Positions 1 through 46,289 of a DNA stretch of 46,289 nt are shown here, piece after piece. The notes below the pieces were generated by a model. The model did not search any database. It was given only the letters and a program-made list of their open reading frames with translations, and was not told where the DNA came from. How positions within the stretch are numbered: the first letter of the stretch is position 1; each line of letters starts with the position of its first letter. The position numbers and the translations under genes are program-made. Source of the stretch: Candidatus Poribacteria bacterium (GTDB lineage Bacteria > Poribacteria > WGA-4E > WGA-3G); NCBI GenBank assembly GCA_003635305.1, contig PYJE01000068.1, forward strand, positions 21,882 through 68,170. The letters are read 5' to 3'.

Positions 1-2
1 AC

Positions 3-539
3 GTGCAACTTAAGTTAGGTCCCTCCTACGGAATCTACCGATTCAAAGCCTTCCCAGCTCCCTATCACGACTTCACCATCACCGTCAAGAACATTGGCAG
101 TGAACAAGCGGATTTCGGCATCACCCTCGGCAAGCGGTTTCCCGAAGTCGTTGATGGAGAGCGGGTGCCCTTTTTCTACGACTTTTTTCCCCATCGCATC
201 GCCGCGCGGCGTTACGGCGAAGGATGGAACGACACATTGCCGCCTGGGTTTCGTGAACCTCGGCACCCAAAAACCGTATGGAAGACTCGGGAACTCCAGG
301 GAATGGCGGTGCATTTCAATCAGGGACATTTTCAACTGTTCGCAGAAGGTGAATTACGCGCCGATTTCCACGACCCGGGCTTTGCCCCCATTGAAATTAT
401 CGGATTTGTGATTGTGGGAACCGAAAATGTTGTCGGCACCGCGTGGGCAGATGCATTCACCCTTTCCGGCCCCGCGCTTGAAGTTTCGCCTAAAGCAAAA
501 TTGGCGACAACCTGGGGGAAACTCAAAAAAGGAAAATGA
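3..539 (+). CDS. Probable secreted beta-rich protein (5' truncated by the window) with C-terminal KLATTWGKLK tail; paralog of the next two genes
   Basis: Open frame from the window edge. Shares 'FFPH.IAA.R', 'GHFQLFA.G', 'IIGFVI.G', 'WADAFT.SGPAL.VSP..K..TTWG.LK' with 821-1531 and 1566-2270. Confidence 0.85.
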   Translation: MQLKLGPSYGIYRFKAFPAPYHDFTITVKNIGSEQADFGITLGKRFPEVVDGERVPFFYDFFPHRIAARRYGEGWNDTLPPGFREPRHPKTVWKTRELQGMAVHFNQGHFQLFAEGELRADFHDPGFAPIEIIGFVIVGTENVVGTAWADAFTLSGPALEVSPKAKLATTWGKLKKGK

Positions 540-757
540 CAGCACTCGTCAATCTGCCTATGAAAACTACCCTCTCATCGGTAAGAGGGAGCTCCTCAGC
601 CGCCGCAATGGAGCGGATATGAAGAACATTGGCGGGACCTTGATGATGAAAACATCATCAGATACATATTATCAAGCGGGCAAACTAGGATCCGTACGGC
701 ATCGGCCAGACAATCCGGAAGCGGTACGATTGCATTCGCTTGAATTAAACCTCAACT

Positions 758-790
758 CTGCGAGGGGAGGGGAATTCACTCCCCTCGCAG
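758..790. repeat. Perfect 12-bp inverted repeat (hairpin), REP-like or terminator-like
   Basis: ctgcgaggggag (758-769) / ctcccctcgcag (779-790), 9-nt loop. Confidence 0.6.
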
Positions 791-820
791 TCTCTCAGCA
801 CCGGTGGAGAATTGTGAAAA

Positions 821-1531
821 ATGGTTCATATAGCAACTATCTTTTTACTCCTTATATTGACTGCCGCTGTCAGTGTCTCTGCTGAAGCAGGTTGGTGGCG
901 GGATGACTTTCATACAAAAGCGTTAGAAAATTGGTGGATAGAACCCGAAAATTTCGTCCAAGAGTCCGTTTGGCGGGTGCAAGATGGATTTTTAACGGCG
1001 ACGATTCAGACAGAATGGGCCGTGAAATACGAACTCTTCGGATTCAGAGCCCTGCCACGTCCATATCATCAATTCATCGTTCAAGCAGAGAACCTCGGCG
1101 GTGAAGGCGCGAATATCGGCCTCGGACTCGCAAAAATCTTCCCTGACGCACCGGGAGCAAAGTGGTTTTTCTACCTCTTTTTCCCACATCAAATAGCCGC
1201 AACCCGTTTTGATGCAGACCATAAGAATGCCCCCTTTCTGGTTCGCGTTCCGCAGCATCCCGACACCTTCTGGGATACCTGGGAACTTGAGGAACTCGAA
1301 GTGCGTTTCACCGCAGGACACTTTCAACTGTTCGCCGATGGCACGCAGCGCGCAACATTCCAGGATGCCGATTTTTCGTTCATCGACATTATTGGCTTCG
1401 TGATAGAGGGAAACAACCACCGAAAAGGCAGGGTATGGGCAGATGCATTTACTATCTCCGGCCCCGCGCTTGAAGTTTCACCCACCGCCAAAATGACTAC
1501 CACCTGGGGATACCTCAAGAACCAACCCTAA
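821..1531 (+). CDS. Secreted beta-rich hypothetical protein with C-terminal KMTTTWGYLK tail
   Basis: Signal peptide (MVHIATIFLLLILTAAVSVSAEA). 'WRDDF' start typical of concanavalin/DUF1080-like folds (inference). GGAG upstream. Confidence 0.85.
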   Translation: MVHIATIFLLLILTAAVSVSAEAGWWRDDFHTKALENWWIEPENFVQESVWRVQDGFLTATIQTEWAVKYELFGFRALPRPYHQFIVQAENLGGEGANIGLGLAKIFPDAPGAKWFFYLFFPHQIAATRFDADHKNAPFLVRVPQHPDTFWDTWELEELEVRFTAGHFQLFADGTQRATFQDADFSFIDIIGFVIEGNNHRKGRVWADAFTISGPALEVSPTAKMTTTWGYLKNQP

Positions 1532-1565
1532 TGACGAGGGTTTGCCATCGGAGGACCGGAAAAAC

Positions 1566-2270
1566 ATGAAAAGCCGCATACACATCTTGATAGACATTGT
1601 GGTAATTTCTGTGGGTATAGTTTTTTTTACAGCTGCTTTCGCAGGCACCTGGCGGGATGACTTTAACGCAGGAGATGCAGAAAGTTGGTGGATAGCGGCC
1701 GAAGAGTCCGTTTGGCGCGTGCAAGATGGATTTTTAACGGCGACGATTCAGACAGAATGGGCTGTGAAATATGAACTCTTCGGCTTCAGAGCCCTGCCAC
1801 GCCCATATCACCAATTCACCGTTCAAGCAGAGAACCTCGGCGGTGAAGGCGCGAATATCGGACTGGGACTCGCAAAAATCTTCCCTGACGCACCAGGGGC
1901 AAAGTGGTTTTTCTACCTCTTTTTCCCACATCAAATAGCCGCAACTCGTTTCAACGGCGAAAACGGGAATGCCCCCTTTCTGGTTCGCGTTCCACAGCAT
2001 CCAGACACCTTCTGGGATACCTGGGAACTTGAGGAACTCGAAGTGCATTTCACCCCAGGACACTTTCAACTGTTCGCCGATGGCACGCAGCGCGCAGCAT
2101 TCCAGGATGTCGATTTTTCGTTCATTGATATTATTGGCTTCGTGATAGAGGGAAACAACCACCGAAAAGGCAGGGTATGGGCAGATGCATTTACTATCTC
2201 CGGTCCCGCGCTTGATGTCTCGTCCAAAACGAAATTGGCAACGACATGGGGAAAACTCAAGCGTCAATAA
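1566..2270 (+). CDS. Secreted beta-rich hypothetical protein with C-terminal KLATTWGKLK tail; recent tandem paralog of 821-1531
   Basis: Signal peptide ending AAFA-GTWRDDF. nt 1703-2215 nearly identical to 961-1473. Confidence 0.85.
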   Translation: MKSRIHILIDIVVISVGIVFFTAAFAGTWRDDFNAGDAESWWIAAEESVWRVQDGFLTATIQTEWAVKYELFGFRALPRPYHQFTVQAENLGGEGANIGLGLAKIFPDAPGAKWFFYLFFPHQIAATRFNGENGNAPFLVRVPQHPDTFWDTWELEELEVHFTPGHFQLFADGTQRAAFQDVDFSFIDIIGFVIEGNNHRKGRVWADAFTISGPALDVSSKTKLATTWGKLKRQ

Positions 2271-2411
2271 AGCATCTTCTGTAGGAGGAACGCCCGGTCC
2301 CGACGCTTTGGAACCGCAGTAACCGGCAGCTCCTCTCCCGAAACAACTCGTGTTCGTTTTTTGAATCTTCATTAGCGGCTTAATAGCAGTAGAAGGAAGC
2401 ATCACACCTGC

Positions 2412-2440
2412 GATAGGCGCGCTTCCAAAACGCGCCTACC
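2412..2440 (-). repeat. GTAG-type REP-like palindrome, family B (GTAGGCGCGxTTxxAAxCGCGC)
   Basis: gataggcgcgcttccaaaacgcgcctacc; related copies at 17318, 27932, 34308, 41241, 41292, 41879, 43629. Confidence 0.8.
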
Positions 2441-2463
2441 CGCAAGTGCTACTGGAGGAAATA

Positions 2464-2946
2464 ATGAAAATCTTTACGGAATCACTCATCATCACGTTTT
2501 GGATAGGTATCGGGGCCTTAGCACTCTGGGGCGCAGAACTTGCCGGACTCCTGCGCACGGATCCCCCCAGCCATCCTCAAAACACGTTTCCCATAGAAAT
2601 CGAGCTGCCGGAAGTGTATCAAGTTTGGCAGCGAGGTGAGGCGGTTTTTGTGGATGCACGCGCCCCTTACCATTTCAACGAGGGACACATCCCCGGTGCC
2701 GTGAATGTCCCTGTCAACCGCATCAAGGAAACCTTGTCCGTATTGCCAACGGATAAGAACGCGCATCTGATTACCTACTGCGGCAGTATCAACTGCCCGA
2801 ATGTGTATCAATTGATGCATTTGCTGTGGGAAGAAGGCTACCGAAACATCCAGTTTTTTCCGAGTGGCATTTTCGGGTGGGAAATGTCCGGCCATCCACT
2901 GGAGGGGGAGTCGGCACTGGAGAGCCCCGGCTCCCGCAAAAAATGA
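2464..2946 (+). CDS. Rhodanese-like domain protein with N-terminal membrane anchor
   Basis: 'FVDARAPYHFNEGHIPGAVNVP', active-site loop 'YCGSINC', 'GIFGW'; GGAGG RBS. Confidence 0.9.
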   Translation: MKIFTESLIITFWIGIGALALWGAELAGLLRTDPPSHPQNTFPIEIELPEVYQVWQRGEAVFVDARAPYHFNEGHIPGAVNVPVNRIKETLSVLPTDKNAHLITYCGSINCPNVYQLMHLLWEEGYRNIQFFPSGIFGWEMSGHPLEGESALESPGSRKK

Positions 2947-3404
2947 AAACAGCTGCCGCTGTCTTGATGACGCTTCTCCGAGTCGCCCTCGGCGCAATTC
3001 TCTTCTCCTCCGGCATCGCCAAAGTTGATGGCTTCGGCACCTTCGTCGCAGCGGTTGAGAGTTATCATATCTTGCCCGCGGTGCTGAGCCTCCCCGCGAG
3101 CTATCTGCTCCTATCGGCAGAGATAACGCTAGGGATAGCGTTGTGCATCGGCTACCGGCTATCGGGGGCTGGCGTAGTGGCATCGCTGCTCTTCCTCTGC
3201 TTTGCATTCGCACTCGCCTCCGTATTGTGGCGAAACCTGCGGCTCTCCTCGTGCGGGTGTGACAATGTGCTGTTTGAATGGCTGTCGCTCTCACAAGCAC
3301 CAACATGGCAAGCAGTTTGCATCGATGGAATTTTCGCCGCCGCGAGCCTGTTCATCGCCTTCTCCCGCGAACGCGGATATAGTGTAGAGTCCCTCGTCAA
3401 ATGA
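2943..3404 (+). CDS. MauE/DoxX family membrane protein
   Basis: 'LLRVALGAILFSSGIAK', 'AEITLG', 'SCGC', about 4 TM helices; ATGA overlap with the rhodanese stop. Confidence 0.85.
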   Translation: MKTAAAVLMTLLRVALGAILFSSGIAKVDGFGTFVAAVESYHILPAVLSLPASYLLLSAEITLGIALCIGYRLSGAGVVASLLFLCFAFALASVLWRNLRLSSCGCDNVLFEWLSLSQAPTWQAVCIDGIFAAASLFIAFSRERGYSVESLVK

Positions 3405-3931
3405 TCTTTTGTCTTGGCGCAAACCGTTCCGCCATGGCATGTCGCACAACACAGATTGACTTACCAGAAAATTCAGCACAAAAACGGGGAGACACACCTT
3501 TGCACCAGAAATCCCTAGCGAACGCCTTGCGAAATACGAACATCCTCATTCCCGCGCTGTTTCTCCTCGCCATCCTCACCATCTTGGTGAACAATCGGCG
3601 TGAAGGGAACAGCGGCAATGCCGTTCCCAAACCGTTCGCACAACTGAGCACGGACTTATGCGACTTCGGCGATATCCCGCTTAACACAACGCATACGCAG
3701 CAGGTAATCCTCTCCGTAAACGTGCCGATGGATACAGCCAAGATCCGCCTCATGCCGACACACCACCCCGCGTTGAAATGGAAACTCACGCCGACATCAA
3801 AAGGAAACCTCCTCATCACGATTCAGTTAGGAACGCTGAAAGAGCCGGGCATTTTTTCAGCGTTACTCACGGTGGCTTTTCCGAATGAACGGACATTGAC
3901 GCTGCCTGTATTGGCGCGATGCATTCGGTGA
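3401..3931 (+). CDS. Membrane-anchored Ig-like (DUF1573-like) hypothetical protein
   Basis: One TM segment followed by 'CDFGDI...G.FSA.LTV...LTLPV.A'; ATGA overlap. Start uncertain. Confidence 0.55.
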   Translation: MIFCLGANRSAMACRTTQIDLPENSAQKRGDTPLHQKSLANALRNTNILIPALFLLAILTILVNNRREGNSGNAVPKPFAQLSTDLCDFGDIPLNTTHTQQVILSVNVPMDTAKIRLMPTHHPALKWKLTPTSKGNLLITIQLGTLKEPGIFSALLTVAFPNERTLTLPVLARCIR

Positions 3932-3947
3932 CGCTCGGAACGCAATT

Positions 3948-4712
3948 TTACGAAAGCCCCATCGCCTGCATGTTACGCAGGCTGATACCGAGACTCTCAA
4001 ACGGGTCGCGTTCATAGCAAGAATCTTGCTCAACGATATACCATTCCACACCAGCATAAACGCACGCGTCCAAAATCGCGGGCCAATTCAGGTTGCCTTC
4101 GCCGACTTCCGCGAAGCGTTGGGTAGAACCCTGCATCGCCATATCCTTGAAATGGATGATTTGGGCGCGGTCCTTCAACTTCCGAATCCATTCGCCCGGG
4201 TCGCCGCCGCCGTGTTGGATCCAGTAGGTATCAAGTTCGCTGAGGAAATAGTTCGCATCGCTCTCTTCGTAGAGGATGGCTAATCCGGTGCGCCCATTAA
4301 AGCGTTCCAACTCAAAACTGTGGTTGTGATAGGAAAAGGTGAGCCCCCCTTCAGCAAGGCGCGCGGCGACTTCGGATGCCTCTTTCGCAAACGTGGCAAA
4401 TCCCGCGGCGTTGCGATATTCGCCGGGGATACCGCCGATGGCAGCATGTTTGCATCCCCACAATTGATGCTCGTCAATGACGGCTTGCGGTTCGTCACGC
4501 ATCCGCGCATAGTCGGTGTGCGTCGCGCAGATGGTGATGCCTTCGCCGTCTACGATATTCTTGAGCTCTGCCGGTGAAATCGGGCCGAGCGCAGAGCATT
4601 GCACCGCTTCATAGCCGAGCTGCCGCACCTTTTTTATCGTTTCGGCAATGTCAGCCTCGGTCTTGGTAAAGTCCCGAACGGTATAGAGTTGCGCTGCAAT
4701 TTGTGTTGTCAT
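3948..4712 (-). CDS. Sugar phosphate isomerase/epimerase (TIM barrel, IolE/XylA-like)
   Basis: 'QLYTVRD', 'YHNHSFE', 'ELDTYW', 'HFKD', 'VEQD' metal motifs. Confidence 0.9.
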   Translation of the reverse strand: MTTQIAAQLYTVRDFTKTEADIAETIKKVRQLGYEAVQCSALGPISPAELKNIVDGEGITICATHTDYARMRDEPQAVIDEHQLWGCKHAAIGGIPGEYRNAAGFATFAKEASEVAARLAEGGLTFSYHNHSFELERFNGRTGLAILYEESDANYFLSELDTYWIQHGGGDPGEWIRKLKDRAQIIHFKDMAMQGSTQRFAEVGEGNLNWPAILDACVYAGVEWYIVEQDSCYERDPFESLGISLRNMQAMGLS

Positions 4713-4783
4713 GAATTCTGTCCTTTTTCCTATAAGGGCGGATGTCTGTATCCGCCGCTCTGTGAAACATAGAATTTGCAAAC

Positions 4784-4812
4784 AATTTACCTAAAAATCC
4801 AAAAGATGTCAA
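4784..4812 (-). promoter_or_regulatory. Sigma70-type promoter for the isomerase gene
   Basis: Minus strand TTGACA-N17-TAAATT. Confidence 0.6.
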
Positions 4813-4836
4813 GAGAAAAAATGTAGCGCAGGAAAC

Positions 4837-4859
4837 GTAGATATTGACAACGTCGATAG
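4837..4859 (+). repeat. GTAG-type REP-like palindrome, family D variant
   Basis: gtagatattgac-aac-gtcgatag; same 'aac' loop and stem as the 9469 and 31650 copies. Confidence 0.6.
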
Positions 4860-4924
4860 TGGTATAACTCTAGCACTTGCTGCCAAGCGGACAGAGAAAT
4901 TCACATTCATCAGAAAAATTTGAC

Positions 4925-4953
4925 TTGCATAGAAAGAACATTTTTGGTAAACT
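4925..4953 (+). promoter_or_regulatory. Sigma70-type promoter giving a probably leaderless transcript of the DUF1232 gene
   Basis: TTGCAT-N17-TAAACT with TG extension, ending 8 nt before ATG 4962; no SD visible. Confidence 0.5.
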
Positions 4954-4961
4954 AATCCATT

Positions 4962-5321
4962 ATGAACACTTTTTTCTTTGGCGGCAACAGCCGTGGCCGC
5001 GGCCGTGGCCGCTTGTTACGCATCTTACTCCATTTCCCGAATTTTATCCGACTGACGTGGCGACTGTTCGGCGACGAGCGCGTGCCTATCTACCGAAAGG
5101 CGATCCTCGTGCTAGCGGAGCTCCTCGCGGTGGCTTTCGCGATTGCCTATTTCGTGAACCCGCTCGATCTGGATTTTCTCCCGATTTTCGGCCACATCGA
5201 TGATCTACTCATCGGCGCGCTAGTTATTCTGGTCCCTGGCGCGTGGCTATTCATTCGGATGTGCCCGCCGCATGTCGTCCGCGAACACGTTGAACGGATC
5301 TCCGGCCGGTCCTTCCGCTAA
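4962..5321 (+). CDS. DUF1232 (YkvA-like) membrane protein
   Basis: 'D.RVP...KA', 'YFVNPLDLDFLPIFGHIDD' signature. Confidence 0.85.
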   Translation: MNTFFFGGNSRGRGRGRLLRILLHFPNFIRLTWRLFGDERVPIYRKAILVLAELLAVAFAIAYFVNPLDLDFLPIFGHIDDLLIGALVILVPGAWLFIRMCPPHVVREHVERISGRSFR

Positions 5322-5525
5322 TTTTTTGTCAGCCGAAATGCAAGTCTTAACAACGTAATTCGGCTCAGAAACCGTTTCCGAACGCATTGCGCAATACAGA
5401 AATTTTTTGGAACTTTAAGGGGAAATAGGTGTGTTTTTAAAATGTAAATACCAAAATTCGGGTGCCCTCTGAAAGACTATCTCCACAAAACACAGAAGCA
5501 CCCAATCTGAAATGGAGGCTATCCC

Positions 5526-7148
5526 ATGTTTAAATCCAGCACCACTCTACAAAAACGTGTAGGGATGCTTTTACTTTTCGTCGGGCTCATCGCTGTCGCG
5601 GGGCTCGTCATCAACCGGGGCTCAGTCATCTTCGCCCCCGGGAGCGCGGACACTCCCATCAACCGGGGAGGCGAGCACTTCCTGGTGCCAACGGTTCTCG
5701 CGCAAACCAACGAACCTTTTCAGCATTCCGAGGATTTCCAGGCTCTGGCGCGCGCGAATCGAGCGTTTATCGCGCTTGTTGAGCAGACGCGCCCATCCGT
5801 TGTCAAAATCCAGACTGCGAGAGCGATTAACTTCCGCGCAACAGATAGGAATGACAACTTTTTCCGGTTCTTTTTCGACAGCCCGCTGCCCCGAGGCGAT
5901 GAAGAACGCCGTCATCTTCAACGCGGGACCGGCTCCGGCGTGATTGTCAGTGATGACGGCTACATTCTCACGAATAATCACGTCATCGAAGGCGCAGACG
6001 AAATTACCGTTGTCCTCTCAAATGAAAGGCAATACAAGGCGGAACTCATCGGCCGCGATCCGGCCGGCAGCGGTGCCGGCGGCAGTGATCTTGCCGTTCT
6101 CAAAATCGAGGCGGAAGGGCTCCCCGCGATTCCCTTCGGCGATTCGGATGCCCTCGAAGTCGGCGAGTGGGTCATCGCGATTGGGACACCCCTAGAATTC
6201 TCGCAGACTGTCACACGCGGGATTGTCAGCGCGAAAGACAGACCTGGGTTTACCATGAGAGATTACGCGCAATTCATCCAAACTGATGCGCCGATTAATC
6301 GCGGCAACAGCGGCGGCGCGCTGATTAACATCCGAGGCGAACTCGTCGGCATTAATACCTTAATCGCTACCAGCGGTTTCACCACCGGAAACATCGGCAT
6401 CGGGTTCGCCATTCCAAGCAACATGGCACGCAGTATCATGCCGCAACTCATCGAAAACGGGAAGGTAGTGCGCGGATGGCTCGGCATCAGCATGAACCCA
6501 GTCGACTTCGATCTGGCCGAAAAACTCAAAATGGAGAGCCCTCACGGTGCCCTAGTCACGCAAGTCGGCAAAGGCAGCCCGGCGGAAAAAGGCGGCATCC
6601 AACGCGGCGATGTTATCATTGCATTTGACGGTGTGAAAATCCGGAACTTCGCGCACCTGAAGCACGTTGTCGGCGCGGCAGGTGTCGGAAAATCGGTTGA
6701 CGTGACAGTCCTCCGAGCCGGAAAAGAAAAACGGCTCACCATAAAATTAGGCAAGCGGACAGAAGCAGTCTTAGAGAGACTCGAGGACTCGCCGCACACC
6801 GTTCCCGACACGGCAGAACCTCAAACCGATTTTGCCGGGCTTCGCGTGCAGGCACTGACACCGGCCTTTATTGAACGCTACGGCTACGCACCAGACGAAA
6901 CCGGTGTCATCGTCACGCACGTCGAGAAGGGGAGCAATGCCGAGAAGAAGGGCATCACCCCCGGAACCCTCATCCAAGAGATGGAATACACACCTATTGA
7001 CAAACTGGAGACATATTCCGCTTTGGCCCAGCGGTTGGCAGCGAGTGAGGAAAAGCGCATCCTCCTCTACGTTAAATTCCCAAACGGAGAGGGAGCCGGT
7101 TACGTTACCTTAAACCTTGCCCTAGACGACGAAAAATCCGAACGGTAA
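5526..7148 (+). CDS. degP: Do/DegQ (HtrA) family serine endopeptidase with two PDZ domains
   Basis: 'GTGSGVI', 'TNNHVI', 'DLAVLKI', 'IQTDAPINRGNSGGAL' triad; two PDZ domains; N-terminal TM/signal segment. Confidence 0.92.
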   Translation: MFKSSTTLQKRVGMLLLFVGLIAVAGLVINRGSVIFAPGSADTPINRGGEHFLVPTVLAQTNEPFQHSEDFQALARANRAFIALVEQTRPSVVKIQTARAINFRATDRNDNFFRFFFDSPLPRGDEERRHLQRGTGSGVIVSDDGYILTNNHVIEGADEITVVLSNERQYKAELIGRDPAGSGAGGSDLAVLKIEAEGLPAIPFGDSDALEVGEWVIAIGTPLEFSQTVTRGIVSAKDRPGFTMRDYAQFIQTDAPINRGNSGGALINIRGELVGINTLIATSGFTTGNIGIGFAIPSNMARSIMPQLIENGKVVRGWLGISMNPVDFDLAEKLKMESPHGALVTQVGKGSPAEKGGIQRGDVIIAFDGVKIRNFAHLKHVVGAAGVGKSVDVTVLRAGKEKRLTIKLGKRTEAVLERLEDSPHTVPDTAEPQTDFAGLRVQALTPAFIERYGYAPDETGVIVTHVEKGSNAEKKGITPGTLIQEMEYTPIDKLETYSALAQRLAASEEKRILLYVKFPNGEGAGYVTLNLALDDEKSER

Positions 7149-7198
7149 TTTCGGAGGTAGGGCTCAAATGAACATCCGAAGATAACCGGAGCATTTCG

Positions 7199-7257
7199 GT
7201 AGGCGGGACATCCCTGTCCCGATACCCTTCGTGTCGAGACAGGGAGCTCTCTCCTAT
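7199..7257. repeat. Inverted doublet of GTAG-type REP-like elements, family A (GTAGGxGxGACATCCCTGTCxCGA)
   Basis: gtaggcgggacatccctgtcccga (7199-7222) plus inverted tcgagacagggagctctctcctat (7234-7257). Confidence 0.8.
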
Positions 7258-7409
7258 CGGGAAACCTCCGGTAGTCGGAAATGGTTCGTTTTAACAACGT
7301 CGATATCGGATATACGGCAAGAGACGTTCATGAACCAGAAACCGTTATTGAATGGTTACGCAGACAGAAACGTGAAAGCGTCTTCTACCTTTCGCGAAAC
7401 GAGGAAAAT

Positions 7410-8420
7410 ATGAGCGGAAAACGGGTTGTTTGGCCAGAACGTGCCAAAGTTGACATCGAAGATTTTGAAATCCCCTCCATCGGCGATGACGAGGTGCTTG
7501 TGGAAACCGAATGCAGCCTCATCAGCCCCGGCACGGAACGCGCCTTTTTATTAGGGCTCCCCAACGCCACAGGCGGCTTCCCCTCGCGTCCCGGCTACAG
7601 CAATATCGGGAAAGTCATCGCCATCGGGAAAGCCGTCACAGGATGGGAGGTAGGCGAACGCGTTGCCTCTACACGCGGACACACCAGCCACTTCGCCACT
7701 GAACCCAATCGGTTGCTTAAGTTGGAAGCACCTGATTCCAACACCTCCACCGCGCTCGCCGAGGAAGCTGTCTTTTTTCAACTCGGCGCAATCGCTTTGC
7801 AAGGCATCCGGAAGGCGCGCATAGAATTAGGCGAAGCAACGTTGGTGCTTGGACAAGGGCTCATCGGTTTGCTCGCGCTGCAACTCGCCAGACTGAACGG
7901 CGCAATCCCAGCCATCGCAGCAGATTTGACAGATAGCCGCCTTGAGGTATCCAAACACATCGGCGCAGACTGCACACTCAACCCCGAAAATGCCGACTTC
8001 TCCGAACAATTGGCAGCAGCGACAAGTGGGAAAGGAACGACGGTTGTCATCGAGGCGACAGGACATCCCGACGCAATCAGCACCGCGTTAGACGTAGCAG
8101 GATGGGGCGCGCGGGTTATCCTCCTCTCAAGCACGCGCGGCGAAACACCCAAGGTCAACTTCTACCGAGATGTCCACAAAAAGGGACTCATCCTCTATGG
8201 CGCGCACAATTCCATCCGGCCCCGCCATGAGTCCTCATCGCATTTCTGGACGCTGGAAGATGACAGTAGATTGATGCTCAAACTCATCGCACAGAAACGG
8301 TTCACCGTCGCGCCGCTCATCACGCATCGCATGCGCGGCGAGGAGGCACCGAAGGCGTATCAACTGCTAATGGCATGGAACCCTGGCCTGCTCGGTGTAG
8401 TCCTCCAATGGAACACATAG
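7410..8420 (+). CDS. MDR-superfamily (zinc-binding alcohol dehydrogenase-like) oxidoreductase
   Basis: 'SLISPGTE', 'PGYS..G', Rossmann 'GQGLIG', 'VIEATG'; GAGG RBS before ATG 7410. Confidence 0.88.
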   Translation: MSGKRVVWPERAKVDIEDFEIPSIGDDEVLVETECSLISPGTERAFLLGLPNATGGFPSRPGYSNIGKVIAIGKAVTGWEVGERVASTRGHTSHFATEPNRLLKLEAPDSNTSTALAEEAVFFQLGAIALQGIRKARIELGEATLVLGQGLIGLLALQLARLNGAIPAIAADLTDSRLEVSKHIGADCTLNPENADFSEQLAAATSGKGTTVVIEATGHPDAISTALDVAGWGARVILLSSTRGETPKVNFYRDVHKKGLILYGAHNSIRPRHESSSHFWTLEDDSRLMLKLIAQKRFTVAPLITHRMRGEEAPKAYQLLMAWNPGLLGVVLQWNT

Positions 8421-8550
8421 CTATCTCCAGGAACCTCGTCATCGACAAAGGTTACGCCGACAGAAAACGTGAAAGCGTTGCTTCGCGAAAATTTTCTACC
8501 TTTTCGCAAAAGCACGCTGCCTTTAATGACATATAGACGGAGAGAGGTTC

Positions 8551-10707
8551 ATGCACAGAAACTCTGATCGAACGCGTTGCGAAATACGAAATATTGGGAT
8601 TGCGGCGCACATCGATGCCGGCAAGACGACGACAACCGAACGGATTCTCTTCTATACCGGCAAAAAACATAAAATCGGCGCGGTTGATGACGGCACCGCC
8701 GAGATGGATTGGATGGTGCAGGAGCGCGAGCGCGGCGTAACTATCACCGCCGCTGCAACAACCTGCTTCTGGAAGGATTGCGCCATTCATCTCATTGATA
8801 CACCCGGGCACGTCGATTTTACCGTGGAGGTAGAACGTTCGCTGCGCGTGCTAGACGGTGCCATCGCGCTCTTCTGTGCTGTCGGCGGCGTGGAACCGCA
8901 GTCCGAAACAGTCTGGCATCAGGCGGAACGCTACGGTGTCCCGCGCATCGCATTCGTCAATAAGATGGATAGAATCGGCGCGAATTTCACGCGCACCATC
9001 GAGATGATGAAGGAACGCCTCGATGCAAATCCGCTGCCGCTTCAACTGCCCATCGGTGAGGGAAACGAATTCACCGGTATCATTGAGCTCCTCACACAAA
9101 AGGCACTCTATTGGAACACGGAAGATTTCGGGCAAACCTATCGTGAATCCGATATCCCATCTGAATTTCATGCCGAAGTCAGTCTCGCGCGGGAAACCCT
9201 CTTTGAAACCGTCGCCGCCGAAGATGACGCGCTCCTCGAAAAATATCTAGAAGGTGAAGAATTAACGCCTGCCGAATTGCTCCCTGTCATCCGCGAAGCA
9301 ACACTGAAGGGAACGTTAGTACCGGTGCTGTGCGGCAGCGCCTTAAAGAATACCGGCGTTCAACCGTTGTTGGATGCAGTCGTCAATTTTCTGCCATCGC
9401 CTGTCGACGTGCCCCCCATACAAGGGACAATACCCGATACCCCATCGCAAAAAAATAGCACCCAAAACGTAGTCATCAACAACGTTGATGACGGCCCTGG
9501 TAAGCCAACCGTCACATCACCGAAGATGCACGCCGAACGCATTGCGAACGACAAAGAACCCTTTTCAGCACTCGCCTTTAAAGTCGCCAGCCATCCCACC
9601 GTCGATAAATTAGTATATTGCCGCGTCTATTCCGGCACGCTCAAGCGCGGCGATGTCGTGCTGAACGTCGGCACCGAAAAACGGGAACGGGTGAATCGCA
9701 TTCTTCAGATGCACGCCAATAAAGAGGCGGTGTGCGATGCCGCCTACGCAGGCGACATCGTCGCGCTGGTTGGACTGAAACAGACGAAAACAGGGGATAC
9801 CTTGACAGCCCCGGAGCACCCTATCTTGCTCGCGCCCATCGATTTTCCACCCCCGGTCATCTCCATCGCCATTGAACCGGAACGCGCTAGCGATGCAGAC
9901 GCGTTGGAGGAAACCCTCCAAAAACTGATGGACGAAGATCCGACGTTTACCGTCGGTATTGACAAGGAAACCGGACAGCGCATCATTTCCGGGATGGGAG
10001 AACTCCACTTGGAAGTGCTTACGGATAGAATGATTCGCGAATTTGGCGTAAACGCACGGGTGAGCAAGTTGCAGGTGGCGTATCGTGAAACCATCGGCAC
10101 CTCGGCGGCGGCGCGCGGCACACATATCCATAAGACAGACGAAGAAGGCATCTATGGCGATGTCACCCTCAACGTTGAACCGCTAGCACGCGGCGAAGGA
10201 TTCCAATTTGCGGACAACACCGACGAAACGCAGATTCCACGTCCCTACATTCCATCTATCCAGAACGCGCTGCACCGCGCGATGGGGACAGGCGCGCTCA
10301 TCGGCTCACCCTTGCAGGATATCAAGGTGACGCTCACCGGCGGTTCCACGCACCCGACAGATGCATCGGAGATAGGGTATGAAGCCGCCGCCGTCCTCGC
10401 CTTTGAAAACGCAGTGAAAAAGGCGAACCCACTGCTCCTTGAACCGATGATGCAGATACATGTCACCGTGCCGGATGAACACGTCGGAAAGGTTATTGGC
10501 GAACTGAATAGCCGCCGCGCGCAAATTCATGAAAGCGGAAGCCCGCGCGAGAATGTCTCCTTTATCAACGCGCTCATTCCTCTGGCAGAAACGTTCCAGT
10601 ATACAACGTCGCTTCGTTCAATGACGCAAGGACGCGGCACGTTTACGTTGGAGTTTTCGCATTACGATGTAGTCCCAAAATCTTTGATGCCCGGGCATCG
10701 CGTTTAA
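8551..10707 (+). CDS. fusA: Elongation factor G (stand-alone paralog)
   Basis: '[15 protein letters not shown]', 'DTPGHVDF', 'NKMD', 'GMGELHLE', 'LLEPMM', 'LRSMTQGRG'; not flanked by rpsL/rpsG/tuf. Confidence 0.9.
9469..9504 (+). repeat. Family D REP-like element inserted in frame in fusA
   Basis: gtagtcatcaac-aac-gttgatgacggccctggtaag; near-identical to intergenic 31650-31685. Confidence 0.85.
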
Positions 10708-11849
10708 CGCCCATATTTCTCCATCACCTGTTGCAACCGGTCCAACGGCATCGCGAATATCGTTCTTCCATCGCGGCCGACAGTTGTCGTCGCCATCGTC
10801 ATGGAATTGACGACAGCCTCCTCTGTCGCCTCAATCGTTGCCTCAAAAAGCGCGCTGAGCCGCCAATTTTCCACCATACGAATCTGAAACGTGCCATTTT
10901 CCGTATCATCGGGAATCACATTCGCCGTGGAAAAGGCGATGACGAACTCGCCGCTGCCATCCGTGCTAGGCGTGCCGGTGCGTGCAAGTCCATGTGTGGC
11001 GCGCACCGCCACCTGCTTCAACTGGCGGTGCGTCAACGGCGCGTCCGTCGCGATAACGATGATGAACGAACCGTCTCTGCCGCGCTTCGCGCGAAAATCG
11101 GTGATTTCTTGCCCCACTGGCACGCCGTTAATCCGAAGTTGATGCCGACGGCCGCCGTTGGAATTGACGAGCACGCCGACTGTCCAACCGCCGCGTTCAG
11201 CAGGTAGCACCCGCGAGGCAGTGCCAATCCCGGCTTTGAAGCCGTAGCACCGCATCCCCGTGCCAGCCCCGACACATCCCTCCGCGACCGGGCCGACGGT
11301 AGCCCTCTCTATCGCTTGGATGGCGTGCTCCGCCGTTACATGGAGCCCATCAATGTCGTTCAAACCCCCATCGTAACACTCGGCGACGATTGGCAGAACG
11401 ATGTTGTTATCGGGATACCGCTTCACGATATACCGGACAACGCCATCGTGGACAGGGCCGACGCTCAACGTATTCGTCAACAAGATAGGCGATTCAATCC
11501 AGCCAGCTTGGTTTATCCTTGCAATACCAGTTGCTTCGCCGTTGCCGTGGATGACATGCGCCGCGCCAAACAGCCGCGCCTCCCATATATCATCGCGCGG
11601 CACGATAGCGGTGACACCGGTGCGGATGGACTCGCCTTCATTCAGCGTGACATGTCCTACCTTCACGCCTTGCACATCGGTGATAGCGTTGTGTTCTCCC
11701 GATGGAAAGAGCCCTATCTGAATGCCGAGTTCACGGGCGCGGGCGCGAGGCATCTCTGTCTCTTGAGAGACTGCAGGAGATGTCGCGAATAAGATTGCGA
11801 AAAAGAGTGATAGCGCGAAAACGAGAAAATTGCGGGGTGTTGTGTTCAT
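10704..11849 (-). CDS. P1/S58 family (DmpA-like) aminopeptidase, secreted
   Basis: 'NAITDV.GVKVGH', 'TGVTAI', 'VGAGTGM...FK.GIGTASR', autoprocessing 'DG|[12 protein letters not shown]'; signal peptide. Confidence 0.9.
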
Positions 11850-12373
11850 ACCAGTTGCTCCCGATAGATGGCGCGGATGTGATTAAAGAGCTCAATATAC
11901 GTTTGCGAGCGGTAATCCGGATATGTCCACGCCCACGGTTGGAACGTTTTGCGATGGAAACGGAGTGTAATTTCGGCATAGATACCCTCACCGAGATAAA
12001 TGCGATGCGCGTGGTCCTTCGTGGAAGCGAGGACTAACTTCGCCGAGTCAACATACCCGGCATCTAAATTGACGCGCCGACAGTGTGTCCCTTCGCGCGC
12101 AAACGTCTCTTCCACTTGGTTCGTGAACCCCTTCATCGCTGCCAAAGCACCAGCATCCATCAGCCGCTCAAAACTGATGAATTGCCGTTGCAGATTCTCC
12201 CCCATCTCCGCCGCGTAGTAGGTAGTGCTGGTGAAGGGCAACAGCGCGCTCTGCCAGTCAACCGGCCCGAGGCGGCGTGTTAACCTCTGATAAACAGACG
12301 ACAGCAGCAGCGGCTCCGCCGTCAACACACCGATAATAGGTTTGACCGGGAGTGGTGCCCGAATTGTGCCCAT
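11846..12373 (-). CDS. DUF4416 family protein
   Basis: 'F..T.YY..EMG', 'RRVNLDAGY', 'LASTK...HRIYL..GIYAE.TL', 'WTYPDY'. Confidence 0.85.
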   Translation of the reverse strand: MGTIRAPLPVKPIIGVLTAEPLLLSSVYQRLTRRLGPVDWQSALLPFTSTTYYAAEMGENLQRQFISFERLMDAGALAAMKGFTNQVEETFAREGTHCRRVNLDAGYVDSAKLVLASTKDHAHRIYLGEGIYAEITLRFHRKTFQPWAWTYPDYRSQTYIELFNHIRAIYREQLV

Positions 12374-12481
12374 TTCTGTCTCCTCCGCGATAATTTGCAC
12401 CGAATTCCTCATAAATGATACCATTTTTTTTCGTTAAAAATCAAAAATGTCCTATTTTCAACCGAATTTTGTAAAAAAATC

Positions 12482-12541
12482 TGCAAAAAAGACCGTTTTT
12501 TGCATTTTTAATTTGACTTTTTATCTTTTTTAAGGTATAAT
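12482..12541 (+). promoter_or_regulatory. rpoBC promoter with upstream palindrome
   Basis: TTGACT (12513-18)-N17-TATAAT (12536-41); inverted repeat tgcaaaaaa-gaccg-ttttttgca at 12482-12504. Confidence 0.7.
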
Positions 12542-12712
12542 TTTACGTTATGCGATGCTTGCATGAATTAAGACAGAAACCGACAAGTTTTTTGTCACCA
12601 GAAATTGTTGTTTGTTTTCGGCCCGTTTAGAAACACGCTAAAAAATCACTACGCCTCTCTGGCAAATGTCTGTGCCCGCACCTCGCGCGCGCCAGACAGG
12701 AGAAGAACCTAC

Positions 12713-15700
12713 GTGAAGAAACGCATATCTTTCGCCAAAACAGACGTTCGCACACCCCTACCGAATTTGATTGAGACGCAGCAGCGCGCTTACGATGCCT
12801 TTTTGCAGCGCGACACGTTTCCGCACAAGGACAGCGGCCTGGCGGCAGTCTTCAACGAAGTCTTCCCTATCGCTGACTTCAACGAAGTCTCGCGCCTTGA
12901 ATTCGTCCATTACCAACTCGGCGAACCGAAATATACCCTTGACGAATGCCTCGCCCGCGGGGTTACCTACCAGGTCTCCCTCACCGCGCGGCTCCGCCTC
13001 GTCGTCTGTGAGAAAAACGCAGAAGACGAAGAACCGCACGTCGTTGATATCCGCGAGTCCGAAGTCTATTTCGGCGAAGTACCGCTGATGACTGAAAACG
13101 CCAGCTTCATCATCAACGGCAGCGAACGCGTCATCGTTAACCAATTGCACCGCTCACCCGGTGTCATCTTCCTCAATAAAACGCTCCCAGGCGGACATCG
13201 CTCCCCCACGGCGCAAATCATTCCTTACCGCGGGGCATGGATAGAATTCGAGGCGGACTCTAAAGATACCCTTTCCGTCCGGTTAAACAAACGTCGCAAG
13301 ATACCCGCCACCGTCCTGCTCCGCGCACTCGGGTGGGAGACGGATGCCGACATCTTGAAACTGTTCGCCGAACCAACGCGCGTGATGCTCTCCGGGTGGC
13401 GCGTCACTGAAGTAGCACTACCCGAATGTCCAACCCAAATCGATGCACTCTTAACCGCGGCGGAACATCGAAAGTTGGATGCCGACTACCCCGGCGCGGT
13501 AGCTGAGCTTTTCTATGAAGTCGTCTCCGCGTCCGATGATGCAACGTGCCCTGTCGCCGTCGGCGACAGGCTCACGCCTAACGAGTGGGCAAGGCACCGC
13601 AAAACGTGGAAAGATACCACCTTTGCACGCATCTGGCGTATCGCCAAGCATTACCGCCCCGACTATCCTTACCCCATCGGCGACATCGTGGCCGATGCAA
13701 CCTATCAGAAGGCACGGAAGGATTACCCGGGGATTGAGATAGAACCGTGCTATCGCGTCACAGCTGTCACTGACAAAGGGTGTCCGCTGGAAGAAGGACA
13801 GATGCTGACATCCAAGGAGCGCACCCGCGCACGCCGGAAGTGGAGAGGATTCACGACAGAACGACTCCTGCGCGTCACGAAACTCCTCAATACCGGATGC
13901 CCCTTGAACGTCGGCCAGCACCTCACGCCTACCGAATACACCGAAATGCTCGGAAAGCATCCTGACGCTTTCAAGGCAGAACGGATTGAATCGACAGACA
14001 TCGCCGAAACTATCGGCAGCGTCTGCGCTGAACCTATCGCCGACCCGAGGACTGACGAACTGCTAGTGACAGCGAATACGCTACTCACCGAAACAGAAGT
14101 CGAACGGCTGAGGGGTGCCGGTGTGGAGATGCTCACGGTGTTGACACCCGAATCCGCCAAAGCTCTCCGTTTTTTACGCAATACCCTCGAACGCGACAAA
14201 GAATCGGACTACGAGGCCCGCATCCAGGCCACCGGACGGCAAAGCGAAACACCCATTCAAGATGTCGCCCTGCTCAATATCCACTCTGTCCTCAGACCGG
14301 GGGAACCGGTGAGTATTGAGGCGGCGCACCGGCAACTCGCTTGGCACTTCTTCGACGCGCACCGCTATGACTTGGGGACTGTGGGACGCTACAAAGTGAA
14401 CTCAAAACTGCGACACCTCTCCGTATACGGTGAGCCGCCCGATGAGAAACACCGAACGTTGCGCCCGGAGGACATCGCGGCGACACTCCGGCACCTGCTT
14501 GATGTCCATAACGATCCTTCGTTGATAGACGACTTGGACCATCTCAGTAACCGTCGTGTACGCGGTATCGGCGAATTATTGGAGAACCAGTTCCGCATCG
14601 GCCTATTCCAGATCCGGCGCGCCACGCGCGAACGCATCTCCTCCGCCGATATGAGCAACTGCATGCCGCCAATGCTGATTAACCCGAAGCCGCTCATGGT
14701 TTCACTCCGCGAGTTCTTCGGTTCAAACCAACTCTCGCAGTTCATGCAGCAGGTAAATCCGCTCGATGAATTGACGCACAAGCGGCGTATCTCTGCCATC
14801 GGCCCCGGCGGACTCTCGCGCGATAGAGCCACCGCCGCCGTTCGCGATGTGCATCACACACACTACGGACGCGTCTGTCCCTTGGAGACACCGGAAGGCC
14901 CTTCTATTGGCCTCCTCGTATCGCTGGCGTGTTATGCGCGTATCAATCCTTACGGGTTCATTGAGACTCCTTATCACAGAGTGGTGCCCGGCAAGTCGAT
15001 GGCTGATATGGAAATTGAATACCTCACCGCCGATAAGGAAGACAAGGCCCGCATCGCCGCCAAAACGATACCGCGCGACGCGAAAAGGGGAGAAACGCCT
15101 GACACGGGCATCCAGCTGCCCGCCCGAAAAGGCGAAGATGTGCTTGCCTTACCCCTGTCCGAGGTAGACTACGTCGGCATCTCGCCATCACAGATTGTCG
15201 GTGTTTCCGCAGCACTCGTGCCTTTTTTAGAACATGAAGACGCGAACCGCGCCCTCATGGGCGCGAACCATCAACGACAAGCAGTGCCGCTCATCAAGCC
15301 CGAAGCACCACTCGTCGGCACCGGCATGGAAGCACGCGTCGCCCGGGACTCAGGGGCACTGTGCATCGCCAAACGCAGCGGCACCGTCGAAAGCGTCTCC
15401 GCCGCGGACATCATCATCCATACCGATGAACCCCTGCACGCAGACATCGGCGAACAACACAAGAGTGAGATGGGCTACGACCGGTATGAACTCCACACTT
15501 TCAAGCGGAGCAACAGCGGCACCTGCATCCATCAGCGGCCCATCGTCTCCGTCGGCGACACAGTGGAAGCAGGCGACATCATCGCCGACGGCACTTCTAC
15601 CGATGAAGGCGAACTCGCGCTCGGCAGGAACGTCCTGTGCGCCTATATGCCGTGGGGCGGACACAACTATGAGGACTCCATACTCATCAGCGAAAGCCTT

Positions 15701-17260
15701 GTCCAAGACGACACTTTCAGTTCCATTCATATCGAGGAATTCGAGGTGGAAGCCCGCGAAACGAAAATGGGACCGGAGGAAATTACGCGCGATATTCCCG
15801 ATGCAAGCCAACAGCGACTCTCACAACTGGACGAAGAAGGAATCATCCGTGTCGGAAGCCTTGTCAGCGCAGGCAGCATCCTCGTCGGTAAGATTTCACC
15901 CAAAGGCGAAAGTGAATACGGACCGGAGGAGAAACTCCTGCACGTTATCTTCGGTGAAAAGGTGCGCGAAGTCCGAGACGCATCCACATACGTCAAACCC
16001 GGCATTGAAGGCATCGTGATTGATGTCAAAGTCTTCTCACGAAAACAGGAACCAAGCCGGCACTCGCTGCAAAGCCTCGTTGACGCAGACCAGCTCCGTT
16101 ACGATGCCAAGAAGAAGGCCATCGAGGAGAAGTTCCACGAACACCTCCTGGCCATCCGCCGCCGCCGAGACGAAGAAATTCGGAACGCGCTCATCGGATG
16201 CGAATTGGCACAGCCACTCTTCAGAGGTATCGACACCGAAGCACCCCTTTCGCGCACAAGCAATGCCGAAGAACTGGACGAGTTGGACCATATCGGGGAA
16301 CTGCTGGCAGAAAGCGGCGACATCGTGACGCACGAACTCCTGCACACACCCGGCCTTGTGCTCAACGAGATTCACGTCACCGCCTCAAACGTCATGGCAT
16401 ACATCCAACGCGTTCAGGAAATCGCCGAGGAGCGCATCGCCGCCTATACCGAAGAAAAATCAAGCCAGCTCGAACAGATGGAACTCGGGGACGAACTCAA
16501 ATCCGGCGTGCTTAAACTGGTGAAAGTCTATATCGCGACGACGCGCCACATCTCCATCGGCGATAAAATGGCAGGCCGCTACGGCAACAAAGGGGTGGTA
16601 GCAGAAATTTTGCCCAAAGAGGATATGCCCTATCTCCCCGATGGAACACCGGTGGATATCGTGCTGAACCCCCTCGGCGTGCCATCACGGATGAACGTCG
16701 GGCAAATCCTTGAAATTCACCTCGGCTGGGCATGCCACGCACTGGGCATCCATGTTGAATCGCCTGTCTTTGACGGCGCAACCGAAAAGGAAATCTTCAC
16801 GATGCTCGACAAAACCGGCTTGCCGGAACGCAGCAAGAAAACCGGGAAAAGCATCCTTTACGACGGCAGAACCGGAGAAGCGTTCGGACAGGAAGTCACC
16901 GTGGGATATGTCTACTTCCTCAAACTGAACCATCTCGTCGCCGACAAGATGCACGCCCGTTCTACCGGGCCCTACTCGCTTGTTACGCAGCAGCCGTTGG
17001 GCGGCAAGGCGCAACATGGCGGACAGCGGCTCGGCGAAATGGAGGTGTGGGCATTAGAGGCATACGGTGCCGCGCATACCTTACAAGAAATGCTCACGCT
17101 CAAATCCGACGATTTCATGGGCAGAGCCAAAATTTATGAGTCGATGGTGAAAGGGCTCAACCCCGAATCCCCCGGCACACCGGAGTCGTTCAACGTTCTC
17201 GTGCGCGAATTGCAGGGCCTCGGCCTCAGCGTTTCCTTGAATCCGCCTGAAGAAAAATAG
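12713..17260 (+). CDS. rpoB: DNA-directed RNA polymerase subunit beta, with repeat-array insertion
   Basis: '[19 protein letters not shown]', 'CPLETPEGP', 'NRALMGAN', '[14 protein letters not shown]', 'HARSTGPYS', '[17 protein letters not shown]'; GTG start after AGGAG. Confidence 0.97.
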   Translation: [1515 protein letters not shown]

Positions 17261-17317
17261 CATCCCTACTCCGGCCCATAGGCCAAGGGCCAGACTATCG
17301 CCAGGCCGCGTTCACCG

Positions 17318-17381
17318 GTAGGCACAGTTCCAAACCGCGCCTATCAACCGCAGTCCGTAGGGCGAGGGGCTGGCCCACGCC
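17318..17381 (+). repeat. Two GTAG REP-like elements (families B and C) between rpoB and rpoC
   Basis: gtaggcacagttccaaaccgcgcctatc (17318-45) and gtagggcgaggggctggcccacgcc (17357-81). Confidence 0.7.
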
Positions 17382-17428
17382 AGCCCAAGGGCTAAACATA
17401 CGTCCGAATCTATAGGAGAAAACCCGCA

Positions 17429-20400
17429 ATGGCAACCCCATTTGACAGTATCTCCCTCAAAATCGCTTCGCCGGACGAAATCAAAGCGTTGGCGAAGCGC
17501 ACCTGCTGCAAACGCAGAAGCAGCACCGTCAACCCCGGTGAACCCTTCTCCTGCCCAGAAATGCACACCTGCAACTGCGGCGAAGTGAAGAAGGCAGAGA
17601 CGATTAACTACCGCTCCTTCCGGCCCGAACTCGAAGGCCTCTTCTGTGAGGCAATTTTCGGGCCTTCCAAGGACTGGGAGTGTAACTGCGGAAAATATAA
17701 GCGGATTAAGCACAAAGGCGTTATCTGCGACCGGTGCGGCGTGGAAGTCACACGCCAGCACGTCCGCAGGGAACGGATGGGCTACATCCAACTCGCGTCC
17801 CCTGTCTCGCATATCTGGTTCTTCAAGGGGGCCCCATCGCGCATCGGAGCCTTCTGTGACTTCTCCGCACGGCAGATTGAGAACATTCTCTACTTTGACG
17901 CGTTCCTGGTGACTGAAGCGGACGAGGAACTTCAAGCACAAGGTATCCTCAAGCCCAACCAACTCATCAGCGAGGCAGAATTCGATACCTACAAAGTCCA
18001 ATACCGAGGCCGATTTAAGGCAGGTGCCGGCGGCGAAATACTTGCCAAACACCTCGCGAGCTTGGACCTCGAGGCAGAATGCGAGCAACTCGCTAAGGAA
18101 CTAGAGGAAACGCGCAGCCATCAGAAAAAGGTGAAACTCGCCAAGCAGCTCCGCATGAGGGAAGACTTTCTGAGGTCTGGACAACGTCCCGAATGGATGA
18201 TCATCGATGTGCTTCCCGTAATTCCCCCGGATTTGCGGCCCCTCGTCACCTTAGATGGCGGACGATTCGCCACCAGCGATCTGAACGATTTGTATCGGCG
18301 GCTCATCCATCGAAACAACCGCCTAGCCAAACTCATCCAGATGCGCTCGCCCGAAGTCATCTTGCGCAACGAAAAACGGATGCTGCAAGAAGCCGTTGAC
18401 GCATTCTTTGATAACGGCCGACACGGCAGAAGCGTAACAGGACCCGGGAATCGCGAACTCAAATCGCTCTCGCACGTCCTCAAAGGGAAAGTCGGACGCT
18501 TCCGACAGAATCTGCTCGGCAAACGGGTCGACTACTCCGGCCGCAGCGTCATCGTCGTCGGACCTGAACTAGCACTACACCAATGCGGCATCCCGAAACA
18601 GATGGCAGTGGAGTTGTTCAAGCCATTTATTATCGAACGGCTGCAAGCCTATGGCTACTCCAGCACCATCAAGCGCGCCAAGTCTTATGTCGAGAATATC
18701 GATTCTGGTAGCCCAGTGTGGGACGTGCTCGAAGAAGTCATCGAAGAACACCCAGTGTTGCTCAACCGGCCACCGACACTGCACCGGCTCGGCATTCAAG
18801 CATTCATGCCGGTCTTGGTGGAAGGAAAATCTATCCGAATCCCACCACTTGTCTGCAAAGCGTTCAACGCCGATTTTGATGGAGACCAGATGGCAGTGCA
18901 TGTGCCGTTAACCGCCGAAGCTCAGGCAGAAGCGAAACTGCTGATGCTCAGCAGCCATAACATCTTGAAGCCTTCGCACGGCGGACCGATTGCCGTCCCC
19001 GAACTGGATATGGTGCTCGGACCGAGTTACCTTACCAAGACGCTACCAGAACACGATGCGGACGCGCAACTGCTTCACAAGGTCTATACCCATCAAAACA
19101 GCGATACCTCTCTCTTTGATGAGATTCGCAGGAAACCGTGGTATCACCGCCGCTACGCGCATCCGGAAGAAGTCATCGCCGCGCACGGTGCAGGGCAACT
19201 CAAACTACACGACAGCGTCCAGTTGTTTTTCCCGGAAAATGGCAGGCAGCGCGAACCAATCCTCACCACCGTTGGCCGAGTGATTTTTAACGAGGTCCTC
19301 CCAGCCGAATTGGACTGGGAGGACGAGCACTCCGGACAGCAACTCCCGTTTTTCAACGGCGAAGCAGGGGGGAGGCAGCTCTCTGAAATCGTTGAAGACT
19401 GTTTCAACACTCCCGACCTCGGCACGCGGGCGACTGTAGAACTGCTGCAGCGACTTCAAAAACTCGCGTTCGAGTATGCAACGCAAAGCGGGATTTCGCC
19501 CAGCATTAATGATTACATCAAACCGCCGCAGCGGCAGGAACTGTTGGAAAAGACAGAGGAAACTATTGCCGAACTCATCGCCGCATCCGCCGCAGGTGCC
19601 GATACCGAAGAACTGGAGAACGAGCAAATCCACCTATGGTTCCAAGCACTGCGAGAGATGGAAGGCCTCATGTTTGCTAGACTCCCAGAATTGGAAACCC
19701 GCCTCGTTGACAGGGACGAACATGTCAAAGGGTTCAGTCCGGTGCATATCATGGCAGATAGCGGCGCACGGGCCCGGAAAAATCCGTTCATGCAAATCAG
19801 TGCCGTCCTCGGGCTGAAAGCGAAGCAGAGCGGTGAAATTCTGCTGCCGCCGATTACCACCTCCTATCGCGACGGATTGGACGTAATCGACTACTTCAAC
19901 TCCACCTACGGCTCCCGAAAAGGATTGGTGGATACGGCGATGAAGACAGCGGCATCGGGTTACTTGACGCGGAAACTCGTTGATGTCGCGCAAGACGTGC
20001 GCGTCACTGAAACGGATTGCGGCACCCTCCACGGCATCAAGAAATTTGCCACTGAAGGAGGAGAACTCGCTTTTAAAATCCGCGGACGCACCGCGACAGA
20101 GGATATCCTACATCCCAATACCGGTGAAGTCCTCGTCAAAGCCGATGAACTCATCTCAGCCGAAGCAGCGGCACTGCTTGAAAAGAGTAAGGTAAAAATT
20201 GTCACCGTCCGTTCGATGCTCACCTGCGAGACCGAGGAAGGTGTCTGCGCCAAATGCTACGGACACGATTTGACGACGAACAGGCTTGTCAGTGTCGGTG
20301 AAGCTGTTGGCATTATCGCCGCGCAATCCATCGGGGAACCCGGTACGCAACTCACGATGCGGACGTTCCACACCGGTGGTGCGGTTGAGGAAGTCTCCGA

Positions 20401-23400
20401 TGCACGCCAGCGTAAAATCCTAGCAAAAACGAGTGGCACTGTGAGGTTCCGCGATTTCCATCCCGGCATCACTGTCCGCCAAGAAGGCGCTCTCTGGATA
20501 TCCACAGGGCCCGGCACTTCTCCAATCGGCACAACTTCCTGGGCCGATAATCAGGCTGCTCTGAGGCGGGATCCAATAAACACGGAATCCGCTGAAAAGA
20601 AAGAATTCGGCAGCCGGGCCAATCTGGACGCTCCCGCCTACAAGGTCACGCGCGTCATTCACGCCGATTGCAAATTACAAAAAGGCGACTTGCTGAGCGA
20701 GAAACAGTTCTCTGAAAACGCGCAGCGTTACAAAGGCTTTGAGACAGTCCCATGGCAGCATCGCGTCACCACCGTTCACGATGATGCCTGTCCCTTGAAA
20801 GAGGGAGACCGGCTTTCTGCCGCGCAGTTGCATCAAGCCAGAAGGGCATACGGCTTCACGCGCTTTGCAACCGAGAAGCGCGAGATAGAACACGTCCGCC
20901 TTTCTACTGTGAACGTTCACCCCGGCGATTTGCTCACCGAAGAAGAAATCGCGCAGCGCAAAGCAGAGATTCGGAACAAATTTGATGGCGAATGGTGTTA
21001 CCGCATCCCAAAAACCGGCGAAATTTTCAAGTCGGCTCAGGAATTGTTGCCCTTGGGCATCCCTGTGGAGCCCCTTGAAGATATTGCGGATACAGCAATG
21101 CCAGGAGACACGTCTGCTGAAATGGCGGAAGCCCTGACTTCTGCGGATACATCGCTAGCGGGACGCACGTCTTTTGAACGGGTTTACCGCATCACCGCGC
21201 GGACACATCGGGATTTCCCTTATGCTGTCGGGGATATCGTGACCGCGGAGGAGATTGCGCCGTGGTTCACGCCTTTTGAGGAGGCAAAGAACCCCGTCTA
21301 TGTCATTGATGCAGACGCACCCTTGCATGCAGGCGAGACGTTGACACGCTACCAATACGAGGAAGTGTGTCGCGATTATCAGCCGTTTGAATCCGAAAGA
21401 GCGTCGGAAGTGTTGCACCACGTTACGGCAGTGCATCATCCCAGCTGCCCACTCAAGCCGGGTGAAGATTTAACCACAGCGGACAAGGATGCGATGCTCG
21501 CTCGCTGGATGGGTTTTGAAGCGCAGAAACTGCGGCACCGGGTTACGCACATCTATCATCCGGATTTTCCATACAAACCGGGCTATTTGATGAGCGATGC
21601 AGAGGCCAAAAAGTGGGCAAGCGAATTCCCCGGCATTGAAGTCCGGCATTCCGGCGTGTTTAGAACAACCCCTATCAATCGCATCACCGCCGTTCATTTC
21701 CCAGACAGCCCCTTGCAGAAGGGTGAACTGATGACGCGCAGCGAGGCATCGACATACCGCAAGACGTTCAAAGGGTTGGATGTCGAATCCTTCTACGAGG
21801 TTACTGAAGGACACTACTATCGGGCAACCGAAGGCAAGCCAGGCTTCACTGCAGAAGCGTTAACAGGGCCCGCTTTTACCGGGAAGGGTTCCAAGAACGT
21901 CTGGCGCGTTACCGAAGTGTTCCATCCCGCGTGCAAACTTGAGGTTGGACAGGATATTTCCAACGCCGCTTACAAGAAAGCGCAAAAGGACTTTCCAAGC
22001 GTCAAGCCGGGCGATATCCTAACGCAGGCGGAATTGGAAACGTGGCACCCCTTAGCCGCTGAGCAGGTCCAGCAACTCACCGAAGCGGAGTATGAGGCAC
22101 GACGCAAATGGGAGGCGAAAAACAAAACGCGGGGTAAAACGGATCTGAAAATCCAAGAGAAGGTCACACCCCAACACCGCGTGCTGGATGTCCATCACCC
22201 CCAACTCGCCATTGAAATCGGCGAAGAACTGGCGGATAAGGACTACAAGAAGCTCAAGCAAAAATACAGAGGGTTTGACGTTGAAACCCTCCATGGTGTC
22301 ATCCTAGATGAACCAGAGCTGGAGGAGCCCGACATCCCAGAAAGTGAGCTCGCTCAAGCGAAGCCGGACTCCACTGTGGTAGAGCACTATAAGCACGTCG
22401 TCAACAATCTAGAACTTCCTGTAGCGCAGTGGGAAAAGCCGCGCCTCGAGAAATTCTGGCGCGTTAAGGCTGTTCTTCCCAATCTAGAGTGTGAGTTTTC
22501 GGTAGGACAGAATCTTTCTGAAACCGAATATCAGGAGGCCTGCAAGAAGTATCAGGTCCACCTCGAAAAACCGAAGAGGCGTTTTCCCATTGATAAGGCA
22601 GAAATCTTTACAGCGGATGAATACCGCGCCCGCTGGAAGTATACCGTCACGGCTGTCCATCATCCGAATTGTCCGTATGAGGTAGGGACAGAATTATCCG
22701 AATCGGAATACCAAAGCGCGCTCAAGCATTACCCCGGCTTTGATAGGGACGATCCGGCACTGCAGATGAACATTGAGGTAGAGACAGCCGATGGCCGTCG
22801 GGTGCCGCATCAGATCAAGGCAGATTACTCCTTCTCCATCAAGGAGGGCGATACCGTCAAAGAGGAAGAAACCCTCGCTGAACTCCACGAGAAGACAGCG
22901 AACAGGGATATCGTTGCAGGTATCCCTCGCGTGACAGATCTTTTTGAGGCGCGCCAGCCTAAACGCGAAGACGCAGCGGAAATCGCGGAAATCGAAGGAT
23001 ACATTGAATCGGCAGGATCCAAATCAGGTGTTCCGACATACCGCATCGTTCACGAGGGGCACGAAAGCCGCCTCTACGCCATTCCGGACGAAAAACGGCG
23101 CGTCACCGAAGGCGACTTGGTAGAAGCAGGACAGCCGCTCACGGATGGATACCTCAACCCGCACGATATCCTCAAAATCGGGCGCGTCTTCATTGAAGAT
23201 GTCCCAATTGAAGGCGCAGAGGCCATTTGGACATACCTCATTGAGGAAATCCAAAAGGTTTACGGCGCACGCGCCATCAACGACAAGCACCTCGAAGCCA
23301 TCGTCCGGCAAATGATGAGGAAGGTGCGAGTGCTGAAACCCGGCGATACGCAGTTCCCCCATAACAGTGAGGTGACGCGACAGAAATTCGCTGAGGTGAA

Positions 23401-23698
23401 CGCGAAGGTTATTGACAGCGGCGGTGAACCTGCCACCGGCGAACCGATTCTGCAAGGCATCAGCCGTGCATCGCTCAGCACAGAAAGTTTCATCTCTGCC
23501 GCCTCGTTCCAGCAGACGACGAAGGTGCTGACAGATGCCGCTGTCAAAGGGCAGACAGACAAACTCTCCGGGCTGAAGGAAAACGTCATCCTCGGTCGCC
23601 TCATCCCTGCAGGAAGTGGACTTCCGGATTTACAGCAACTGGAAATCACGGAGGTTGACACTGACGAAGAGATGGAGGCACCGGAACCCGCCGAGTAA
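17429..23698 (+). CDS. rpoC: DNA-directed RNA polymerase subunit beta' (2089 aa; giant trigger-loop insertion)
   Basis: Zn ribbon 'CNCGKY...CDRCGVEV', 'GKRVDYSGRSVI', catalytic 'NADFDGD', 'GEPGTQLTMRTFHTGG', 'GLKENVILGRLIPAG'. Confidence 0.97.
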   Translation: MATPFDSISLKIASPDEIKALAKRTCCKRRSSTVNPGEPFSCPEMHTCNCGEVKKAETINYRSFRPELEGLFCEAIFGPSKDWECNCGKYKRIKHKGVICDRCGVEVTRQHVRRERMGYIQLASPVSHIWFFKGAPSRIGAFCDFSARQIENILYFDAFLVTEADEELQAQGILKPNQLISEAEFDTYKVQYRGRFKAGAGGEILAKHLASLDLEAECEQLAKELEETRSHQKKVKLAKQLRMREDFLRSGQRPEWMIIDVLPVIPPDLRPLVTLDGGRFATSDLNDLYRRLIHRNNRLAKLIQMRSPEVILRNEKRMLQEAVDAFFDNGRHGRSVTGPGNRELKSLSHVLKGKVGRFRQNLLGKRVDYSGRSVIVVGPELALHQCGIPKQMAVELFKPFIIERLQAYGYSSTIKRAKSYVENIDSGSPVWDVLEEVIEEHPVLLNRPPTLHRLGIQAFMPVLVEGKSIRIPPLVCKAFNADFDGDQMAVHVPLTAEAQAEAKLLMLSSHNILKPSHGGPIAVPELDMVLGPSYLTKTLPEHDADAQLLHKVYTHQNSDTSLFDEIRRKPWYHRRYAHPEEVIAAHGAGQLKLHDSVQLFFPENGRQREPILTTVGRVIFNEVLPAELDWEDEHSGQQLPFFNGEAGGRQLSEIVEDCFNTPDLGTRATVELLQRLQKLAFEYATQSGISPSINDYIKPPQRQELLEKTEETIAELIAASAAGADTEELENEQIHLWFQALREMEGLMFARLPELETRLVDRDEHVKGFSPVHIMADSGARARKNPFMQISAVLGLKAKQSGEILLPPITTSYRDGLDVIDYFNSTYGSRKGLVDTAMKTAASGYLTRKLVDVAQDVRVTETDCGTLHGIKKFATEGGELAFKIRGRTATEDILHPNTGEVLVKADELISAEAAALLEKSKVKIVTVRSMLTCETEEGVCAKCYGHDLTTNRLVSVGEAVGIIAAQSIGEPGTQLTMRTFHTGGAVEEVSDARQRKILAKTSGTVRFRDFHPGITVRQEGALWISTGPGTSPIGTTSWADNQAALRRDPINTESAEKKEFGSRANLDAPAYKVTRVIHADCKLQKGDLLSEKQFSENAQRYKGFETVPWQHRVTTVHDDACPLKEGDRLSAAQLHQARRAYGFTRFATEKREIEHVRLSTVNVHPGDLLTEEEIAQRKAEIRNKFDGEWCYRIPKTGEIFKSAQELLPLGIPVEPLEDIADTAMPGDTSAEMAEALTSADTSLAGRTSFERVYRITARTHRDFPYAVGDIVTAEEIAPWFTPFEEAKNPVYVIDADAPLHAGETLTRYQYEEVCRDYQPFESERASEVLHHVTAVHHPSCPLKPGEDLTTADKDAMLARWMGFEAQKLRHRVTHIYHPDFPYKPGYLMSDAEAKKWASEFPGIEVRHSGVFRTTPINRITAVHFPDSPLQKGELMTRSEASTYRKTFKGLDVESFYEVTEGHYYRATEGKPGFTAEALTGPAFTGKGSKNVWRVTEVFHPACKLEVGQDISNAAYKKAQKDFPSVKPGDILTQAELETWHPLAAEQVQQLTEAEYEARRKWEAKNKTRGKTDLKIQEKVTPQHRVLDVHHPQLAIEIGEELADKDYKKLKQKYRGFDVETLHGVILDEPELEEPDIPESELAQAKPDSTVVEHYKHVVNNLELPVAQWEKPRLEKFWRVKAVLPNLECEFSVGQNLSETEYQEACKKYQVHLEKPKRRFPIDKAEIFTADEYRARWKYTVTAVHHPNCPYEVGTELSESEYQSALKHYPGFDRDDPALQMNIEVETADGRRVPHQIKADYSFSIKEGDTVKEEETLAELHEKTANRDIVAGIPRVTDLFEARQPKREDAAEIAEIEGYIESAGSKSGVPTYRIVHEGHESRLYAIPDEKRRVTEGDLVEAGQPLTDGYLNPHDILKIGRVFIEDVPIEGAEAIWTYLIEEIQKVYGARAINDKHLEAIVRQMMRKVRVLKPGDTQFPHNSEVTRQKFAEVNAKVIDSGGEPATGEPILQGISRASLSTESFISAASFQQTTKVLTDAAVKGQTDKLSGLKENVILGRLIPAGSGLPDLQQLEITEVDTDEEMEAPEPAE

Positions 23699-23712
23699 TC
23701 GTCTGCAGTTCT

Positions 23713-23740
23713 GTAAGGCGAGGGACATCTATCCCTCGCC
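23713..23740 (+). repeat. REP-like hairpin, family C (may also terminate rpoBC)
   Basis: gtaaggcgaggga-catcta-tccctcgcc, 9-bp stem; related to 17357 and 39612. Confidence 0.7.
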
Positions 23741-23764
23741 TTGTCATGAGCGCGGAGGCACCCC

Positions 23765-25228
23765 ATGCTCAAACTTCCCGAACTCAACAGTTTACATTAC
23801 GGCGATTGCCTAGAAGTCATGCAACAATGGCCCGATGAAACCATAGACCTCGGCTACTTCGATCCTCCTTTCAACAGCAACGCCAAATATCACCAACTCT
23901 ATGATACAAAGGACGACAACCGCGGCACACGCGACGCACAACTGCAAGCATTTGACGACGCATGGAGATGGAATACCACCGCCGCCGAACGCGTCGCAAA
24001 TCTGCTCGATGCACCCGCACATCCGGCGCATCAGGTGATAGAAGCGTTCGCTAAATGGCCCGGAGAAGGCGGCATGCTCGCCTATCTCAGCTACATGGCA
24101 GAACGCATCGCGGGCCTACACCGGCTGCTCAAACCCACAGGCAGCGTCTACCTCCACTGCGATGCAACCGCCGCGCATCCCCTCAAACTCCTCATGGACT
24201 GTATCTTCGGACCGGAAAACTTTCGCCGTGAGATTGTGTGGCAGATGAAATCGCGTTCCGGTTTCAAAAGCCGAGCCGCGAATTGGATCCGCGACCACGA
24301 CACTATCCTCTATTACGCCAAATCAGACCGGGCGACGTTCAACAAGCAGTTTGAACCCTATTCCGAGGAATATGTGGCACGAAGTTTCACGCAAAAGGAT
24401 GCGGACGGACGGCGGTATCGTCAACGCGGGAATAAACGCTACTACGAAGATGAAGGCGGCATCCCCTACGGCGACGTATGGGACGACATCCACTCCTTTC
24501 AGACAGCGACGCGGAGCCAAGAGTATCTTGGGTATCCTACCCAAAAACCGTTGAAACTTCTGGAACGCATCATTCAGGCATCCTCTAATGAAGGCGACAT
24601 CGTGCTGGACCCGTTTTGTGGCTGTGGGACAACAGTTGCCGCAGCGGATAAACTGAATCGAAAGTGGCTCGGCATCGATATCTCACTGCACGCGTTGGAA
24701 GTCATCAAGCTAAACCGCTTTCCGGGGCGCGCTATTCCCACGAGCGGCATTCCTGCAGACTTCGCCGCAGCAGCGCAGCTAGCCAAGCAAAATCCACGAC
24801 ACTTCGAAGTCTGGGCACTGAATTGCGCCTCGCAAGGACTCGCACCAAACGATGTCCAAACCGGTGATGGCGGCATCGATGGAAGAGGCCACACGCTCCT
24901 GCAGCCCGATGAAAGCAACTCCAAACTGGTGCTTGCGCAGGTGAAAGGTGGGAAATTCCAATTGAGCCAACTCCGTGACTTCTTGTGGACGCTGGAACGG
25001 GAGAAAGCGGCGATGGGAGTGTTTATCACGCTGAACCCTGTCACCTCGCGGAACGCACAAGCGGAACTGCTGCGACTCGGCACCGTCACCGTCGGCACGG
25101 AAACATATCCGCGCGTGCAAACCTGGTCACTCCAGGAACATTTCAAGGGACAGCGGCTACGGATGCCAGATATGAAGAACCCTTATACCGGCAAACCGCT
25201 CCAACCCTCGCTGCAATTGATGTTGTAG
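23765..25228 (+). CDS. N4/N6 DNA methyltransferase (beta class) fused to a C-terminal Mrr-like PD-(D/E)xK domain
   Basis: 'DPPFNS' precedes 'YPTQKP' and 'DPFCGCGT'; C-terminal 'FEVWA...DGGIDG...LAQVKGG...GVFIT'. Confidence 0.88.
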   Translation: MLKLPELNSLHYGDCLEVMQQWPDETIDLGYFDPPFNSNAKYHQLYDTKDDNRGTRDAQLQAFDDAWRWNTTAAERVANLLDAPAHPAHQVIEAFAKWPGEGGMLAYLSYMAERIAGLHRLLKPTGSVYLHCDATAAHPLKLLMDCIFGPENFRREIVWQMKSRSGFKSRAANWIRDHDTILYYAKSDRATFNKQFEPYSEEYVARSFTQKDADGRRYRQRGNKRYYEDEGGIPYGDVWDDIHSFQTATRSQEYLGYPTQKPLKLLERIIQASSNEGDIVLDPFCGCGTTVAAADKLNRKWLGIDISLHALEVIKLNRFPGRAIPTSGIPADFAAAAQLAKQNPRHFEVWALNCASQGLAPNDVQTGDGGIDGRGHTLLQPDESNSKLVLAQVKGGKFQLSQLRDFLWTLEREKAAMGVFITLNPVTSRNAQAELLRLGTVTVGTETYPRVQTWSLQEHFKGQRLRMPDMKNPYTGKPLQPSLQLML

Positions 25229-25260
25229 GGAAATCGGAACGGTGCTCAATTAACCCGGCA

Positions 25261-26667
25261 CTACAAATTGGGCTTCGTCATCGCCGCCGGTACGACGTGC
25301 GTATCAAATTCAGCGGCGGGTAACACCGCCAGCGCAACAGCCGCCTCCCGGAGGGTACAGCCGTGTTCATGCGCATATTGTGCGACTTTCGCTGCACTAT
25401 CATAACCGATATGGGGTGCTAACGCTGTCACCAACATCAGCGATTCGGAGAGGTGCTGCGCAATCTTCTCGCGGTTCGGCACAATGCCCTCCACGCAGTG
25501 TTTGCGGAACGAATCGCAAGCGTCGCCGAGAAGCTGGATGGATTGCAAAGCGTTATAGGCAATCACCGGCATGAAGACGTTCAATTGCAACGCGCCACTC
25601 GCATTCGCAAACGTCAACGTCGTATCGTTTCCCATCACCTGCGCGCACACCATCGTCACCGCCTCGCACTGCGTCGGATTCACTTTGCCCGGCATAATTG
25701 AACTGCCCGGTTCATTCGGTGGGAGCTGCAATTCGCCGAGCCCACACCGCGGGCCCGAAGCCAGCCAGCGGATGTCGTTCGCAATCTTAAACAATGCCGT
25801 GGCCAGCGTCTTCAACGCCGCACTCGCATAGAGAACAGCATCTCTGCACGCTAACGCCTCAAATGCATTCGGGGCACGCCGGAGCGGATACCCCGTCTCC
25901 GATGCCAGCCGCGCCACCACCTTGCCGGTATAGTCGGGATGCGTGTTTAATCCTGTGCCAACAGCCGTGCCGCCAATCGGCAATTCGCAGAGGCCCGGCA
26001 CCGCCGCTTCAACCCGCGCTTCCGCCGCAGTGAGCTGCTGCGTCCAGGCACCGAACTCTTGCCCAAGCGTGAGCGGTGTCGCGTCCATCAGATGTGTCCT
26101 ACCGATTTTGACAATCTCGGTAAACGTGTCCGCTTTTGCAGCGAACGCATCACGGAGCGCAGACAGCCGCGGCTTGAGGTGCTCTTGCAACTGCCGAATC
26201 ATCGCCAGATGGATAGCTGTCGGGAACACATCGTTCGTTGACTGAGATTTATTGACATGGTCATTCGGGTGGACAGGGTGTTTGCTCCCTATCTCCCCGC
26301 CGAGCATCTCAATAGCACGATTCGCGATGACTTCGTTGACGTTCATGTTCGTCTGCGTGCCACTGCCGGTCTGCCAGACCGGGAGCGGGAAGTGCGCGTC
26401 CAGCGTGCCATCAATCACCTCCCGCGCGGCAGCACCGATAGTCTCCGCAAGACGCGGTTCCAGCAAACCGAGCTCGGCGTTGACATGCGCGACGGCCCGT
26501 TTAATCGTGCCGAGTGCCCACAAAGCCGGGCGCGGGACGCGTTCGTCACCGATATGAAAATTCTGAAGGGCGCGCTGCGTCTGCGCACCCCAATACTTAT
26601 CCGATGGAACATGGAGTGTGCCCATGCTATCTGTTTCTATTCTTGTCATATTTTTCTCGTTCACCAT
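25261..26667 (-). CDS. fumC: Class II fumarate hydratase
   Basis: 'RIETDSMG', 'WGAQTQR', 'QTGSGTQTNMN', 'GRTHLMDATP', 'GSSIMPGKVNPTQCE'. Confidence 0.97.
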   Translation of the reverse strand: MVNEKNMTRIETDSMGTLHVPSDKYWGAQTQRALQNFHIGDERVPRPALWALGTIKRAVAHVNAELGLLEPRLAETIGAAAREVIDGTLDAHFPLPVWQTGSGTQTNMNVNEVIANRAIEMLGGEIGSKHPVHPNDHVNKSQSTNDVFPTAIHLAMIRQLQEHLKPRLSALRDAFAAKADTFTEIVKIGRTHLMDATPLTLGQEFGAWTQQLTAAEARVEAAVPGLCELPIGGTAVGTGLNTHPDYTGKVVARLASETGYPLRRAPNAFEALACRDAVLYASAALKTLATALFKIANDIRWLASGPRCGLGELQLPPNEPGSSIMPGKVNPTQCEAVTMVCAQVMGNDTTLTFANASGALQLNVFMPVIAYNALQSIQLLGDACDSFRKHCVEGIVPNREKIAQHLSESLMLVTALAPHIGYDSAAKVAQYAHEHGCTLREAAVALAVLPAAEFDTHVVPAAMTKPNL

Positions 26668-26801
26668 GCGTTAATCGACTCCTCTAGGGCTGATATCGTC
26701 AACTTTTCAGCACATCTTGATGTTGTCAAGACTTGCACCACGGAAAAGTTGAACGTTCAGAGGCAATTTTACCCTATTCAGGCGAAAATTGCAAAGAAAA
26801 C

Positions 26802-26831
26802 TTGACAAATACCAAACAGATAGGGTATAAT
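26802..26831 (+). promoter_or_regulatory. Consensus sigma70 promoter for the downstream gene run
   Basis: TTGACA-N18-TATAAT. Confidence 0.75.
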
Positions 26832-26861
26832 AGAATTAAATTTAACGACTAAGGAAATCCA

Positions 26862-27920
26862 TTGCAAGTGCAGTTCACGTTGGCAAATCCTTATTTAACA
26901 AACGCCTTGACAGCACCCTCACCACAGAGTTATCGCGAGGCACGGTGGTGCGAACGCGGCTATCAGCCCTCCCTCCAGCCGATTTCGCCCGACAGCGAAG
27001 CCGGCACCCTCATCGGGCAGATGGGTTGGGTAGGCGCGCACGCACATGCACACCACTATCTCTGGGCATCGGCAGGCAACATGGGCGCGATTTTATCTCA
27101 ACCAGTGGAAGAGGCATGCCTCCTCCCTTTCAACGCAGCACCGCGCTACGCACTCCCGCCGAAGATTGTCGTGAAGGGACTCGCAGGGAAACATGTGCTG
27201 CTCACGAAATCCGGCGCGCGCCTAGACATGATAGGCAGCGAGCATCCCGCACTCAACCTTACACTGATAGAGGTAGAACCGGACGGGACACACTACCGGA
27301 TGCGCTTCGGCACACCGGCACAAGCCGCGTTAACGCAAAACGAAACCGCACCCAAACCCACGAGTGAGATGTTCCACTACCTCCTCATCTTTGAAAAACT
27401 CGCGGCACAGGGATTCCACGCGCTCGTCCACTTGCAACCGAAATTTTTGAACCTTATCTCGCGCACGGAGCATGGACATCCCGACCGGTTTTACGAATTC
27501 CTGCGCGGCTATGAACCAGAAACGCCGATTATTTACGACGCATCCGGCGGCATCGGGTTTGTGCAGGAACGGGCACCCGGCATCCCAGAACTCTCCTACG
27601 AGAGCCTGCGGCTGTTTGAGAACGCGCCGAATTCGCCACGCCATATACTCTATTGGGTAGGCCACGGCACCTTCTCGCGCGGCGAAGACCCGCTCGATGC
27701 CTACAAGCATGCCGAATACTTTGAAGCAGCAGCGCGCATGGCATGGGAGGCAAACCAACAGCAAATCAACGCACAGGCATACACCGAAGAGATTATCCGT
27801 TGCATCCTGCGCGAATTTGAAGCGAATCGCACCGAAACCCGCGCAGCAGAAAACGGCACCTACGGGACAGAAATCCCCCATGCCGAAACGGAACCGGAAA
27901 ATCTCTATAATTATCCATAG
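26862..27920 (+). CDS. Class II aldolase/adducin family protein (rhamnulose-1-phosphate aldolase-like)
   Basis: 'SAGNM', 'LTKSG', 'PTSEM', 'LVHLQP', 'WVGHGTFSRG', 'EYFEAAA'. Confidence 0.7.
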   Translation: MQVQFTLANPYLTNALTAPSPQSYREARWCERGYQPSLQPISPDSEAGTLIGQMGWVGAHAHAHHYLWASAGNMGAILSQPVEEACLLPFNAAPRYALPPKIVVKGLAGKHVLLTKSGARLDMIGSEHPALNLTLIEVEPDGTHYRMRFGTPAQAALTQNETAPKPTSEMFHYLLIFEKLAAQGFHALVHLQPKFLNLISRTEHGHPDRFYEFLRGYEPETPIIYDASGGIGFVQERAPGIPELSYESLRLFENAPNSPRHILYWVGHGTFSRGEDPLDAYKHAEYFEAAARMAWEANQQQINAQAYTEEIIRCILREFEANRTETRAAENGTYGTEIPHAETEPENLYNYP

Positions 27921-27931
27921 CAACGTCACCG

Positions 27932-27958
27932 GTAGACGCGCTTCCAAACCGCACCTAC
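27932..27958 (+). repeat. Family B REP-like palindrome
   Basis: gtagacgcgcttccaaaccgcacctac. Confidence 0.7.
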
Positions 27959-27997
27959 CGTCCGCATAAGTAGAGCGAGGGGAGGCAAAATAGGACT

Positions 27998-28609
27998 ATG
28001 CAAACACCGATAACGCCACCGGAAACTACTGAAACGCAGAACACACCTGCAACCCGGCAAAACGAACTCGATGCCTACCTGCGCGAGAGCATCATCGGCA
28101 GTTACATCCGCAGCGTTAACAAGCGACTGCGGACGCTGAGCCGCGAAGTAGAAGAAAGCGAGCAGCGCGTCGATGAAAAAATCGCCGCGCTAGAAACACA
28201 ATTCCAAACCGAACTGGAGGCACTGAAGGCAGAGATTCGGAACCTGCCGCAGGGGTTGGAGTCGCTCATTGATACACGGATTGACGCAAAACTCAACGGC
28301 ATCACACACCAAGGCGAAGATGACTTACAGAAGTTGTCCAGCCTCATCAACGACTTCGCCCGCGAGTTCCAAGCACAACTGGACCGGCTCCGCACCGAAA
28401 CGCAGCGGATACGCGAGCAGACGCAACGCACGAACGAGGCACTTCGCGCAGAACTCACCGCTGAAACCGAGACGCTGGACATCGGCAAAGTAGATAGGCT
28501 CACACTCGCCGACGCACTCATTACCCTCGGCACGCAGCTTAAGGAAGAACACCCGAGCGACGTAGATCTGGACGAAGTCCTCGCGCTATCAGAAGAGCCC
28601 GAAGCGTAA
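27998..28609 (+). CDS. Coiled-coil hypothetical protein
   Basis: Heptad-rich E/L/R/Q sequence; AGGA RBS. Confidence 0.75.
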   Translation: MQTPITPPETTETQNTPATRQNELDAYLRESIIGSYIRSVNKRLRTLSREVEESEQRVDEKIAALETQFQTELEALKAEIRNLPQGLESLIDTRIDAKLNGITHQGEDDLQKLSSLINDFAREFQAQLDRLRTETQRIREQTQRTNEALRAELTAETETLDIGKVDRLTLADALITLGTQLKEEHPSDVDLDEVLALSEEPEA

Positions 28610-28622
28610 CGGAGGCACCCGC

Positions 28623-29681
28623 ATGCGCCATTTAACCAGCAGCTATAGAAATCTGTCCTTACAGTCCCTCGCAATGCTATGGCTCATTGTCGCATTACCT
28701 CCTGTTGCCGCCGAGGAAATAACCGTCCTCGCTGTCGGCGATATTACCATCGGCACGCGGTTGACACACCTCATTGAAACGGAAGGCGCGCGCGTCTTTT
28801 TTCAGGGAACCGCGAAACTCATTCAGTCCGCAGACATCGCCACCGCCTCGCTCAACACCAGCATCTCTGAGAGAGGCGAACCGCGCCACGGCATTGAGCA
28901 TCCGTTTCGGGCGGCACCGGGACTTGGCCGCGCCCTCGCCAACGCAGGATTCGATGCCATCACACTCGCTACGCCGCACAGCATGGACTTCGGCGTAGAA
29001 GCACTCCACGACAGCCTCGCCGAACTCAAGGCGTTCAACGTCACGCCAATCGGTGCAGGGCTGACAGCAGCGGCGGCGCGGCAACCGGCATGGGTAACCG
29101 TGAAAGGCACGGAAAAACAGGTGGCGTTGCTCGGCTATTATCGGCAAAGCGACTTCGCGCAATATACCGAAGACCCGGTCGCGTATGCCGTTTACAGCGA
29201 CATGGTAAACGCTGTCAAACAAGCACGCCACAAGGCAGCACTCGTCATCGTCTGGTTGCACTGGGGCACCGCCGCATCCGATGAAGCGCAGCGAGAAACG
29301 GCTCGCGGCAGACAGCAACTCTTCGCGCAAATCCTAATTGACGCAGGCGCAGACATGGTGCTTTGTCAACAGTTGCATACCCTCGGCGGAATGGAAATTT
29401 ATCGCGGGAAACCGATTGTCTACAGTCTCGCCGATTTCCTTTACGACGCTTACGCCAAACAGCACGCGCGCATCGTCATCCCGAAGGCAACGTTCGTCAA
29501 CAGCACGCTGGTATCCATAGAACTGATTCCAATCGCGACAGAGACACCGGATACCCCCTATCAACCGCAACTCCTCCACGGTGCAGCCGCCGTTGAGACG
29601 TTGCAAGACTATCAACAGCAGTGCGAGAAGTTCAACACGGAGGTAACCCTTGAAGGAGAACGTGGATGGATTCGGCCCTAA
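28623..29681 (+). CDS. CapA family (PGA-synthesis-like metallophosphoesterase fold) protein, secreted, with degenerate metal motifs
   Basis: 'LAVGDI', 'AGFD.ITLATPHSMDFG', 'HWG', 'IDAGAD', 'GKPIVYSL'; signal peptide. Confidence 0.8.
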   Translation: MRHLTSSYRNLSLQSLAMLWLIVALPPVAAEEITVLAVGDITIGTRLTHLIETEGARVFFQGTAKLIQSADIATASLNTSISERGEPRHGIEHPFRAAPGLGRALANAGFDAITLATPHSMDFGVEALHDSLAELKAFNVTPIGAGLTAAAARQPAWVTVKGTEKQVALLGYYRQSDFAQYTEDPVAYAVYSDMVNAVKQARHKAALVIVWLHWGTAASDEAQRETARGRQQLFAQILIDAGADMVLCQQLHTLGGMEIYRGKPIVYSLADFLYDAYAKQHARIVIPKATFVNSTLVSIELIPIATETPDTPYQPQLLHGAAAVETLQDYQQQCEKFNTEVTLEGERGWIRP

Positions 29682-31587
29682 TACCCTGCACCGTGGATTC
29701 ACGCCGAAAGTGGTCATCGCTGCCCTCATCCTCATACCCCTCAACGTCTTCTGGATTATTCAACTGGAGGTAGTCCGCTATACACACCCAACGCTCATCC
29801 ATCCGCTGTCCAACGTTATCTTCATCCTCTTTTGGCTGATGGTGCTCAGCGCGATGCTCAGTGCATTTTCAAAGCACTTGCGACTGTCAGGTGCCGAATT
29901 GCTCACACTCTATGTCATCTTGTGCATCGTCTCATCGCTCTGCTCGCACGATATGATGGAGATACTCGTCACAATCCTAGGACATCCGTTTCGGTTCGCA
30001 ACACCCGAAAACGAGTGGGCGCAACTCTTCTGGAAAGAACTGCCGACGTGGCTGACAGTGCAGGATGCAAGCGTCTTGTCCGGTTATTATGAAGGGAATT
30101 CTACGTTTTACGAAAAGGCACACCTCCGCGCGTGGGCCGGACCCGCCGCATGGTGGACGCTCTTCATCCTCGTGTTGATGGGCGTTATGCTCTGCATCAA
30201 CACGCTCCTCCGGCTCCAATGGACAGAACGCGAACGGTTGACATACCCGATTATCCAACTGCCGCTCGCAATGACGGAGGGACAAACAAGTTTCTTTAAA
30301 AACAAATTGATGTGGATAGGTTTCAGCATCGCCGCTGGCATCAGCATCCTGAATCTGTTGAACTCGATTTACCCGGCGGTGCCGTATCTCCCCATCAAAC
30401 GGCAAAACATTCACCAATATTTTACCGGCAGACCTTGGAATGCGATGGGCGGCGTGCGGCTCTCGTTTTATCCGTTCGCCATCGGCATTAGCTATCTCAT
30501 TCCGCTGGACCTGCTGTTTTCCTGCTGGGTCTTCTATTGGCTATATAAGTTTGAACTCATGGGCGGCAGCATCATCGGCGTGCGAAGCCTACCCGGCTTT
30601 CCGTATGCCGATGCACAAGCACTCGGCGCATATCTCGCGCTCCTCGGCAGCGCAGCGTGGATAGGCCGCTCGCACTTGAGATACATCGCCGCCTGCATGC
30701 GTGACAGCGGTGCGGACATGCGACACGAACCGATGCCCTATCGTATCGCTATCCTCGGCATTGTCGTCGGCATGCTCTTTTTGACGGTATTTTCGTATCA
30801 GGCAGGCATGTCGCTCTGGGTAATTCCCCTTTTCTTCGGGATTTACTTCCTACTGGCGACGATGATTGCACGGTTGCGCGCCGAGTTGGGGTTTCTTGTC
30901 CACGATTTGCACCAGATCGACCCGCACGGGACACTCGTTACGCTGTTTGGCACACAGCGGTTGACACCGGGAACCAAGGCGGTCTTCTCACTTTACATGT
31001 TCTTTAACCGTGCCTACCGCGCGCATCCGATGCCGCAGCAGTTGGAGGCATTCAAAATCGCCGAACGAAGGCAAATCAATCCGCGTCATACCGTCGCCGC
31101 CGTCTTCTTCGCTACTGCTATCGGTGCAGTCGTCGTCTTCTGGTTGCTGTTAGACAGTTACTATCGGCACGGTGCCGAGACCGGCTATTACGGCCCGTGG
31201 GCATTAGGCTTCGGCAGAGGTGTGTATCGGCAACTCGAAAACTGGCTGAACTATCCGCAAGGCACGGATGTCCCTGCGCTGGCGTTCGTGGGCGGCGGCT
31301 GCGCCTTTGCTGTCGGGATGATGGTGTTGCGCACCCGATTTTTGTGGTGGCCCCTGCATCCACTCGGCTATGCCATGGCGAACAGCTGGGGGATGTACAA
31401 CCTCTGGAGCTGCATCTTTGTCGCGTGGATAGCCAAGGCACTCGTGCTGCATCAAGGCGGGCTGAAGGCGTATCGACGGACAGTGCCACTCTTTCTCGGG
31501 CTCGCCCTCGGTGACTATCTCTGCGGCAGCCTGTGGAGCATCGGCAGCATCATCGCGAACACGACGCTCTATCAATTTTGGCCGTAA
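29662..31587 (+). CDS. Polytopic membrane protein, DUF6785/DUF6784-like putative transporter
   Basis: Many TM helices; 'QW...ERL.YPI.QLP', 'WWPLHPLGY', 'GG...YR...P.FLGL..G'; GTG start after AAGGAG. Confidence 0.7.
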   Translation: MDGFGPNTLHRGFTPKVVIAALILIPLNVFWIIQLEVVRYTHPTLIHPLSNVIFILFWLMVLSAMLSAFSKHLRLSGAELLTLYVILCIVSSLCSHDMMEILVTILGHPFRFATPENEWAQLFWKELPTWLTVQDASVLSGYYEGNSTFYEKAHLRAWAGPAAWWTLFILVLMGVMLCINTLLRLQWTERERLTYPIIQLPLAMTEGQTSFFKNKLMWIGFSIAAGISILNLLNSIYPAVPYLPIKRQNIHQYFTGRPWNAMGGVRLSFYPFAIGISYLIPLDLLFSCWVFYWLYKFELMGGSIIGVRSLPGFPYADAQALGAYLALLGSAAWIGRSHLRYIAACMRDSGADMRHEPMPYRIAILGIVVGMLFLTVFSYQAGMSLWVIPLFFGIYFLLATMIARLRAELGFLVHDLHQIDPHGTLVTLFGTQRLTPGTKAVFSLYMFFNRAYRAHPMPQQLEAFKIAERRQINPRHTVAAVFFATAIGAVVVFWLLLDSYYRHGAETGYYGPWALGFGRGVYRQLENWLNYPQGTDVPALAFVGGGCAFAVGMMVLRTRFLWWPLHPLGYAMANSWGMYNLWSCIFVAWIAKALVLHQGGLKAYRRTVPLFLGLALGDYLCGSLWSIGSIIANTTLYQFWP

Positions 31588-31649
31588 TTAGAATGGAATT
31601 TTCATAGCGACGTTGTGAAAACTGACTAAAAAAACTTACCCTCAGGAAC

Positions 31650-31685
31650 GTAGTCACCGACAACGTCGATGACAGCCCTGGTAAG
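31650..31685 (+). repeat. Family D REP-like element (intergenic counterpart of the fusA insert)
   Basis: gtagtcaccgac-aac-gtcgatgacagccctggtaag. Confidence 0.85.
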
Positions 31686-31740
31686 GGACGCTTCTACATA
31701 CAATGAAAGCTGCCCGAAGGCTTTGCGCCAGGAGGAAAAC

Positions 31741-34281
31741 ATGGAAACGCAAGAAAGAGCACACTCACAAAACGAACAGCAGCGCGAACCTCGCGCAACC
31801 GAAAAAAAACCGAACCGCGAGTTCCCAGTGCTTCCACTAGATGACTTGGTGGTTTTTCCGCATATGCCGCCCGTTCCGCCGTTTCCGCCGCACCACGTCG
31901 CGCTCTCCGGCGAAATGGCAACAGCCGCCTTGGAAGCCACGACGCGGAGCGAACGCGGGCTTTGCATCTTCCGGCCCAACCCCGACATCACCTATGACGG
32001 GATACCAAACATCACCAAGGCAGACCTGAGTCCTATCGGGAGCCTCGTCCACATCCTACGCTTTAAAAAAGACGATGGCGATGTCCTCTTCCTCGCGCAC
32101 GGACGCGAACGCGTCAAGATTGAGGAGATTCTCTCCACCGAACCCTTTATCTCCGCGCGCGTCGCTATCGTCAACAGCGAAGCCGAGATAGTCGATGGAC
32201 TTCACCAGAATTTGGAACTCGAAGCACTCGTTCGCAGCAACGAGGAAATGTTCCAGCGGATTGTCGCAATGTCCGGCCGCTACCAAGAAGAATACGGCGC
32301 GATTACCAAAACGATAGAACAGCCCGGCCGCCTCGCCGATTATATCGCCGCCGTGCTTGACTTAAAATCCACCGATAAGCAGCGGATTTTAGAGGCCGTG
32401 TCCGTCACGAAACGGTTGAATTCCCTCGCCATCATCCTCGCACGGGAACTCGATTTGCACGAATTGGAGAATAAAATCCAGCACAGCGCGCAATCCGTCA
32501 TTAACAAAGGCCAGCGCGAATACTATCTCCGAGAACAACTCAAAGCCATTCAGACAGAACTCGGCGAAGCGGAAGACCTCGGGCTGGAAATCGATGAACT
32601 CCGCGAACAACTCCGCACCACCGTCATGCCCGAAAAGGCGAAACAGACAGCAGAGAAGGAACTCAACCGCCTCGCGAAAATGCAGTCCTTCTCACCCGAA
32701 TCCACCGTCTCGCGGAATTACCTCGATTGGCTTCTCAACCTACCCTGGGAAGTCAGCACCGAAGATAGTTTAAACCTGCGTGCTGCAAAAACCGTTCTTG
32801 ACGAAGACCACTACGGCTTAGAGAAAGTAAAAGAGCGGATTGTCGAACACCTCGCCGTGCGAATGCTCCACACGCGGCGCGCAAAGGATAACAGTGACAC
32901 CGAACGCGACCGGCACGCCGAAACCAGCGCGGACGTTCCCGCGCAAAAGCCCGCGGCTTTTCTCACGTATGAGATGAAAAGCCCCATTTTCTGCTTTGTC
33001 GGGCCACCGGGTGTCGGCAAAACGTCCCTCGGCCGCTCCATCGCCCGCGCCATGGATAGGAAGTTCGTCCGCGTATCCCTCGGCGGTATGCACGATGAAG
33101 CAGAAATCCGCGGGCATCGCCGCACCTACATCGGCTCAATGCCGGGGCGCATTCTGAAAGGACTCCGCACCGCCGAATCCAACAATCCCATCTTCATGCT
33201 TGATGAGATTGACAAACTCGGCACCGATTTCCGCGGCGACCCGGGTGCAGCCCTGCTTGAAGTGTTGGATCCGGAGCAGAACCACGCCTTCACCGACAAC
33301 TACCTCGATGTCCCGTTCGATCTTTCCAAGGTGATGTTCATCACCACGGCGAATCAATTGGACACGATTCCCATCGCGCTGCGCGACCGGATGGAGACGC
33401 TTGAACTCGCCGGCTATACCACCAACGAGAAACTGCAGATTGCCAAGCAGTATCTCCTCCCGCGCCAACTCACCGCGAACGGCCTGACAGCGGAACAGCT
33501 GCACATTGACGACGCGGCAATTGATACCGTCATCAGCGCGTATACCCGGGAAGCAGGCGTGCGGAATTTGGAGCGTGAACTCGGCACCCTCTGCAGGAAA
33601 GAAGCACGCCGTATCGCTGAAGGCATGACAGCCGGAACAACGAAGATTTCGGCGAAAAGCATCCCCGATTACCTCGGGCCAGAAAAGTTCACCGCCGAAG
33701 TCGCCGGCCGCAAGGCGGAAATCGGCATCGCCACCGGGCTCTCTGTCACCCCCGCAGGCGGCGAAATCCTGTTCGTGGAGGTAGCCACCTATTCCCGCAC
33801 CGCTGGTGAGAGAGAACGCGCGCAGCCATCACAACTCCGCATCACCGGACAACTCGGAAATGTGATGCAGGAATCGGCGCAGACCGCGCTCAGCTACGTC
33901 AAATCGCAAGCGGCCGCACTACACTTTAACCCGGGCGCGTTGGATACCGACATCCACATCCATGTGCCCGCCGGCGCGATTCCAAAGGACGGGCCCTCTG
34001 CAGGCATTACGATTGCTACCGCACTCGCTTCCATCGCCACGGGGAAAAGCATCAGTCCGGATATCGCGATGACCGGCGAACTCACACTGCGAGGCAGAGT
34101 CTTGCCCATCGGCGGACTCAAGGAGAAAATCCTCGCCGCCAAACAAGCAGGCATCAAGAAGATTATCGTCCCGCGCGGCAACGAAAACCATTTTGTCGAC
34201 ATCCCGGAAGACATTCAATCCGGGATAACGTTCCGCTTCGTGGAATTTATGAGCGAAGTTTTCCAGGAGATATTCTCATGA
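31741..34281 (+). CDS. lon: ATP-dependent Lon protease
   Basis: 'GPPGVGKTS', 'RGHRRTYIG', 'LDEIDK', 'PKDGPSAG' (Ser), 'IGGLKEK' (Lys); GGAGG RBS. Confidence 0.96.
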   Translation: METQERAHSQNEQQREPRATEKKPNREFPVLPLDDLVVFPHMPPVPPFPPHHVALSGEMATAALEATTRSERGLCIFRPNPDITYDGIPNITKADLSPIGSLVHILRFKKDDGDVLFLAHGRERVKIEEILSTEPFISARVAIVNSEAEIVDGLHQNLELEALVRSNEEMFQRIVAMSGRYQEEYGAITKTIEQPGRLADYIAAVLDLKSTDKQRILEAVSVTKRLNSLAIILARELDLHELENKIQHSAQSVINKGQREYYLREQLKAIQTELGEAEDLGLEIDELREQLRTTVMPEKAKQTAEKELNRLAKMQSFSPESTVSRNYLDWLLNLPWEVSTEDSLNLRAAKTVLDEDHYGLEKVKERIVEHLAVRMLHTRRAKDNSDTERDRHAETSADVPAQKPAAFLTYEMKSPIFCFVGPPGVGKTSLGRSIARAMDRKFVRVSLGGMHDEAEIRGHRRTYIGSMPGRILKGLRTAESNNPIFMLDEIDKLGTDFRGDPGAALLEVLDPEQNHAFTDNYLDVPFDLSKVMFITTANQLDTIPIALRDRMETLELAGYTTNEKLQIAKQYLLPRQLTANGLTAEQLHIDDAAIDTVISAYTREAGVRNLERELGTLCRKEARRIAEGMTAGTTKISAKSIPDYLGPEKFTAEVAGRKAEIGIATGLSVTPAGGEILFVEVATYSRTAGERERAQPSQLRITGQLGNVMQESAQTALSYVKSQAAALHFNPGALDTDIHIHVPAGAIPKDGPSAGITIATALASIATGKSISPDIAMTGELTLRGRVLPIGGLKEKILAAKQAGIKKIIVPRGNENHFVDIPEDIQSGITFRFVEFMSEVFQEIFS

Positions 34282-36518
34282 GAAAGCACACAGGCCCCAA
34301 CCACACAGGAGGCGCGCTTTCAAAGCGCGCACACCGCAACGTCATCACACTGCTCGTGCTGTTCACGGTGATGCTGACATCCGCGCACGCAAACATCATG
34401 ACAAGCGAAACGCCGCAGTTCCTCAAAGATGTCGCCCCGATTTTGGATAAACAGGGATGCTCCATCGGAATGTGTCACGGCAAATTCGGTGGGCAAGGCG
34501 GGTTCAACCTCTCGCTGCTCACGCTCAACCCCGAATCTGATTACAAACCGATTGTCCATCACAACCGCGGCAGACGTATCAACCTGCTTGAACCGGAACA
34601 AAGCCTCTTCCTGCTCAAGCCGACCGGGCAGGTGCCGCATGAAGGCGGCCTGCGGTTTGAGCCGGGCTCTGATGAGGCGTTAACGATTCTGCTCTGGATT
34701 GAAGCCGGTGCTCCGTTTCCCACCGATGCACCACGCCTCGCAAAATTGGAAATTCAGCCCAACGAACTCGTGCTGACATCGCCCAACGCGCCTGCACAAC
34801 TGGAAGTGCTCGCGCACTGGACAGATGGGAGTGTAGAAGATGTCACAGCGCAAGTTGTCTATGAATCGAAGGACCCGGCCATCGCCGAAGTCAGCGAGAC
34901 AGGTGAAGTTACGCGTCTCCGCTGGGGTGGCACCGCCATTCTCGCGCGCTACCTCGGCGAGGTAACCGCGGCGTTCATCACGCTGCCACGCGAGACAGCC
35001 ATCGCAGACACAGATTTCCCCGCGACAGCGAACTACATTGACGAACGCGTCTTCGCAAAACTGAAGAAATTGAACGTTCAACCCTCGGCACTCATCACCG
35101 ATACCGAGTTCCTCCGCCGAGTTTATCAGGATACCATCGGTAGGTTACCGACACCGGCAGAAATCCGCGCGTTCCTTGCCGATACGCATCCAGACAAACG
35201 CGCGCGGTGCATCGACAAACTGCTCGATACTTCGGCGTGGATAGATGTGCGCACGCTCGCGCTCGCCGATATGCTGCGTATTCATCCCCGCGACTTGGGC
35301 AACGGCGCGTTCGGCGAACGCGGCGCGACGCTCTTTCACGAATGGGTGCGCGATACCGTCGCGCAGAACAAACCTTACGACGCATTCGTGCACGAACTCA
35401 TCACCGCACGCGGCAGCACTTATCAGCACGGCCCGACGAACTACTACCGCATCGAACGGCAACCCGCAGGTAGAGCCGAAACAACCGCACAAGTGTTCCT
35501 TGGCATTCGTCTCAGCTGCGCGCGATGCCATAAACATCCGTTCGACCGGTGGACAACCGACGATTACTGGAATTTCGCCGCATTCACGGGGAAAGTCGGC
35601 ACCCGCACCGGTGAACTCTACAACGAACAGGTTGTCTACTACAATCCGACAGGGCGCGTCATCAACCAATCCGTTCAGGGGAACCGCGGCGAAGTCGCGC
35701 AGCCGACATTCCTCGCCGGCACAACACTCCCCGCAAACTATCAAGGCGATGTGCTACACCGCCTCGCCGATTGGATGACCTCGGGGACGAACCCTTACTT
35801 CGCCAAAGCCACCGTCAACCGCATCTGGAGCCACTATTTCGGACGCGGCATCGTGGAACCGGTGGACGACATGCGCGCCACAACGCCACCGAGTGTGGAC
35901 GGATTGCTGGAAGCACTCGCCGCTGCTTTTGTCGCAAGCGGGTTTGATACCAAGCACATCATCCGGCAGATACTCAATTCGCGCACATACCAACTCTCCG
36001 CCGTGCCGAACGAGACGAATGAACTCGATGACAGGTTCTTCTCGCGATTCACACCGCGCCCAATGAACGCGCACATCTTGCTCGATGTGCTTAACGATGT
36101 AACTGGCACACAGGAGAAATATGGGCGGTATCCGATAGGCACGCGCACAGTGCAACTGCCGCTGCCTGTCAGTTCCCGCTTCTTGTCGCTGTTCGGCCGT
36201 TCCCAGCGGGAGTTCCTCGGCAACCTCGCACCGAAACTAGAACCGACGTTGACGCAGGCACTCCATCTCATTAACGCGCCGTATGTGCAGAAAAAATTGC
36301 GGAGTCGGGACGGGGCCCTCACGCGCTTATTGAAAACGCATCATGAGAATAGGGAACTCATTACCGAACTGTATCTGCGCACGTTGAGCCGTTTCCCGAC
36401 AGAAAAGGAACTTGCAACGGCGGAAGCCTACCTTGCCGAGAGCCCGAAACGGCGCGAAGGAAGCGAAGACTTGCTGTGGGCCCTCATCTCCTCGCGTGCG
36501 TTCCTTTTCGTCCAATGA
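34278..36518 (+). CDS. DUF1549/DUF1553 (planctomycete cytochrome-c-type) secreted protein with Ig-like domain
   Basis: 'CSIGMCHG', 'FLRRV..D..GRLPT..E', CxxCH 'CARCH', 'NPYFA...VNR.W...FGRG.VEP.DD', 'LTQAL.L.N'. Confidence 0.9.
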   Translation: MRKHTGPNHTGGALSKRAHRNVITLLVLFTVMLTSAHANIMTSETPQFLKDVAPILDKQGCSIGMCHGKFGGQGGFNLSLLTLNPESDYKPIVHHNRGRRINLLEPEQSLFLLKPTGQVPHEGGLRFEPGSDEALTILLWIEAGAPFPTDAPRLAKLEIQPNELVLTSPNAPAQLEVLAHWTDGSVEDVTAQVVYESKDPAIAEVSETGEVTRLRWGGTAILARYLGEVTAAFITLPRETAIADTDFPATANYIDERVFAKLKKLNVQPSALITDTEFLRRVYQDTIGRLPTPAEIRAFLADTHPDKRARCIDKLLDTSAWIDVRTLALADMLRIHPRDLGNGAFGERGATLFHEWVRDTVAQNKPYDAFVHELITARGSTYQHGPTNYYRIERQPAGRAETTAQVFLGIRLSCARCHKHPFDRWTTDDYWNFAAFTGKVGTRTGELYNEQVVYYNPTGRVINQSVQGNRGEVAQPTFLAGTTLPANYQGDVLHRLADWMTSGTNPYFAKATVNRIWSHYFGRGIVEPVDDMRATTPPSVDGLLEALAAAFVASGFDTKHIIRQILNSRTYQLSAVPNETNELDDRFFSRFTPRPMNAHILLDVLNDVTGTQEKYGRYPIGTRTVQLPLPVSSRFLSLFGRSQREFLGNLAPKLEPTLTQALHLINAPYVQKKLRSRDGALTRLLKTHHENRELITELYLRTLSRFPTEKELATAEAYLAESPKRREGSEDLLWALISSRAFLFVQ

Positions 36519-36588
36519 AGCTCTTTCGTATTGGCGCAAAGCGTTCGGCGAGCATCTCCTGCTTTATCGGGCACTCTCGCCGTAATCC

Positions 36589-36612
36589 GTCATCGTCGTT
36601 GACGATGACTCC
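36589..36612 (-). repeat. Family D REP-like hairpin
   Basis: gtcatcgtc-gtt-gacgatgac, perfect 9-bp stem; minus strand reads GGAG-TCATCGTCAACGACGATGAC. Confidence 0.7.
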
Positions 36613-36701
36613 GCGCTTGATGCAATTTTCTTGAAAAATTCAGGATTTGGGTTTACTCGAGGCAACCCCCACAGTTGTTTCGGCGTAACGGAGGAAAACC
36701 G

Positions 36702-39596
36702 ATGAAAGGCACACAGAATTGGCTCGTGGTATCGCTACTCATTTTCACGCTCGCGATGCCAGGACTCGCCGCAGAAAAATGGCAAACGGACATGCAAAAG
36801 GATTTCGCGAAGGTGCTGCGTGAGAAGAAAAAACCCGCCGAAAAACATCGCGACTTCATCGTGAAATGGGAAAAACGGGGGCATTTGGAAGCACTGCGGA
36901 CGCTGTATCGCGAAGAGAAAGCGAATCGCAAAACAGACGCGGCCTTCTTTTACGGCCTCGGCTATGCGCACGCGCTGCAAGCCACCGAAACGGCGTTGGA
37001 GACAGCTGTCACCGCTTTTCAACGCGCGCTGGAAATCGAGCCGAATCTGTTTTGGGCGCGCTTTAACCTCGGCGGTGTATATCACCGGCAAAACGAGCAC
37101 GCTGACGCGCTGGCGCAATTCGAGGCGTGCGTCCAACTCAATCCGAACTACTATCCTGTCTACTACCGCATTGGCGAAATTCATTTGAAAGAGGGGAATA
37201 CTGCCGAGGCGCGCACGGCATTTGAGACAGCGCATCAGTTAAACCGGAAGTGGGAATACCCGCGCTATGGACTTGGCTTAGTCGCCTTCGCCGAAGGGAA
37301 TTTGAACGGCGCGCGGGAAGCGTTCGAGAGACTTATCCAGCAGAAAAAGAAGTTCGCGCCTGCCTATTTCAAATTGGGACAGGTGCTGGCGGCGGAAGGC
37401 TTCTTTGACGCGGCACTGGAAGAGTATGCCAAAGGCGCAAAGTATAAGCCGTATTCGGCACAGGTGGTTGCGGAACTCGCAGCGATTTTCAGAACCGGTG
37501 GGAATACCGATGGCGCGATTACCTTATATCAACGTGCGCTAGAAATCGAACAGGACAACGCGTCCATCCAATTTGCCCTCGCAGACATGCTCTATGCGGA
37601 AGGCGACACGGCGACAGCTGTCCACCACTATCGACAGGCTCTCGCGCTGATGCCGAGCCTGGAGGTGGAGCTGTTTAAGCCGCTGCGTTCCTATTTTGAA
37701 GGCGAACTGTCAGTAGACGCGGCGAAGGCACACGTCGACAAAGCGATGGCGGTGCTACCCGATGACGCGCGCGTCGCCTTTTATGCTGGCACGTTGGAGG
37801 CAGACGCTGGAAACGTTGAAGGCGCAATCGAGCACTACGAGAAAACGCTTGAAATCATCGCAACGGAACCTCGCTATCTGGAAATGGAATTGCCAGTAGG
37901 GCATTTCAACGACGTTTACCTCAAACTCGGCGAACTCTACCATCAACAAGGAGATGCCGTGACAGCAAACTCCTACTTTCAACGCGCCATAGAATTGAAC
38001 CCTGCCTTGGCGGATATGTTCATTGAACTGGGACAAGACGCTTTTGCCGCGGAAGATTTCCAAAGTGCGATTGAACTGCTCAATACGCATCTCCTGCTCT
38101 ATCCAGAAGATATCGCCGCCACTTATCTGCTTGGACAGAGTTACGAGGCACTCAGTGACATGGAAAACGCGCTCCGTTTTTATGAACGCACACTCGCATT
38201 AGACGCAGCACGTCCTGACGTGCTTTTTAGAACGGTTCATATTTACCGGCAACAAGGCGCGCATCAGGCCGTTGTAGATGCCTTGCAGAAAATCATCGCG
38301 CTGGAACCGGATAACGCCGAAGCACACTTTCTCGCCGCACAGTCCTATCTGGCACTCAACGAACCCGAAGCAGCACTCGCCGCCTTTTTGGAGACGACAC
38401 GGATAACGCCAGATAACGTCACGGCGCACTACCAAGCCGGCATCCTGTTTGAACAGAAAGGCGACATCGACAACGCCATAGCGCAGTATGAAAACACGAT
38501 TGCGCTTGACAAAACTAACCCCGAACCCTTTTTCCGCCTCGGGGCCATCTATCGCAAGCGCAACGATGAAGAGAACCTCATCCGTGTCTATCCGCCAGCG
38601 TTAGAATTGGAACCGAACCACCCGGAAATCCACTATTTGCTTGCCGGTATTTTTCAGAAACGGGGAGAACATCGGGACAGGGATGTCTCTCCTACTGGAA
38701 CAGCGGAGGCATGGGTGAGGGCACTGCATCACTACCAATTGGCGAATCACTACGCGCCCGATAACTTTGCGTGGCACTATCAGTATGCACGCCTGCTGGA
38801 TAGGCACGCGGAAACCCTCGGGGACGCTTACCATGAACCGGCGGCGTTGGCGGTGACAGAGTATACGACGACGCTGGCACTGAATGAGGCGTATGTGGAT
38901 GCCTACTACTACCGTGGCATGTTGACGCTGCGCTACCGGCAAATCGGCGAGACACTCTACCGCTACAGCCAGATTCTGGAGGATTTCAAGCAGGTGGTGG
39001 AGCTGCAGCCGAGAAACCTAGAAGCACACTACACAGTGGGGGTTATCTACTTGGAGATAGACAGGCACCGATTGGCGAAAGCGGCGTTTAAAAAGGTGCT
39101 GTCTCTCTCCCCGAACTACCGCGGCGCGCACCTGCAACTCGGCAAAATTGCGGAATGGGAGCAGGATTGGAAGGATGCAATCGCGCAGTATGAGAAGGAA
39201 GCAGCACTGATTCAGGGGGCCACCGATGACATCGCCATCGGCACGTATCAAAACCTCGGCGAACTCTACTATGCGCACGCATTGGATTACAACGCCGCCA
39301 AAGAGACGCTGGAGAAGGCACTTGCGTTAGACGAGAAGCACGTGACGACGCTGCTCAATTACGGCAATACGCTCTTCAGCATGGACGTGCTCGGCGCAGC
39401 GACAGAGCAGTTTGAACGCGTCATCCAACTAGAACCGAGGAACTTGACGGCGAACTACAACCTCGCATTGATGTATGAATACCGCGAAAAGACAGAACAA
39501 GCGCGCGCGCAGTGGAAACGGTTCCTCGCGCTCAATCCACCGGAACAGTGGAAGCGAGAGGCGGAGGAACATCTGCGGGAACTCGGCGTTCAGTAG
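36702..39596 (+). CDS. Secreted multi-TPR protein
   Basis: Signal peptide and many TPR units ('A...F..ALE.EP....A.FNLG..Y'); GGAGG RBS. Confidence 0.92.
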   Translation: MKGTQNWLVVSLLIFTLAMPGLAAEKWQTDMQKDFAKVLREKKKPAEKHRDFIVKWEKRGHLEALRTLYREEKANRKTDAAFFYGLGYAHALQATETALETAVTAFQRALEIEPNLFWARFNLGGVYHRQNEHADALAQFEACVQLNPNYYPVYYRIGEIHLKEGNTAEARTAFETAHQLNRKWEYPRYGLGLVAFAEGNLNGAREAFERLIQQKKKFAPAYFKLGQVLAAEGFFDAALEEYAKGAKYKPYSAQVVAELAAIFRTGGNTDGAITLYQRALEIEQDNASIQFALADMLYAEGDTATAVHHYRQALALMPSLEVELFKPLRSYFEGELSVDAAKAHVDKAMAVLPDDARVAFYAGTLEADAGNVEGAIEHYEKTLEIIATEPRYLEMELPVGHFNDVYLKLGELYHQQGDAVTANSYFQRAIELNPALADMFIELGQDAFAAEDFQSAIELLNTHLLLYPEDIAATYLLGQSYEALSDMENALRFYERTLALDAARPDVLFRTVHIYRQQGAHQAVVDALQKIIALEPDNAEAHFLAAQSYLALNEPEAALAAFLETTRITPDNVTAHYQAGILFEQKGDIDNAIAQYENTIALDKTNPEPFFRLGAIYRKRNDEENLIRVYPPALELEPNHPEIHYLLAGIFQKRGEHRDRDVSPTGTAEAWVRALHHYQLANHYAPDNFAWHYQYARLLDRHAETLGDAYHEPAALAVTEYTTTLALNEAYVDAYYYRGMLTLRYRQIGETLYRYSQILEDFKQVVELQPRNLEAHYTVGVIYLEIDRHRLAKAAFKKVLSLSPNYRGAHLQLGKIAEWEQDWKDAIAQYEKEAALIQGATDDIAIGTYQNLGELYYAHALDYNAAKETLEKALALDEKHVTTLLNYGNTLFSMDVLGAATEQFERVIQLEPRNLTANYNLALMYEYREKTEQARAQWKRFLALNPPEQWKREAEEHLRELGVQ
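38672..38695 (-). repeat. Family A REP-like element inserted in frame in the TPR gene
   Basis: Reverse complement gtaggagagacatccctgtcccga, 2 mismatches to each of the 7199 and 40812 copies; encodes part of 'HRDRDVSPT'. Confidence 0.85.
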
Positions 39597-39611
39597 GACA
39601 TTCTGTGTCAC

Positions 39612-39636
39612 GTAGGGCGAGAGACTGTCCCTCGCC
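39612..39636 (+). repeat. Family C REP-like palindrome
   Basis: gtagggcgagagactgtccctcgcc. Confidence 0.7.
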
Positions 39637-39659
39637 GTGATGCACCTTCGCAACACACT

Positions 39660-40289
39660 ATGATGCATTTTCAGATTGAACGCCACGCCGAAGTCGCATC
39701 AACAAACGATCTTGCACTGGCACGCGGGAAGGCTGGCGCGCCAGAAGGAACGCTCATCCTCGCGGAATATCAAACCGCTGGAAGAGGCAGATATGGGCGG
39801 CACTGGACAGCACCGCACGGGAAGTGCATCCTCGCCTCCGTTATCCTGAGACATCGGTTGCTGCGCGATGAGATTGCACTGCCGAATCTCATCGGTGCCC
39901 TCAGCATCGCGCAAGCGATTCACGCGACGACGCGCCTAGCAGCCCGCATCAAAATGCCCAACGATGTCCGAATCCGAAAAAAGAAAATCGCCGGTGCCCT
40001 CACCGAATTAGCGGCAGACCGGCAACGTCAACCCTTTTTTGTCCTCGGCTTCGGGGTGAACGTAAATATCACGGAAGAAGAATTCCCACCAGAATTGCGC
40101 GATACGGCGACTTCGGTGCGGATAGAATCAAACGCCGATGCAGAGATGTGCCGCGGCGCGCTCCTGCAGTCCATATTACATCGCCTTGAGGATACCTACC
40201 TGCTGCTGAAATCGGGCAAAACCGACTGTATCCTGAAACAAGTCAATACATGGAAAGAGCGAGAAAAAGAGCCAAGAACCAATTTCTGA
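39660..40289 (+). CDS. birA: Biotin--[acetyl-CoA-carboxylase] ligase (catalytic domain only)
   Basis: 'STND', 'AEYQTAGRGR..R.W', 'KMPND', 'KIAG.L', 'GFGVNV'; no HTH and short C-terminus. Confidence 0.88.
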   Translation: MMHFQIERHAEVASTNDLALARGKAGAPEGTLILAEYQTAGRGRYGRHWTAPHGKCILASVILRHRLLRDEIALPNLIGALSIAQAIHATTRLAARIKMPNDVRIRKKKIAGALTELAADRQRQPFFVLGFGVNVNITEEEFPPELRDTATSVRIESNADAEMCRGALLQSILHRLEDTYLLLKSGKTDCILKQVNTWKEREKEPRTNF

Positions 40290-40377
40290 AGCAGGATTTA
40301 CAAGATGAGGGGATATCTAGCGACAGAATCTCTTTTTACGCCCGTTGAACCTAAATTCAATAGATTGGTTATTCATC

Positions 40378-40815
40378 ATGAAGACACTTATTAGCGCATG
40401 TCTGCTCGGTGTCCGGTGCCGTTATGACGGTGGACATAGCCGAAGCACTGCCGCCATAAAACACCACGAAACGGAGCCGCTCATCTCAATCTGCCCGGAA
40501 CAACTCGGCGGTTTGCCCACACCGCGGCCGCCAGCCGAAATTGTCGGCGGCGATGGCGAGGATGTGCTCGCCAACAAAGCAAAAGTCATAACAGAGGCAG
40601 GGGAGGACGTGACAGACGCATATCTGCTAGGCGCGCTTGATACCTTGCGCATTGCCCAATCGCACGGCGCGACGCAGGTTATCCTGAAAGCGCGGAGTCC
40701 ATCTTGTGGCTGTGGCGCGATTTATGATGGGACATTCTCCGGCACGCTGAAAACAGGCGATGGGGTAACAACGGCTCTGTTGAAACAGCACGGGATTGAG
40801 GTAATTTCCCGGTAG
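40378..40815 (+). CDS. DUF523 (2-thiouracil desulfidase-like) protein
   Basis: 'ISACLLGVRCRYDG', 'CPEQLGGLPTPR', 'LKARSPSCG', 'GDGVT.ALL'. Confidence 0.9.
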   Translation: MKTLISACLLGVRCRYDGGHSRSTAAIKHHETEPLISICPEQLGGLPTPRPPAEIVGGDGEDVLANKAKVITEAGEDVTDAYLLGALDTLRIAQSHGATQVILKARSPSCGCGAIYDGTFSGTLKTGDGVTTALLKQHGIEVISR

Positions 40816-40835
40816 GAGAGACATCTCTGTCTCGA
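40812..40835 (+). repeat. Family A REP-like element whose GTAG supplies the DUF523 stop codon
   Basis: gtaggagagacatctctgtctcga; TAG 40813-15 is the stop codon. Confidence 0.8.
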
Positions 40836-40876
40836 TGGGGTGATGCAGCACTGCTGAAACGAAACGGCGCAGATGG

Positions 40877-41863
40877 CTATATCCGCCCTACCGCATCGCG
40901 ATAGGGCCCGTGGACAGCGAAAGCCAGCACAGTCTTCAGCAATTCCTGCGGATTGCCTGTATCGTAACGCCGCCCTGCAACGCGATAACCTCCCATTCCT
41001 TCGCGCCGAATCAGTTCCGCCATTGCATCGCGCAGTTGGATTTCACCGTGCGTCACGATATTGTCTCGGTAGTGATGCTCCAAGATGTCAAACAGGAGCG
41101 GTGTGAGCAGATCGATGCCGAAATTACAGAGGTACTGCTGCGACGAAAGCCCTTCCACGCGTAGTGTTTCCCGCGCAACGTCTACCGTCGGTTTTTCGGC
41201 GATGTGGGTTAAGTGGAAAAGTCTATTCTCGGCGGTTCCGGTAGGCGCGGTTTGTAACCGCGCACGTTGATGCCCATTTTCATCGGTTCCGGTAGGCGCG
41301 GTTTCCAACCGCGCACCACGATGCCCATGCACAATTCCGTTGAGATGCAGTTCGCTCTCATCGCAAATGTCAAGGCTAGTGACAGATGTGCCTATCTGCG
41401 CATAAATGTCAACCAATTGTTTCGCGCAGGAAACATCTGTCTCTGATAAATAGAGATGATCTCCGAGCAGAATCATGACTGGCTCGCCATCGGCGAATGC
41501 TTTGGCGCAGTAGATGGCGTGCCCGAAGCCTTGCGGTTCGGCCTGAATCGCGAAGTGCAACCGTTCGCCGATTTCTGCTAACCTATCCGCCTGCATCGCC
41601 AATGCCGCTTTCTCGCGAATGGCGGCGGGAACGACACCGGAAAAATAGTCGGCAATCGGCTCAACTTGGTGCGGCTGCGCGACGAGGCACACCTCCTCTA
41701 TCCTTGCCGTTAACGCCTCCTCAATAATGAGTTGGATAATCGGTTTCGCGAAGCCATCCTGCGCGATAATCGGAAAGAGTGCTTTTGGCACGGCTTTGGT
41801 GGCAGGAAAAAGACGCGTGCCGTAGCCGGCGATGGGAATAATAGCCTTTTTAATTCGGCGCAC
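40877..41863 (-). CDS. galU: UTP--glucose-1-phosphate uridylyltransferase-like sugar nucleotidyltransferase
   Basis: 'KAIIPIAGYGTRLFPATKAVPK', 'Q.EP.GFGHAI', 'LGD', 'EKP', 'GEIQL.DA', 'YDTG'; GTG start after GAGG. Confidence 0.75.
   Translation of the reverse strand: MRRIKKAIIPIAGYGTRLFPATKAVPKALFPIIAQDGFAKPIIQLIIEEALTARIEEVCLVAQPHQVEPIADYFSGVVPAAIREKAALAMQADRLAEIGERLHFAIQAEPQGFGHAIYCAKAFADGEPVMILLGDHLYLSETDVSCAKQLVDIYAQIGTSVTSLDICDESELHLNGIVHGHRGARLETAPTGTDENGHQRARLQTAPTGTAENRLFHLTHIAEKPTVDVARETLRVEGLSSQQYLCNFGIDLLTPLLFDILEHHYRDNIVTHGEIQLRDAMAELIRREGMGGYRVAGRRYDTGNPQELLKTVLAFAVHGPYRDAVGRI
41233..41328 (+). repeat. Tandem 51-bp duplication, each unit holding a family B REP, in frame within the galU-like gene
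   Basis: gtaggcgcggtttgtaaccgcgc (41241) and gtaggcgcggtttccaaccgcgc (41292); protein reads 'GARLETAPTGT...RARLQTAPTGT'. Confidence 0.88.
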
Positions 41864-41878
41864 GGTTCTGAATTCCTC

Positions 41879-41905
41879 GTAGGCGCGCTTGAAAAGCACG
41901 CCTAC
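41879..41905 (+). repeat. Family B REP-like palindrome
   Basis: gtaggcgcgcttgaaaagcacgcctac. Confidence 0.75.
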
Positions 41906-41917
41906 CAGAGGGAAACG

Positions 41918-42023
41918 GAAGCAAGATTCACAAGATTCACAAGATTTCCAGGATAACCTCACTTGTTTCGACAACGGCCCCTATAATCCTGCGAATCTTG
42001 GAAGTCCCGCAAATCTTGCTTCA
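41918..42023. mobile_element. MITE-like element with inverted arrays of 9-nt CARGATT units
   Basis: Left gaagcaagattcacaagattcacaagatttccaggat; right (reverse complement) tgaagcaagatttgcgggacttccaagattcgcaggatt; related end at 40287. Confidence 0.55.
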
Positions 42024-42782
42024 GTCGCGCAACCCCTTGAGGTAGCCCCAGGTGGTTGAGAGTTTGCCGGCAGGTTCCACAGGCAAAGAATCGCTTTCGG
42101 ATTCAAAGTTCTGCTTCACCTCGGCTTCATCCAAGATCCTGTCGTAGATGCGAACATTGTCGATCATCCCGATAAGGTATCTGCCATCGTGTTCACTGCC
42201 GATGCGGCGTTCGTCCATGTTTTCAGGCGTGCCGCCCGCGGTGCCTTCGTCCATCAACTCGCCATCAACGTAGAGTTTGAGCTCATCCTCTTTGGTATCG
42301 CTGGTGTAAATGATGTGATACCAGGTCTCCGTCTCGGCGTTCATGCGAATCTTGACACCATCGTTTTTATGCACCTGAATCTGGTTGCCTTCAAACTTAA
42401 AATGGACTTTCCCAGCGGCCCACTGCCACGTGGAGACGATGCCTTGGATGCCGCCAAACTGGCCCTCCAGGGCCCAGCACTCAATAGACACCTTCTCAAA
42501 CGAACCGAGCGCGGGGATTTCAACGTAGTTCTCCGCATCGCCTTCAAACTCCATTGCATCCCCCATCGGGCCTTCGACGAACTTGAGTTTGCCTATCATT
42601 TCGGCATCGTTCTCGCCGAGGGCATCCTTAACGGTTTTGCCATCCAGATCAGCCTCATTGAGCGTATACATGGCGACGAGGCCGTCGGTGACGAAGTCTT
42701 GTGCATTCGCCGCGGTGACATAGCAAAGTGCCGTCAAGAGCAGGCAAAACGCACAGACTACGATATTTCTATTCATTTTCAT
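42021..42782 (-). CDS. Secreted LamG-like (concanavalin A jelly-roll) protein with C-terminal KLSTTWGYLK tail
   Basis: Signal peptide; 'WYHI..T', 'LYVDG', 'G.IDNVRIYDR.L...EV'; tail 'PVEPAGKLSTTWGYLK'. Confidence 0.9.
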   Translation of the reverse strand: MKMNRNIVVCAFCLLLTALCYVTAANAQDFVTDGLVAMYTLNEADLDGKTVKDALGENDAEMIGKLKFVEGPMGDAMEFEGDAENYVEIPALGSFEKVSIECWALEGQFGGIQGIVSTWQWAAGKVHFKFEGNQIQVHKNDGVKIRMNAETETWYHIIYTSDTKEDELKLYVDGELMDEGTAGGTPENMDERRIGSEHDGRYLIGMIDNVRIYDRILDEAEVKQNFESESDSLPVEPAGKLSTTWGYLKGLRD

Positions 42783-42818
42783 TCTCCTTCTGATTGCCAG
42801 AAAGTTAAGTTTGAATAT

Positions 42819-42847
42819 AGTTTAACACATTGAATTCAGGATGTCAA
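42819..42847 (-). promoter_or_regulatory. Sigma70 promoter of the LamG gene
   Basis: Minus strand TTGACA-N17-TAAACT. Confidence 0.65.
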
Positions 42848-42898
42848 GGTAAAAATCAACAGCAGTGCGAGGAAGATGTTCCTTTATCCACAAAAGCG

Positions 42899-43225
42899 TT
42901 AACCAAAAAAGTGTTTGCCGACATACCCGACAATGAAACCCACGCTCACGACAATCGCCACGATCAGCGTCCAACGACGTTGAAGTTTCCAATACCGTGG
43001 GAACTTTCGCGCTATCACGTAGAGCTGGGAAATGCCCTGTTCCGTATAGTTTGTCCAAATGAGCATCAACCACAACGTAAGCATCATCAAAACGCTCTCC
43101 AGAATGTCTTGGCCCTTCACGTAGTACCGGAAGACCACGAAGAGAAAACCGGACAGCGCGAGGCCCCAGAGGACGAGTTTCGCAGCCGTCCCTCGTATCG
43201 GTGTCTGTTCTTTATCTGCAAGCAT
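42899..43225 (-). CDS. Small 3-TM membrane protein
   Basis: Three hydrophobic segments; AAGGAG RBS before ATG. Confidence 0.7.
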   Translation of the reverse strand: MLADKEQTPIRGTAAKLVLWGLALSGFLFVVFRYYVKGQDILESVLMMLTLWLMLIWTNYTEQGISQLYVIARKFPRYWKLQRRWTLIVAIVVSVGFIVGYVGKHFFG

Positions 43226-43313
43226 CTGTTTGCTCCTTTGACGAGAATTGTTAAATAGTATATCCGCTGTTCCGAAAAAAAATCAAGAGAATTTGAGGTT
43301 TTGGCAGAGGTAT

Positions 43314-43586
43314 CTAGTTTTCGGTTTTCGCTTCGGATGCAGCCTTCTCTCCTTTCGCCCCCTCCTGCTGGCTCGGGAAAACAGTTCCATATCTCTTTAT
43401 CGGTGCCTTTTGCTTCGGGGGCATCAGGCGGAGATCAAACACGAAAAAGAGCACGAAAGAAATGAGAAGAGAGACACCAAACAAAGCCCAACCAACATAT
43501 CTAAGCCGTTGAACTATCTGCTTTAACCGGTTTTTAAACCGCGCGAGTTCTGACTCTGGACGATGCCGTAATTGACGCAGATCCAT
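43314..43586 (-). CDS. Small single-TM membrane protein
   Basis: AAGGAGG RBS; one TM segment. Confidence 0.65.
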   Translation of the reverse strand: MDLRQLRHRPESELARFKNRLKQIVQRLRYVGWALFGVSLLISFVLFFVFDLRLMPPKQKAPIKRYGTVFPSQQEGAKGEKAASEAKTEN

Positions 43587-43882
43587 TTTGTCCTCCTTGT
43601 GTTCAGGACTGACACAAGATGATGGTGTTAGGCGCGGTTTGCAACCGCTCCTTCTGAAAGTGATAGAGTTTGCGTAAGTGCTCTGTTTTTGGAACGATAC
43701 TTAGCATTGCCTCCGCTGCGTCGTATCTCAAAAGACTTTGAGAAACCTGACGAGCGACTAACCGCCTAAAGCCATTTTACCACCACCTGCAGCGGTTCCG
43801 AGACCTGTCCACCCGGTGGTTGCGACGACACCCGCCTAAATATATGCGTTGATGGCGATTTTTTTTGTTTTCGGAAAAAACG

Positions 43883-43966
43883 TTAGGATTCGGATCTGAA
43901 CCGAAGAGAGAATCGCAAGGACATCAGTGCGCTGATGAGGATGCTGATGACTCTATTCCTAAGCAT
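43883..43966 (-). pseudogene. Probable frameshifted remnant of a third copy of the small secreted His-rich protein
   Basis: GGAAGG + ATG MLRNRVISILISAL, then after a 1-nt shift VLAILSSV; matches the signal peptide MLRR...VALTVLAVLSAV of 44091-44429. Confidence 0.4.
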
Positions 43967-43982
43967 GGAGACCTTCCAAAGA

Positions 43983-44074
43983 AAACCCCACGGCTCGGAG
44001 GTCGCGGGGTTTGTTATTGCGCGTCAGGGCCGCGTGATGAGCGAAAACCTGTGTGACTGGGCGTAGGTTTTCGT
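43983..44074. terminator. Two hairpins downstream of the His-rich cassette; probable terminator(s)
   Basis: aaacccc...ggggttt (43983-44012) with T-rich tails on both strands; cgaaaacct...aggttttcg (44042-73). Confidence 0.5.
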
Positions 44075-44090
44075 TGGGAGGGTTGGCTTT

Positions 44091-44429
44091 CTAGTCAAAG
44101 ACAACCGCGTGTCGTGTGATCGTCTTCTCGATTTGGATGAGGATACTGTGATCTGGATGCGACCAGTAGTCGATTACACTACCACTCGTCCAGTCATGAT
44201 ACCTCCCGTAGTGTGAACTACTGTGTGGGTGCACATCCTCGAGATCGATCGTTGGTGGGCGTACGTTGCCGGTACGCCACTCTAAGACGTAGGTTACTAT
44301 CTGTGTAGCCCCCTCTTCATCGTAGCTGCTCTGTGCAGTCTGGGTCGGCGAAATCGTGAGGACCGCCGAGAGAACTGCGAGAACTGTGAGAGCCACTAAG
44401 GTGGCCTTGTGGATCAGTCTTCTTAACAT
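44091..44429 (-). CDS. Small secreted His/Trp-rich protein (paralog A')
   Basis: AAAGGAG RBS; signal peptide to TAQS|SYDE; core HYGRYHDWTSGSVIDYWSHPDH. Confidence 0.8.
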   Translation of the reverse strand: MLRRLIHKATLVALTVLAVLSAVLTISPTQTAQSSYDEEGATQIVTYVLEWRTGNVRPPTIDLEDVHPHSSSHYGRYHDWTSGSVIDYWSHPDHSILIQIEKTITRHAVVFD

Positions 44430-44474
44430 GAGTCTTAACTCTCCTTTAACAAGTGTCACTCGCGCGGGGTCTCG

Positions 44475-45152
44475 CTAGTGTGAATGCGAGGACTCATCAT
44501 GCGAGTGTGATGGGTGAGCAACAGGGGCCTCCGGCCCATAAAGTGCGTCGGGGCCATACTTCCGGACGAGTGACCGAGCGTACTCCAGAAACTCGTCGTT
44601 CCTTTGATGTGGAACGAGCTGCGCCTGAAGTTCCGCGTGCCTTAATCGGTCTGCGGCCGTGTAAACGGGTGCAGTCGCGATTCTCAGTTCTAAATCCAGA
44701 AACTCTTCAACTTCTGGAATATCGCCGTTCATGGCGATGAGTGCAGGTCTCATCATCTCCACGCGTTTGTAGGGATCGTTGAAATCCTCTGGGCGATACT
44801 TGCGCCTCGGTTTTTCTGCCTCTGTTGCTACCTCGTCTGAAGGTGTCGTTTCTGCGTTTGACACCGTTTCGGTTGTCCTCTCAGTCACTGAGAGCTCACC
44901 CTCATCGGTTTCTACCGTGGAGAGAGGTTCATGAACGTGAGTTTGTTCATGAGTCTCTTCGTGGTGAGGAATCGGTTCTTCGTGGGCATGTCCAGAGTTG
45001 CTGTGCTCATGCTCAGCAGGGACGTGCACCGCGGGCGTGGGTGGTTTTGGTAGTGCTTCGTCAAACTGTTTTTTCTGCCATTCGGCATAAAAGAAAATGC
45101 CTGTGCAGAAAGCAATAAGGAGCACTATGCTGGTAACTAGGTATTTTGACAT
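44475..45152 (-). CDS. Membrane-anchored His-rich hypothetical protein
   Basis: AAAGGA RBS; N-terminal TM; 'HEHSNSGHAHEEPIPHHEETHEQTHVHE'; C-terminal 'HPSHSHDESSHSH'. Confidence 0.8.
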   Translation of the reverse strand: MSKYLVTSIVLLIAFCTGIFFYAEWQKKQFDEALPKPPTPAVHVPAEHEHSNSGHAHEEPIPHHEETHEQTHVHEPLSTVETDEGELSVTERTTETVSNAETTPSDEVATEAEKPRRKYRPEDFNDPYKRVEMMRPALIAMNGDIPEVEEFLDLELRIATAPVYTAADRLRHAELQAQLVPHQRNDEFLEYARSLVRKYGPDALYGPEAPVAHPSHSHDESSHSH

Positions 45153-45231
45153 AGTAATTTCCTTTAGACGCGCGCAGGACGCTGAACTCATTGTCCTGCA
45201 CTGTCAAGGAGTCGAGGTCTGCGTGGAAGAC

Positions 45232-45573
45232 TTAAGCTACGAGGGTATAGTGAATATACTCAACTCGATACACAGTCCTCTCCGCGAAGTAGAGCGTCTC
45301 GTGATCTGGATGCGACCAGTAGTCGATTACACTACCACTCGTCCAGTCATGATACCTCCCATAGTGTGAGGTAATATGTCCGTGCAGATCCTCCGGATGG
45401 ATGGTTGTACGGGCATGAGACCCGGGATATGGACCGTCTATATAATAATAGTCCGTGACAACCAGGGTAAATCCACCCTCATCGTAGCTGCTCCGTGCAG
45501 TCTTGTTTGGCGTAATCGTGAAGACCGCGCAGATACAAGCGATGATCAGGAAGAGGATAAGTTTCTTGAACAT
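45232..45573 (-). CDS. Small secreted His/Trp-rich protein (paralog A)
   Basis: AAAGGAG RBS; signal peptide to TARS|SYDE; same core as 44091-44429. Confidence 0.8.
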   Translation of the reverse strand: MFKKLILFLIIACICAVFTITPNKTARSSYDEGGFTLVVTDYYYIDGPYPGSHARTTIHPEDLHGHITSHYGRYHDWTSGSVIDYWSHPDHETLYFAERTVYRVEYIHYTLVA

Positions 45574-45905
45574 GAGCGTAAATTCTCCTTTCGGACTCCC
45601 TTTTTAGGTATCCGAATAAACTTGAAAAATTTTCCTAACGGACGCGGCTTGTTGGTATAGCAAACCGAGCCTATCTTAAATGCCCCTTCTTCAGTGCCGC
45701 CCAGCGAGCCGGACAGTTGGGAAGGTTCGAGAAGATTTGTGCGAACAAGCTGCGAGACTAGGAAAACTAAACGTTTGCAGGAGACGTGTCTAATGATAAC
45801 ACGCCCACTGCATGAAATCAACAACTAAACAACAATCGTGGTATCTACCTTTTCGTTTCCAAAAACGGACAGATACCCCGTAGCGGACTGAAATGTGGGC
45901 TAGGG

Positions 45906-46289
45906 CTACTTCTCCGGCGGCGAAAGTTCACGGAGTGCCTCGGAAAGTCGCTTTCTTATCGTCGTCTTCCGCGACTTCACCGTGTTCTCGGGAATGCCGA
46001 GTCTCTCCCCTATCTCCGCCGACGTGTAACCCGCCTCCCACAACTTCAGCACGTCTACATATTTGGCATCCAACCCCTCAAGGAACATCATCGCCGCGTC
46101 ACTTAGGGAACCGCCGGCGCGGCCCCTGCGCGATTGTTCAGCGGCTGCCCGCTGGATGTCTGCGGCGAGTGCCACGGCCTGCTGGTGTTTCTGGGCGGCG
46201 CGTCCAAAGTCGGCGCATTTGTTGCGCGCGACTTGCTTGAGCCACTTGTCCACCTCGCGGATAGCGGTGGGGTCTTTGCGCACCTGCTT
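45906..46289 (-). CDS. ECF-type sigma-70 factor (5' truncated by the window)
   Basis: Region 2 end 'WLKQVARNKCAD'; region 4 HTH 'GYTSAEIGERLGIPENTVKSR'. Confidence 0.8.
   Translation of the reverse strand, partial: KQVRKDPTAIREVDKWLKQVARNKCADFGRAAQKHQQAVALAADIQRAAAEQSRRGRAGGSLSDAAMMFLEGLDAKYVDVLKLWEAGYTSAEIGERLGIPENTVKSRKTTIRKRLSEALRELSPPEK

Follow-up and report, generated by a model that had tools for sequence, protein, structure and literature searches.

A conserved C-terminal tail on exported proteins of Candidatus Poribacteria as a candidate docking or targeting tag tied to a T9SS-like apparatus

Results

Four proteins of the window end in a shared tail

The window, a stretch of 46,289 nucleotides from a Candidatus Poribacteria genome, contains three DUF1080-like jelly-roll paralogs and one LamG protein (Table 1). 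A six-frame scan of this DNA for T[TS]WG returned exactly four matches, 9-11 residues ahead of a stop codon, and in translation the four proteins end with L-x-V-[E/S]-P-x-x-K-L-x-T-T-W-G-x-L-K, followed by two to four residues. Scan and translation therefore confirmed the shared C-terminal tail that a sequence-only reading had described on these proteins, and the N-terminal signal peptides that it had assigned to the three complete genes are typical ones in every case. No Pfam or NCBIfam model covers the tail in the four window proteins scanned. The remaining content of the window consists of housekeeping genes only.

Table 1. Tail-bearing genes of the window and their tails (window coordinates).
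Feature	Position	Strand	Content	Basis
ORF, C-terminal part of DUF1080-like jelly-roll paralog	3..539	+	Ends with tail; cut by window edge, 5' part broken by N run in contig	
Tail, first paralog	477..527	+	LEVSPKAKLATTWGKLK, then KGK + stop	Six-frame scan, translation
Complete paralog, 236 aa	821..1531	+	Signal peptide 821-895, DUF1080-like body, tail	
Tail, second paralog	1469..1519	+	LEVSPTAKMTTTWGYLK, then NQP + stop	Six-frame scan, translation
Complete paralog	1542..2270	+	81% identity to 821..1531; likely start ATG 1566; signal peptide 1566-1655; tail at end	
Tail, third paralog	2211..2261	+	LDVSSKTKLATTWGKLK, then RQ + stop	Six-frame scan, translation
LamG (Laminin_G_3) protein, 253 aa	42021..42782	-	Signal peptide 42699-42782; LamG residues 84-223; short linker; tail	
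Tail, LamG protein	42036..42086	-	LPVEPAGKLSTTWGYLK, then GLRD + stop	Six-frame scan, translation

The LamG protein matches Pfam PF13385 (E 7.7e-18; 65.5 bits against a gathering score of 27.6) and has 442 relatives at E<=1e-5, the best 120 of which, those listed, are 250-273 residues long and all carry PF13385. The three paralogs matched no Pfam family at E<=1, and the gathering score of 3keto-disac_hyd/DUF1080 (PF06439) was not reached. Alignment with hhalign linked them to DUF1080 (3keto-disac_hyd) tail proteins at 96.6%, a value that includes the shared tail, and ESM Atlas neighbours and structure rows also point to DUF1080, at the level of remote similarity only. A related-locus search of genome contigs with the paralog at 821-1528 found no relative. 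Because the paralogs align with DUF1080 tail proteins, the window's two carrier families, both jelly rolls, are probably related, DUF1080 and LamG being, as we take it, members of the same concanavalin-like superfamily. The earlier description of the carriers as unrelated therefore probably fails for these two families, but it stands genome-wide, where carriers have clearly different folds.

The tail is bound to the C-terminus of exported proteins

Across six frames of the window's genome, the strict pattern T[TS]WG.[LIVM][KR] matched 50 times, and since all 50 matches lie within 16 residues of a stop, the tail is more than a product of chance. With the looser [TS][TS]WG, 62 matches had 80 or more residues of reading frame ahead of them, and 48 of these fell 8-14 residues before the stop. 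An HMM of the tail recovered about 98 reading frames in this genome, and the Poribacteria genomes examined hold around 100 signal-peptide proteins with the tail each. One to seven residues follow the conserved K in 95 of 97 HMM-defined carriers (mode 3), and signal-peptide-like N-termini were found on 85 of 94 carriers, against 690 of 2752 background frames (25%). The HMM count, the strict C-terminal position and the co-occurrence with signal peptides had been proposed as checks in the sequence-only reading, and all bore it out. Internal occurrence, named there as evidence to the contrary, is confined to fusions in which a T9SS C-terminal domain (CTD) comes directly after the tail. In a wider search, 141 of the best 150 matches among 1.84 billion representative proteins ended no more than 8 residues past the match.

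Of 97 carriers, 94 have K and three have R at the last position of the motif, and the stub behind it is basic (R 29%, K 8%). In deep-branching families this stub comprises 0-4 residues, and two proteins end exactly at K. No transmembrane helix follows, as the earlier reading had observed. This matters for the comparison with LPXTG/sortase, PEP-CTERM/exosortase and GlyGly-CTERM/rhombosortase, which are tripartite sortase-type signals. Like the tail, they are short, lineage-restricted motifs that many unrelated exported proteins of one genome share close to the C-terminus, but in them the motif is followed by a hydrophobic helix and a charged tail, whereas in Poribacteria only 0-7 residues follow. 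Given the lack of a transmembrane helix plus basic cluster, the short stub and the fact that no NCBIfam model of this kind matched the four window proteins, a signal of this type was ruled out. So was an outer-membrane-protein beta-signal, which calls for an aromatic last residue on a beta-barrel protein: the last residues of the carriers are variable and arginine-rich, and the carriers are soluble sandwiches and propellers, in contrast to the PorV-like barrels described below, which end in F.

Among 91 carriers scanned with Pfam, 43 belong to Laminin_G_3, six to PD40, four to 3keto-disac_hyd and two to CBM9, with single carriers in DUF4960, LTD, RhaB_D2/GH2_N-like, F5_F8_type_C, NPCBM, HmuY and CBM_4_9; there are at least 11 Pfam families in all, and 29 carriers lack any. 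Only about 20-30 residues lie beyond the last Pfam domain. Some tail-bearing relatives are ankyrin-repeat proteins.

These carriers bear on whether the tail might be a peptide that loads cargo into a bacterial microcompartment or encapsulin. Such a peptide would also be short, C-terminal and placed behind a linker, and microcompartment genes are discussed for Poribacteria in the accessible text of a 2014 study (PMC3909097). The cargo should however be cytoplasmic, while nearly all carriers are signal-peptide-like, and the carriers are lectin-like or carbohydrate-binding modules, not metabolic enzymes, so that we give this reading hardly any credence.

The tail is conserved and independent of the preceding domain

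At the level of the phylum, the tail follows the consensus L-[A/P]-V-[E/D/S]-[P/A]-x-[G/D]-K-L-[A/T]-T-T-W-[G/A]-x-[L/I/V]-K, about 17 residues, with 0-7 variable, arginine-rich residues behind it. Across the phylum the W is invariant, while T-T, G and K hardly vary. In the best 120 listed of the 442 LamG relatives, mean column entropy rises from 0.33 bits in the tail through 0.59 in the domain to 1.28 in the stub, making the tail the most conserved segment of these proteins, with a variable linker joining it to the domain. The tail is under selection, and its spread over many Pfam families shows it to be independent of the preceding domain.

In the AlphaFold model of the LamG protein, the core has a pLDDT above 90 and the tail one of 52-61, residues 237-252 being drawn as a low-confidence helix. 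In the model of a protein with both tail and CTD, the tail falls below 50 beside a CTD near 90 and contains no sheet. These models hint that the tail is disordered rather than a strand of the domain. The predicted disorder, together with the many carrier families, rules out an integral strand of one domain family, the other outcome that the sequence-only reading had named as speaking against a sorting signal.

A looser structural role was also weighed, in which the tail is a structural or oligomerisation element, such as a cap or a strand lent to a neighbour, that multiplied as paralogs expanded and plays no part in sorting. The predominance of LamG paralogs, many of them in tandem (31 adjacent pairs among 98), would fit such a history, as would the two jelly-roll families of the window. 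Yet beta-propellers, HmuY, LTD, CBM9 and ankyrin proteins carry the tail too, both models show it as disordered, a variable linker separates it from the domain, and its position is tied to the C-terminus and not to the domain; we therefore regard this role as very improbable.

The helix drawn at 237-252, with L, W and L at i, i+4 and i+7, and the basic stub would suit a receptor-independent anchor, an amphipathic C-terminal helix lying on a membrane leaflet or an anionic glycan by way of W, L, K and R, as C-terminal amphipathic helices do in some penicillin-binding proteins. Lipid-binding helices, however, usually keep character, not sequence, and neither the invariant W and near-invariant T-T, G and K nor the conserved G and V-E-P segment is accounted for in this manner, which makes an anchor of this kind improbable.

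The tail is joined to T9SS C-terminal domains in a phylum with T9SS-like genes

All 151 genomes examined from the phylum Candidatus Poribacteria contain the tail, as do 31 of 31 relatives. A search with a 44-residue tail alignment gave 395 matches, a list filled by LamG proteins, in which the sole organism named was Candidatus Poribacteria. In 72 of the 151 genomes, an intact tail stands directly ahead of a T9SS type-A CTD, while a reversed-pattern control gave 0 everywhere. Translations of these fusions read through the intact motif to its K, then 4-5 residues, then (F/L)QNYPNPFNPETW, and within fusion families the tail is conserved and the upstream linker variable. Across 185,579 species' genomes, the fusion pattern returned 117 stretches; among the 80 listed, 75 were titled Poribacteria and five 'uncultured bacterium'. 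The strict fusion pattern was found in 0 of 40 genomes of families f2, f3 and f4.

T9SS type-A CTDs (TIGR04183/Por_Secre_tail; PorV shuttle, PorU sortase) resemble the tail in standing C-terminally on Sec-exported proteins, tens to a hundred per genome, and the same Poribacteria genomes hold true CTDs together with PorU, PorV/PorQ and SprA-like genes. The two elements differ in kind: the CTD is an Ig-like sandwich of 70-100 residues, the tail a disordered motif of about 17 residues. The true CTD next to the tail has a sandwich fold like those of FlgD and the CTDs of PorU, PorZ and NucA, while we found neither an Ig-like beta-sandwich in the tail nor a CTD match (TIGR04183/PF18962) on the 91 carriers (Pfam) or the four window proteins (NCBIfam). 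Genomes contain 19-67 type-A CTD matches at E<=1e-3 (all 150 listed rows over the cut-off), and most Poribacterial CTD proteins have no tail. This holds for 26 of 28 in the window's genome, and in the two fusions there the tail is degenerate (W to L).

In the case of the machinery, the window's genome encodes a PorU sortase (511.8 bits against a cut-off of 420) and five PorV/PorQ-family barrels, four of them over the cut-off; all five PorV-like barrels end in F. A PorV-like ortholog occurs in 41 of 41 genomes. Genomes have 5-8 paralogs of the PorV/PorQ family, one of them giving 17 matches, alongside 2-4 PorU-like paralogs. PorU-like and SprA-like genes were both found in 10 of 10 genomes from six families, SprA through colinear partial matches only, below the cut-off. 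GldL, GldM and GldN each gave 0 matches in 5 genomes, and also none in control genomes, so that absence is not implied. Tail and T9SS-like genes are both present in every genome examined, so their phyletic pattern does not discriminate. Tail genes lie apart from PorV-, PorU- and SprA-like genes, both occurring together only on contig C121, and no PorV-family gene lies near an array of 10 tail+CTD genes.

The fusions place the tail where CTD cleavage is expected, and the K or R ahead of a variable stub, together with the several PorU-like paralogs, would agree with a processing or attachment site, cut at the conserved K by a PorU-like C25 sortase or other peptidase with the stub or CTD as leaving group. 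But some deep-branching proteins end at this K, with no scissile bond left, and the tail can hardly be a general sortase site when nearly all CTD proteins of the window's genome lack one before the CTD. The two proteins that end at K rule out a sortase P1 residue in need of a leaving group, and we doubt strongly that the tail is a processing site of any kind.

Discussion

A recognition-type tag, as the sequence-only reading proposed, is what the checks favour. Compartment targeting, which was part of that proposal, is unlikely because the carriers have signal peptides, and the system is probably not wholly uncharacterised, as had been supposed, because the tail is joined to type-A CTDs and occurs in a phylum with PorU, PorV/PorQ and SprA-like genes.

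The best explanation that we can offer, held tentatively and at somewhat under even chances, is that the tail serves Sec-exported binding modules, mostly of a single domain, as a Poribacteria-specific C-terminal tag for docking or targeting, tied to a T9SS-like apparatus; its function and receptor we infer. Under this model, Sec export would come first, leaving a folded module with a flexible tail, and a candidate envelope receptor would read the tail at, or a few residues from, the free C-terminus. Where a CTD follows the tail, the protein would pass the SprA-like translocon by means of this CTD, which the PorU-like sortase would remove. Because the tail sits directly ahead of the CTD, this removal would expose it as the mature C-terminus, which is how tail-only proteins start out. 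The tail would then fix the final location by keeping the protein at the outer membrane or on the cell surface, and the symbiont would probably be coated with about 100 modules of lectin-like, carbohydrate-binding and beta-propeller type. Tail-only proteins may, alternatively, stay periplasmic.

An exit route for the tail-only proteins is what a competing reading would supply, in which the tail on its own suffices as a signal for secretion across the outer membrane, a small-scale substitute for the CTD of about 87 residues, read in the periplasm by the SprA-like translocon or a PorV-like shuttle, with tail-only proteins as secreted cargo. In the window's genome they far outnumber CTD proteins (about 98 versus 28-34), the carriers are extracellular-type modules (CBMs, NPCBM, F5/8-C, HmuY, LamG), and the tails of the two local fusions are degenerate, as if redundant beside a CTD. 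In the widespread fusions, however, the tail is conserved despite the CTD, which implies a job other than export, and a mere translocation signal would have no need of tight spacing to the free C-terminus; moreover, we know of no T9SS that accepts a short linear signal. We consider this reading possible but rather unlikely.

If the tail is a docking tag, its most plausible readers would be PorV/PorQ-family outer-membrane barrels, a speculative choice by analogy with specialised T9SS shuttle and anchor barrels. T9SS type-B CTDs have cognate PorP/SprF-like barrels that act as shuttles or anchors. According to the accessible text of PMC12618676, T9SS signals keep the information for secretion apart from that for targeting, with specialised shuttle barrels as its readers. 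In type B, much as proposed for the tail, the final location depends on a C-terminal element and on which of several paralogous outer-membrane barrels reads it. Type-B CTDs differ in being folded and in having genes that adjoin that of the shuttle, whereas tail genes are unlinked to barrel genes. Dockerin-cohesin pairs offer an analogy of function only, with many small carbohydrate-binding or enzymatic modules sharing one C-terminal docking element; the dockerin is a folded calcium-binding domain of about 70 residues, and no cohesin-like receptor was identified for the Poribacterial tail. A bolder and distinctly doubtful extension is that a disordered 17-residue peptide forms a third signal class of a T9SS-like apparatus in which GldL, GldM and GldN were not detected, read at the free C-terminus by a dedicated PorV/PorQ-family barrel and sufficient alone to bring about 100 lectin-like modules per cell to the surface and keep them there. 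If true, the sufficient tail would amount to phylum-wide surface display built on a linear motif, not a folded domain.

LPXTG, PEP-CTERM and T9SS CTDs each revealed dedicated envelope machinery, and the tail has the look of an address label, so far undescribed, that directs proteins to the cell envelope or surface. It marks an estimated 2-3% of the proteome (arithmetic from the roughly 98 carriers) of an uncultured phylum. Poribacteria are sponge symbionts, dominant in many marine sponges, and the carriers belong to the glycan-binding and repeat proteins that are thought to mediate symbiont-host contact. With the tail as a sequence handle, the likely envelope or surface proteins of Poribacteria could be listed from metagenomes. 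A further suggestion is that T9SS-related systems may use a short linear element which, if confirmed, could be a useful minimal display tag.

A literature search found no paper on the TTWG tail and, for T9SS machinery in Poribacteria, only the 2014 study of Kamke, its supplementary tables aside. In its accessible text, that study reports Poribacterial proteins with Por-type C-termini and no structural genes of the system (PMC3909097). Our results bear on the question it left, how Por-type proteins are secreted: the complete genomes examined here hold PorU, PorV/PorQ and SprA-like genes.

A conserved C-terminal tail on signal-peptide proteins

In a six-frame scan of the window, T[TS]WG matched four times, each time 9–11 residues ahead of a stop. 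Translation placed these matches in tails of about 17 residues, ending T-T-W-G-x-L-K and followed by a stub of 2–4 residues, on three DUF1080-like paralogs and a LamG protein. Typical signal peptides open the three complete genes, as the sequence-only reading had stated; the first paralog is incomplete, being cut by the window edge and by an N run in the contig. This N run lies in the 5' part of the gene, just upstream of window position 1. Just upstream of the window there are two further tail-bearing paralogs of the same family and a sixth frame whose end is a TTWA variant, so that the window cuts into a six-gene cluster.

Among the four carriers, only the minus-strand protein was assigned by Pfam or NCBIfam, and no model from either database covers the tail of the window proteins. 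The three paralogs nevertheless align to DUF1080 tail proteins (hhalign 96.6% over 171 columns, to which the shared tail contributes), and in the ESM Atlas they have DUF1080-like clusters as neighbours. Both DUF1080 and LamG belong to the concanavalin-like jelly rolls. Thus, the carriers had been called unrelated too strongly for the window's own two families, while the description holds elsewhere in the genome, where the tail is found on different folds.

Positions of the tail genes, neighbouring genes and T9SS-like loci (window coordinates unless a contig or accession is given)
Feature	Position	Strand	Remarks
Tail-ending ORF	3..539	+	Six-frame scan, translation
Tail-ending ORF	821..1531	+	Six-frame scan, translation
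Tail-ending ORF	1542..2270	+	Six-frame scan, translation
Tail-ending ORF	42021..42782	-	Six-frame scan, translation; Laminin_G_3, E 7.7e-18
Upstream tail-bearing paralog	C68:18066-18743
Upstream tail-bearing paralog	C68:20011-20721
HtrA/DegP-type protease with PDZ domains	5526-7148	+	3 kb from paralog cluster; common housekeeping gene
RpoB	12605-17260		Also long, 1551 residues
RpoC	17429-23698	+	2089 residues; Pfam Rpb1 domain 5 over residues 816-2017
N6/N4 DNA methylase fused to Mrr-type restriction-endonuclease domain	23765-25228	+	Directly after rpoC
DUF6785/DUF6784 protein	29650-31587	+	Adjoins PGA_cap gene
PSCyt2/PSD1 (DUF1549/DUF1553) protein	34278-36518	+
PorU	G000:C100:7866-15950 (L266)		NCBIfam, above cut-off
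SprA-like gene	G000:C86:2622-9549 (L268)		Two overlapping frames, 1753 + 560 residues
T9SS-like machinery locus	G000:C95:8338-14838 (L267)
Array of 10 tail+CTD paralogs, other Poribacteria genome	OZ240244.1, ~655-676 kb (L091-L094, L125, L126, L133-L135)

The genome containing the window (G000:C68:21882-68170; 4.35 Mb in 213 contigs, rated 87% complete) was then searched as a whole. T[TS]WG.[LIVM][KR] matched its six-frame translation 50 times, never more than 16 residues from a stop. When all reading frames of 40 residues or longer were searched with a profile made from 46 tails, 98 frames matched (E<0.05, domain score 10 bits or more). Across 97 W-anchored tails, the logo reads L(56) [A40/P29] V(92) [E49/D17/S12] [P61/A28] x [G48/D22] K(85), then L(80) [A49/T32] T(80) T(76) W(97) [G77/A18] x [L60/I24/V8/M5] K(94; R in 3), the W being invariant. 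The stub after K measures 1–7 residues in 95 of the 97 (mode 3; the other two, 9 and 21) and is 29% R. The strict C-terminal position proposed from the sequence alone was thus borne out.

Carriers are short (median frame 274 residues), and tandem paralogs are common among them (31 adjacent pairs in 98). Signal-peptide-like N-termini were found on 85 of 94 carriers, compared with 690 of 2752 non-overlapping background frames and 218 of 1030 size-matched frames, under a crude rule in which the choice of the best start codon inflates carrier and background figures alike; some of the nine carriers that fail it have plain signal peptides lacking K or R. The suspected co-occurrence of tail and signal peptide is therefore seen genome-wide.

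The sequence-only reading had allowed that the tail might be a structural strand of a single domain family. This was ruled out by a Pfam scan of 91 carriers (46 + 45): Laminin_G_3 was the best family in 43, PD40 beta-propeller in six, 3keto-disac_hyd (DUF1080) in four, CBM9 in two, and DUF4960, LTD, RhaB_D2/GH2_N/PA14-like, F5_F8_type_C, NPCBM, HmuY and CBM_4_9 in one each, with no family in 29. Moreover, ankyrin-repeat proteins of other Poribacteria (P0266 and P0236) also carry the tail; with so many families as hosts, it is not a strand of one. The called version of P0266 shows no obvious signal peptide. In sponge symbionts, host cells are the presumed target of ankyrin proteins.

In an AlphaFold model of the window LamG protein, built from 38 sequences, the core has a pLDDT above 90, and the last 24 residues (pLDDT 52–61) are drawn as a low-confidence helix apart from the sandwich. 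Among the best 120 listed relatives of this protein (66–100% identical), no other segment is as conserved as the tail: mean column entropy is lowest there (0.33 bits) and rises through the domain (0.59), linker (0.72) and stub (1.28) to the signal peptide (1.42). As a conserved yet apparently disordered terminal peptide, the tail behaves like a linear recognition motif. That it is a structural element of its host proteins is very improbable, set apart from the fold as it is in the model, and a receptor-free amphipathic anchor, for which the low-confidence helix would speak, also seems improbable.

ESM Atlas taxa and the NCBI names of relatives place the genome in Candidatus Poribacteria. The tail profile matched all 31 relatives (13 to at least 150 matches each, 150 being the ceiling of the scoring; E<=0.01) and all 151 sampled Poribacteria genomes, covering 9 families and 22 genera (E<=1e-4, scored to a ceiling of 52). 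Deep-branching families have the same motif with stubs of 0–4 residues, two of their proteins stopping exactly at K. The idea that the tail is a sortase or peptidase site is weakened by such proteins, and we think it unlikely. Among 1.84 billion representative proteins there were 702 matches (E<=1e-3); in the best 150 of these, 141 end at most 8 residues past the match, eight have a C-terminal extension of 11–59 residues resembling read-through, the remaining match being an unrelated repeat protein. Ten match clusters were looked up, and the four with organism names were three Poribacteria and one sponge host assembly. The tail is thus real: phylum-wide, domain-independent, strictly C-terminal, conserved, apparently disordered and carried by signal-peptide proteins.

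In some proteins the tail precedes a T9SS C-terminal domain

The tail also occupies the junction ahead of a removable T9SS domain. In the window's genome, 28 frames end in a C-terminal domain (CTD) of 87 residues that reads LLPNYPNPFNPETW...RKMLIRK and is T9SS type-A by TIGR04183 (34 matches in this genome and 19–67 in four closed genomes at E<=1e-3; all 150 among the matches listed exceed the cut-off). A degenerate tail (W to L) directly precedes the CTD in two of the 28. About half of the 28 have, in the 50 residues searched before the CTD, another conserved and probably helical segment, RGI..L..LLA.L.P..T.LL.NYP, which is a second junction element.

Intact tails are fused to the CTD on WD40 and ASPIC/UnbV-like proteins, as in the translation VAVEPTGKQATTWGKVKDAEVFQNYP followed by NPFNPETW. 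A DNA pattern for this fusion (T-W-G, 9–18 codons, NPFNPET) was present in 72 of 151 Poribacteria genomes, namely 68/99 in family f1, 2/5 in f5, 1/2 in f6 and 1/2 in f8, with none in f2, f3, f4, f7 or f9; the reversed control pattern gave 0 everywhere. A scan of 185,579 species' genomes for the junction returned 117 stretches, and the 80 listed comprise 75 titled Poribacteria and five "uncultured bacterium", with no other phylum named. One Poribacteria genome has a tandem array of 10 paralogous tail+CTD genes, near which no PorV-family gene was found.

Across 77 aligned junctions the tail is conserved and the upstream linker variable, and the CTD begins 4–5 residues past K, exactly where tail-only proteins stop. 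AlphaFold folds the CTD (pLDDT ~90) and leaves the tail below 50. By Foldseek, the CTD model is similar to FlgD and P. gingivalis PorU (6za2); its similarity to PorZ and to a substrate CTD bound to the T9SS is weaker.

The tail itself was considered as a T9SS CTD, a sortase- or exosortase-type signal and an outer-membrane-protein beta-signal, and each fails a defining test: it has neither the HMM match nor the fold of the first, no transmembrane helix (as the sequence-only reading had noted for LPXTG and PEP-CTERM signals) and no terminal aromatic residue. Its way of working would be closest to that of a docking peptide or of a targeting element of the T9SS. Literature searches turned up no description of this tail, nor is there a model for it in Pfam or NCBIfam.

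T9SS-like genes and a proposed role for the tail

Kamke et al. 2014 (PMC3909097) describe Por-type C-termini in Poribacteria, report that structural Por genes were not found in single-cell genomes, and leave the pathway open. In the window's genome, a 2695-residue frame scores 511.8 bits as the PorU sortase (cut-off 420), and all 10 genomes searched for PorU-like genes, from six families, have 2–4 of them each. PorV-like matches number 5–8 per genome; the five in this genome (L186-L190) are PorV/PorQ-family barrels, four of them above a subfamily cut-off, and one paralog is kept in 41/41 genomes. A SprA-like frame of ~2100–2340 residues, with colinear partial matches all below cut-off, is found in 10/10 genomes, fragmented in two draft assemblies (the window's genome and G033). 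The gene is a single frame of ~2200 residues in closed relatives, and its split in the window's genome is a frameshift or assembly error. Profiles for GldL, GldM and GldN matched 0/5 genomes each and no control genome either, which is hence not proof of absence. Poribacteria, which lie outside the FCB group, may have a T9SS-like system that lacks the usual motor. In the gene neighbourhoods, tail genes are not linked to PorU-, PorV- or SprA-like genes.

We infer that the tail serves as a tag for docking or targeting, acting at, or a few residues from, a free C-terminus, and put forward its function and receptor as hypotheses. Tail-only proteins would be born with the tail at a free C-terminus, and tail+CTD proteins would reach the same state once the CTD is removed. 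The tail could alternatively be a self-sufficient mini secretion signal, a reading that we find less likely; that it stays conserved even next to a CTD points to some role besides export. A compartment-targeting signal is extremely unlikely. A tag role apart from export fits a published account in which T9SS C-termini contain distinct secretion and targeting information, read by specialised shuttle barrels (PMC12618676). The numerous PorV/PorQ paralogs are the obvious candidates for reading the tail.

Other genes in the window

The genes around the four tail carriers in the window are all housekeeping genes (rpoB, rpoC, EF-G, Lon, HtrA and others). PDZ domains, which the HtrA/DegP-type protease near the paralog cluster has, read C-terminal peptides, but genes for such proteases are common housekeeping genes. 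The stretching of Rpb1 domain 5 over so much of RpoC implies a very large lineage-specific insertion. The PSCyt2/PSD1 pairing is typical of Planctomycetes.

Follow-up and report, generated by a model that had tools for sequence, protein, structure and literature searches.

Palindromic repeats that lie inside bacterial protein-coding genes have already been described, both as intragenic GTAG REPs and as Rickettsia palindromic elements (RPEs) (PMC3733652, PMC10969869). According to Di Nocera, De Gregorio and Rocco 2013 (PMC3733652), the hallmarks of a REP are a GTAG head with a palindrome, and head-to-head dimers; their GTAG REPs are 20-40 nt long, have a 6-9 bp stem, form sub-families with alternative stems, and are mostly extragenic, with a minority wholly within ORFs and in frame. 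The richest intragenic case described there is Opitutus terrae (PVC superphylum), uvrA is a repeated target, and in the authors' view the intragenic copies are tolerated and have no specific role. RPEs (Ogata et al. 2000, 2002, as summarized in PMC10969869 and PMC3733652) are palindromic elements of ~100-150 bp that keep the reading frame open; a host-associated bacterium has them in many unrelated housekeeping genes, presumably at sites that the protein fold can accommodate. Repeats of the RPE type carry CGTC at the end and lack a transposase of their own (PMC3733652). REPIN/RAYT systems are described as GTAG palindromes of high copy number, often arranged as inverted doublets (PMC3116915, PMC3337134, PMC2817692). 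Poribacteria are not among the phyla surveyed in the main text of PMC3733652, where the term "elongation factor" occurs 0 times, and our literature search found no paper on REP, palindromic, MITE or RAYT elements in Poribacteria.

Here we analyzed a 46,289-nt stretch of DNA ("the window") from a metagenome-assembled genome (MAG) of a sponge-symbiont Candidatus Poribacteria, labeled G000 (213 contigs, 87% complete); the other two genomes of its genus are G001 and G002. We consider it very probable that the common ancestor of this genus acquired a GTAG-headed, REP-like repeat of a non-autonomous kind in a second elongation factor G (EF-G) paralogue, in the loop that links the G domain to domain II, and that this repeat is read in frame as a tolerated passenger, a piece of selfish DNA. 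The features of the window are collected in Table 1.

Table 1. Features of the EF-G locus and copies of the repeat unit in the window.
Feature	Position in window	Strand	Basis and details
Second EF-G paralogue, 718 aa, stand-alone	8551..10707	+	ORF and TIGR00484
Whole repeat unit in frame, codons N302-E336	9454..9558	+	nhmmer, blastn
REP core	9469..9494	+	GTAG 9469-9472; stem 9472-9480 with 9484-9492; loop AAC 9481-9483; then CGG
Middle part of unit, less conserved spacer, encodes 12 residues	9495..9531	+	within profile match
27-nt tail, encodes AERIANDKE	9532..9558	+	~23/27 bases equal to family tail consensus (manual count)
Unit copy just upstream of lon, intergenic or 5'-leader	31642..31738	+	nhmmer C68:53523-53619, model 3-97, E 1.3e-5
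Intergenic unit copy between two + strand ORFs	36524..36618	-	nhmmer C68:58499-58405, E 1.9e-11
Partial unit, 5' end of dehydrogenase-like ORF upstream of EF-G	7294..7354	+	nhmmer C68:29175-29235, model 21-80, E 3e-7
Partial unit (tail half)	3484..3540	+	nhmmer C68:25365-25421, model 40-96, E 2.4e-4

The gene that carries the insert matches TIGR00484 with 899.9 bits (cut-off 659.4), with residues 11-713 aligned to model positions 9-682 of 691. Its five domains are complete and its G motifs all fall in invariant columns of an alignment of 40 EF-G sequences, as in canonical EF-G (TIGR00484; the T. thermophilus and E. coli structures), and it is ~54% identical to distant EF-Gs. Unlike canonical EF-G, it stands alone outside the str operon; one neighbor is a dehydrogenase-like ORF, and the others match no NCBIfam model. 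The str-operon fusA of this genome is on contig C112, flanked by rpsL-rpsG and tuf-rpsJ-rplC, and scores 1056.8 bits against the same model. The window gene is a second paralogue and not the housekeeping fusA, so the original prediction, which named the host simply as elongation factor G, had the right family and needs that correction.

A repeat is indeed present where a REP had been predicted (9449..9504), but the repeated stretch is longer, about 9454-9558. A profile built from 166 other units, with the EF-G copy left out, matched 9464-9556 (model positions 6-97 of 98, E 1.4e-8), and blastn of the 105-nt unit against the genome gave 120 alignment rows. The order of parts is a flank, GTAG, a 9-bp hairpin, the middle part and the 27-nt tail. 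The reported near-identity to the sequence upstream of lon also held up: 9466-9504 and 31647-31685 agree at 35/39 bases, and 2 of the 4 mismatches are at paired stem positions. An exact 39-mer scan allowing <=3 mismatches matched nothing but its own site, because the lon copy differs at 4 positions, while a degenerate 24-nt core had 3 matches in the window vs 0 in 100 shuffles. Searching the whole window with Rfam at gathering thresholds gave 0 matches, so the unit does not belong to a described RNA family.

The length of the unit is a multiple of three and there are no stop codons in the EF-G reading frame. The loop region from LPSP to ALAFK has 64 aa vs 37 in short-loop orthologues of other families, a net gain of ~27 residues, and given this gain and the absence of an in-frame stop the unit would be translated along with the gene. 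An intein, an intron and translational bypass were considered and set aside, given the open frame, the length in multiples of three and the match to a DNA repeat family. The tail would be read as AERIANDKE and would occupy the conserved short segment of EF-G that leads up to the first domain II strand: these residues are at the position of the x-R-x-A-D/N-D-x-x that precedes PF in orthologues, and R330, D334 and P337 are nearly invariant among the 40 EF-G sequences. Because the tail residues coincide with the nearly invariant R330 and D334, the inserted DNA can be delimited only approximately at its 3' end.

Misassembly through a repeat, or a paralogue that is decaying, would be a trivial explanation. 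G000 is fragmented, and assemblies are often broken or wrongly joined at repeats, but the identical insert is found at the identical position in two other assemblies, of 2 and 4 contigs. It also recurs, without indels or joints, in all four contig sets (each from a different study), and in 3/4 independent runs one contig spans the whole stretch. Being assembled contigs, these sets would not reveal rare variants that lack the insert. A look through the sequencing runs recorded for the stretch turned up no RNA run. As for decay, the frame is open, and outside the insert the gene has an omega of 0.09-0.12 in comparisons among the three species, values that speak for purifying selection on the paralogue. 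EF-G matches are present in 41/41 genomes of the order, and where a top match was listed the open frame is 684-748 aa, except in G017, which has two adjoining frames instead. We regard an artefact or a dead gene as hardly credible.

The repeat family has 289 profile matches in G000. The unit consensus, built from 166 units, is ~98 nt long and consists of an A-rich flank, GTAG, an 8-9-bp stem with the loop AAC, CGG, a ~37-nt spacer and the 27-nt tail. A 26-nt core has 183 near matches in this genome, and the strict pattern GTAG-N7-CAACG-N7-CGG occurs 117 times vs 3 for a reversed control. Among 333 AAC-loop hairpins, 108 have GTAG before and CGG after, which is by far the commonest flank pair; CAAG, CGAG and GGAG are variants of the flank. 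At least 15 stem variants retain complementarity, e.g. AAAACGAC (42), ATATCGGC (17) and TCATCGAC (13). Units <=200 nt apart are arranged head-to-head in 39 cases, tail-to-tail in 3 and in tandem in 41, and the two stems of a doublet usually differ. The start (TATCAAAAATGTAG) and end (GCGAACAACAAAAA) of the consensus are not reverse complements by inspection, that is, the terminal inverted repeats of a MITE are not seen. The N-terminal extensions that run through the units at lon and at the dehydrogenase-like ORF (7281-8420, starting MVRFNNVDIGYTARD) are probably false.

The repeat resembles the GTAG REPs of PMC3733652 in its GTAG end, its short stem-loop with alternative-stem variants, its high and mostly intergenic copy number, and its inverted doublets, mainly head-to-head, with a minority of units in frame within ORFs. 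At ~98 nt, encoding about 31-35 residues, the unit is far longer than the 20-40 nt REPs described there. As described in PMC10969869 and PMC3733652, RPEs share with it the palindrome, the open frame, the many insertions into unrelated housekeeping genes, and a host-associated bacterium. As expected of an RPE-like protein-coding element, the Poribacteria repeat is in frame in many unrelated genes with known domains, and for the three targets compared most relatives' orthologues lack it; compared by description, the RPE tag is CGTC and that of the Poribacteria repeat is GTAG. Set against RPEs, most copies (245/289) lie outside ORFs with 60 aa on each side.

The repeat had also been called RAYT-type, and here only part of the claim stands. 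The GTAG head and the dimers agree with it, and the genus does have bona fide RAYTs: those of G001 and G002 match NF047646 with 127 and 120 bits (cut-off 80). However, in the 87% complete assembly of G000 neither a PF01797 search nor a RAYT query from G001 gave a match. The G001 and G002 RAYT loci have no AAC-loop hairpins, and the GTAG repeats on their flanks belong to other families, in contrast to the arrangement in which a RAYT is flanked by its own repeat (REPtron), and the differing stems of the doublets also depart from REPIN/RAYT systems as described (PMC3116915, PMC3337134, PMC2817692). To judge from these searches, no cognate RAYT was found in G000 or beside the RAYTs of G001 and G002, and what speaks for the label "RAYT-type" is the GTAG head together with the tendency to form dimers.

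Comparison with relatives places the insert within the genus. Among 30 EF-G loci compared, it is present in 3/3 genomes of the genus (G000, G001 and G002) and in 0/27 other orthologues, which have unrelated or short loops and no trace of the repeat head or spacer. The original prediction had proposed such an alignment and had named, as the outcome that would count against it, a loop conserved in distant relatives that lack the repeat; no such loop was seen in the 27 orthologues. Loops rich in Lys and Ser occur in the EF-G of other genera, and we rejected a repeat origin for them; in each of G012 and G013 the DNA of this loop occurs only once in the genome. That a REP lies in frame in this gene is upheld by the independent profile match, the restriction to the genus, and the unrelated or short loops of relatives, those of G012 and G013 being single-copy. 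A scan of metagenome contigs for further carriers gave a best relative with 77% identity and no additional member of the genus.

The repeat itself has a similar distribution. The tail 19-mer was counted 104 times in G000, 15 times in G001 and 36 times in G002, and 0 times in 38 other relatives and in the control. The head pattern, with 117 matches in G000, has 26 in G001 and 28 in G002, and 0-2 in most other genera. In the nine genomes of genus g5 it has 2 to 33 matches (22-33 in three of them), and the EF-G paralogue of g5 has no insert. These counts bear on the reverse direction, in which the repeat family was born by capture and amplification of a piece of EF-G. The in-frame tail does resemble a native EF-G motif, and the units are unusually stop-free (a mean of 1.28 open sense frames per full-length unit vs 0.63 in shuffles). 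On the other hand, g5 has multiple copies of the GTAG-hairpin core with an identical loop, head and spacer have left no trace in the orthologues outside the genus, and the EF-G copy is diverged and not consensus-like (35.8 bits vs >=45 for typical copies). GTAG, palindrome and head-to-head dimers are moreover REP hallmarks as given in PMC3733652. We consider the reverse direction very improbable and largely refuted, and return to a repeat that entered the gene.

At the level of the protein, the original prediction of an atypical loop at the junction of the G domain and domain II was accurate. Aligned to Thermus thermophilus EF-G (1dar), residues 11-296 of the window protein correspond to 11-295 and residues 335-712 to 306-683, leaving 38 residues at the junction vs 10 in T. 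thermophilus. An AlphaFold2 model, a step that had been suggested for locating the loop, has a mean pLDDT of 79.9; residues 298-324 have pLDDT <50 and are coil with no secondary structure, and pLDDT is 63 at residues 321-330 and 93 at 331-340. In this model the head and spacer would form a hydrophilic, disordered surface loop of ~24 residues at the junction.

Differences among species and strains are informative about how the insert has behaved since it arrived. RNA folds show an unbroken 9-bp hairpin for G000 and G001 and none for G002, where the fold energy is -5.6 vs -13.7 kcal/mol in G000. A 35-nt core of the insert is identical in G000 and G001, and G002 has 6 differences from G000 in it (manual count). 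Between G000 and G001, dS of the insert is 0.14 (3.0 of 22.8 sites) vs 0.79 for the rest of the gene, and in all three comparisons dN of the insert is 0.10-0.18 vs a dS of 0.29-0.86 for the rest. These rates come from three species and few sites, and as estimated from them the insert evolves less freely than expected of a pure passenger. In 4/4 other populations, 9478 A>G and 9486 T>C occur together, turning a paired A-T into G-C, and 7/17 strain-variable places are in the 105-nt unit vs ~3 expected by length.

Such restraint could mean that the insert was co-opted, either as an mRNA or DNA hairpin at a domain boundary (for pausing, stability or protein binding) or as a loop that is itself selected. 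The hairpin that stayed intact in two species despite the divergence of the gene, the change on both sides of a stem pair, the retention of the insert in three species and its low dN all fit this explanation. However, G002 has lost the hairpin while its gene is intact and under the same selection elsewhere, the loop is predicted to be disordered, and the unit holds an excess of the strain-variable places. The unit also occurs in dozens of unrelated proteins, which argues for tolerance over a specific role, as PMC3733652 concludes for its intragenic REPs. Co-option seems to us unlikely.

The same observations can be read in another way, in which the unit did not transpose but came from another copy through ectopic recombination, gene conversion or template switching, with the chance likeness of tail and native segment and the A-run on the left as anchors, and in which exchange with the family is ongoing. 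The tail lies exactly at the native conserved segment, and no second, native copy of x-R-x-A-N/D-D is left in G000 or G002. The repeat-less orthologue L005 has ACGCCTCGC here, and the same nine letters occur in the G001 tail. The G001 insert has three tandem 27-nt tail units, two of which match the 19-mer tail pattern exactly, so unequal exchange occurred there. The stem in the four other populations is the family-consensus one, and its two changed positions are 8 nt apart, so one short conversion tract would suffice; the insert also differs less between G000 and G001 than the synonymous sites of the gene do. Against this, no donor with EF-G-specific features was seen: the EF-G stem TCATCAAC occurs once in G000, the best other copies have 71-76% identity over the unit, and the double stem change can also be explained by selection for pairing. 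Ectopic copying with continued exchange is a possibility that we hold only tentatively. We infer that the insert, however it came in, is near-neutral, and continue to favor the entry of a mobile repeat in the genus ancestor, followed by tolerance.

The EF-G gene is not the only host. A genome-wide scan for in-frame units, also suggested beforehand, found 44/289 units within ORFs with >=60 aa on both sides, spread over 36 ORFs of >=200 aa; 33 units are in 26 ORFs of >=400 aa. They are mostly in the sense orientation. Pfam domains are present in 18/20 of the longest unit-bearing ORFs, several of which have domains on either side of the unit. The hosts include GuaA (GMP synthase), UvrA, C25 peptidases and a flavoprotein of the SdhA/NadB type; UvrA, which here has two units, is also a target in PMC3733652. 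The GuaA insert is absent in 3/4 orthologues found, with a remnant in G002, and the flavoprotein insert is absent in 4/5 orthologues and shorter in G002. The comparison confirms these two as true insertions, missing from orthologues outside the genus. The unit counts, the Pfam domains and this comparison support the broader claim of the original prediction, namely that REPs may be making new peptide loops in proteins of this Poribacteria lineage.

With Rickettsia and Opitutus, Poribacteria would be a third clear lineage in which palindromic repeats are routinely read as protein, with a translation GTPase, GMP synthase, UvrA and large secreted peptidases among the targets. More speculatively, and in our estimate rather doubtfully, copies lodged in genes may still be "alive" at the nucleic-acid level, the EF-G hairpin having been kept and a stem pair swapped through exchange with the family or selection on the hairpin; the tail may have replaced a native segment and now encode R330 and D334; and the family may have adapted to coding sequence, with its open frames, in-frame tail duplication and sense bias. 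The EF-G insert is a good case for study, as it is found in three states (intact hairpin, decayed hairpin and threefold tail) in three species and several strains. These states open questions about how long an insert survives, which of the two, hairpin or peptide, is retained, and whether a tail can take over native segments. There is also a warning for annotation, in that repeat masking or loop-length filters would mishandle real genes in Poribacteria MAGs.

The ORF that carries the insert encodes a 718-aa elongation factor G (EF-G; TIGR00484, 899.9 bits, cut-off 659.4). The canonical fusA of the source MAG (G000) lies on contig C112 between rpsL-rpsG and tuf-rpsJ-rplC and scores 1056.8 bits; the EF-G in the window is a second paralogue, a stand-alone gene. 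EF-G was matched in all 41 genomes of the order. All three species of the genus (G000 and two others, G001 and G002) have an open frame for the paralogue, omega outside the unit is 0.09-0.12 among them, and the insert is carried by contigs of all four studies with no indel and no joint, three of the four contig sets covering the 601 nt in a single piece. This gene is alive.

The source MAG (4.35 Mb, 213 contigs, with the window on contig C68) has 183 near matches to a 26-nt core of the repeat, and a structure-only scan found 333 AAC-loop hairpins, 108 of them with GTAG before and CGG after; complementarity is kept in many alternative stems. Alignment of 166 units gave a conserved unit of ~98 nt (see table), the profile of which has 289 matches in the genome. 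Neighboring units no more than 200 nt apart are head-to-head (39), tandem (41) or, in three cases, tail-to-tail. We noted that the units are strongly clustered, with 30 profile matches on contig C134, 23 on C100 and 13 on C101, and that many of them form head-to-head pairs in which the two hairpins differ in stem. No Rfam family matched anywhere in the window.

Coordinates of the EF-G insert, related units and unit-carrying ORFs (window positions unless a contig or locus is given)
Feature	Position	Content	Basis
Conserved unit, 5' to 3'		A-rich flank, GTAG, 8-9 bp stem, loop AAC, CGG, ~37 nt spacer, tail CCGAACGCCTTGCGAACAACAAAAA	alignment of 166 units
EF-G ORF	8551-10707 (+)	one unit	TIGR00484
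Unit in EF-G	~9454-9558	codons N302 to E336	flank and profile
Profile match in EF-G	9464-9556	model positions 6-97 of 98	E 1.4e-8
Quoted 39-mer, as located in EF-G	9466-9504		original prediction
Partner 39-mer	31647-31685	directly upstream of lon ORF	original prediction
lon-side unit	31642-31745	variant tail GCGCCAGGAGGAAAACATG at end	
Start of dehydrogenase-like ORF, inside partial unit	7281-7354	MVRFNNVDIGYTARD...	
C25 peptidase ORF, 2695 aa	C100:7866-15950 (L121)	five full units, sense frame	Propeptide_C25, Peptidase_C25, C-terminal FlgD_ig
C25 peptidase ORFs, 2167 aa and 1017 aa		units	Pfam
UvrA ORF, 1960 aa	C88:15436-21315 (L123)	two units	Pfam UvrA domains
GMP synthase (GuaA) ORF		unit	Pfam
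Flavoprotein ORF		unit	Pfam FAD_binding_2/Succ_DH_flav_C
Wzz/GNVR kinase ORF		unit	Pfam
Glucan phosphorylase ORF		unit	Pfam
Family-9 glycosyltransferase ORF		unit	Pfam
SLT transglycosylase ORF (further ORFs beyond those named)		unit	Pfam
REPtron-like locus, G001	L117 2300-4400	RAYT gene, GTAGGAGAGACCTCC...	NF047646
REPtron-like locus, G002	L118 2400-4800	RAYT gene, GTAGTTCGGGAGC...	NF047646

The original prediction held that the EF-G loop is encoded by a sequence nearly identical to one upstream of lon, and this is confirmed, the two 39-mers being alike at 35 positions and mismatched at 4. A degenerate 24-nt core has three matches in the window versus none in 100 shuffles, and a profile built without the EF-G copy finds that copy. 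Because its left flank AATAGCACCCAAAAC is also common to the sub-family with the TCATCGAC stem, we extended the unit to the limits in the table; the EF-G copy is a whole unit. Genome-wide, its 105 nt have ~120 alignments, the best at 71-76% identity over 92-105 nt, and its closest single relative is an in-frame copy in the UvrA ORF (76% over 92 nt, ungapped).

Aligned to Thermus thermophilus EF-G, query residues 11-296 correspond to 11-295 and 335-712 to 306-683, so where the G domain meets domain II there are 38 residues in place of 10. In an AlphaFold2 model made from 40 sequences (mean pLDDT 79.9), residues 298-324 have pLDDT below 50 and no secondary structure, and thus the unit's head and spacer are predicted to encode a disordered loop; pLDDT rises to 63 for residues 321-330 and 93 for 331-340. 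The tail encodes AERIANDKE, at the site of the x-R-x-A-D/N-D-x-x of orthologues ahead of PF, where R330, D334 and P337 are nearly invariant in the alignment.

A repeat-like stretch occurs in 3 of 30 EF-G orthologue loci, those of G000, G001 and G002, the genus's three species. Among the remaining Poribacteria genera (L003-L023), those of the same family have unrelated, lysine/serine-rich loops of ~30-37 residues, and those of other families have short loops of ~17-18 residues; the loop DNA of two relatives, G012 and G013, is single-copy in their own genomes. A 19-mer from the tail occurs 104 times in G000, 15 in G001 and 36 in G002 (control 0), and has no occurrence in 38 other relatives. The head pattern is found 117, 26 and 28 times, respectively. 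A second genus, whose EF-G is without the insert, has 2 to 33 occurrences per genome across nine genomes, with 22-33 in three; outside these two genera the pattern is at background level. We also examined whether the loop is kept in relatives without the repeat family, the outcome named as refuting the original prediction, and the reading withstands this because no such relative has the loop. The insert is ancestral to this Poribacteria genus. Even in the absence of the repeat, the paralogue's linker from G domain to domain II is a hot spot for changes in length, having been lengthened independently in other genera of the family. In many metagenomic EF-G relatives (~50% identity; L157, L159-L161, L166-L168 and others) the match to ~700 query residues covers 2.5-3.1 kb, and therefore they have 130-320 extra codons at some place within the gene.

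The G000 and G001 units differ at 12 of 105 nt versus 377 of 2031 in the rest of the gene, with dS of 0.14 (3.0 of 22.8 sites) versus 0.79, and a 35-nt core is identical. Between G000 and G002 the counts are 14/105 and 158/2031. By simple three-taxon arithmetic, the unit changed 2 times on the G000 branch, 12 on G002 and 10 on G001. G002 has lost the hairpin, which still folds in G000 and G001. Of 17 variable places among strains, 7 are inside the unit, with two more just upstream, and the paired positions 9478 and 9486 co-vary from A-T to G-C in 4/4 runs, giving the commonest stem of the sub-family to which the EF-G copy belongs. The numbers are small, and either selection on pairing or sequence exchange with other copies lies behind this pattern.

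The EF-G of G001 has three 27-nt tail units in tandem, two of them matching the genus-specific 19-mer exactly; G000 and G002 have one, identical to the family tail at ~23 of 27 positions, with no separate native segment left in either. A repeat-free orthologue is like the tail at only ~13 of 27 positions, including a 9-nt identical run (both hand counts). The tail is also doubled in tandem, in frame, in the flavoprotein insert, and its 27-nt length preserves the reading frame. Most likely, the unit either landed beside the native segment or recombined through it, and a hybrid then resulted from unequal exchange among the 27-nt units.

Counting units inside a stop-to-stop ORF with at least 60 aa on either side, 44 of the 289 are intragenic. 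ORFs of at least 400 aa hold 33 units in 26 ORFs (30 sense, 3 antisense), and Pfam families were found in 18 of the 20 longest unit-carrying ORFs. Full-length units have a mean of 1.28 open sense frames versus 0.63 in shuffles. For GuaA, G000 has the full insert and G002 a remnant, three relatives (G009, G012, G026) lack it, and our query gave no GuaA match in G001; for the flavoprotein, G000 again has the full insert and G002 a shorter one, while G001 and the same three relatives have none. We noted that the UvrA ORF is ~2x the usual length, with a sense unit near its middle (after residue 993) and an antisense unit further on.

Units also touch gene starts. The variant tail of the lon-side unit places AGGAGG six bases ahead of an ATG at 31742, whereas lon as listed starts from an ATG within the hairpin (31669) and continues in frame across the unit, probably a spurious N-terminal extension. 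Upstream of the EF-G gene, a dehydrogenase-like ORF starts inside a partial unit; its true start is more likely a later Met (MSGKRVVW).

The original prediction also called these repeats RAYT-type. In G000, an assembly 87% complete, we found no Y1 transposase and no match to the G001 RAYT. The RAYTs of G001 and G002 score 127 and 120 bits (NCBIfam cut-off 80), and their flanks hold other GTAG repeats and none of the EF-G unit's family, so the label expresses resemblance only. Both RAYT genes are embedded in arrays of GTAG-headed palindromes; these are two other families, and the genus therefore has at least three.

In the main text of PMC3733652, GTAG REPs share with the Poribacteria unit the GTAG head, stem sub-families and head-to-head doublets, although our unit is larger than usual. 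GTAG and CGTC REPs are described there within genes of several species, most often in Opitutus terrae (PVC superphylum), frequently in repair genes including uvrA, a repeated target in other phyla, and are argued to lie in linkers or loops. The classic case is that of the Rickettsia RPEs, as described in PMC10969869 and PMC3733652. The term "elongation factor" is absent from the main text of PMC3733652, whose target table is a separate supplement, and our literature search found no paper linking Poribacteria to such repeats. The reading of the insert as an in-frame REP was right in its main points: what stands is a GTAG-REP-like unit in frame, with RAYT-type holding as a likeness, no RAYT flanked by this repeat having been found in G000, G001 or G002. 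The unit in the second EF-G paralogue is real, and some forty copies in the genome, this one included, lie inside genes.

Follow-up and report, generated by a model that had tools for sequence, protein, structure and literature searches.

Results

Location and composition of the RpoB array

In a Candidatus Poribacteria bacterium (assembly GCA_003635305.1), the β subunit of RNA polymerase carries a tandem repeat resembling one in the trigger loop of β′. This raises the questions of what the repeat unit is, how it came to lie in β and whether both arrays form one structure. The window analyzed here is a stretch of 46,289 nucleotides of contig PYJE01000068.1 (positions 21,882 to 68,170). A sequence-only reading had placed five repeats at 13397-13981, inside RpoB at the β-i4 position and upstream of a BBM2 module. 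The open frame, the assignment of the gene to rpoB by Pfam and NCBIfam and an alignment confirmed this placement. The array consists of five tandem units of 39-41 aa at 13397-13990; the start was correct, but the last unit is three codons longer than had been assumed. Scores of the units refer to the β′-only HMM described below.

12605..17260, + strand: rpoB (RNA polymerase β); 1551 codons counted from the first TTG; TIGR02013 1593 bits, six Rpb2 Pfam domains
13397..13513, + strand: β unit 1; Y-type, ...DADYPG; acidic, net -4; 22.5 bits
13514..13633, + strand: β unit 2; W-type, ...NEWARHRKTWKD; 11.2 bits
13634..13750, + strand: β unit 3; Y-type, ...QKARKDYPG; 14.9 bits
13751..13867, + strand: β unit 4; W-type; basic, net +5; 50.9 bits
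13868..13990, + strand: β unit 5; Y-type; 24.9 bits
14012..14143, + strand: single canonical BBM2 of β-i4 (IGSVCAEPIADPRTDELLV...LTVL)

The true start of rpoB is perhaps ~36 codons inside the first TTG. The array is flanked by '...ILKLFAEPTRVMLSG' on one side and by the BBM2 'IGSVCAEP...LTVL' on the other. Alignment with E. coli and with array-free relatives assigned it to the first half of E. coli β-i4, and in the array-free relatives ILKLF runs directly into BBM2 at this position. In the same alignment, the counterpart of the BBM2 itself is the second half of β-i4 in E. coli and, in relatives without the array, their sole β-i4 module. By this alignment the array is a β-lobe insertion at the β-i4 site. 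Its net charge is near neutral (+1), with unit 4 as the one basic unit. The stretch ER..RRKWKGF of unit 4 is the most conserved of the array; its residues R145, R150 and K151 do not vary among 15 genomes, and units 4 and 5 both contain residues invariant across this set.

The β units are homologous to the trigger-loop units of β′

The corresponding features of β′ are as follows.

17429..23698, + strand: rpoC (RNA polymerase β′); 2089 codons; TIGR02386 1425 bits, Rpb1 domains 1-5
17948..18010, + strand: native β′-bD2 (sLC), matched half; 12.1 bits; degenerate in the source genus
20363..22921, + strand: trigger-loop region, TFHTGG to GIPRV; 852 aa compared with 203 in E. coli

Within the trigger-loop region, 12 units score 10 bits or more (20633-22750); what is left of the first and the last Si3 strand flanks them, and the insert of the region is acidic (net -24). 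Trigger-loop units of β′ from 41 relatives were the sole input of the β′-only HMM. When 43,238 six-frame ORFs of the source genome were searched with it, no protein but RpoC (E 2.8e-145) and RpoB (E 4.4e-37) scored below E 0.3. The array by itself reached 145.4 bits, while the best of 2000 shuffled arrays scored 6.2 bits and the best of 25 windows of 198 aa taken elsewhere in this RpoB 5.3 bits. A profile-profile comparison by hhalign likewise found β and trigger-loop units to be homologous, as the sequence-only reading had supposed (99.6%, E 5.5e-25, the probability being inflated because the β units had been preselected by their β′-HMM score).

The consensus claimed for both arrays is shared in its core, RVTxV..CPL..G..LT..Y..Y.GF, but not in the trigger-loop hallmark, a histidine at unit position 11. 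This residue is H in 71% of the trigger-loop units (n=251), whereas the β-i4 units (n=55) carry D (31%), N (22%) or G (15%). Native β′-bD2 has D in 81%, and at this position the β-i4 units are closer to bD2 than the trigger-loop units are.

Searches with the array in Pfam and NCBIfam gave no match, and ESM Atlas gave no usable one; a protein homology search returned five proteins, every one of them RpoB. Neither did Pfam yield a credible match for the trigger-loop inserts of the source genome and of a relative (G004), and the β-i9 insert of a g5 genome (G010) gave a sub-threshold ML-domain match only (E 0.0066, 17.2 bits, cut-off 22.7).

The repeat unit is related to the native β′-bD2 domain

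Judged by its homology, the repeat unit is a derivative of the polymerase's native β′-bD2, the 'small left claw' (sLC, CATH 3.30.60.280; bD2/bD7 named sLC in Alvarez-Carreno et al. 2024, PMC11515920, sections 2.1-2.6). When 38 native bD2 domains were aligned and compared with the units by hhalign, the result was 98.7% (E 1.6e-16) for the β units and 98.4% for the trigger-loop units. With the β′-only HMM, the single bD2 of the sister families f2 and f3 scored 41-51 bits and native bD2 in other genera of the family 25-35 bits, compared with just 3 bits for E. coli β′ 157-180. The degenerate copy at 17948..18010 occupies the position of E. coli β′ 157-180 and of residues 141-176 in PDB β′ chains. 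These same residues were the top PDB matches of both unit profiles, weak and individually not significant (E 0.03-1.3); they agree with the bD2 positions listed in Table 2 of PMC11515920 (139-177, 142-181).

The five β units differ in what they most resemble: trigger-loop units in some cases, bD2 or cassette-type half units in others. Unit 3 has trigger-loop units as its closest non-orthologous relatives, and unit 4 shares 49% identity over 41 aa with the trigger-loop unit ERLYRVTAVNHPDCPLEVGELLTQKESSANRRQYKG. Unit 5 is nearest to native β′-bD2 of relatives (46-49% identity, 35 aa). Neither a unit-level tree nor a best-hit analysis supported the idea that the β array was copied in one piece from an uninterrupted part of the β′ array.

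Distribution of the two arrays

For phylogenetic placement we used an RpoB core tree of 1254 columns with 25 family and 16 outgroup genomes. The trigger-loop array is present in 25/25 family and 0/16 outgroup genomes, and among 176 genomes of the phylum multi-copy genomes are restricted to this family. These data show that the module was multiplied to ~10-12 copies in the trigger loop at the origin of a single Poribacteria family. In this family, the β′ array was detected in 108 of the 111 other genomes and the β-i4 array (site A) in 69 of 112, all belonging to one clade (SH-aLRT 100). In RpoB of 8 out of the 25 family genomes studied in detail, units are absent altogether. Placement at β-i4 was shown to be later and confined to one sub-clade; the number of copies is 3 or 5, the difference being exactly one block of two units, and unit 2 is restricted to the five-unit clade g1+g4. 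Copy numbers were compared as the number of β-i4 units versus the β′ distance TFH..GLPRV.

g1: site A in 3/3 genomes; 5 β-i4 units; TFH..GLPRV 852-943 aa
g4: site A in 2/2; 5 β-i4 units; 637-663 aa
g3: site A in 1/1; 3 β-i4 units; 833 aa
g5: site A in 63/65; 3 β-i4 units; 640-665 aa
g2 and g6: site A in 0/40 and 0/1; no β-i4 units; 624-645 aa

Across four genus-level lineages, the copy numbers in β and β′ did not co-vary. Of the two arrays, only the β′ array occurs alone, as seen in 39 of the 41 g2 and g6 genomes; a β-i4 array without the β′ array was never found. The same module was detected at two more sites of β, corresponding to E. coli β ~602-645 and, within β-i9, ~962-1028. Going by E. 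coli descriptions, both sites would lie away from the lobe.

These findings bear on the proposal that the β-i4 and β′ arrays pack together homotypically into a single superstructure at the enzyme's downstream face, and that the β array exists for that. The homology of the units is consistent with it, as are the presence of all 69 site-A genomes in a family with a near-universal β′ array and the pairing of a near-neutral β array, containing a basic unit (+5), with an acidic trigger-loop insert. In cyanobacterial RNAP, moreover, a long trigger-loop insert of similar size adjoins the β lobe (PMC10895346, section 7), and by this analogy a physical contact between the β and β′ arrays is possible. 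However, the co-occurrence counts as one event because it reflects a single nested gain on the RpoB core tree. In g2 and g6 (site A 0/41) the β′ array stands alone at unchanged size, the conserved trigger-loop histidine is missing from the β units, and a joint superstructure is not required because the β-i4 array is narrower in distribution, copy numbers are uncoupled and the module lies at two other β sites. The contact between the E. coli β lobe/i4 and SI3 that had been invoked as precedent did not emerge either: the relevant passages of the paper on TraR in E. coli describe Si3 touching the β′ shelf and jaw and TraR bridging lobe-Si1 and Si3, and give no direct Si1-Si3 contact. An interdependent superstructure is therefore unsupported, and we regard it as unlikely.

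Constraint and age of the array

Relative to the closest genome, G002, the dN/dS of the array was 0.48, compared with 0.15 for the remainder of rpoB; relative to G001 the values were 0.13 and 0.11. Constraint on the array versus the closest relative is clearly relaxed in relation to the core. As far as can be read from the gene itself, the open frame, the absence of intein motifs and a dN/dS below 1 show that the array is translated as part of β. An intein was rejected, with no Hint Pfam match on the array and a segment that starts W-R-V-T and finishes ...AERIE, instead of an N-terminal Cys/Ser and a C-terminal His-Asn followed by Cys/Ser/Thr. An assembly artefact was dismissed as well, the array being present also in single-contig genomes. 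Recent duplication at the DNA level and foreign origin by composition were likewise discarded: the DNA of the array contains no tandem repeat, and its GC content is uniform without anomaly. For these two reasons the repeat is considered old, visible at the protein level only.

Nuclease-bearing inserts in relatives

Near-identical relatives (97% aa) differ by in-frame inserts of 410-600 aa in rpoB or rpoC, which contain HNH or PD-(D/E)xK nuclease domains flanked by sLC-type units. A nuclease and short 'YKVTxVP' repeats beside the units were found in four genomes (G003, G011, G015 and G168), at sites other than β-i4, and the polymorphic inserts recur at one exact site. The nuclease domains of the G003, G011 and G015 inserts are of the HNH and REase_MTES_1575 kinds. 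Hint or splicing motifs were found in the nuclease inserts neither by eye nor by Pfam. At the flanks of the G011 insert, a co-conversion analysis revealed a dip in identity to the sister genome, and no donor was identified. The polymorphism among near-identical relatives and the flanking units suggest a mobile in-frame cassette. In the β-i4 array, no nuclease or short-repeat remnant was detected in any of 15 genomes, so that delivery of this array by a cassette is conjecture.

Tentatively, the sLC units might be the arms of a new mobile element and the rpoB and rpoC arrays its nuclease-less leftovers, a possibility to which we give less than even weight. Such an element would be a non-splicing in-frame cassette in which short strand repeats are followed by an HNH or PD-(D/E)xK nuclease and then by sLC units. 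It would home into loops of rpoB and rpoC that lie on the surface and tolerate insertions, and would remain in the mature protein; loss of the nuclease would leave the β-i4 array and perhaps the giant trigger-loop array, too.

A related reading takes the array for a functionless relic, namely a selfish nuclease cassette that entered a permissive loop, lost its nuclease and has been tolerated since. Cassettes of units plus nuclease that sit in-frame in rpoB or rpoC and vary between otherwise 97%-identical genomes are compatible with this, as are the raised dN/dS of 0.48 and the β-i4 site itself, known to be permissive and 'dispensable' as described in PMC2939025. On the other hand, the array was retained across a genus-spanning clade at the frequencies listed above for g1, g3, g4 and g5, dN/dS was below 1 in both comparisons, the basic motif of unit 4 is invariant in 15 genomes, and the site bears no remnant of a cassette. 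We judge a functionless relic to be distinctly improbable.

The units differ from BBM2

The TGD/E motif, conserved in BEAN domains of RNAP-β (PMC11515920, section 2.3), was present in none of the five β units; in the adjoining BBM2 (BBM2/BEAN, CATH 3.90.105.10) it takes the form R-T-D-E or E-T-G-E. In hhalign, the β units matched BBM2, as represented by 15 of these RpoB proteins, with 5% probability, and the trigger-loop units with 64%, a weak local likeness in the hairpin-helix part. That the array is known β-i4 variation, for which one to six tandem BBM2 modules have been predicted (as cited in PMC2939025), would fit the site, the tandem layout, the similar unit length and this local likeness, but is hardly credible given 5% for BBM2 versus 98.7% for β′-bD2 and the lack of TGD/E beside a true BBM2 that has it.

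Discussion

Our results make it probable that the array is a lineage-specific β-lobe insertion at β-i4, composed of five tandem ~39-aa derivatives of β′-bD2 (sLC) and independent of the array in β′. Homology predicts a string of small, independently folding domains, which would extend the lobe beside the single BBM2. By analogy with E. coli β-i4 as described in PMC2939025, the array may point toward the downstream DNA side. Since the array is neutral apart from it, the invariant and basic stretch ER..RRKWKGF of unit 4 is the best candidate for an interaction surface, which might bind nucleic acid or an acidic partner. The β array would be an add-on to the lobe, and the β′ array would not depend on it. 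Within rpoB and rpoC, the module probably spread by duplication and recombination, and part of this spread at least may have been carried by the in-frame nuclease cassettes, for which relatives are polymorphic to this day.

The array is a real decoration of RNA polymerase and apparently an undescribed one. In agreement with the sequence-only reading, a literature search found no description of this architecture, though the older name BBM1 might cover the module. The module resembles the β′-bD2/bD7 sLC of PMC11515920 in its sequence homology to the bD2 of the same lineage and in its length of ~40 aa. In β′ as known so far, sLC is found twice, each time as a single copy, whereas here ~10-12 copies lie in the trigger loop and 3-5 in β. 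The passages of PMC11515920 on this point mention extra sLC insertions solely in rare β′ variants of Firmicutes and the DST group. With E. coli β-i4 (SI1, 'dispensable region 1'), the array shares the β-lobe site and the layout of small tandem modules. The E. coli element, however, consists of two BBM2 with an acidic surface (net -5), and the present one of a single BBM2 after five sLC-type units (net +1).

In cyanobacteria, Si3 is a trigger-loop insert of about nine SBHM/HABAS domains, called 'the largest known' (Qayyum et al. 2024, PMC10895346). It multiplies SBHM, while the Poribacteria insert of 624-943 aa (TFH..GLPRV) multiplies sLC-type units; cyanobacterial β has no matching array, but β of the Poribacteria clade does. 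Gre was found in none of the 41 genomes searched. The inserts of the relatives are similar to inteins and homing-endonuclease inserts in being in-frame, in carrying HNH or PD-(D/E)xK domains and in occupying an exact, recurrent site in essential genes. Unlike in inteins, the flanking units are kept elsewhere as stable parts of proteins, and the β-i4 array is free of nuclease.

Lineage-specific inserts of RNAP described so far are built from BEAN/BBM2 in β and SBHM/HABAS in β′. The sLC is a third, polymerase-intrinsic module, multiplied in both subunits, which widens the catalogue of RNAP surface evolution. The trigger-loop insert of 624-943 aa reaches and partly exceeds the size of cyanobacterial Si3, so that giant inserts on the catalytic, mobile trigger loop are now known from two independent cases. 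If the nuclease-bearing inserts of the relatives are mobile, they would provide a way for essential genes to undergo 'domain accretion', a process hitherto only inferred. For Poribacteria, uncultivated sponge symbionts, the arrays are clean markers at the family and clade level. Should the mobile-element reading be true, a selfish element disguised by a domain of the host protein would be remodeling the polymerase of this family.

The beta-i4 region of RpoB contains five tandem units

The genes of the two large RNA polymerase subunits, both assigned with Pfam and NCBIfam, and the repeat within the first are located in the window as follows.

12605-17260, rpoB, 1551 codons
17429-23698, rpoC, 2089 codons
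13397-13990, five consecutive units of 39-41 aa in rpoB, in stop-free translation

Compared with E. coli rpoB and rpoC (1342 and 1407 codons), both genes are oversized. The five-unit repeat recognized in the sequence-only reading was confirmed, and its beta-i4 placement agreed with alignments to E. coli and array-less relatives. In these relatives, '...ILKLF' and about 10 further residues lead directly into a single BBM2, the usual beta-i4 module of the BEAN type. The array is inserted at exactly this point, ahead of the BBM2 at 14012-14143, in the place occupied in E. coli by the first half of beta-i4. The lack of a DNA-level repeat in the array segment and its uniform GC content indicate that the repeat is old. 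Y-type (...KDYPG) and W-type (...RRKWKG) units alternate, and exactly one block of two units (79 aa) separates the 5-unit from the 3-unit arrays seen in relatives. With a net charge of +1 the array is close to neutral, in contrast to the acidic whole proteins and the acidic trigger-loop insert of beta' (insert net -24). Among the units, unit 4 stands out as strongly basic (+5); its ER..RRKWKGF stretch shows little or no variation across 15 genomes. Selection on the array is purifying but relaxed. Its dN/dS was 0.48 in comparison with the closest genome, for which the remaining rpoB gave 0.15, and 0.13 in comparison with the next, at near-saturated dS, for which the remaining rpoB gave 0.11.

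rpoB is preceded by a peptidase S58 gene on the opposite strand, in the place where ribosomal protein genes usually lie. The gene directly after rpoC (23765-25228, plus strand) encodes an N6/N4 DNA methyltransferase (PF01555, E 5e-47).

The beta units match the units of the beta' trigger loop

A profile HMM built solely from beta' units of 41 related genomes scored beta units 1 to 5 with 22.5, 11.2, 14.9, 50.9 and 24.9 bits. The whole array reached 145.4 bits, compared with maxima of 6.2 bits for 2000 shuffles and 5.3 bits for 25 windows elsewhere in RpoB. In a six-frame set of 43,238 ORFs (50 aa or longer) from the 87% complete genome, RpoC (E 2.8e-145) and RpoB (E 4.4e-37) were detected and no other ORF was better than E 0.32. 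When the profiles of 36 beta units and 34 trigger-loop units were compared with each other, the probability was 99.6% (E 5.5e-25, 42 columns), a result flattered by preselection of the beta units by beta' profile score. The homology of the two arrays, proposed from the sequence alone, was borne out by this comparison. A histidine at unit position 11 is conserved in trigger-loop units (71% of 251; all 34 in the A2 alignment) and absent from beta units, which there resemble bD2, a native beta' domain. This histidine belongs to a strongly conserved 'H-H-P-x-C-P-L' stretch of the trigger-loop units, which is missing from beta units and native bD2 and may bind a metal or a partner.

The trigger-loop insert (20363-22921), measured between the beta' landmarks TFH and GLPRV, comprises 852 aa and reaches 943 aa in the related genome G002, compared with 203 aa in E. 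coli. Cyanobacterial Si3, called the largest known lineage-specific insert in PMC10895346, is exceeded by part of the range found in this family. Of Si3, the first and last strands alone seem to be kept in the trigger-loop region of the window.

Among the 41 genomes of the order (G000-G040), the GreA/GreB N-terminal domain (PF03449) was detected in none (controls 9/14) and the DksA/TraR zinc finger (PF01258) in one (controls 6/14). With these two models, the lack of detected secondary-channel factors extends across the order and is not confined to the array-bearing family.

The unit resembles a native domain of beta'

The unit HMM detected one lone copy near beta' residues 160-225 (41-51 bits) in sister families within the order. 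Alignment to this native single-copy domain with hhalign yielded 98.7% (E 1.6e-16) for beta units and 98.4% for trigger-loop units; unit 5 shares 46-49% identity with the domain across 35 residues. The top PDB sequence matches of both profiles, although weak (E 0.03-1.3), were beta' chains at residues 141-176. In position, the native domain corresponds to beta'-bD2, named sLC ('small left claw', CATH 3.30.60.280) in PMC11515920. As the units match it by HMM and hhalign, the array is, on sequence grounds, a small domain of the polymerase itself in multiplied form.

An identity as BBM2 was ruled out by hhalign of the beta units against BBM2 of the same proteins (5%). The TGD/E motif, given for RNAP-beta BEAN domains in PMC11515920, is missing from the units.

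Native bD2 (17948-18010 in rpoC) is degenerate in this genus, where its second half alone matches with 12 bits; it scores 25-35 bits in other genera of the family and 41-51 bits in sister families.

Distribution of the arrays

rpoB and rpoC were extracted from 41 genomes of the order, of which 25 belong to the family and 16 to three sister families. All 25 family genomes and none of the 16 others had the trigger-loop array, with 7-12 units scoring 10 bits or more. RpoB carried units at beta-i4 (site A) in 15 genomes, around E. coli beta ~602-645 (site B) in two and inside beta-i9 (site C, E. coli ~962-1028) in nine; eight of the 25 family genomes had an RpoB without any unit. The two named relatives are both Candidatus Poribacteria MAGs. 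On an RpoB core tree of 1254 columns with every insert removed, the trigger-loop array unites the family as a synapomorphy, site A was gained once (clade SH-aLRT 100) and site C once, inside the site-A clade.

Family-wide, site A is occupied in 69/112 genomes (genera g1 3/3, g3 1/1, g4 2/2, g5 63/65, g2 0/40, g6 0/1). The unit profile matched 108/111 family genomes, and the number of matches was 7-17 in nearly all of them. Sister families f2 (10/11) and f3 (24/29) gave single matches, and the 24 genomes from families f4-f11 gave no match. Just 28 of 1.84 billion representative proteins matched at E 0.001; ten were examined, comprising five with RpoB or RpoC domains, two RpoB fragments recognized by eye and three of a TPR membrane protein family.

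Ten f2/f3 genomes (G026, G028, G029, G031, G032, G034, G035, G037, G038 and G040; e.g. G038:C1:5272288-5272884) contain a second ORF of 1040-1108 aa. Given its 33-39% identity to the C-terminal catalytic part of RpoB (~1316-1530), it may be an RpoB-like paralogue.

Copy numbers of the two arrays do not co-vary

The sequence-only reading had suggested that both arrays might join in a single homotypic superstructure. Contact between them is physically plausible, since the cyanobacterial Si3 body adjoins the beta lobe (PMC10895346) and the charges of the two arrays are complementary. For E. coli, the relevant passages of the TraR paper describe contacts of Si3 with the shelf and jaw of beta' and a bridge formed by TraR between lobe-Si1 and Si3, and they mention no direct Si1-Si3 contact. 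The beta array was never seen without the beta' array, but this pattern amounts to one nested event, and the module was also placed at two further beta sites (B and C). Genera g2 and g6 possess a beta' array of unchanged size (624-645 aa, TFH to GLPRV) without a beta array. Five beta units occur with TFH-to-GLPRV lengths in beta' of 852-943 aa in one lineage and 637-663 aa in another, and three units with 833 or 640-665 aa, so that copy numbers do not co-vary across lineages. An obligate superstructure thus gained no support, while the homology of the arrays stands.

Nuclease-bearing inserts in related polymerases

The following in-frame inserts were found in relatives.

L041:9016-10428, minus strand, G011 rpoB, 471 aa at site B, HNH
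L045:11077-12402, minus strand, G015 rpoB, HNH
L033:7054-8316, plus strand, G003 rpoC, ~410 aa ahead of the trigger loop, REase_MTES_1575
L078:3947-5737, minus strand, G168 (g5) rpoB, 597 aa at site B, two PD-(D/E)xK-like domains

These inserts of 410-600 aa consist of short 'YKVTxVP' repeats followed by a nuclease domain and sLC-type units. RpoB and RpoC of G011 and G003 are 97% identical; the terminal sLC-type units of their inserts are 45-49% identical and the middle domains unlike. The middle domain is an HNH endonuclease in G011 and G015 (PHROG families, E 3e-10 to 8e-8; Pfam HNH alone sub-threshold) and REase_MTES_1575 in G003 (80.8 bits). Inserts are present or absent among genomes 97% identical elsewhere, and one exact rpoB site (between ETPYR and YLTADxED) is occupied in three lineages by two nuclease types. 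Neither gene tree places G011 and G015 as sisters, and the AU test rejected their grouping (p 2e-43, for a group named post hoc on an already inspected tree). Identity of G011 to its sister is 82-86% in the 100-200 bp beside the insert and 94-100% elsewhere. The nuclease-like domain also occurs in multi-copy free-standing ORFs, some with stop codons, and together with sLC units in a TPR membrane protein. From these sequence comparisons, the inserts look like a mobile in-frame cassette. Derivation of the beta-i4 array from such a cassette is conjecture, because the array lacks a nuclease in all genomes seen.

Three non-polymerase proteins from the representative set (P0022, P0023 and P0035) contain the same short repeats, two PD-(D/E)xK-like domains and sLC units alternating with half units; they also have TPR repeats, a coiled coil and a membrane helix. 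In their middle part they share 29-35% identity with the beta-i9 insert of g5 RpoB, and no equivalent was detectable in the window's genome with the unit HMM.

Relation to known polymerase inserts

That small modules common to beta and beta' accrete at permissive sites is already known; beta-i4 is predicted to hold 1-6 tandem BBM2 (PMC2939025). The only extra sLC insertions reported in PMC11515920 are those of rare beta' variants from Firmicutes and the DST group. The literature searched, including the RpoB passages of PMC3444138, contained nothing on Poribacteria polymerase arrays, of which an earlier mention as BBM1 is possible. The arrays differ from these known cases in the module type (sLC, not BBM2/SBHM), its occurrence in beta and its scale in the trigger loop. 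Two things are of chief interest: that one borrowed mini-domain has remodelled both large subunits throughout the family, and the nuclease cassettes, which are possibly mobile.

Follow-up and report, generated by a model that had tools for sequence, protein, structure and literature searches.

In Taq RNA polymerase, Asp396, which corresponds to Asp516 in E. coli numbering, bonds the C21 hydroxyl of rifampicin together with His406 (PMC6963833). The consequences of altering this pocket were described for E. coli by Yang et al. (2023), who made all single substitutions at positions 510-537 and 563-572 (PMC10550828). According to that source nearly every substitution at 516, 526 or 572 gives high-level resistance, a statement made for the positions and not for Gln in particular, and mutations in the helix shared by Ser522 and His526 likewise lead to high-level resistance. 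Many of the resistant substitutions are not seen in nature because more than one nucleotide change is needed (PMC10550828).

Pocket substitutions also occur as fixed features of natural lineages. Bolourchi et al. (2025) surveyed 18,127 species and predicted intrinsic rifamycin resistance for 8% of them, with the cases grouped by clade (PMC12337354). High-rank clades with a fixed substitution include the Spirochaetia (531N) and the Mollicutes and Erysipelotrichales (526N) (PMC12337354, PMC10550828). The rifamycin producer Amycolatopsis rifamycinica carries 522D, a resistance substitution from the panel of 57 mutations used in the survey, together with 531N (PMC12337354), and the producer rpoB of Amycolatopsis adjoins the rif gene cluster (PMC7283461, PMC6804068). 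A different arrangement is found in Nocardia, Nonomuraea and Actinomadura, where rpoB2 or rpoB(R) combines several resistance-position changes in one RpoB (PMC12337354). Known resistance residues can also be phenotypically silent, as described for 518D in Francisella and 526N in Bifidobacterium, and residues of the pocket may evolve neutrally or under other pressures (PMC12337354).

The gene compared here with these systems comes from a Candidatus Poribacteria MAG, in which it is the sole rpoB and has a housekeeping role. It lies in a stretch of 46,289 nucleotides, below called the window, whose relevant features are collected in Table 1. All six bacterial Rpb2 Pfam domains were detected in the translation of the 4.6 kb open reading frame, and a search against the PDB returned RpoB chains with E values down to 2e-99, the best being cyanobacterial enzymes. 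The true start is probably a GTG near 12713, some 36 codons downstream of the TTG, which would give a product of about 1515 aa. This placement follows from the length of the nearest homologues found in the protein search (1509-1521 aa) and from the alignment to E. coli RpoB, in which the window protein has an N-terminal excess of 30 aa. Positions 12605-12712 are thus likely an over-extension to the TTG by the ORF finder. Across the phylum the length of RpoB ranges from about 1309 to 2224 aa.

Table 1. Position of rpoB, rpoC and the sequence elements discussed in the text; coordinates are those of the window and residue numbers those of E. coli RpoB unless stated otherwise.
Feature	Coordinates	Strand	Basis or detail
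rpoB, RNA polymerase beta subunit	12605..17260	+	ORF from TTG, 1551 aa
Beta-lobe insertion, four motif copies	13514..13951	+	RpoB aa 304-449, after E. coli residues ~262-293
Rif cluster I (505-537)	14714..14812	+	S509N, D516Q, N518V, S522D, I524L, L533I
D516Q	14747..14749	+	CAG, Gln; E. coli alignment; in other bacteria residue 516 forms a hydrogen bond with rifampicin
S522D	14765..14767	+	GAT, Asp; E. coli alignment
S531, wild-type	14792-14794	+	TCT; E. coli alignment
L533I	14798-14800	+	E. coli alignment
Fork-loop-2 tetrad (543-546)	14828..14839	+	ATAA vs AGFE in E. coli; G544T/F545A/E546A at 14831-14839
Rif cluster II (563-574)	14888..14923	+	N568S, I572L, N573V
N568S	14903-14905	+	E. coli alignment
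I572L	14915-14917	+	E. coli alignment
rpoC, beta-prime subunit	17429..23698	+	2089 aa; ORF list, translation, Pfam domains
Beta-prime insertion, ~13 motif copies	20639..22738	+	RpoC aa 1071-1770, between trigger-loop halves, E. coli SI3 position

The surroundings of the gene differ from those in Amycolatopsis. An intact rpoC follows directly, and the other neighbours include an HtrA-like protease, a dehydrogenase, EF-G, an S58 peptidase, a DUF4416 protein, a DNA methylase and a fumarase. All ten flanking ORFs that were scanned are housekeeping or unrelated genes; among them there is no antibiotic biosynthetic cluster, in particular no ansamycin cluster linked to rpoB, and no resistance island. 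The genes for the S58 peptidase and the DUF4416 protein are located upstream on the minus strand (10704-12424), the DNA methylase gene is downstream of rpoC, and rplJ-rplL do not precede rpoB as they do in E. coli. A search of the genome, which is 87% complete, for the rifampin ADP-ribosyltransferase Arr (PF12120) gave no match, and an independent sign of rifamycin exposure is therefore missing.

It should be considered whether the contig is mis-assembled or chimeric, or whether the gene is a second, resistant paralogue like rpoB2 of Nocardia. The genome is a MAG of 213 contigs with 4% contamination, as would suit such an artefact. It nevertheless gave a single rpoB match, as did each of the long-read, single-contig relatives (one full match each), whereas the organisms with rpoB2 keep a second, sensitive copy (PMC12337354). 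Moreover, rpoC and the flanking housekeeping genes are intact, and 158 genomes from independent assemblies, among them many single-contig chromosomes, show the same pocket. An artefact is accordingly highly improbable.

The pocket itself is encoded by positions 14714-14923, in frame with the rpoB ORF, where they form codons 704-773 and correspond to E. coli RpoB residues 505-574; the translation of this segment closes with TPEGPSIGLLVS and is identical to the one given in the first-pass annotation. Residue numbers were taken from E. coli RpoB in the annotated record NC_011601.1, aligned to the window protein. The first-pass annotation of the window had listed D516Q, S522D, L533I, N568S and I572L, and all five are correct by this alignment. 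S509N, N518V, I524L, N573V and the triple change G544T/F545A/E546A come in addition, so at least nine changes coexist in the pocket region. The contact or resistance positions V146, Q513, F514, H526, R529, S531, P564 and R687 are the same as in E. coli, and with Q513, F514, H526, R529, S531 and P564 conserved the canonical architecture of the rifampicin pocket is present.

The changes exceed what chance would give. Few segments are better conserved across bacteria: when the best 150 representatives from a search of 1.84 billion proteins were inspected, 131 of the 136 that could be parsed retained Asp516. The five other representatives, which we infer to be poribacterial, all have Asp522, combined with Gln516 in four cases and Ala516 in one. 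Asp516 was also found in each of the 15 parsed loci, out of 16, that carry non-poribacterial record titles. A search for close homologues of the pocket was saturated by poribacterial proteins and is therefore silent on other phyla. The record at the head of its list, a 1071-aa RpoB (P0003), contains the rifampicin region twice, at positions 381 and 545, both times with Asp516. It ranked first because two copies were scored, and the duplication probably arose in assembly or gene calling. Another record is titled 'uncultured Actinomycetes bacterium', and in 401 sampled genomes of its phylum neither QFMQQxNP nor NPxDGxTHKRR was found. These two scans indicate rarity only, because the sample evidently missed the rifamycin producers. 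Gln516 is thus rare outside the Poribacteria.

Within the Poribacteria the situation is reversed. The survey covered 176 genomes of the GTDB phylum, with a readable pocket in 167. Position 516 is Gln in 161 of these, Ser in five and Ala in one, and never Asp (0/167), while Asp522 is present in all 167. The combination of a residue other than Asp at 516 with Asp522 extends over all ten GTDB families in which the pocket could be read, other classes included. The motif QFMQQxNPxDE matched 158 of the 176 genomes and 125 of the 133 of high quality; a reversed control gave no matches. Nine of the 18 genomes that lack the exact motif carry variants: Q516/D522/A523 (n=2), Q516/D522 with V514/I515 (n=1), A516/D522 (n=1) and S516/D522/V525/T531/G568 (n=5). 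The other nine lacked a genuine match to the RpoB pocket, the search giving nothing or a weak hit (E ~1e-6 to 1e-7) without the pocket motif; the completeness of the genomes without a readable pocket is 61-96%.

The variants include two side cases. The deep-branching family f8 (loci L114, L116, L117, L122, L123; genomes G051, G052, G053, G054, G050) combines S516 and D522 with T525V, S531T and N568G, and its pocket is more divergent still, with LILYLS at 571-576 and the classic site 531 itself altered. The rpoB open frame of L115 (genome G057, family f9) extends over 2224 aa, and its pocket carries F514V, M515I and A532D.

Other substitutions have a narrower distribution. A comparison of 41 relatives, which represent 4 families and 13 genera, yielded 30 loci, and every one of these (30/30) has Q516, D522 and S568, with I533 seen in the window's family f1 only and L572 confined to the three loci of the window's genus. 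Likewise, all 119 parsed clusters of close proteins have Q516, D522, S531, I533 and S568, and four have L572. The motif instances, among which some loci duplicate a genome, use CAA 65 times and CAG 31 times at position 516, and GAT 71 times and GAC 25 times at 522. Both synonymous codons are thus in use at each site, so that Gln516 and Asp522 have been maintained through silent turnover.

These distributions bear on the proposal in the first-pass annotation that co-resident actinomycetes producing rifamycins selected for the residues in sponge symbionts. Rifamycin-producing Salinispora occur in sponges. The titled relatives of the window are sponge or coral MAGs and 522D is common to the window RpoB and a rifamycin producer (PMC12337354), both in line with such selection. 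For the core of the trait, however, this origin is improbable. Its presence in all ten readable families means that it predates the split of the phylum and is not confined to a sponge lineage, and the phylum includes the free-living Pelagiporibacteria (PMC8546597). Judged at the level of the phylum rather than genome by genome, free-living relatives would therefore share the residues, which weakens the niche explanation. The pocket trait would then be ancestral to the phylum and not a response to sponge life. I533 and L572, at resistance positions and of more recent origin, could reflect later local selection, and of all the substitutions only these younger ones might still have a link with the sponge-associated family and genus.

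The residues suggest a possible way in which the pocket would lose affinity for the drug. With Gln in place of Asp516 the carboxylate that bonds rifampicin in other bacteria is lost, and the Asp in place of Ser522 belongs to the helix along the drug. To this core, Ile533 is added in family f1 and Leu572 in the window's genus. Weaker binding of rifamycins and, through it, an intrinsic, target-based insensitivity would be the most likely consequence. Since Gln can still form a hydrogen bond, the effect of the change at 516 may be incomplete. We consider it fairly probable that the RNA polymerase encoded in the window has an anciently fixed insensitivity of this kind. The reduction in drug binding that it implies is deduced from the residues and their positions.

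Several comparisons agree with this. The window RpoB has a listed resistance substitution (522D), a change at a drug contact (D516Q) and fixation throughout a clade, and by the criterion of Bolourchi et al. it would count as intrinsically resistant (PMC12337354). The resistance positions named in the first-pass annotation are borne out at 516, 522 and 572 by the E. coli mutants, in which they fall into high-resistance classes (PMC10550828); those mutants are single changes in E. coli, whereas the window RpoB combines its changes in a distant background. Asp→Gln and Ser→Asp each require two nucleotide changes from common codons and so belong with the substitutions that lie beyond a single step. 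The fixed substitutions of the Spirochaetia, Mollicutes and Erysipelotrichales are likewise out of reach of one nucleotide change, and the Poribacteria further share with these clades a pocket that is otherwise conserved. They differ from these clades in that positions 516 and 522 are affected instead of 526 or 531, and in that the case here is known from sequence. The likeness to the Amycolatopsis producers (A. rifamycinica, A. mediterranei) lies in Asp522 and in resistance of the target rather than by an enzyme (PMC12337354). The first-pass annotation had placed Gln516 and Asp522 among the self-resistance residues of the producer A. mediterranei. For Asp522 this is confirmed in A. rifamycinica (PMC12337354); the residue at 516 of an Amycolatopsis producer is not named in the literature searched.

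Other observations argue against insensitivity. Ser531 and His526, the two commonest sites of natural resistance, are wild-type in the window RpoB, and 531N, which accompanies 522D in the producer, is absent. The E. coli statement reads 'nearly every' and not 'every' substitution at 516, and the silent residues of other bacteria mentioned above show that a resistance residue need not have an effect (PMC12337354). The earlier claim of intrinsic rifamycin resistance stands as likely insofar as it rests on changes at resistance positions, but it does not extend to the full producer pattern.

Neither the Poribacteria nor 516Q appears in the main text of PMC12337354, and a search for S522D together with rpoB found no literature. 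The sole apparent D516Q was a deletion in which Asp516-Gln517 is replaced by Glu, and was rejected. None of the listed papers joining Poribacteria with rifampicin names either in its title or abstract, and in one of them both are mentioned incidentally; supplementary data may list these genomes. No rifamycin assay on Poribacteria was found in the literature searched.

A serious rival is that the residues have no connection with a drug. In this scenario they drifted, or were selected for polymerase kinetics such as speed, pausing, termination and nucleotide economy, possibly co-evolving with other lineage-specific features of the enzyme, and insensitivity would be absent or a by-product. Pocket substitutions do alter the speed of transcription in E. 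coli: the natural variant 524L acts like a fast polymerase, and 572L, in the manner of slow or stringent enzymes, makes cells resistant to bicyclomycin and 5-fluorouracil (PMC10550828). Both residues are present in the window RpoB, and evolution of the pocket under neutral or other pressures is admitted for such residues (PMC12337354).

The enzyme is also unusual in other respects, which is consistent with a kinetic origin. One of them is the altered fork-loop tetrad. Residues 543-546 of fork loop 2 are reportedly the streptolydigin-resistance tetrad of Heisler et al. (1993), and the window enzyme may also differ in its sensitivity to streptolydigin. T544 is present in each family read apart from f9, whose one genome (L115) has Pro, and A545/A546 were seen in family f1 only.

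A second peculiarity is the great size of the insertions in the two subunits. Both beta and beta-prime have in common a core motif of ~32 aa, recovered with an iterated HMM, with the consensus h-R-V-T-x-V-h-h-P-x-C-P-L-x-x-G-D-x-L-t-x-x-E-Y. In the 87%-complete genome no other ORF of at least 60 aa contains it. A scan of 37 rpoB loci found copies in beta in 13, which belong to genera g1, g3, g4 and g5 of family f1. AlphaFold models the four beta copies with confidence (mean pLDDT 87.6). When the repeat model was compared with the PDB, Foldseek returned nothing at E ≤ 0.001, and with VIA-align against 48,161 chains the best Z was 3.8, no clear relative emerging. The repeat unit may be a module of the BBM2/BEAN type. 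Lineage-specific insertion modules of RNA polymerase are already known (PMC11515920, PMC2939025).

What speaks against a purely kinetic or neutral origin is that two independent, documented resistance positions are both fixed, each two nucleotide changes away, and that 522D recurs in a producer (PMC12337354). Such an origin, which we hold to be rather unlikely, would moreover be compatible with resistance as a consequence. Ancient, target-based insensitivity is for these reasons the explanation that we prefer.

The Poribacteria would have kept, since the origin of the phylum, a rifamycin/sorangicin pocket with a producer-like Asp522 and no Asp516. If this was the work of selection by inhibitors, they could represent a lineage with a multiply drug-hardened polymerase, in which I533, L572 and the fork-loop changes are younger layers; we find this unlikely, but if it is true, rifamycins could serve to select for or enrich the so far uncultured poribacterial symbionts. 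The finding is a new example, at the level of a clade, of a known phenomenon and leaves the knowledge of the rifamycin mechanism unchanged. The natural Q516/D522 background provides a test case for the transfer of resistance predictions between distant polymerases. If the enzyme is insensitive, the Poribacteria would be a further high-rank clade, beside the spirochaetes and mollicutes, that tolerates rifamycins inherently. The pair of positions involved, 516 and 522, would differ from those of the other clades, and one of the two changes recurs in a rifamycin producer.
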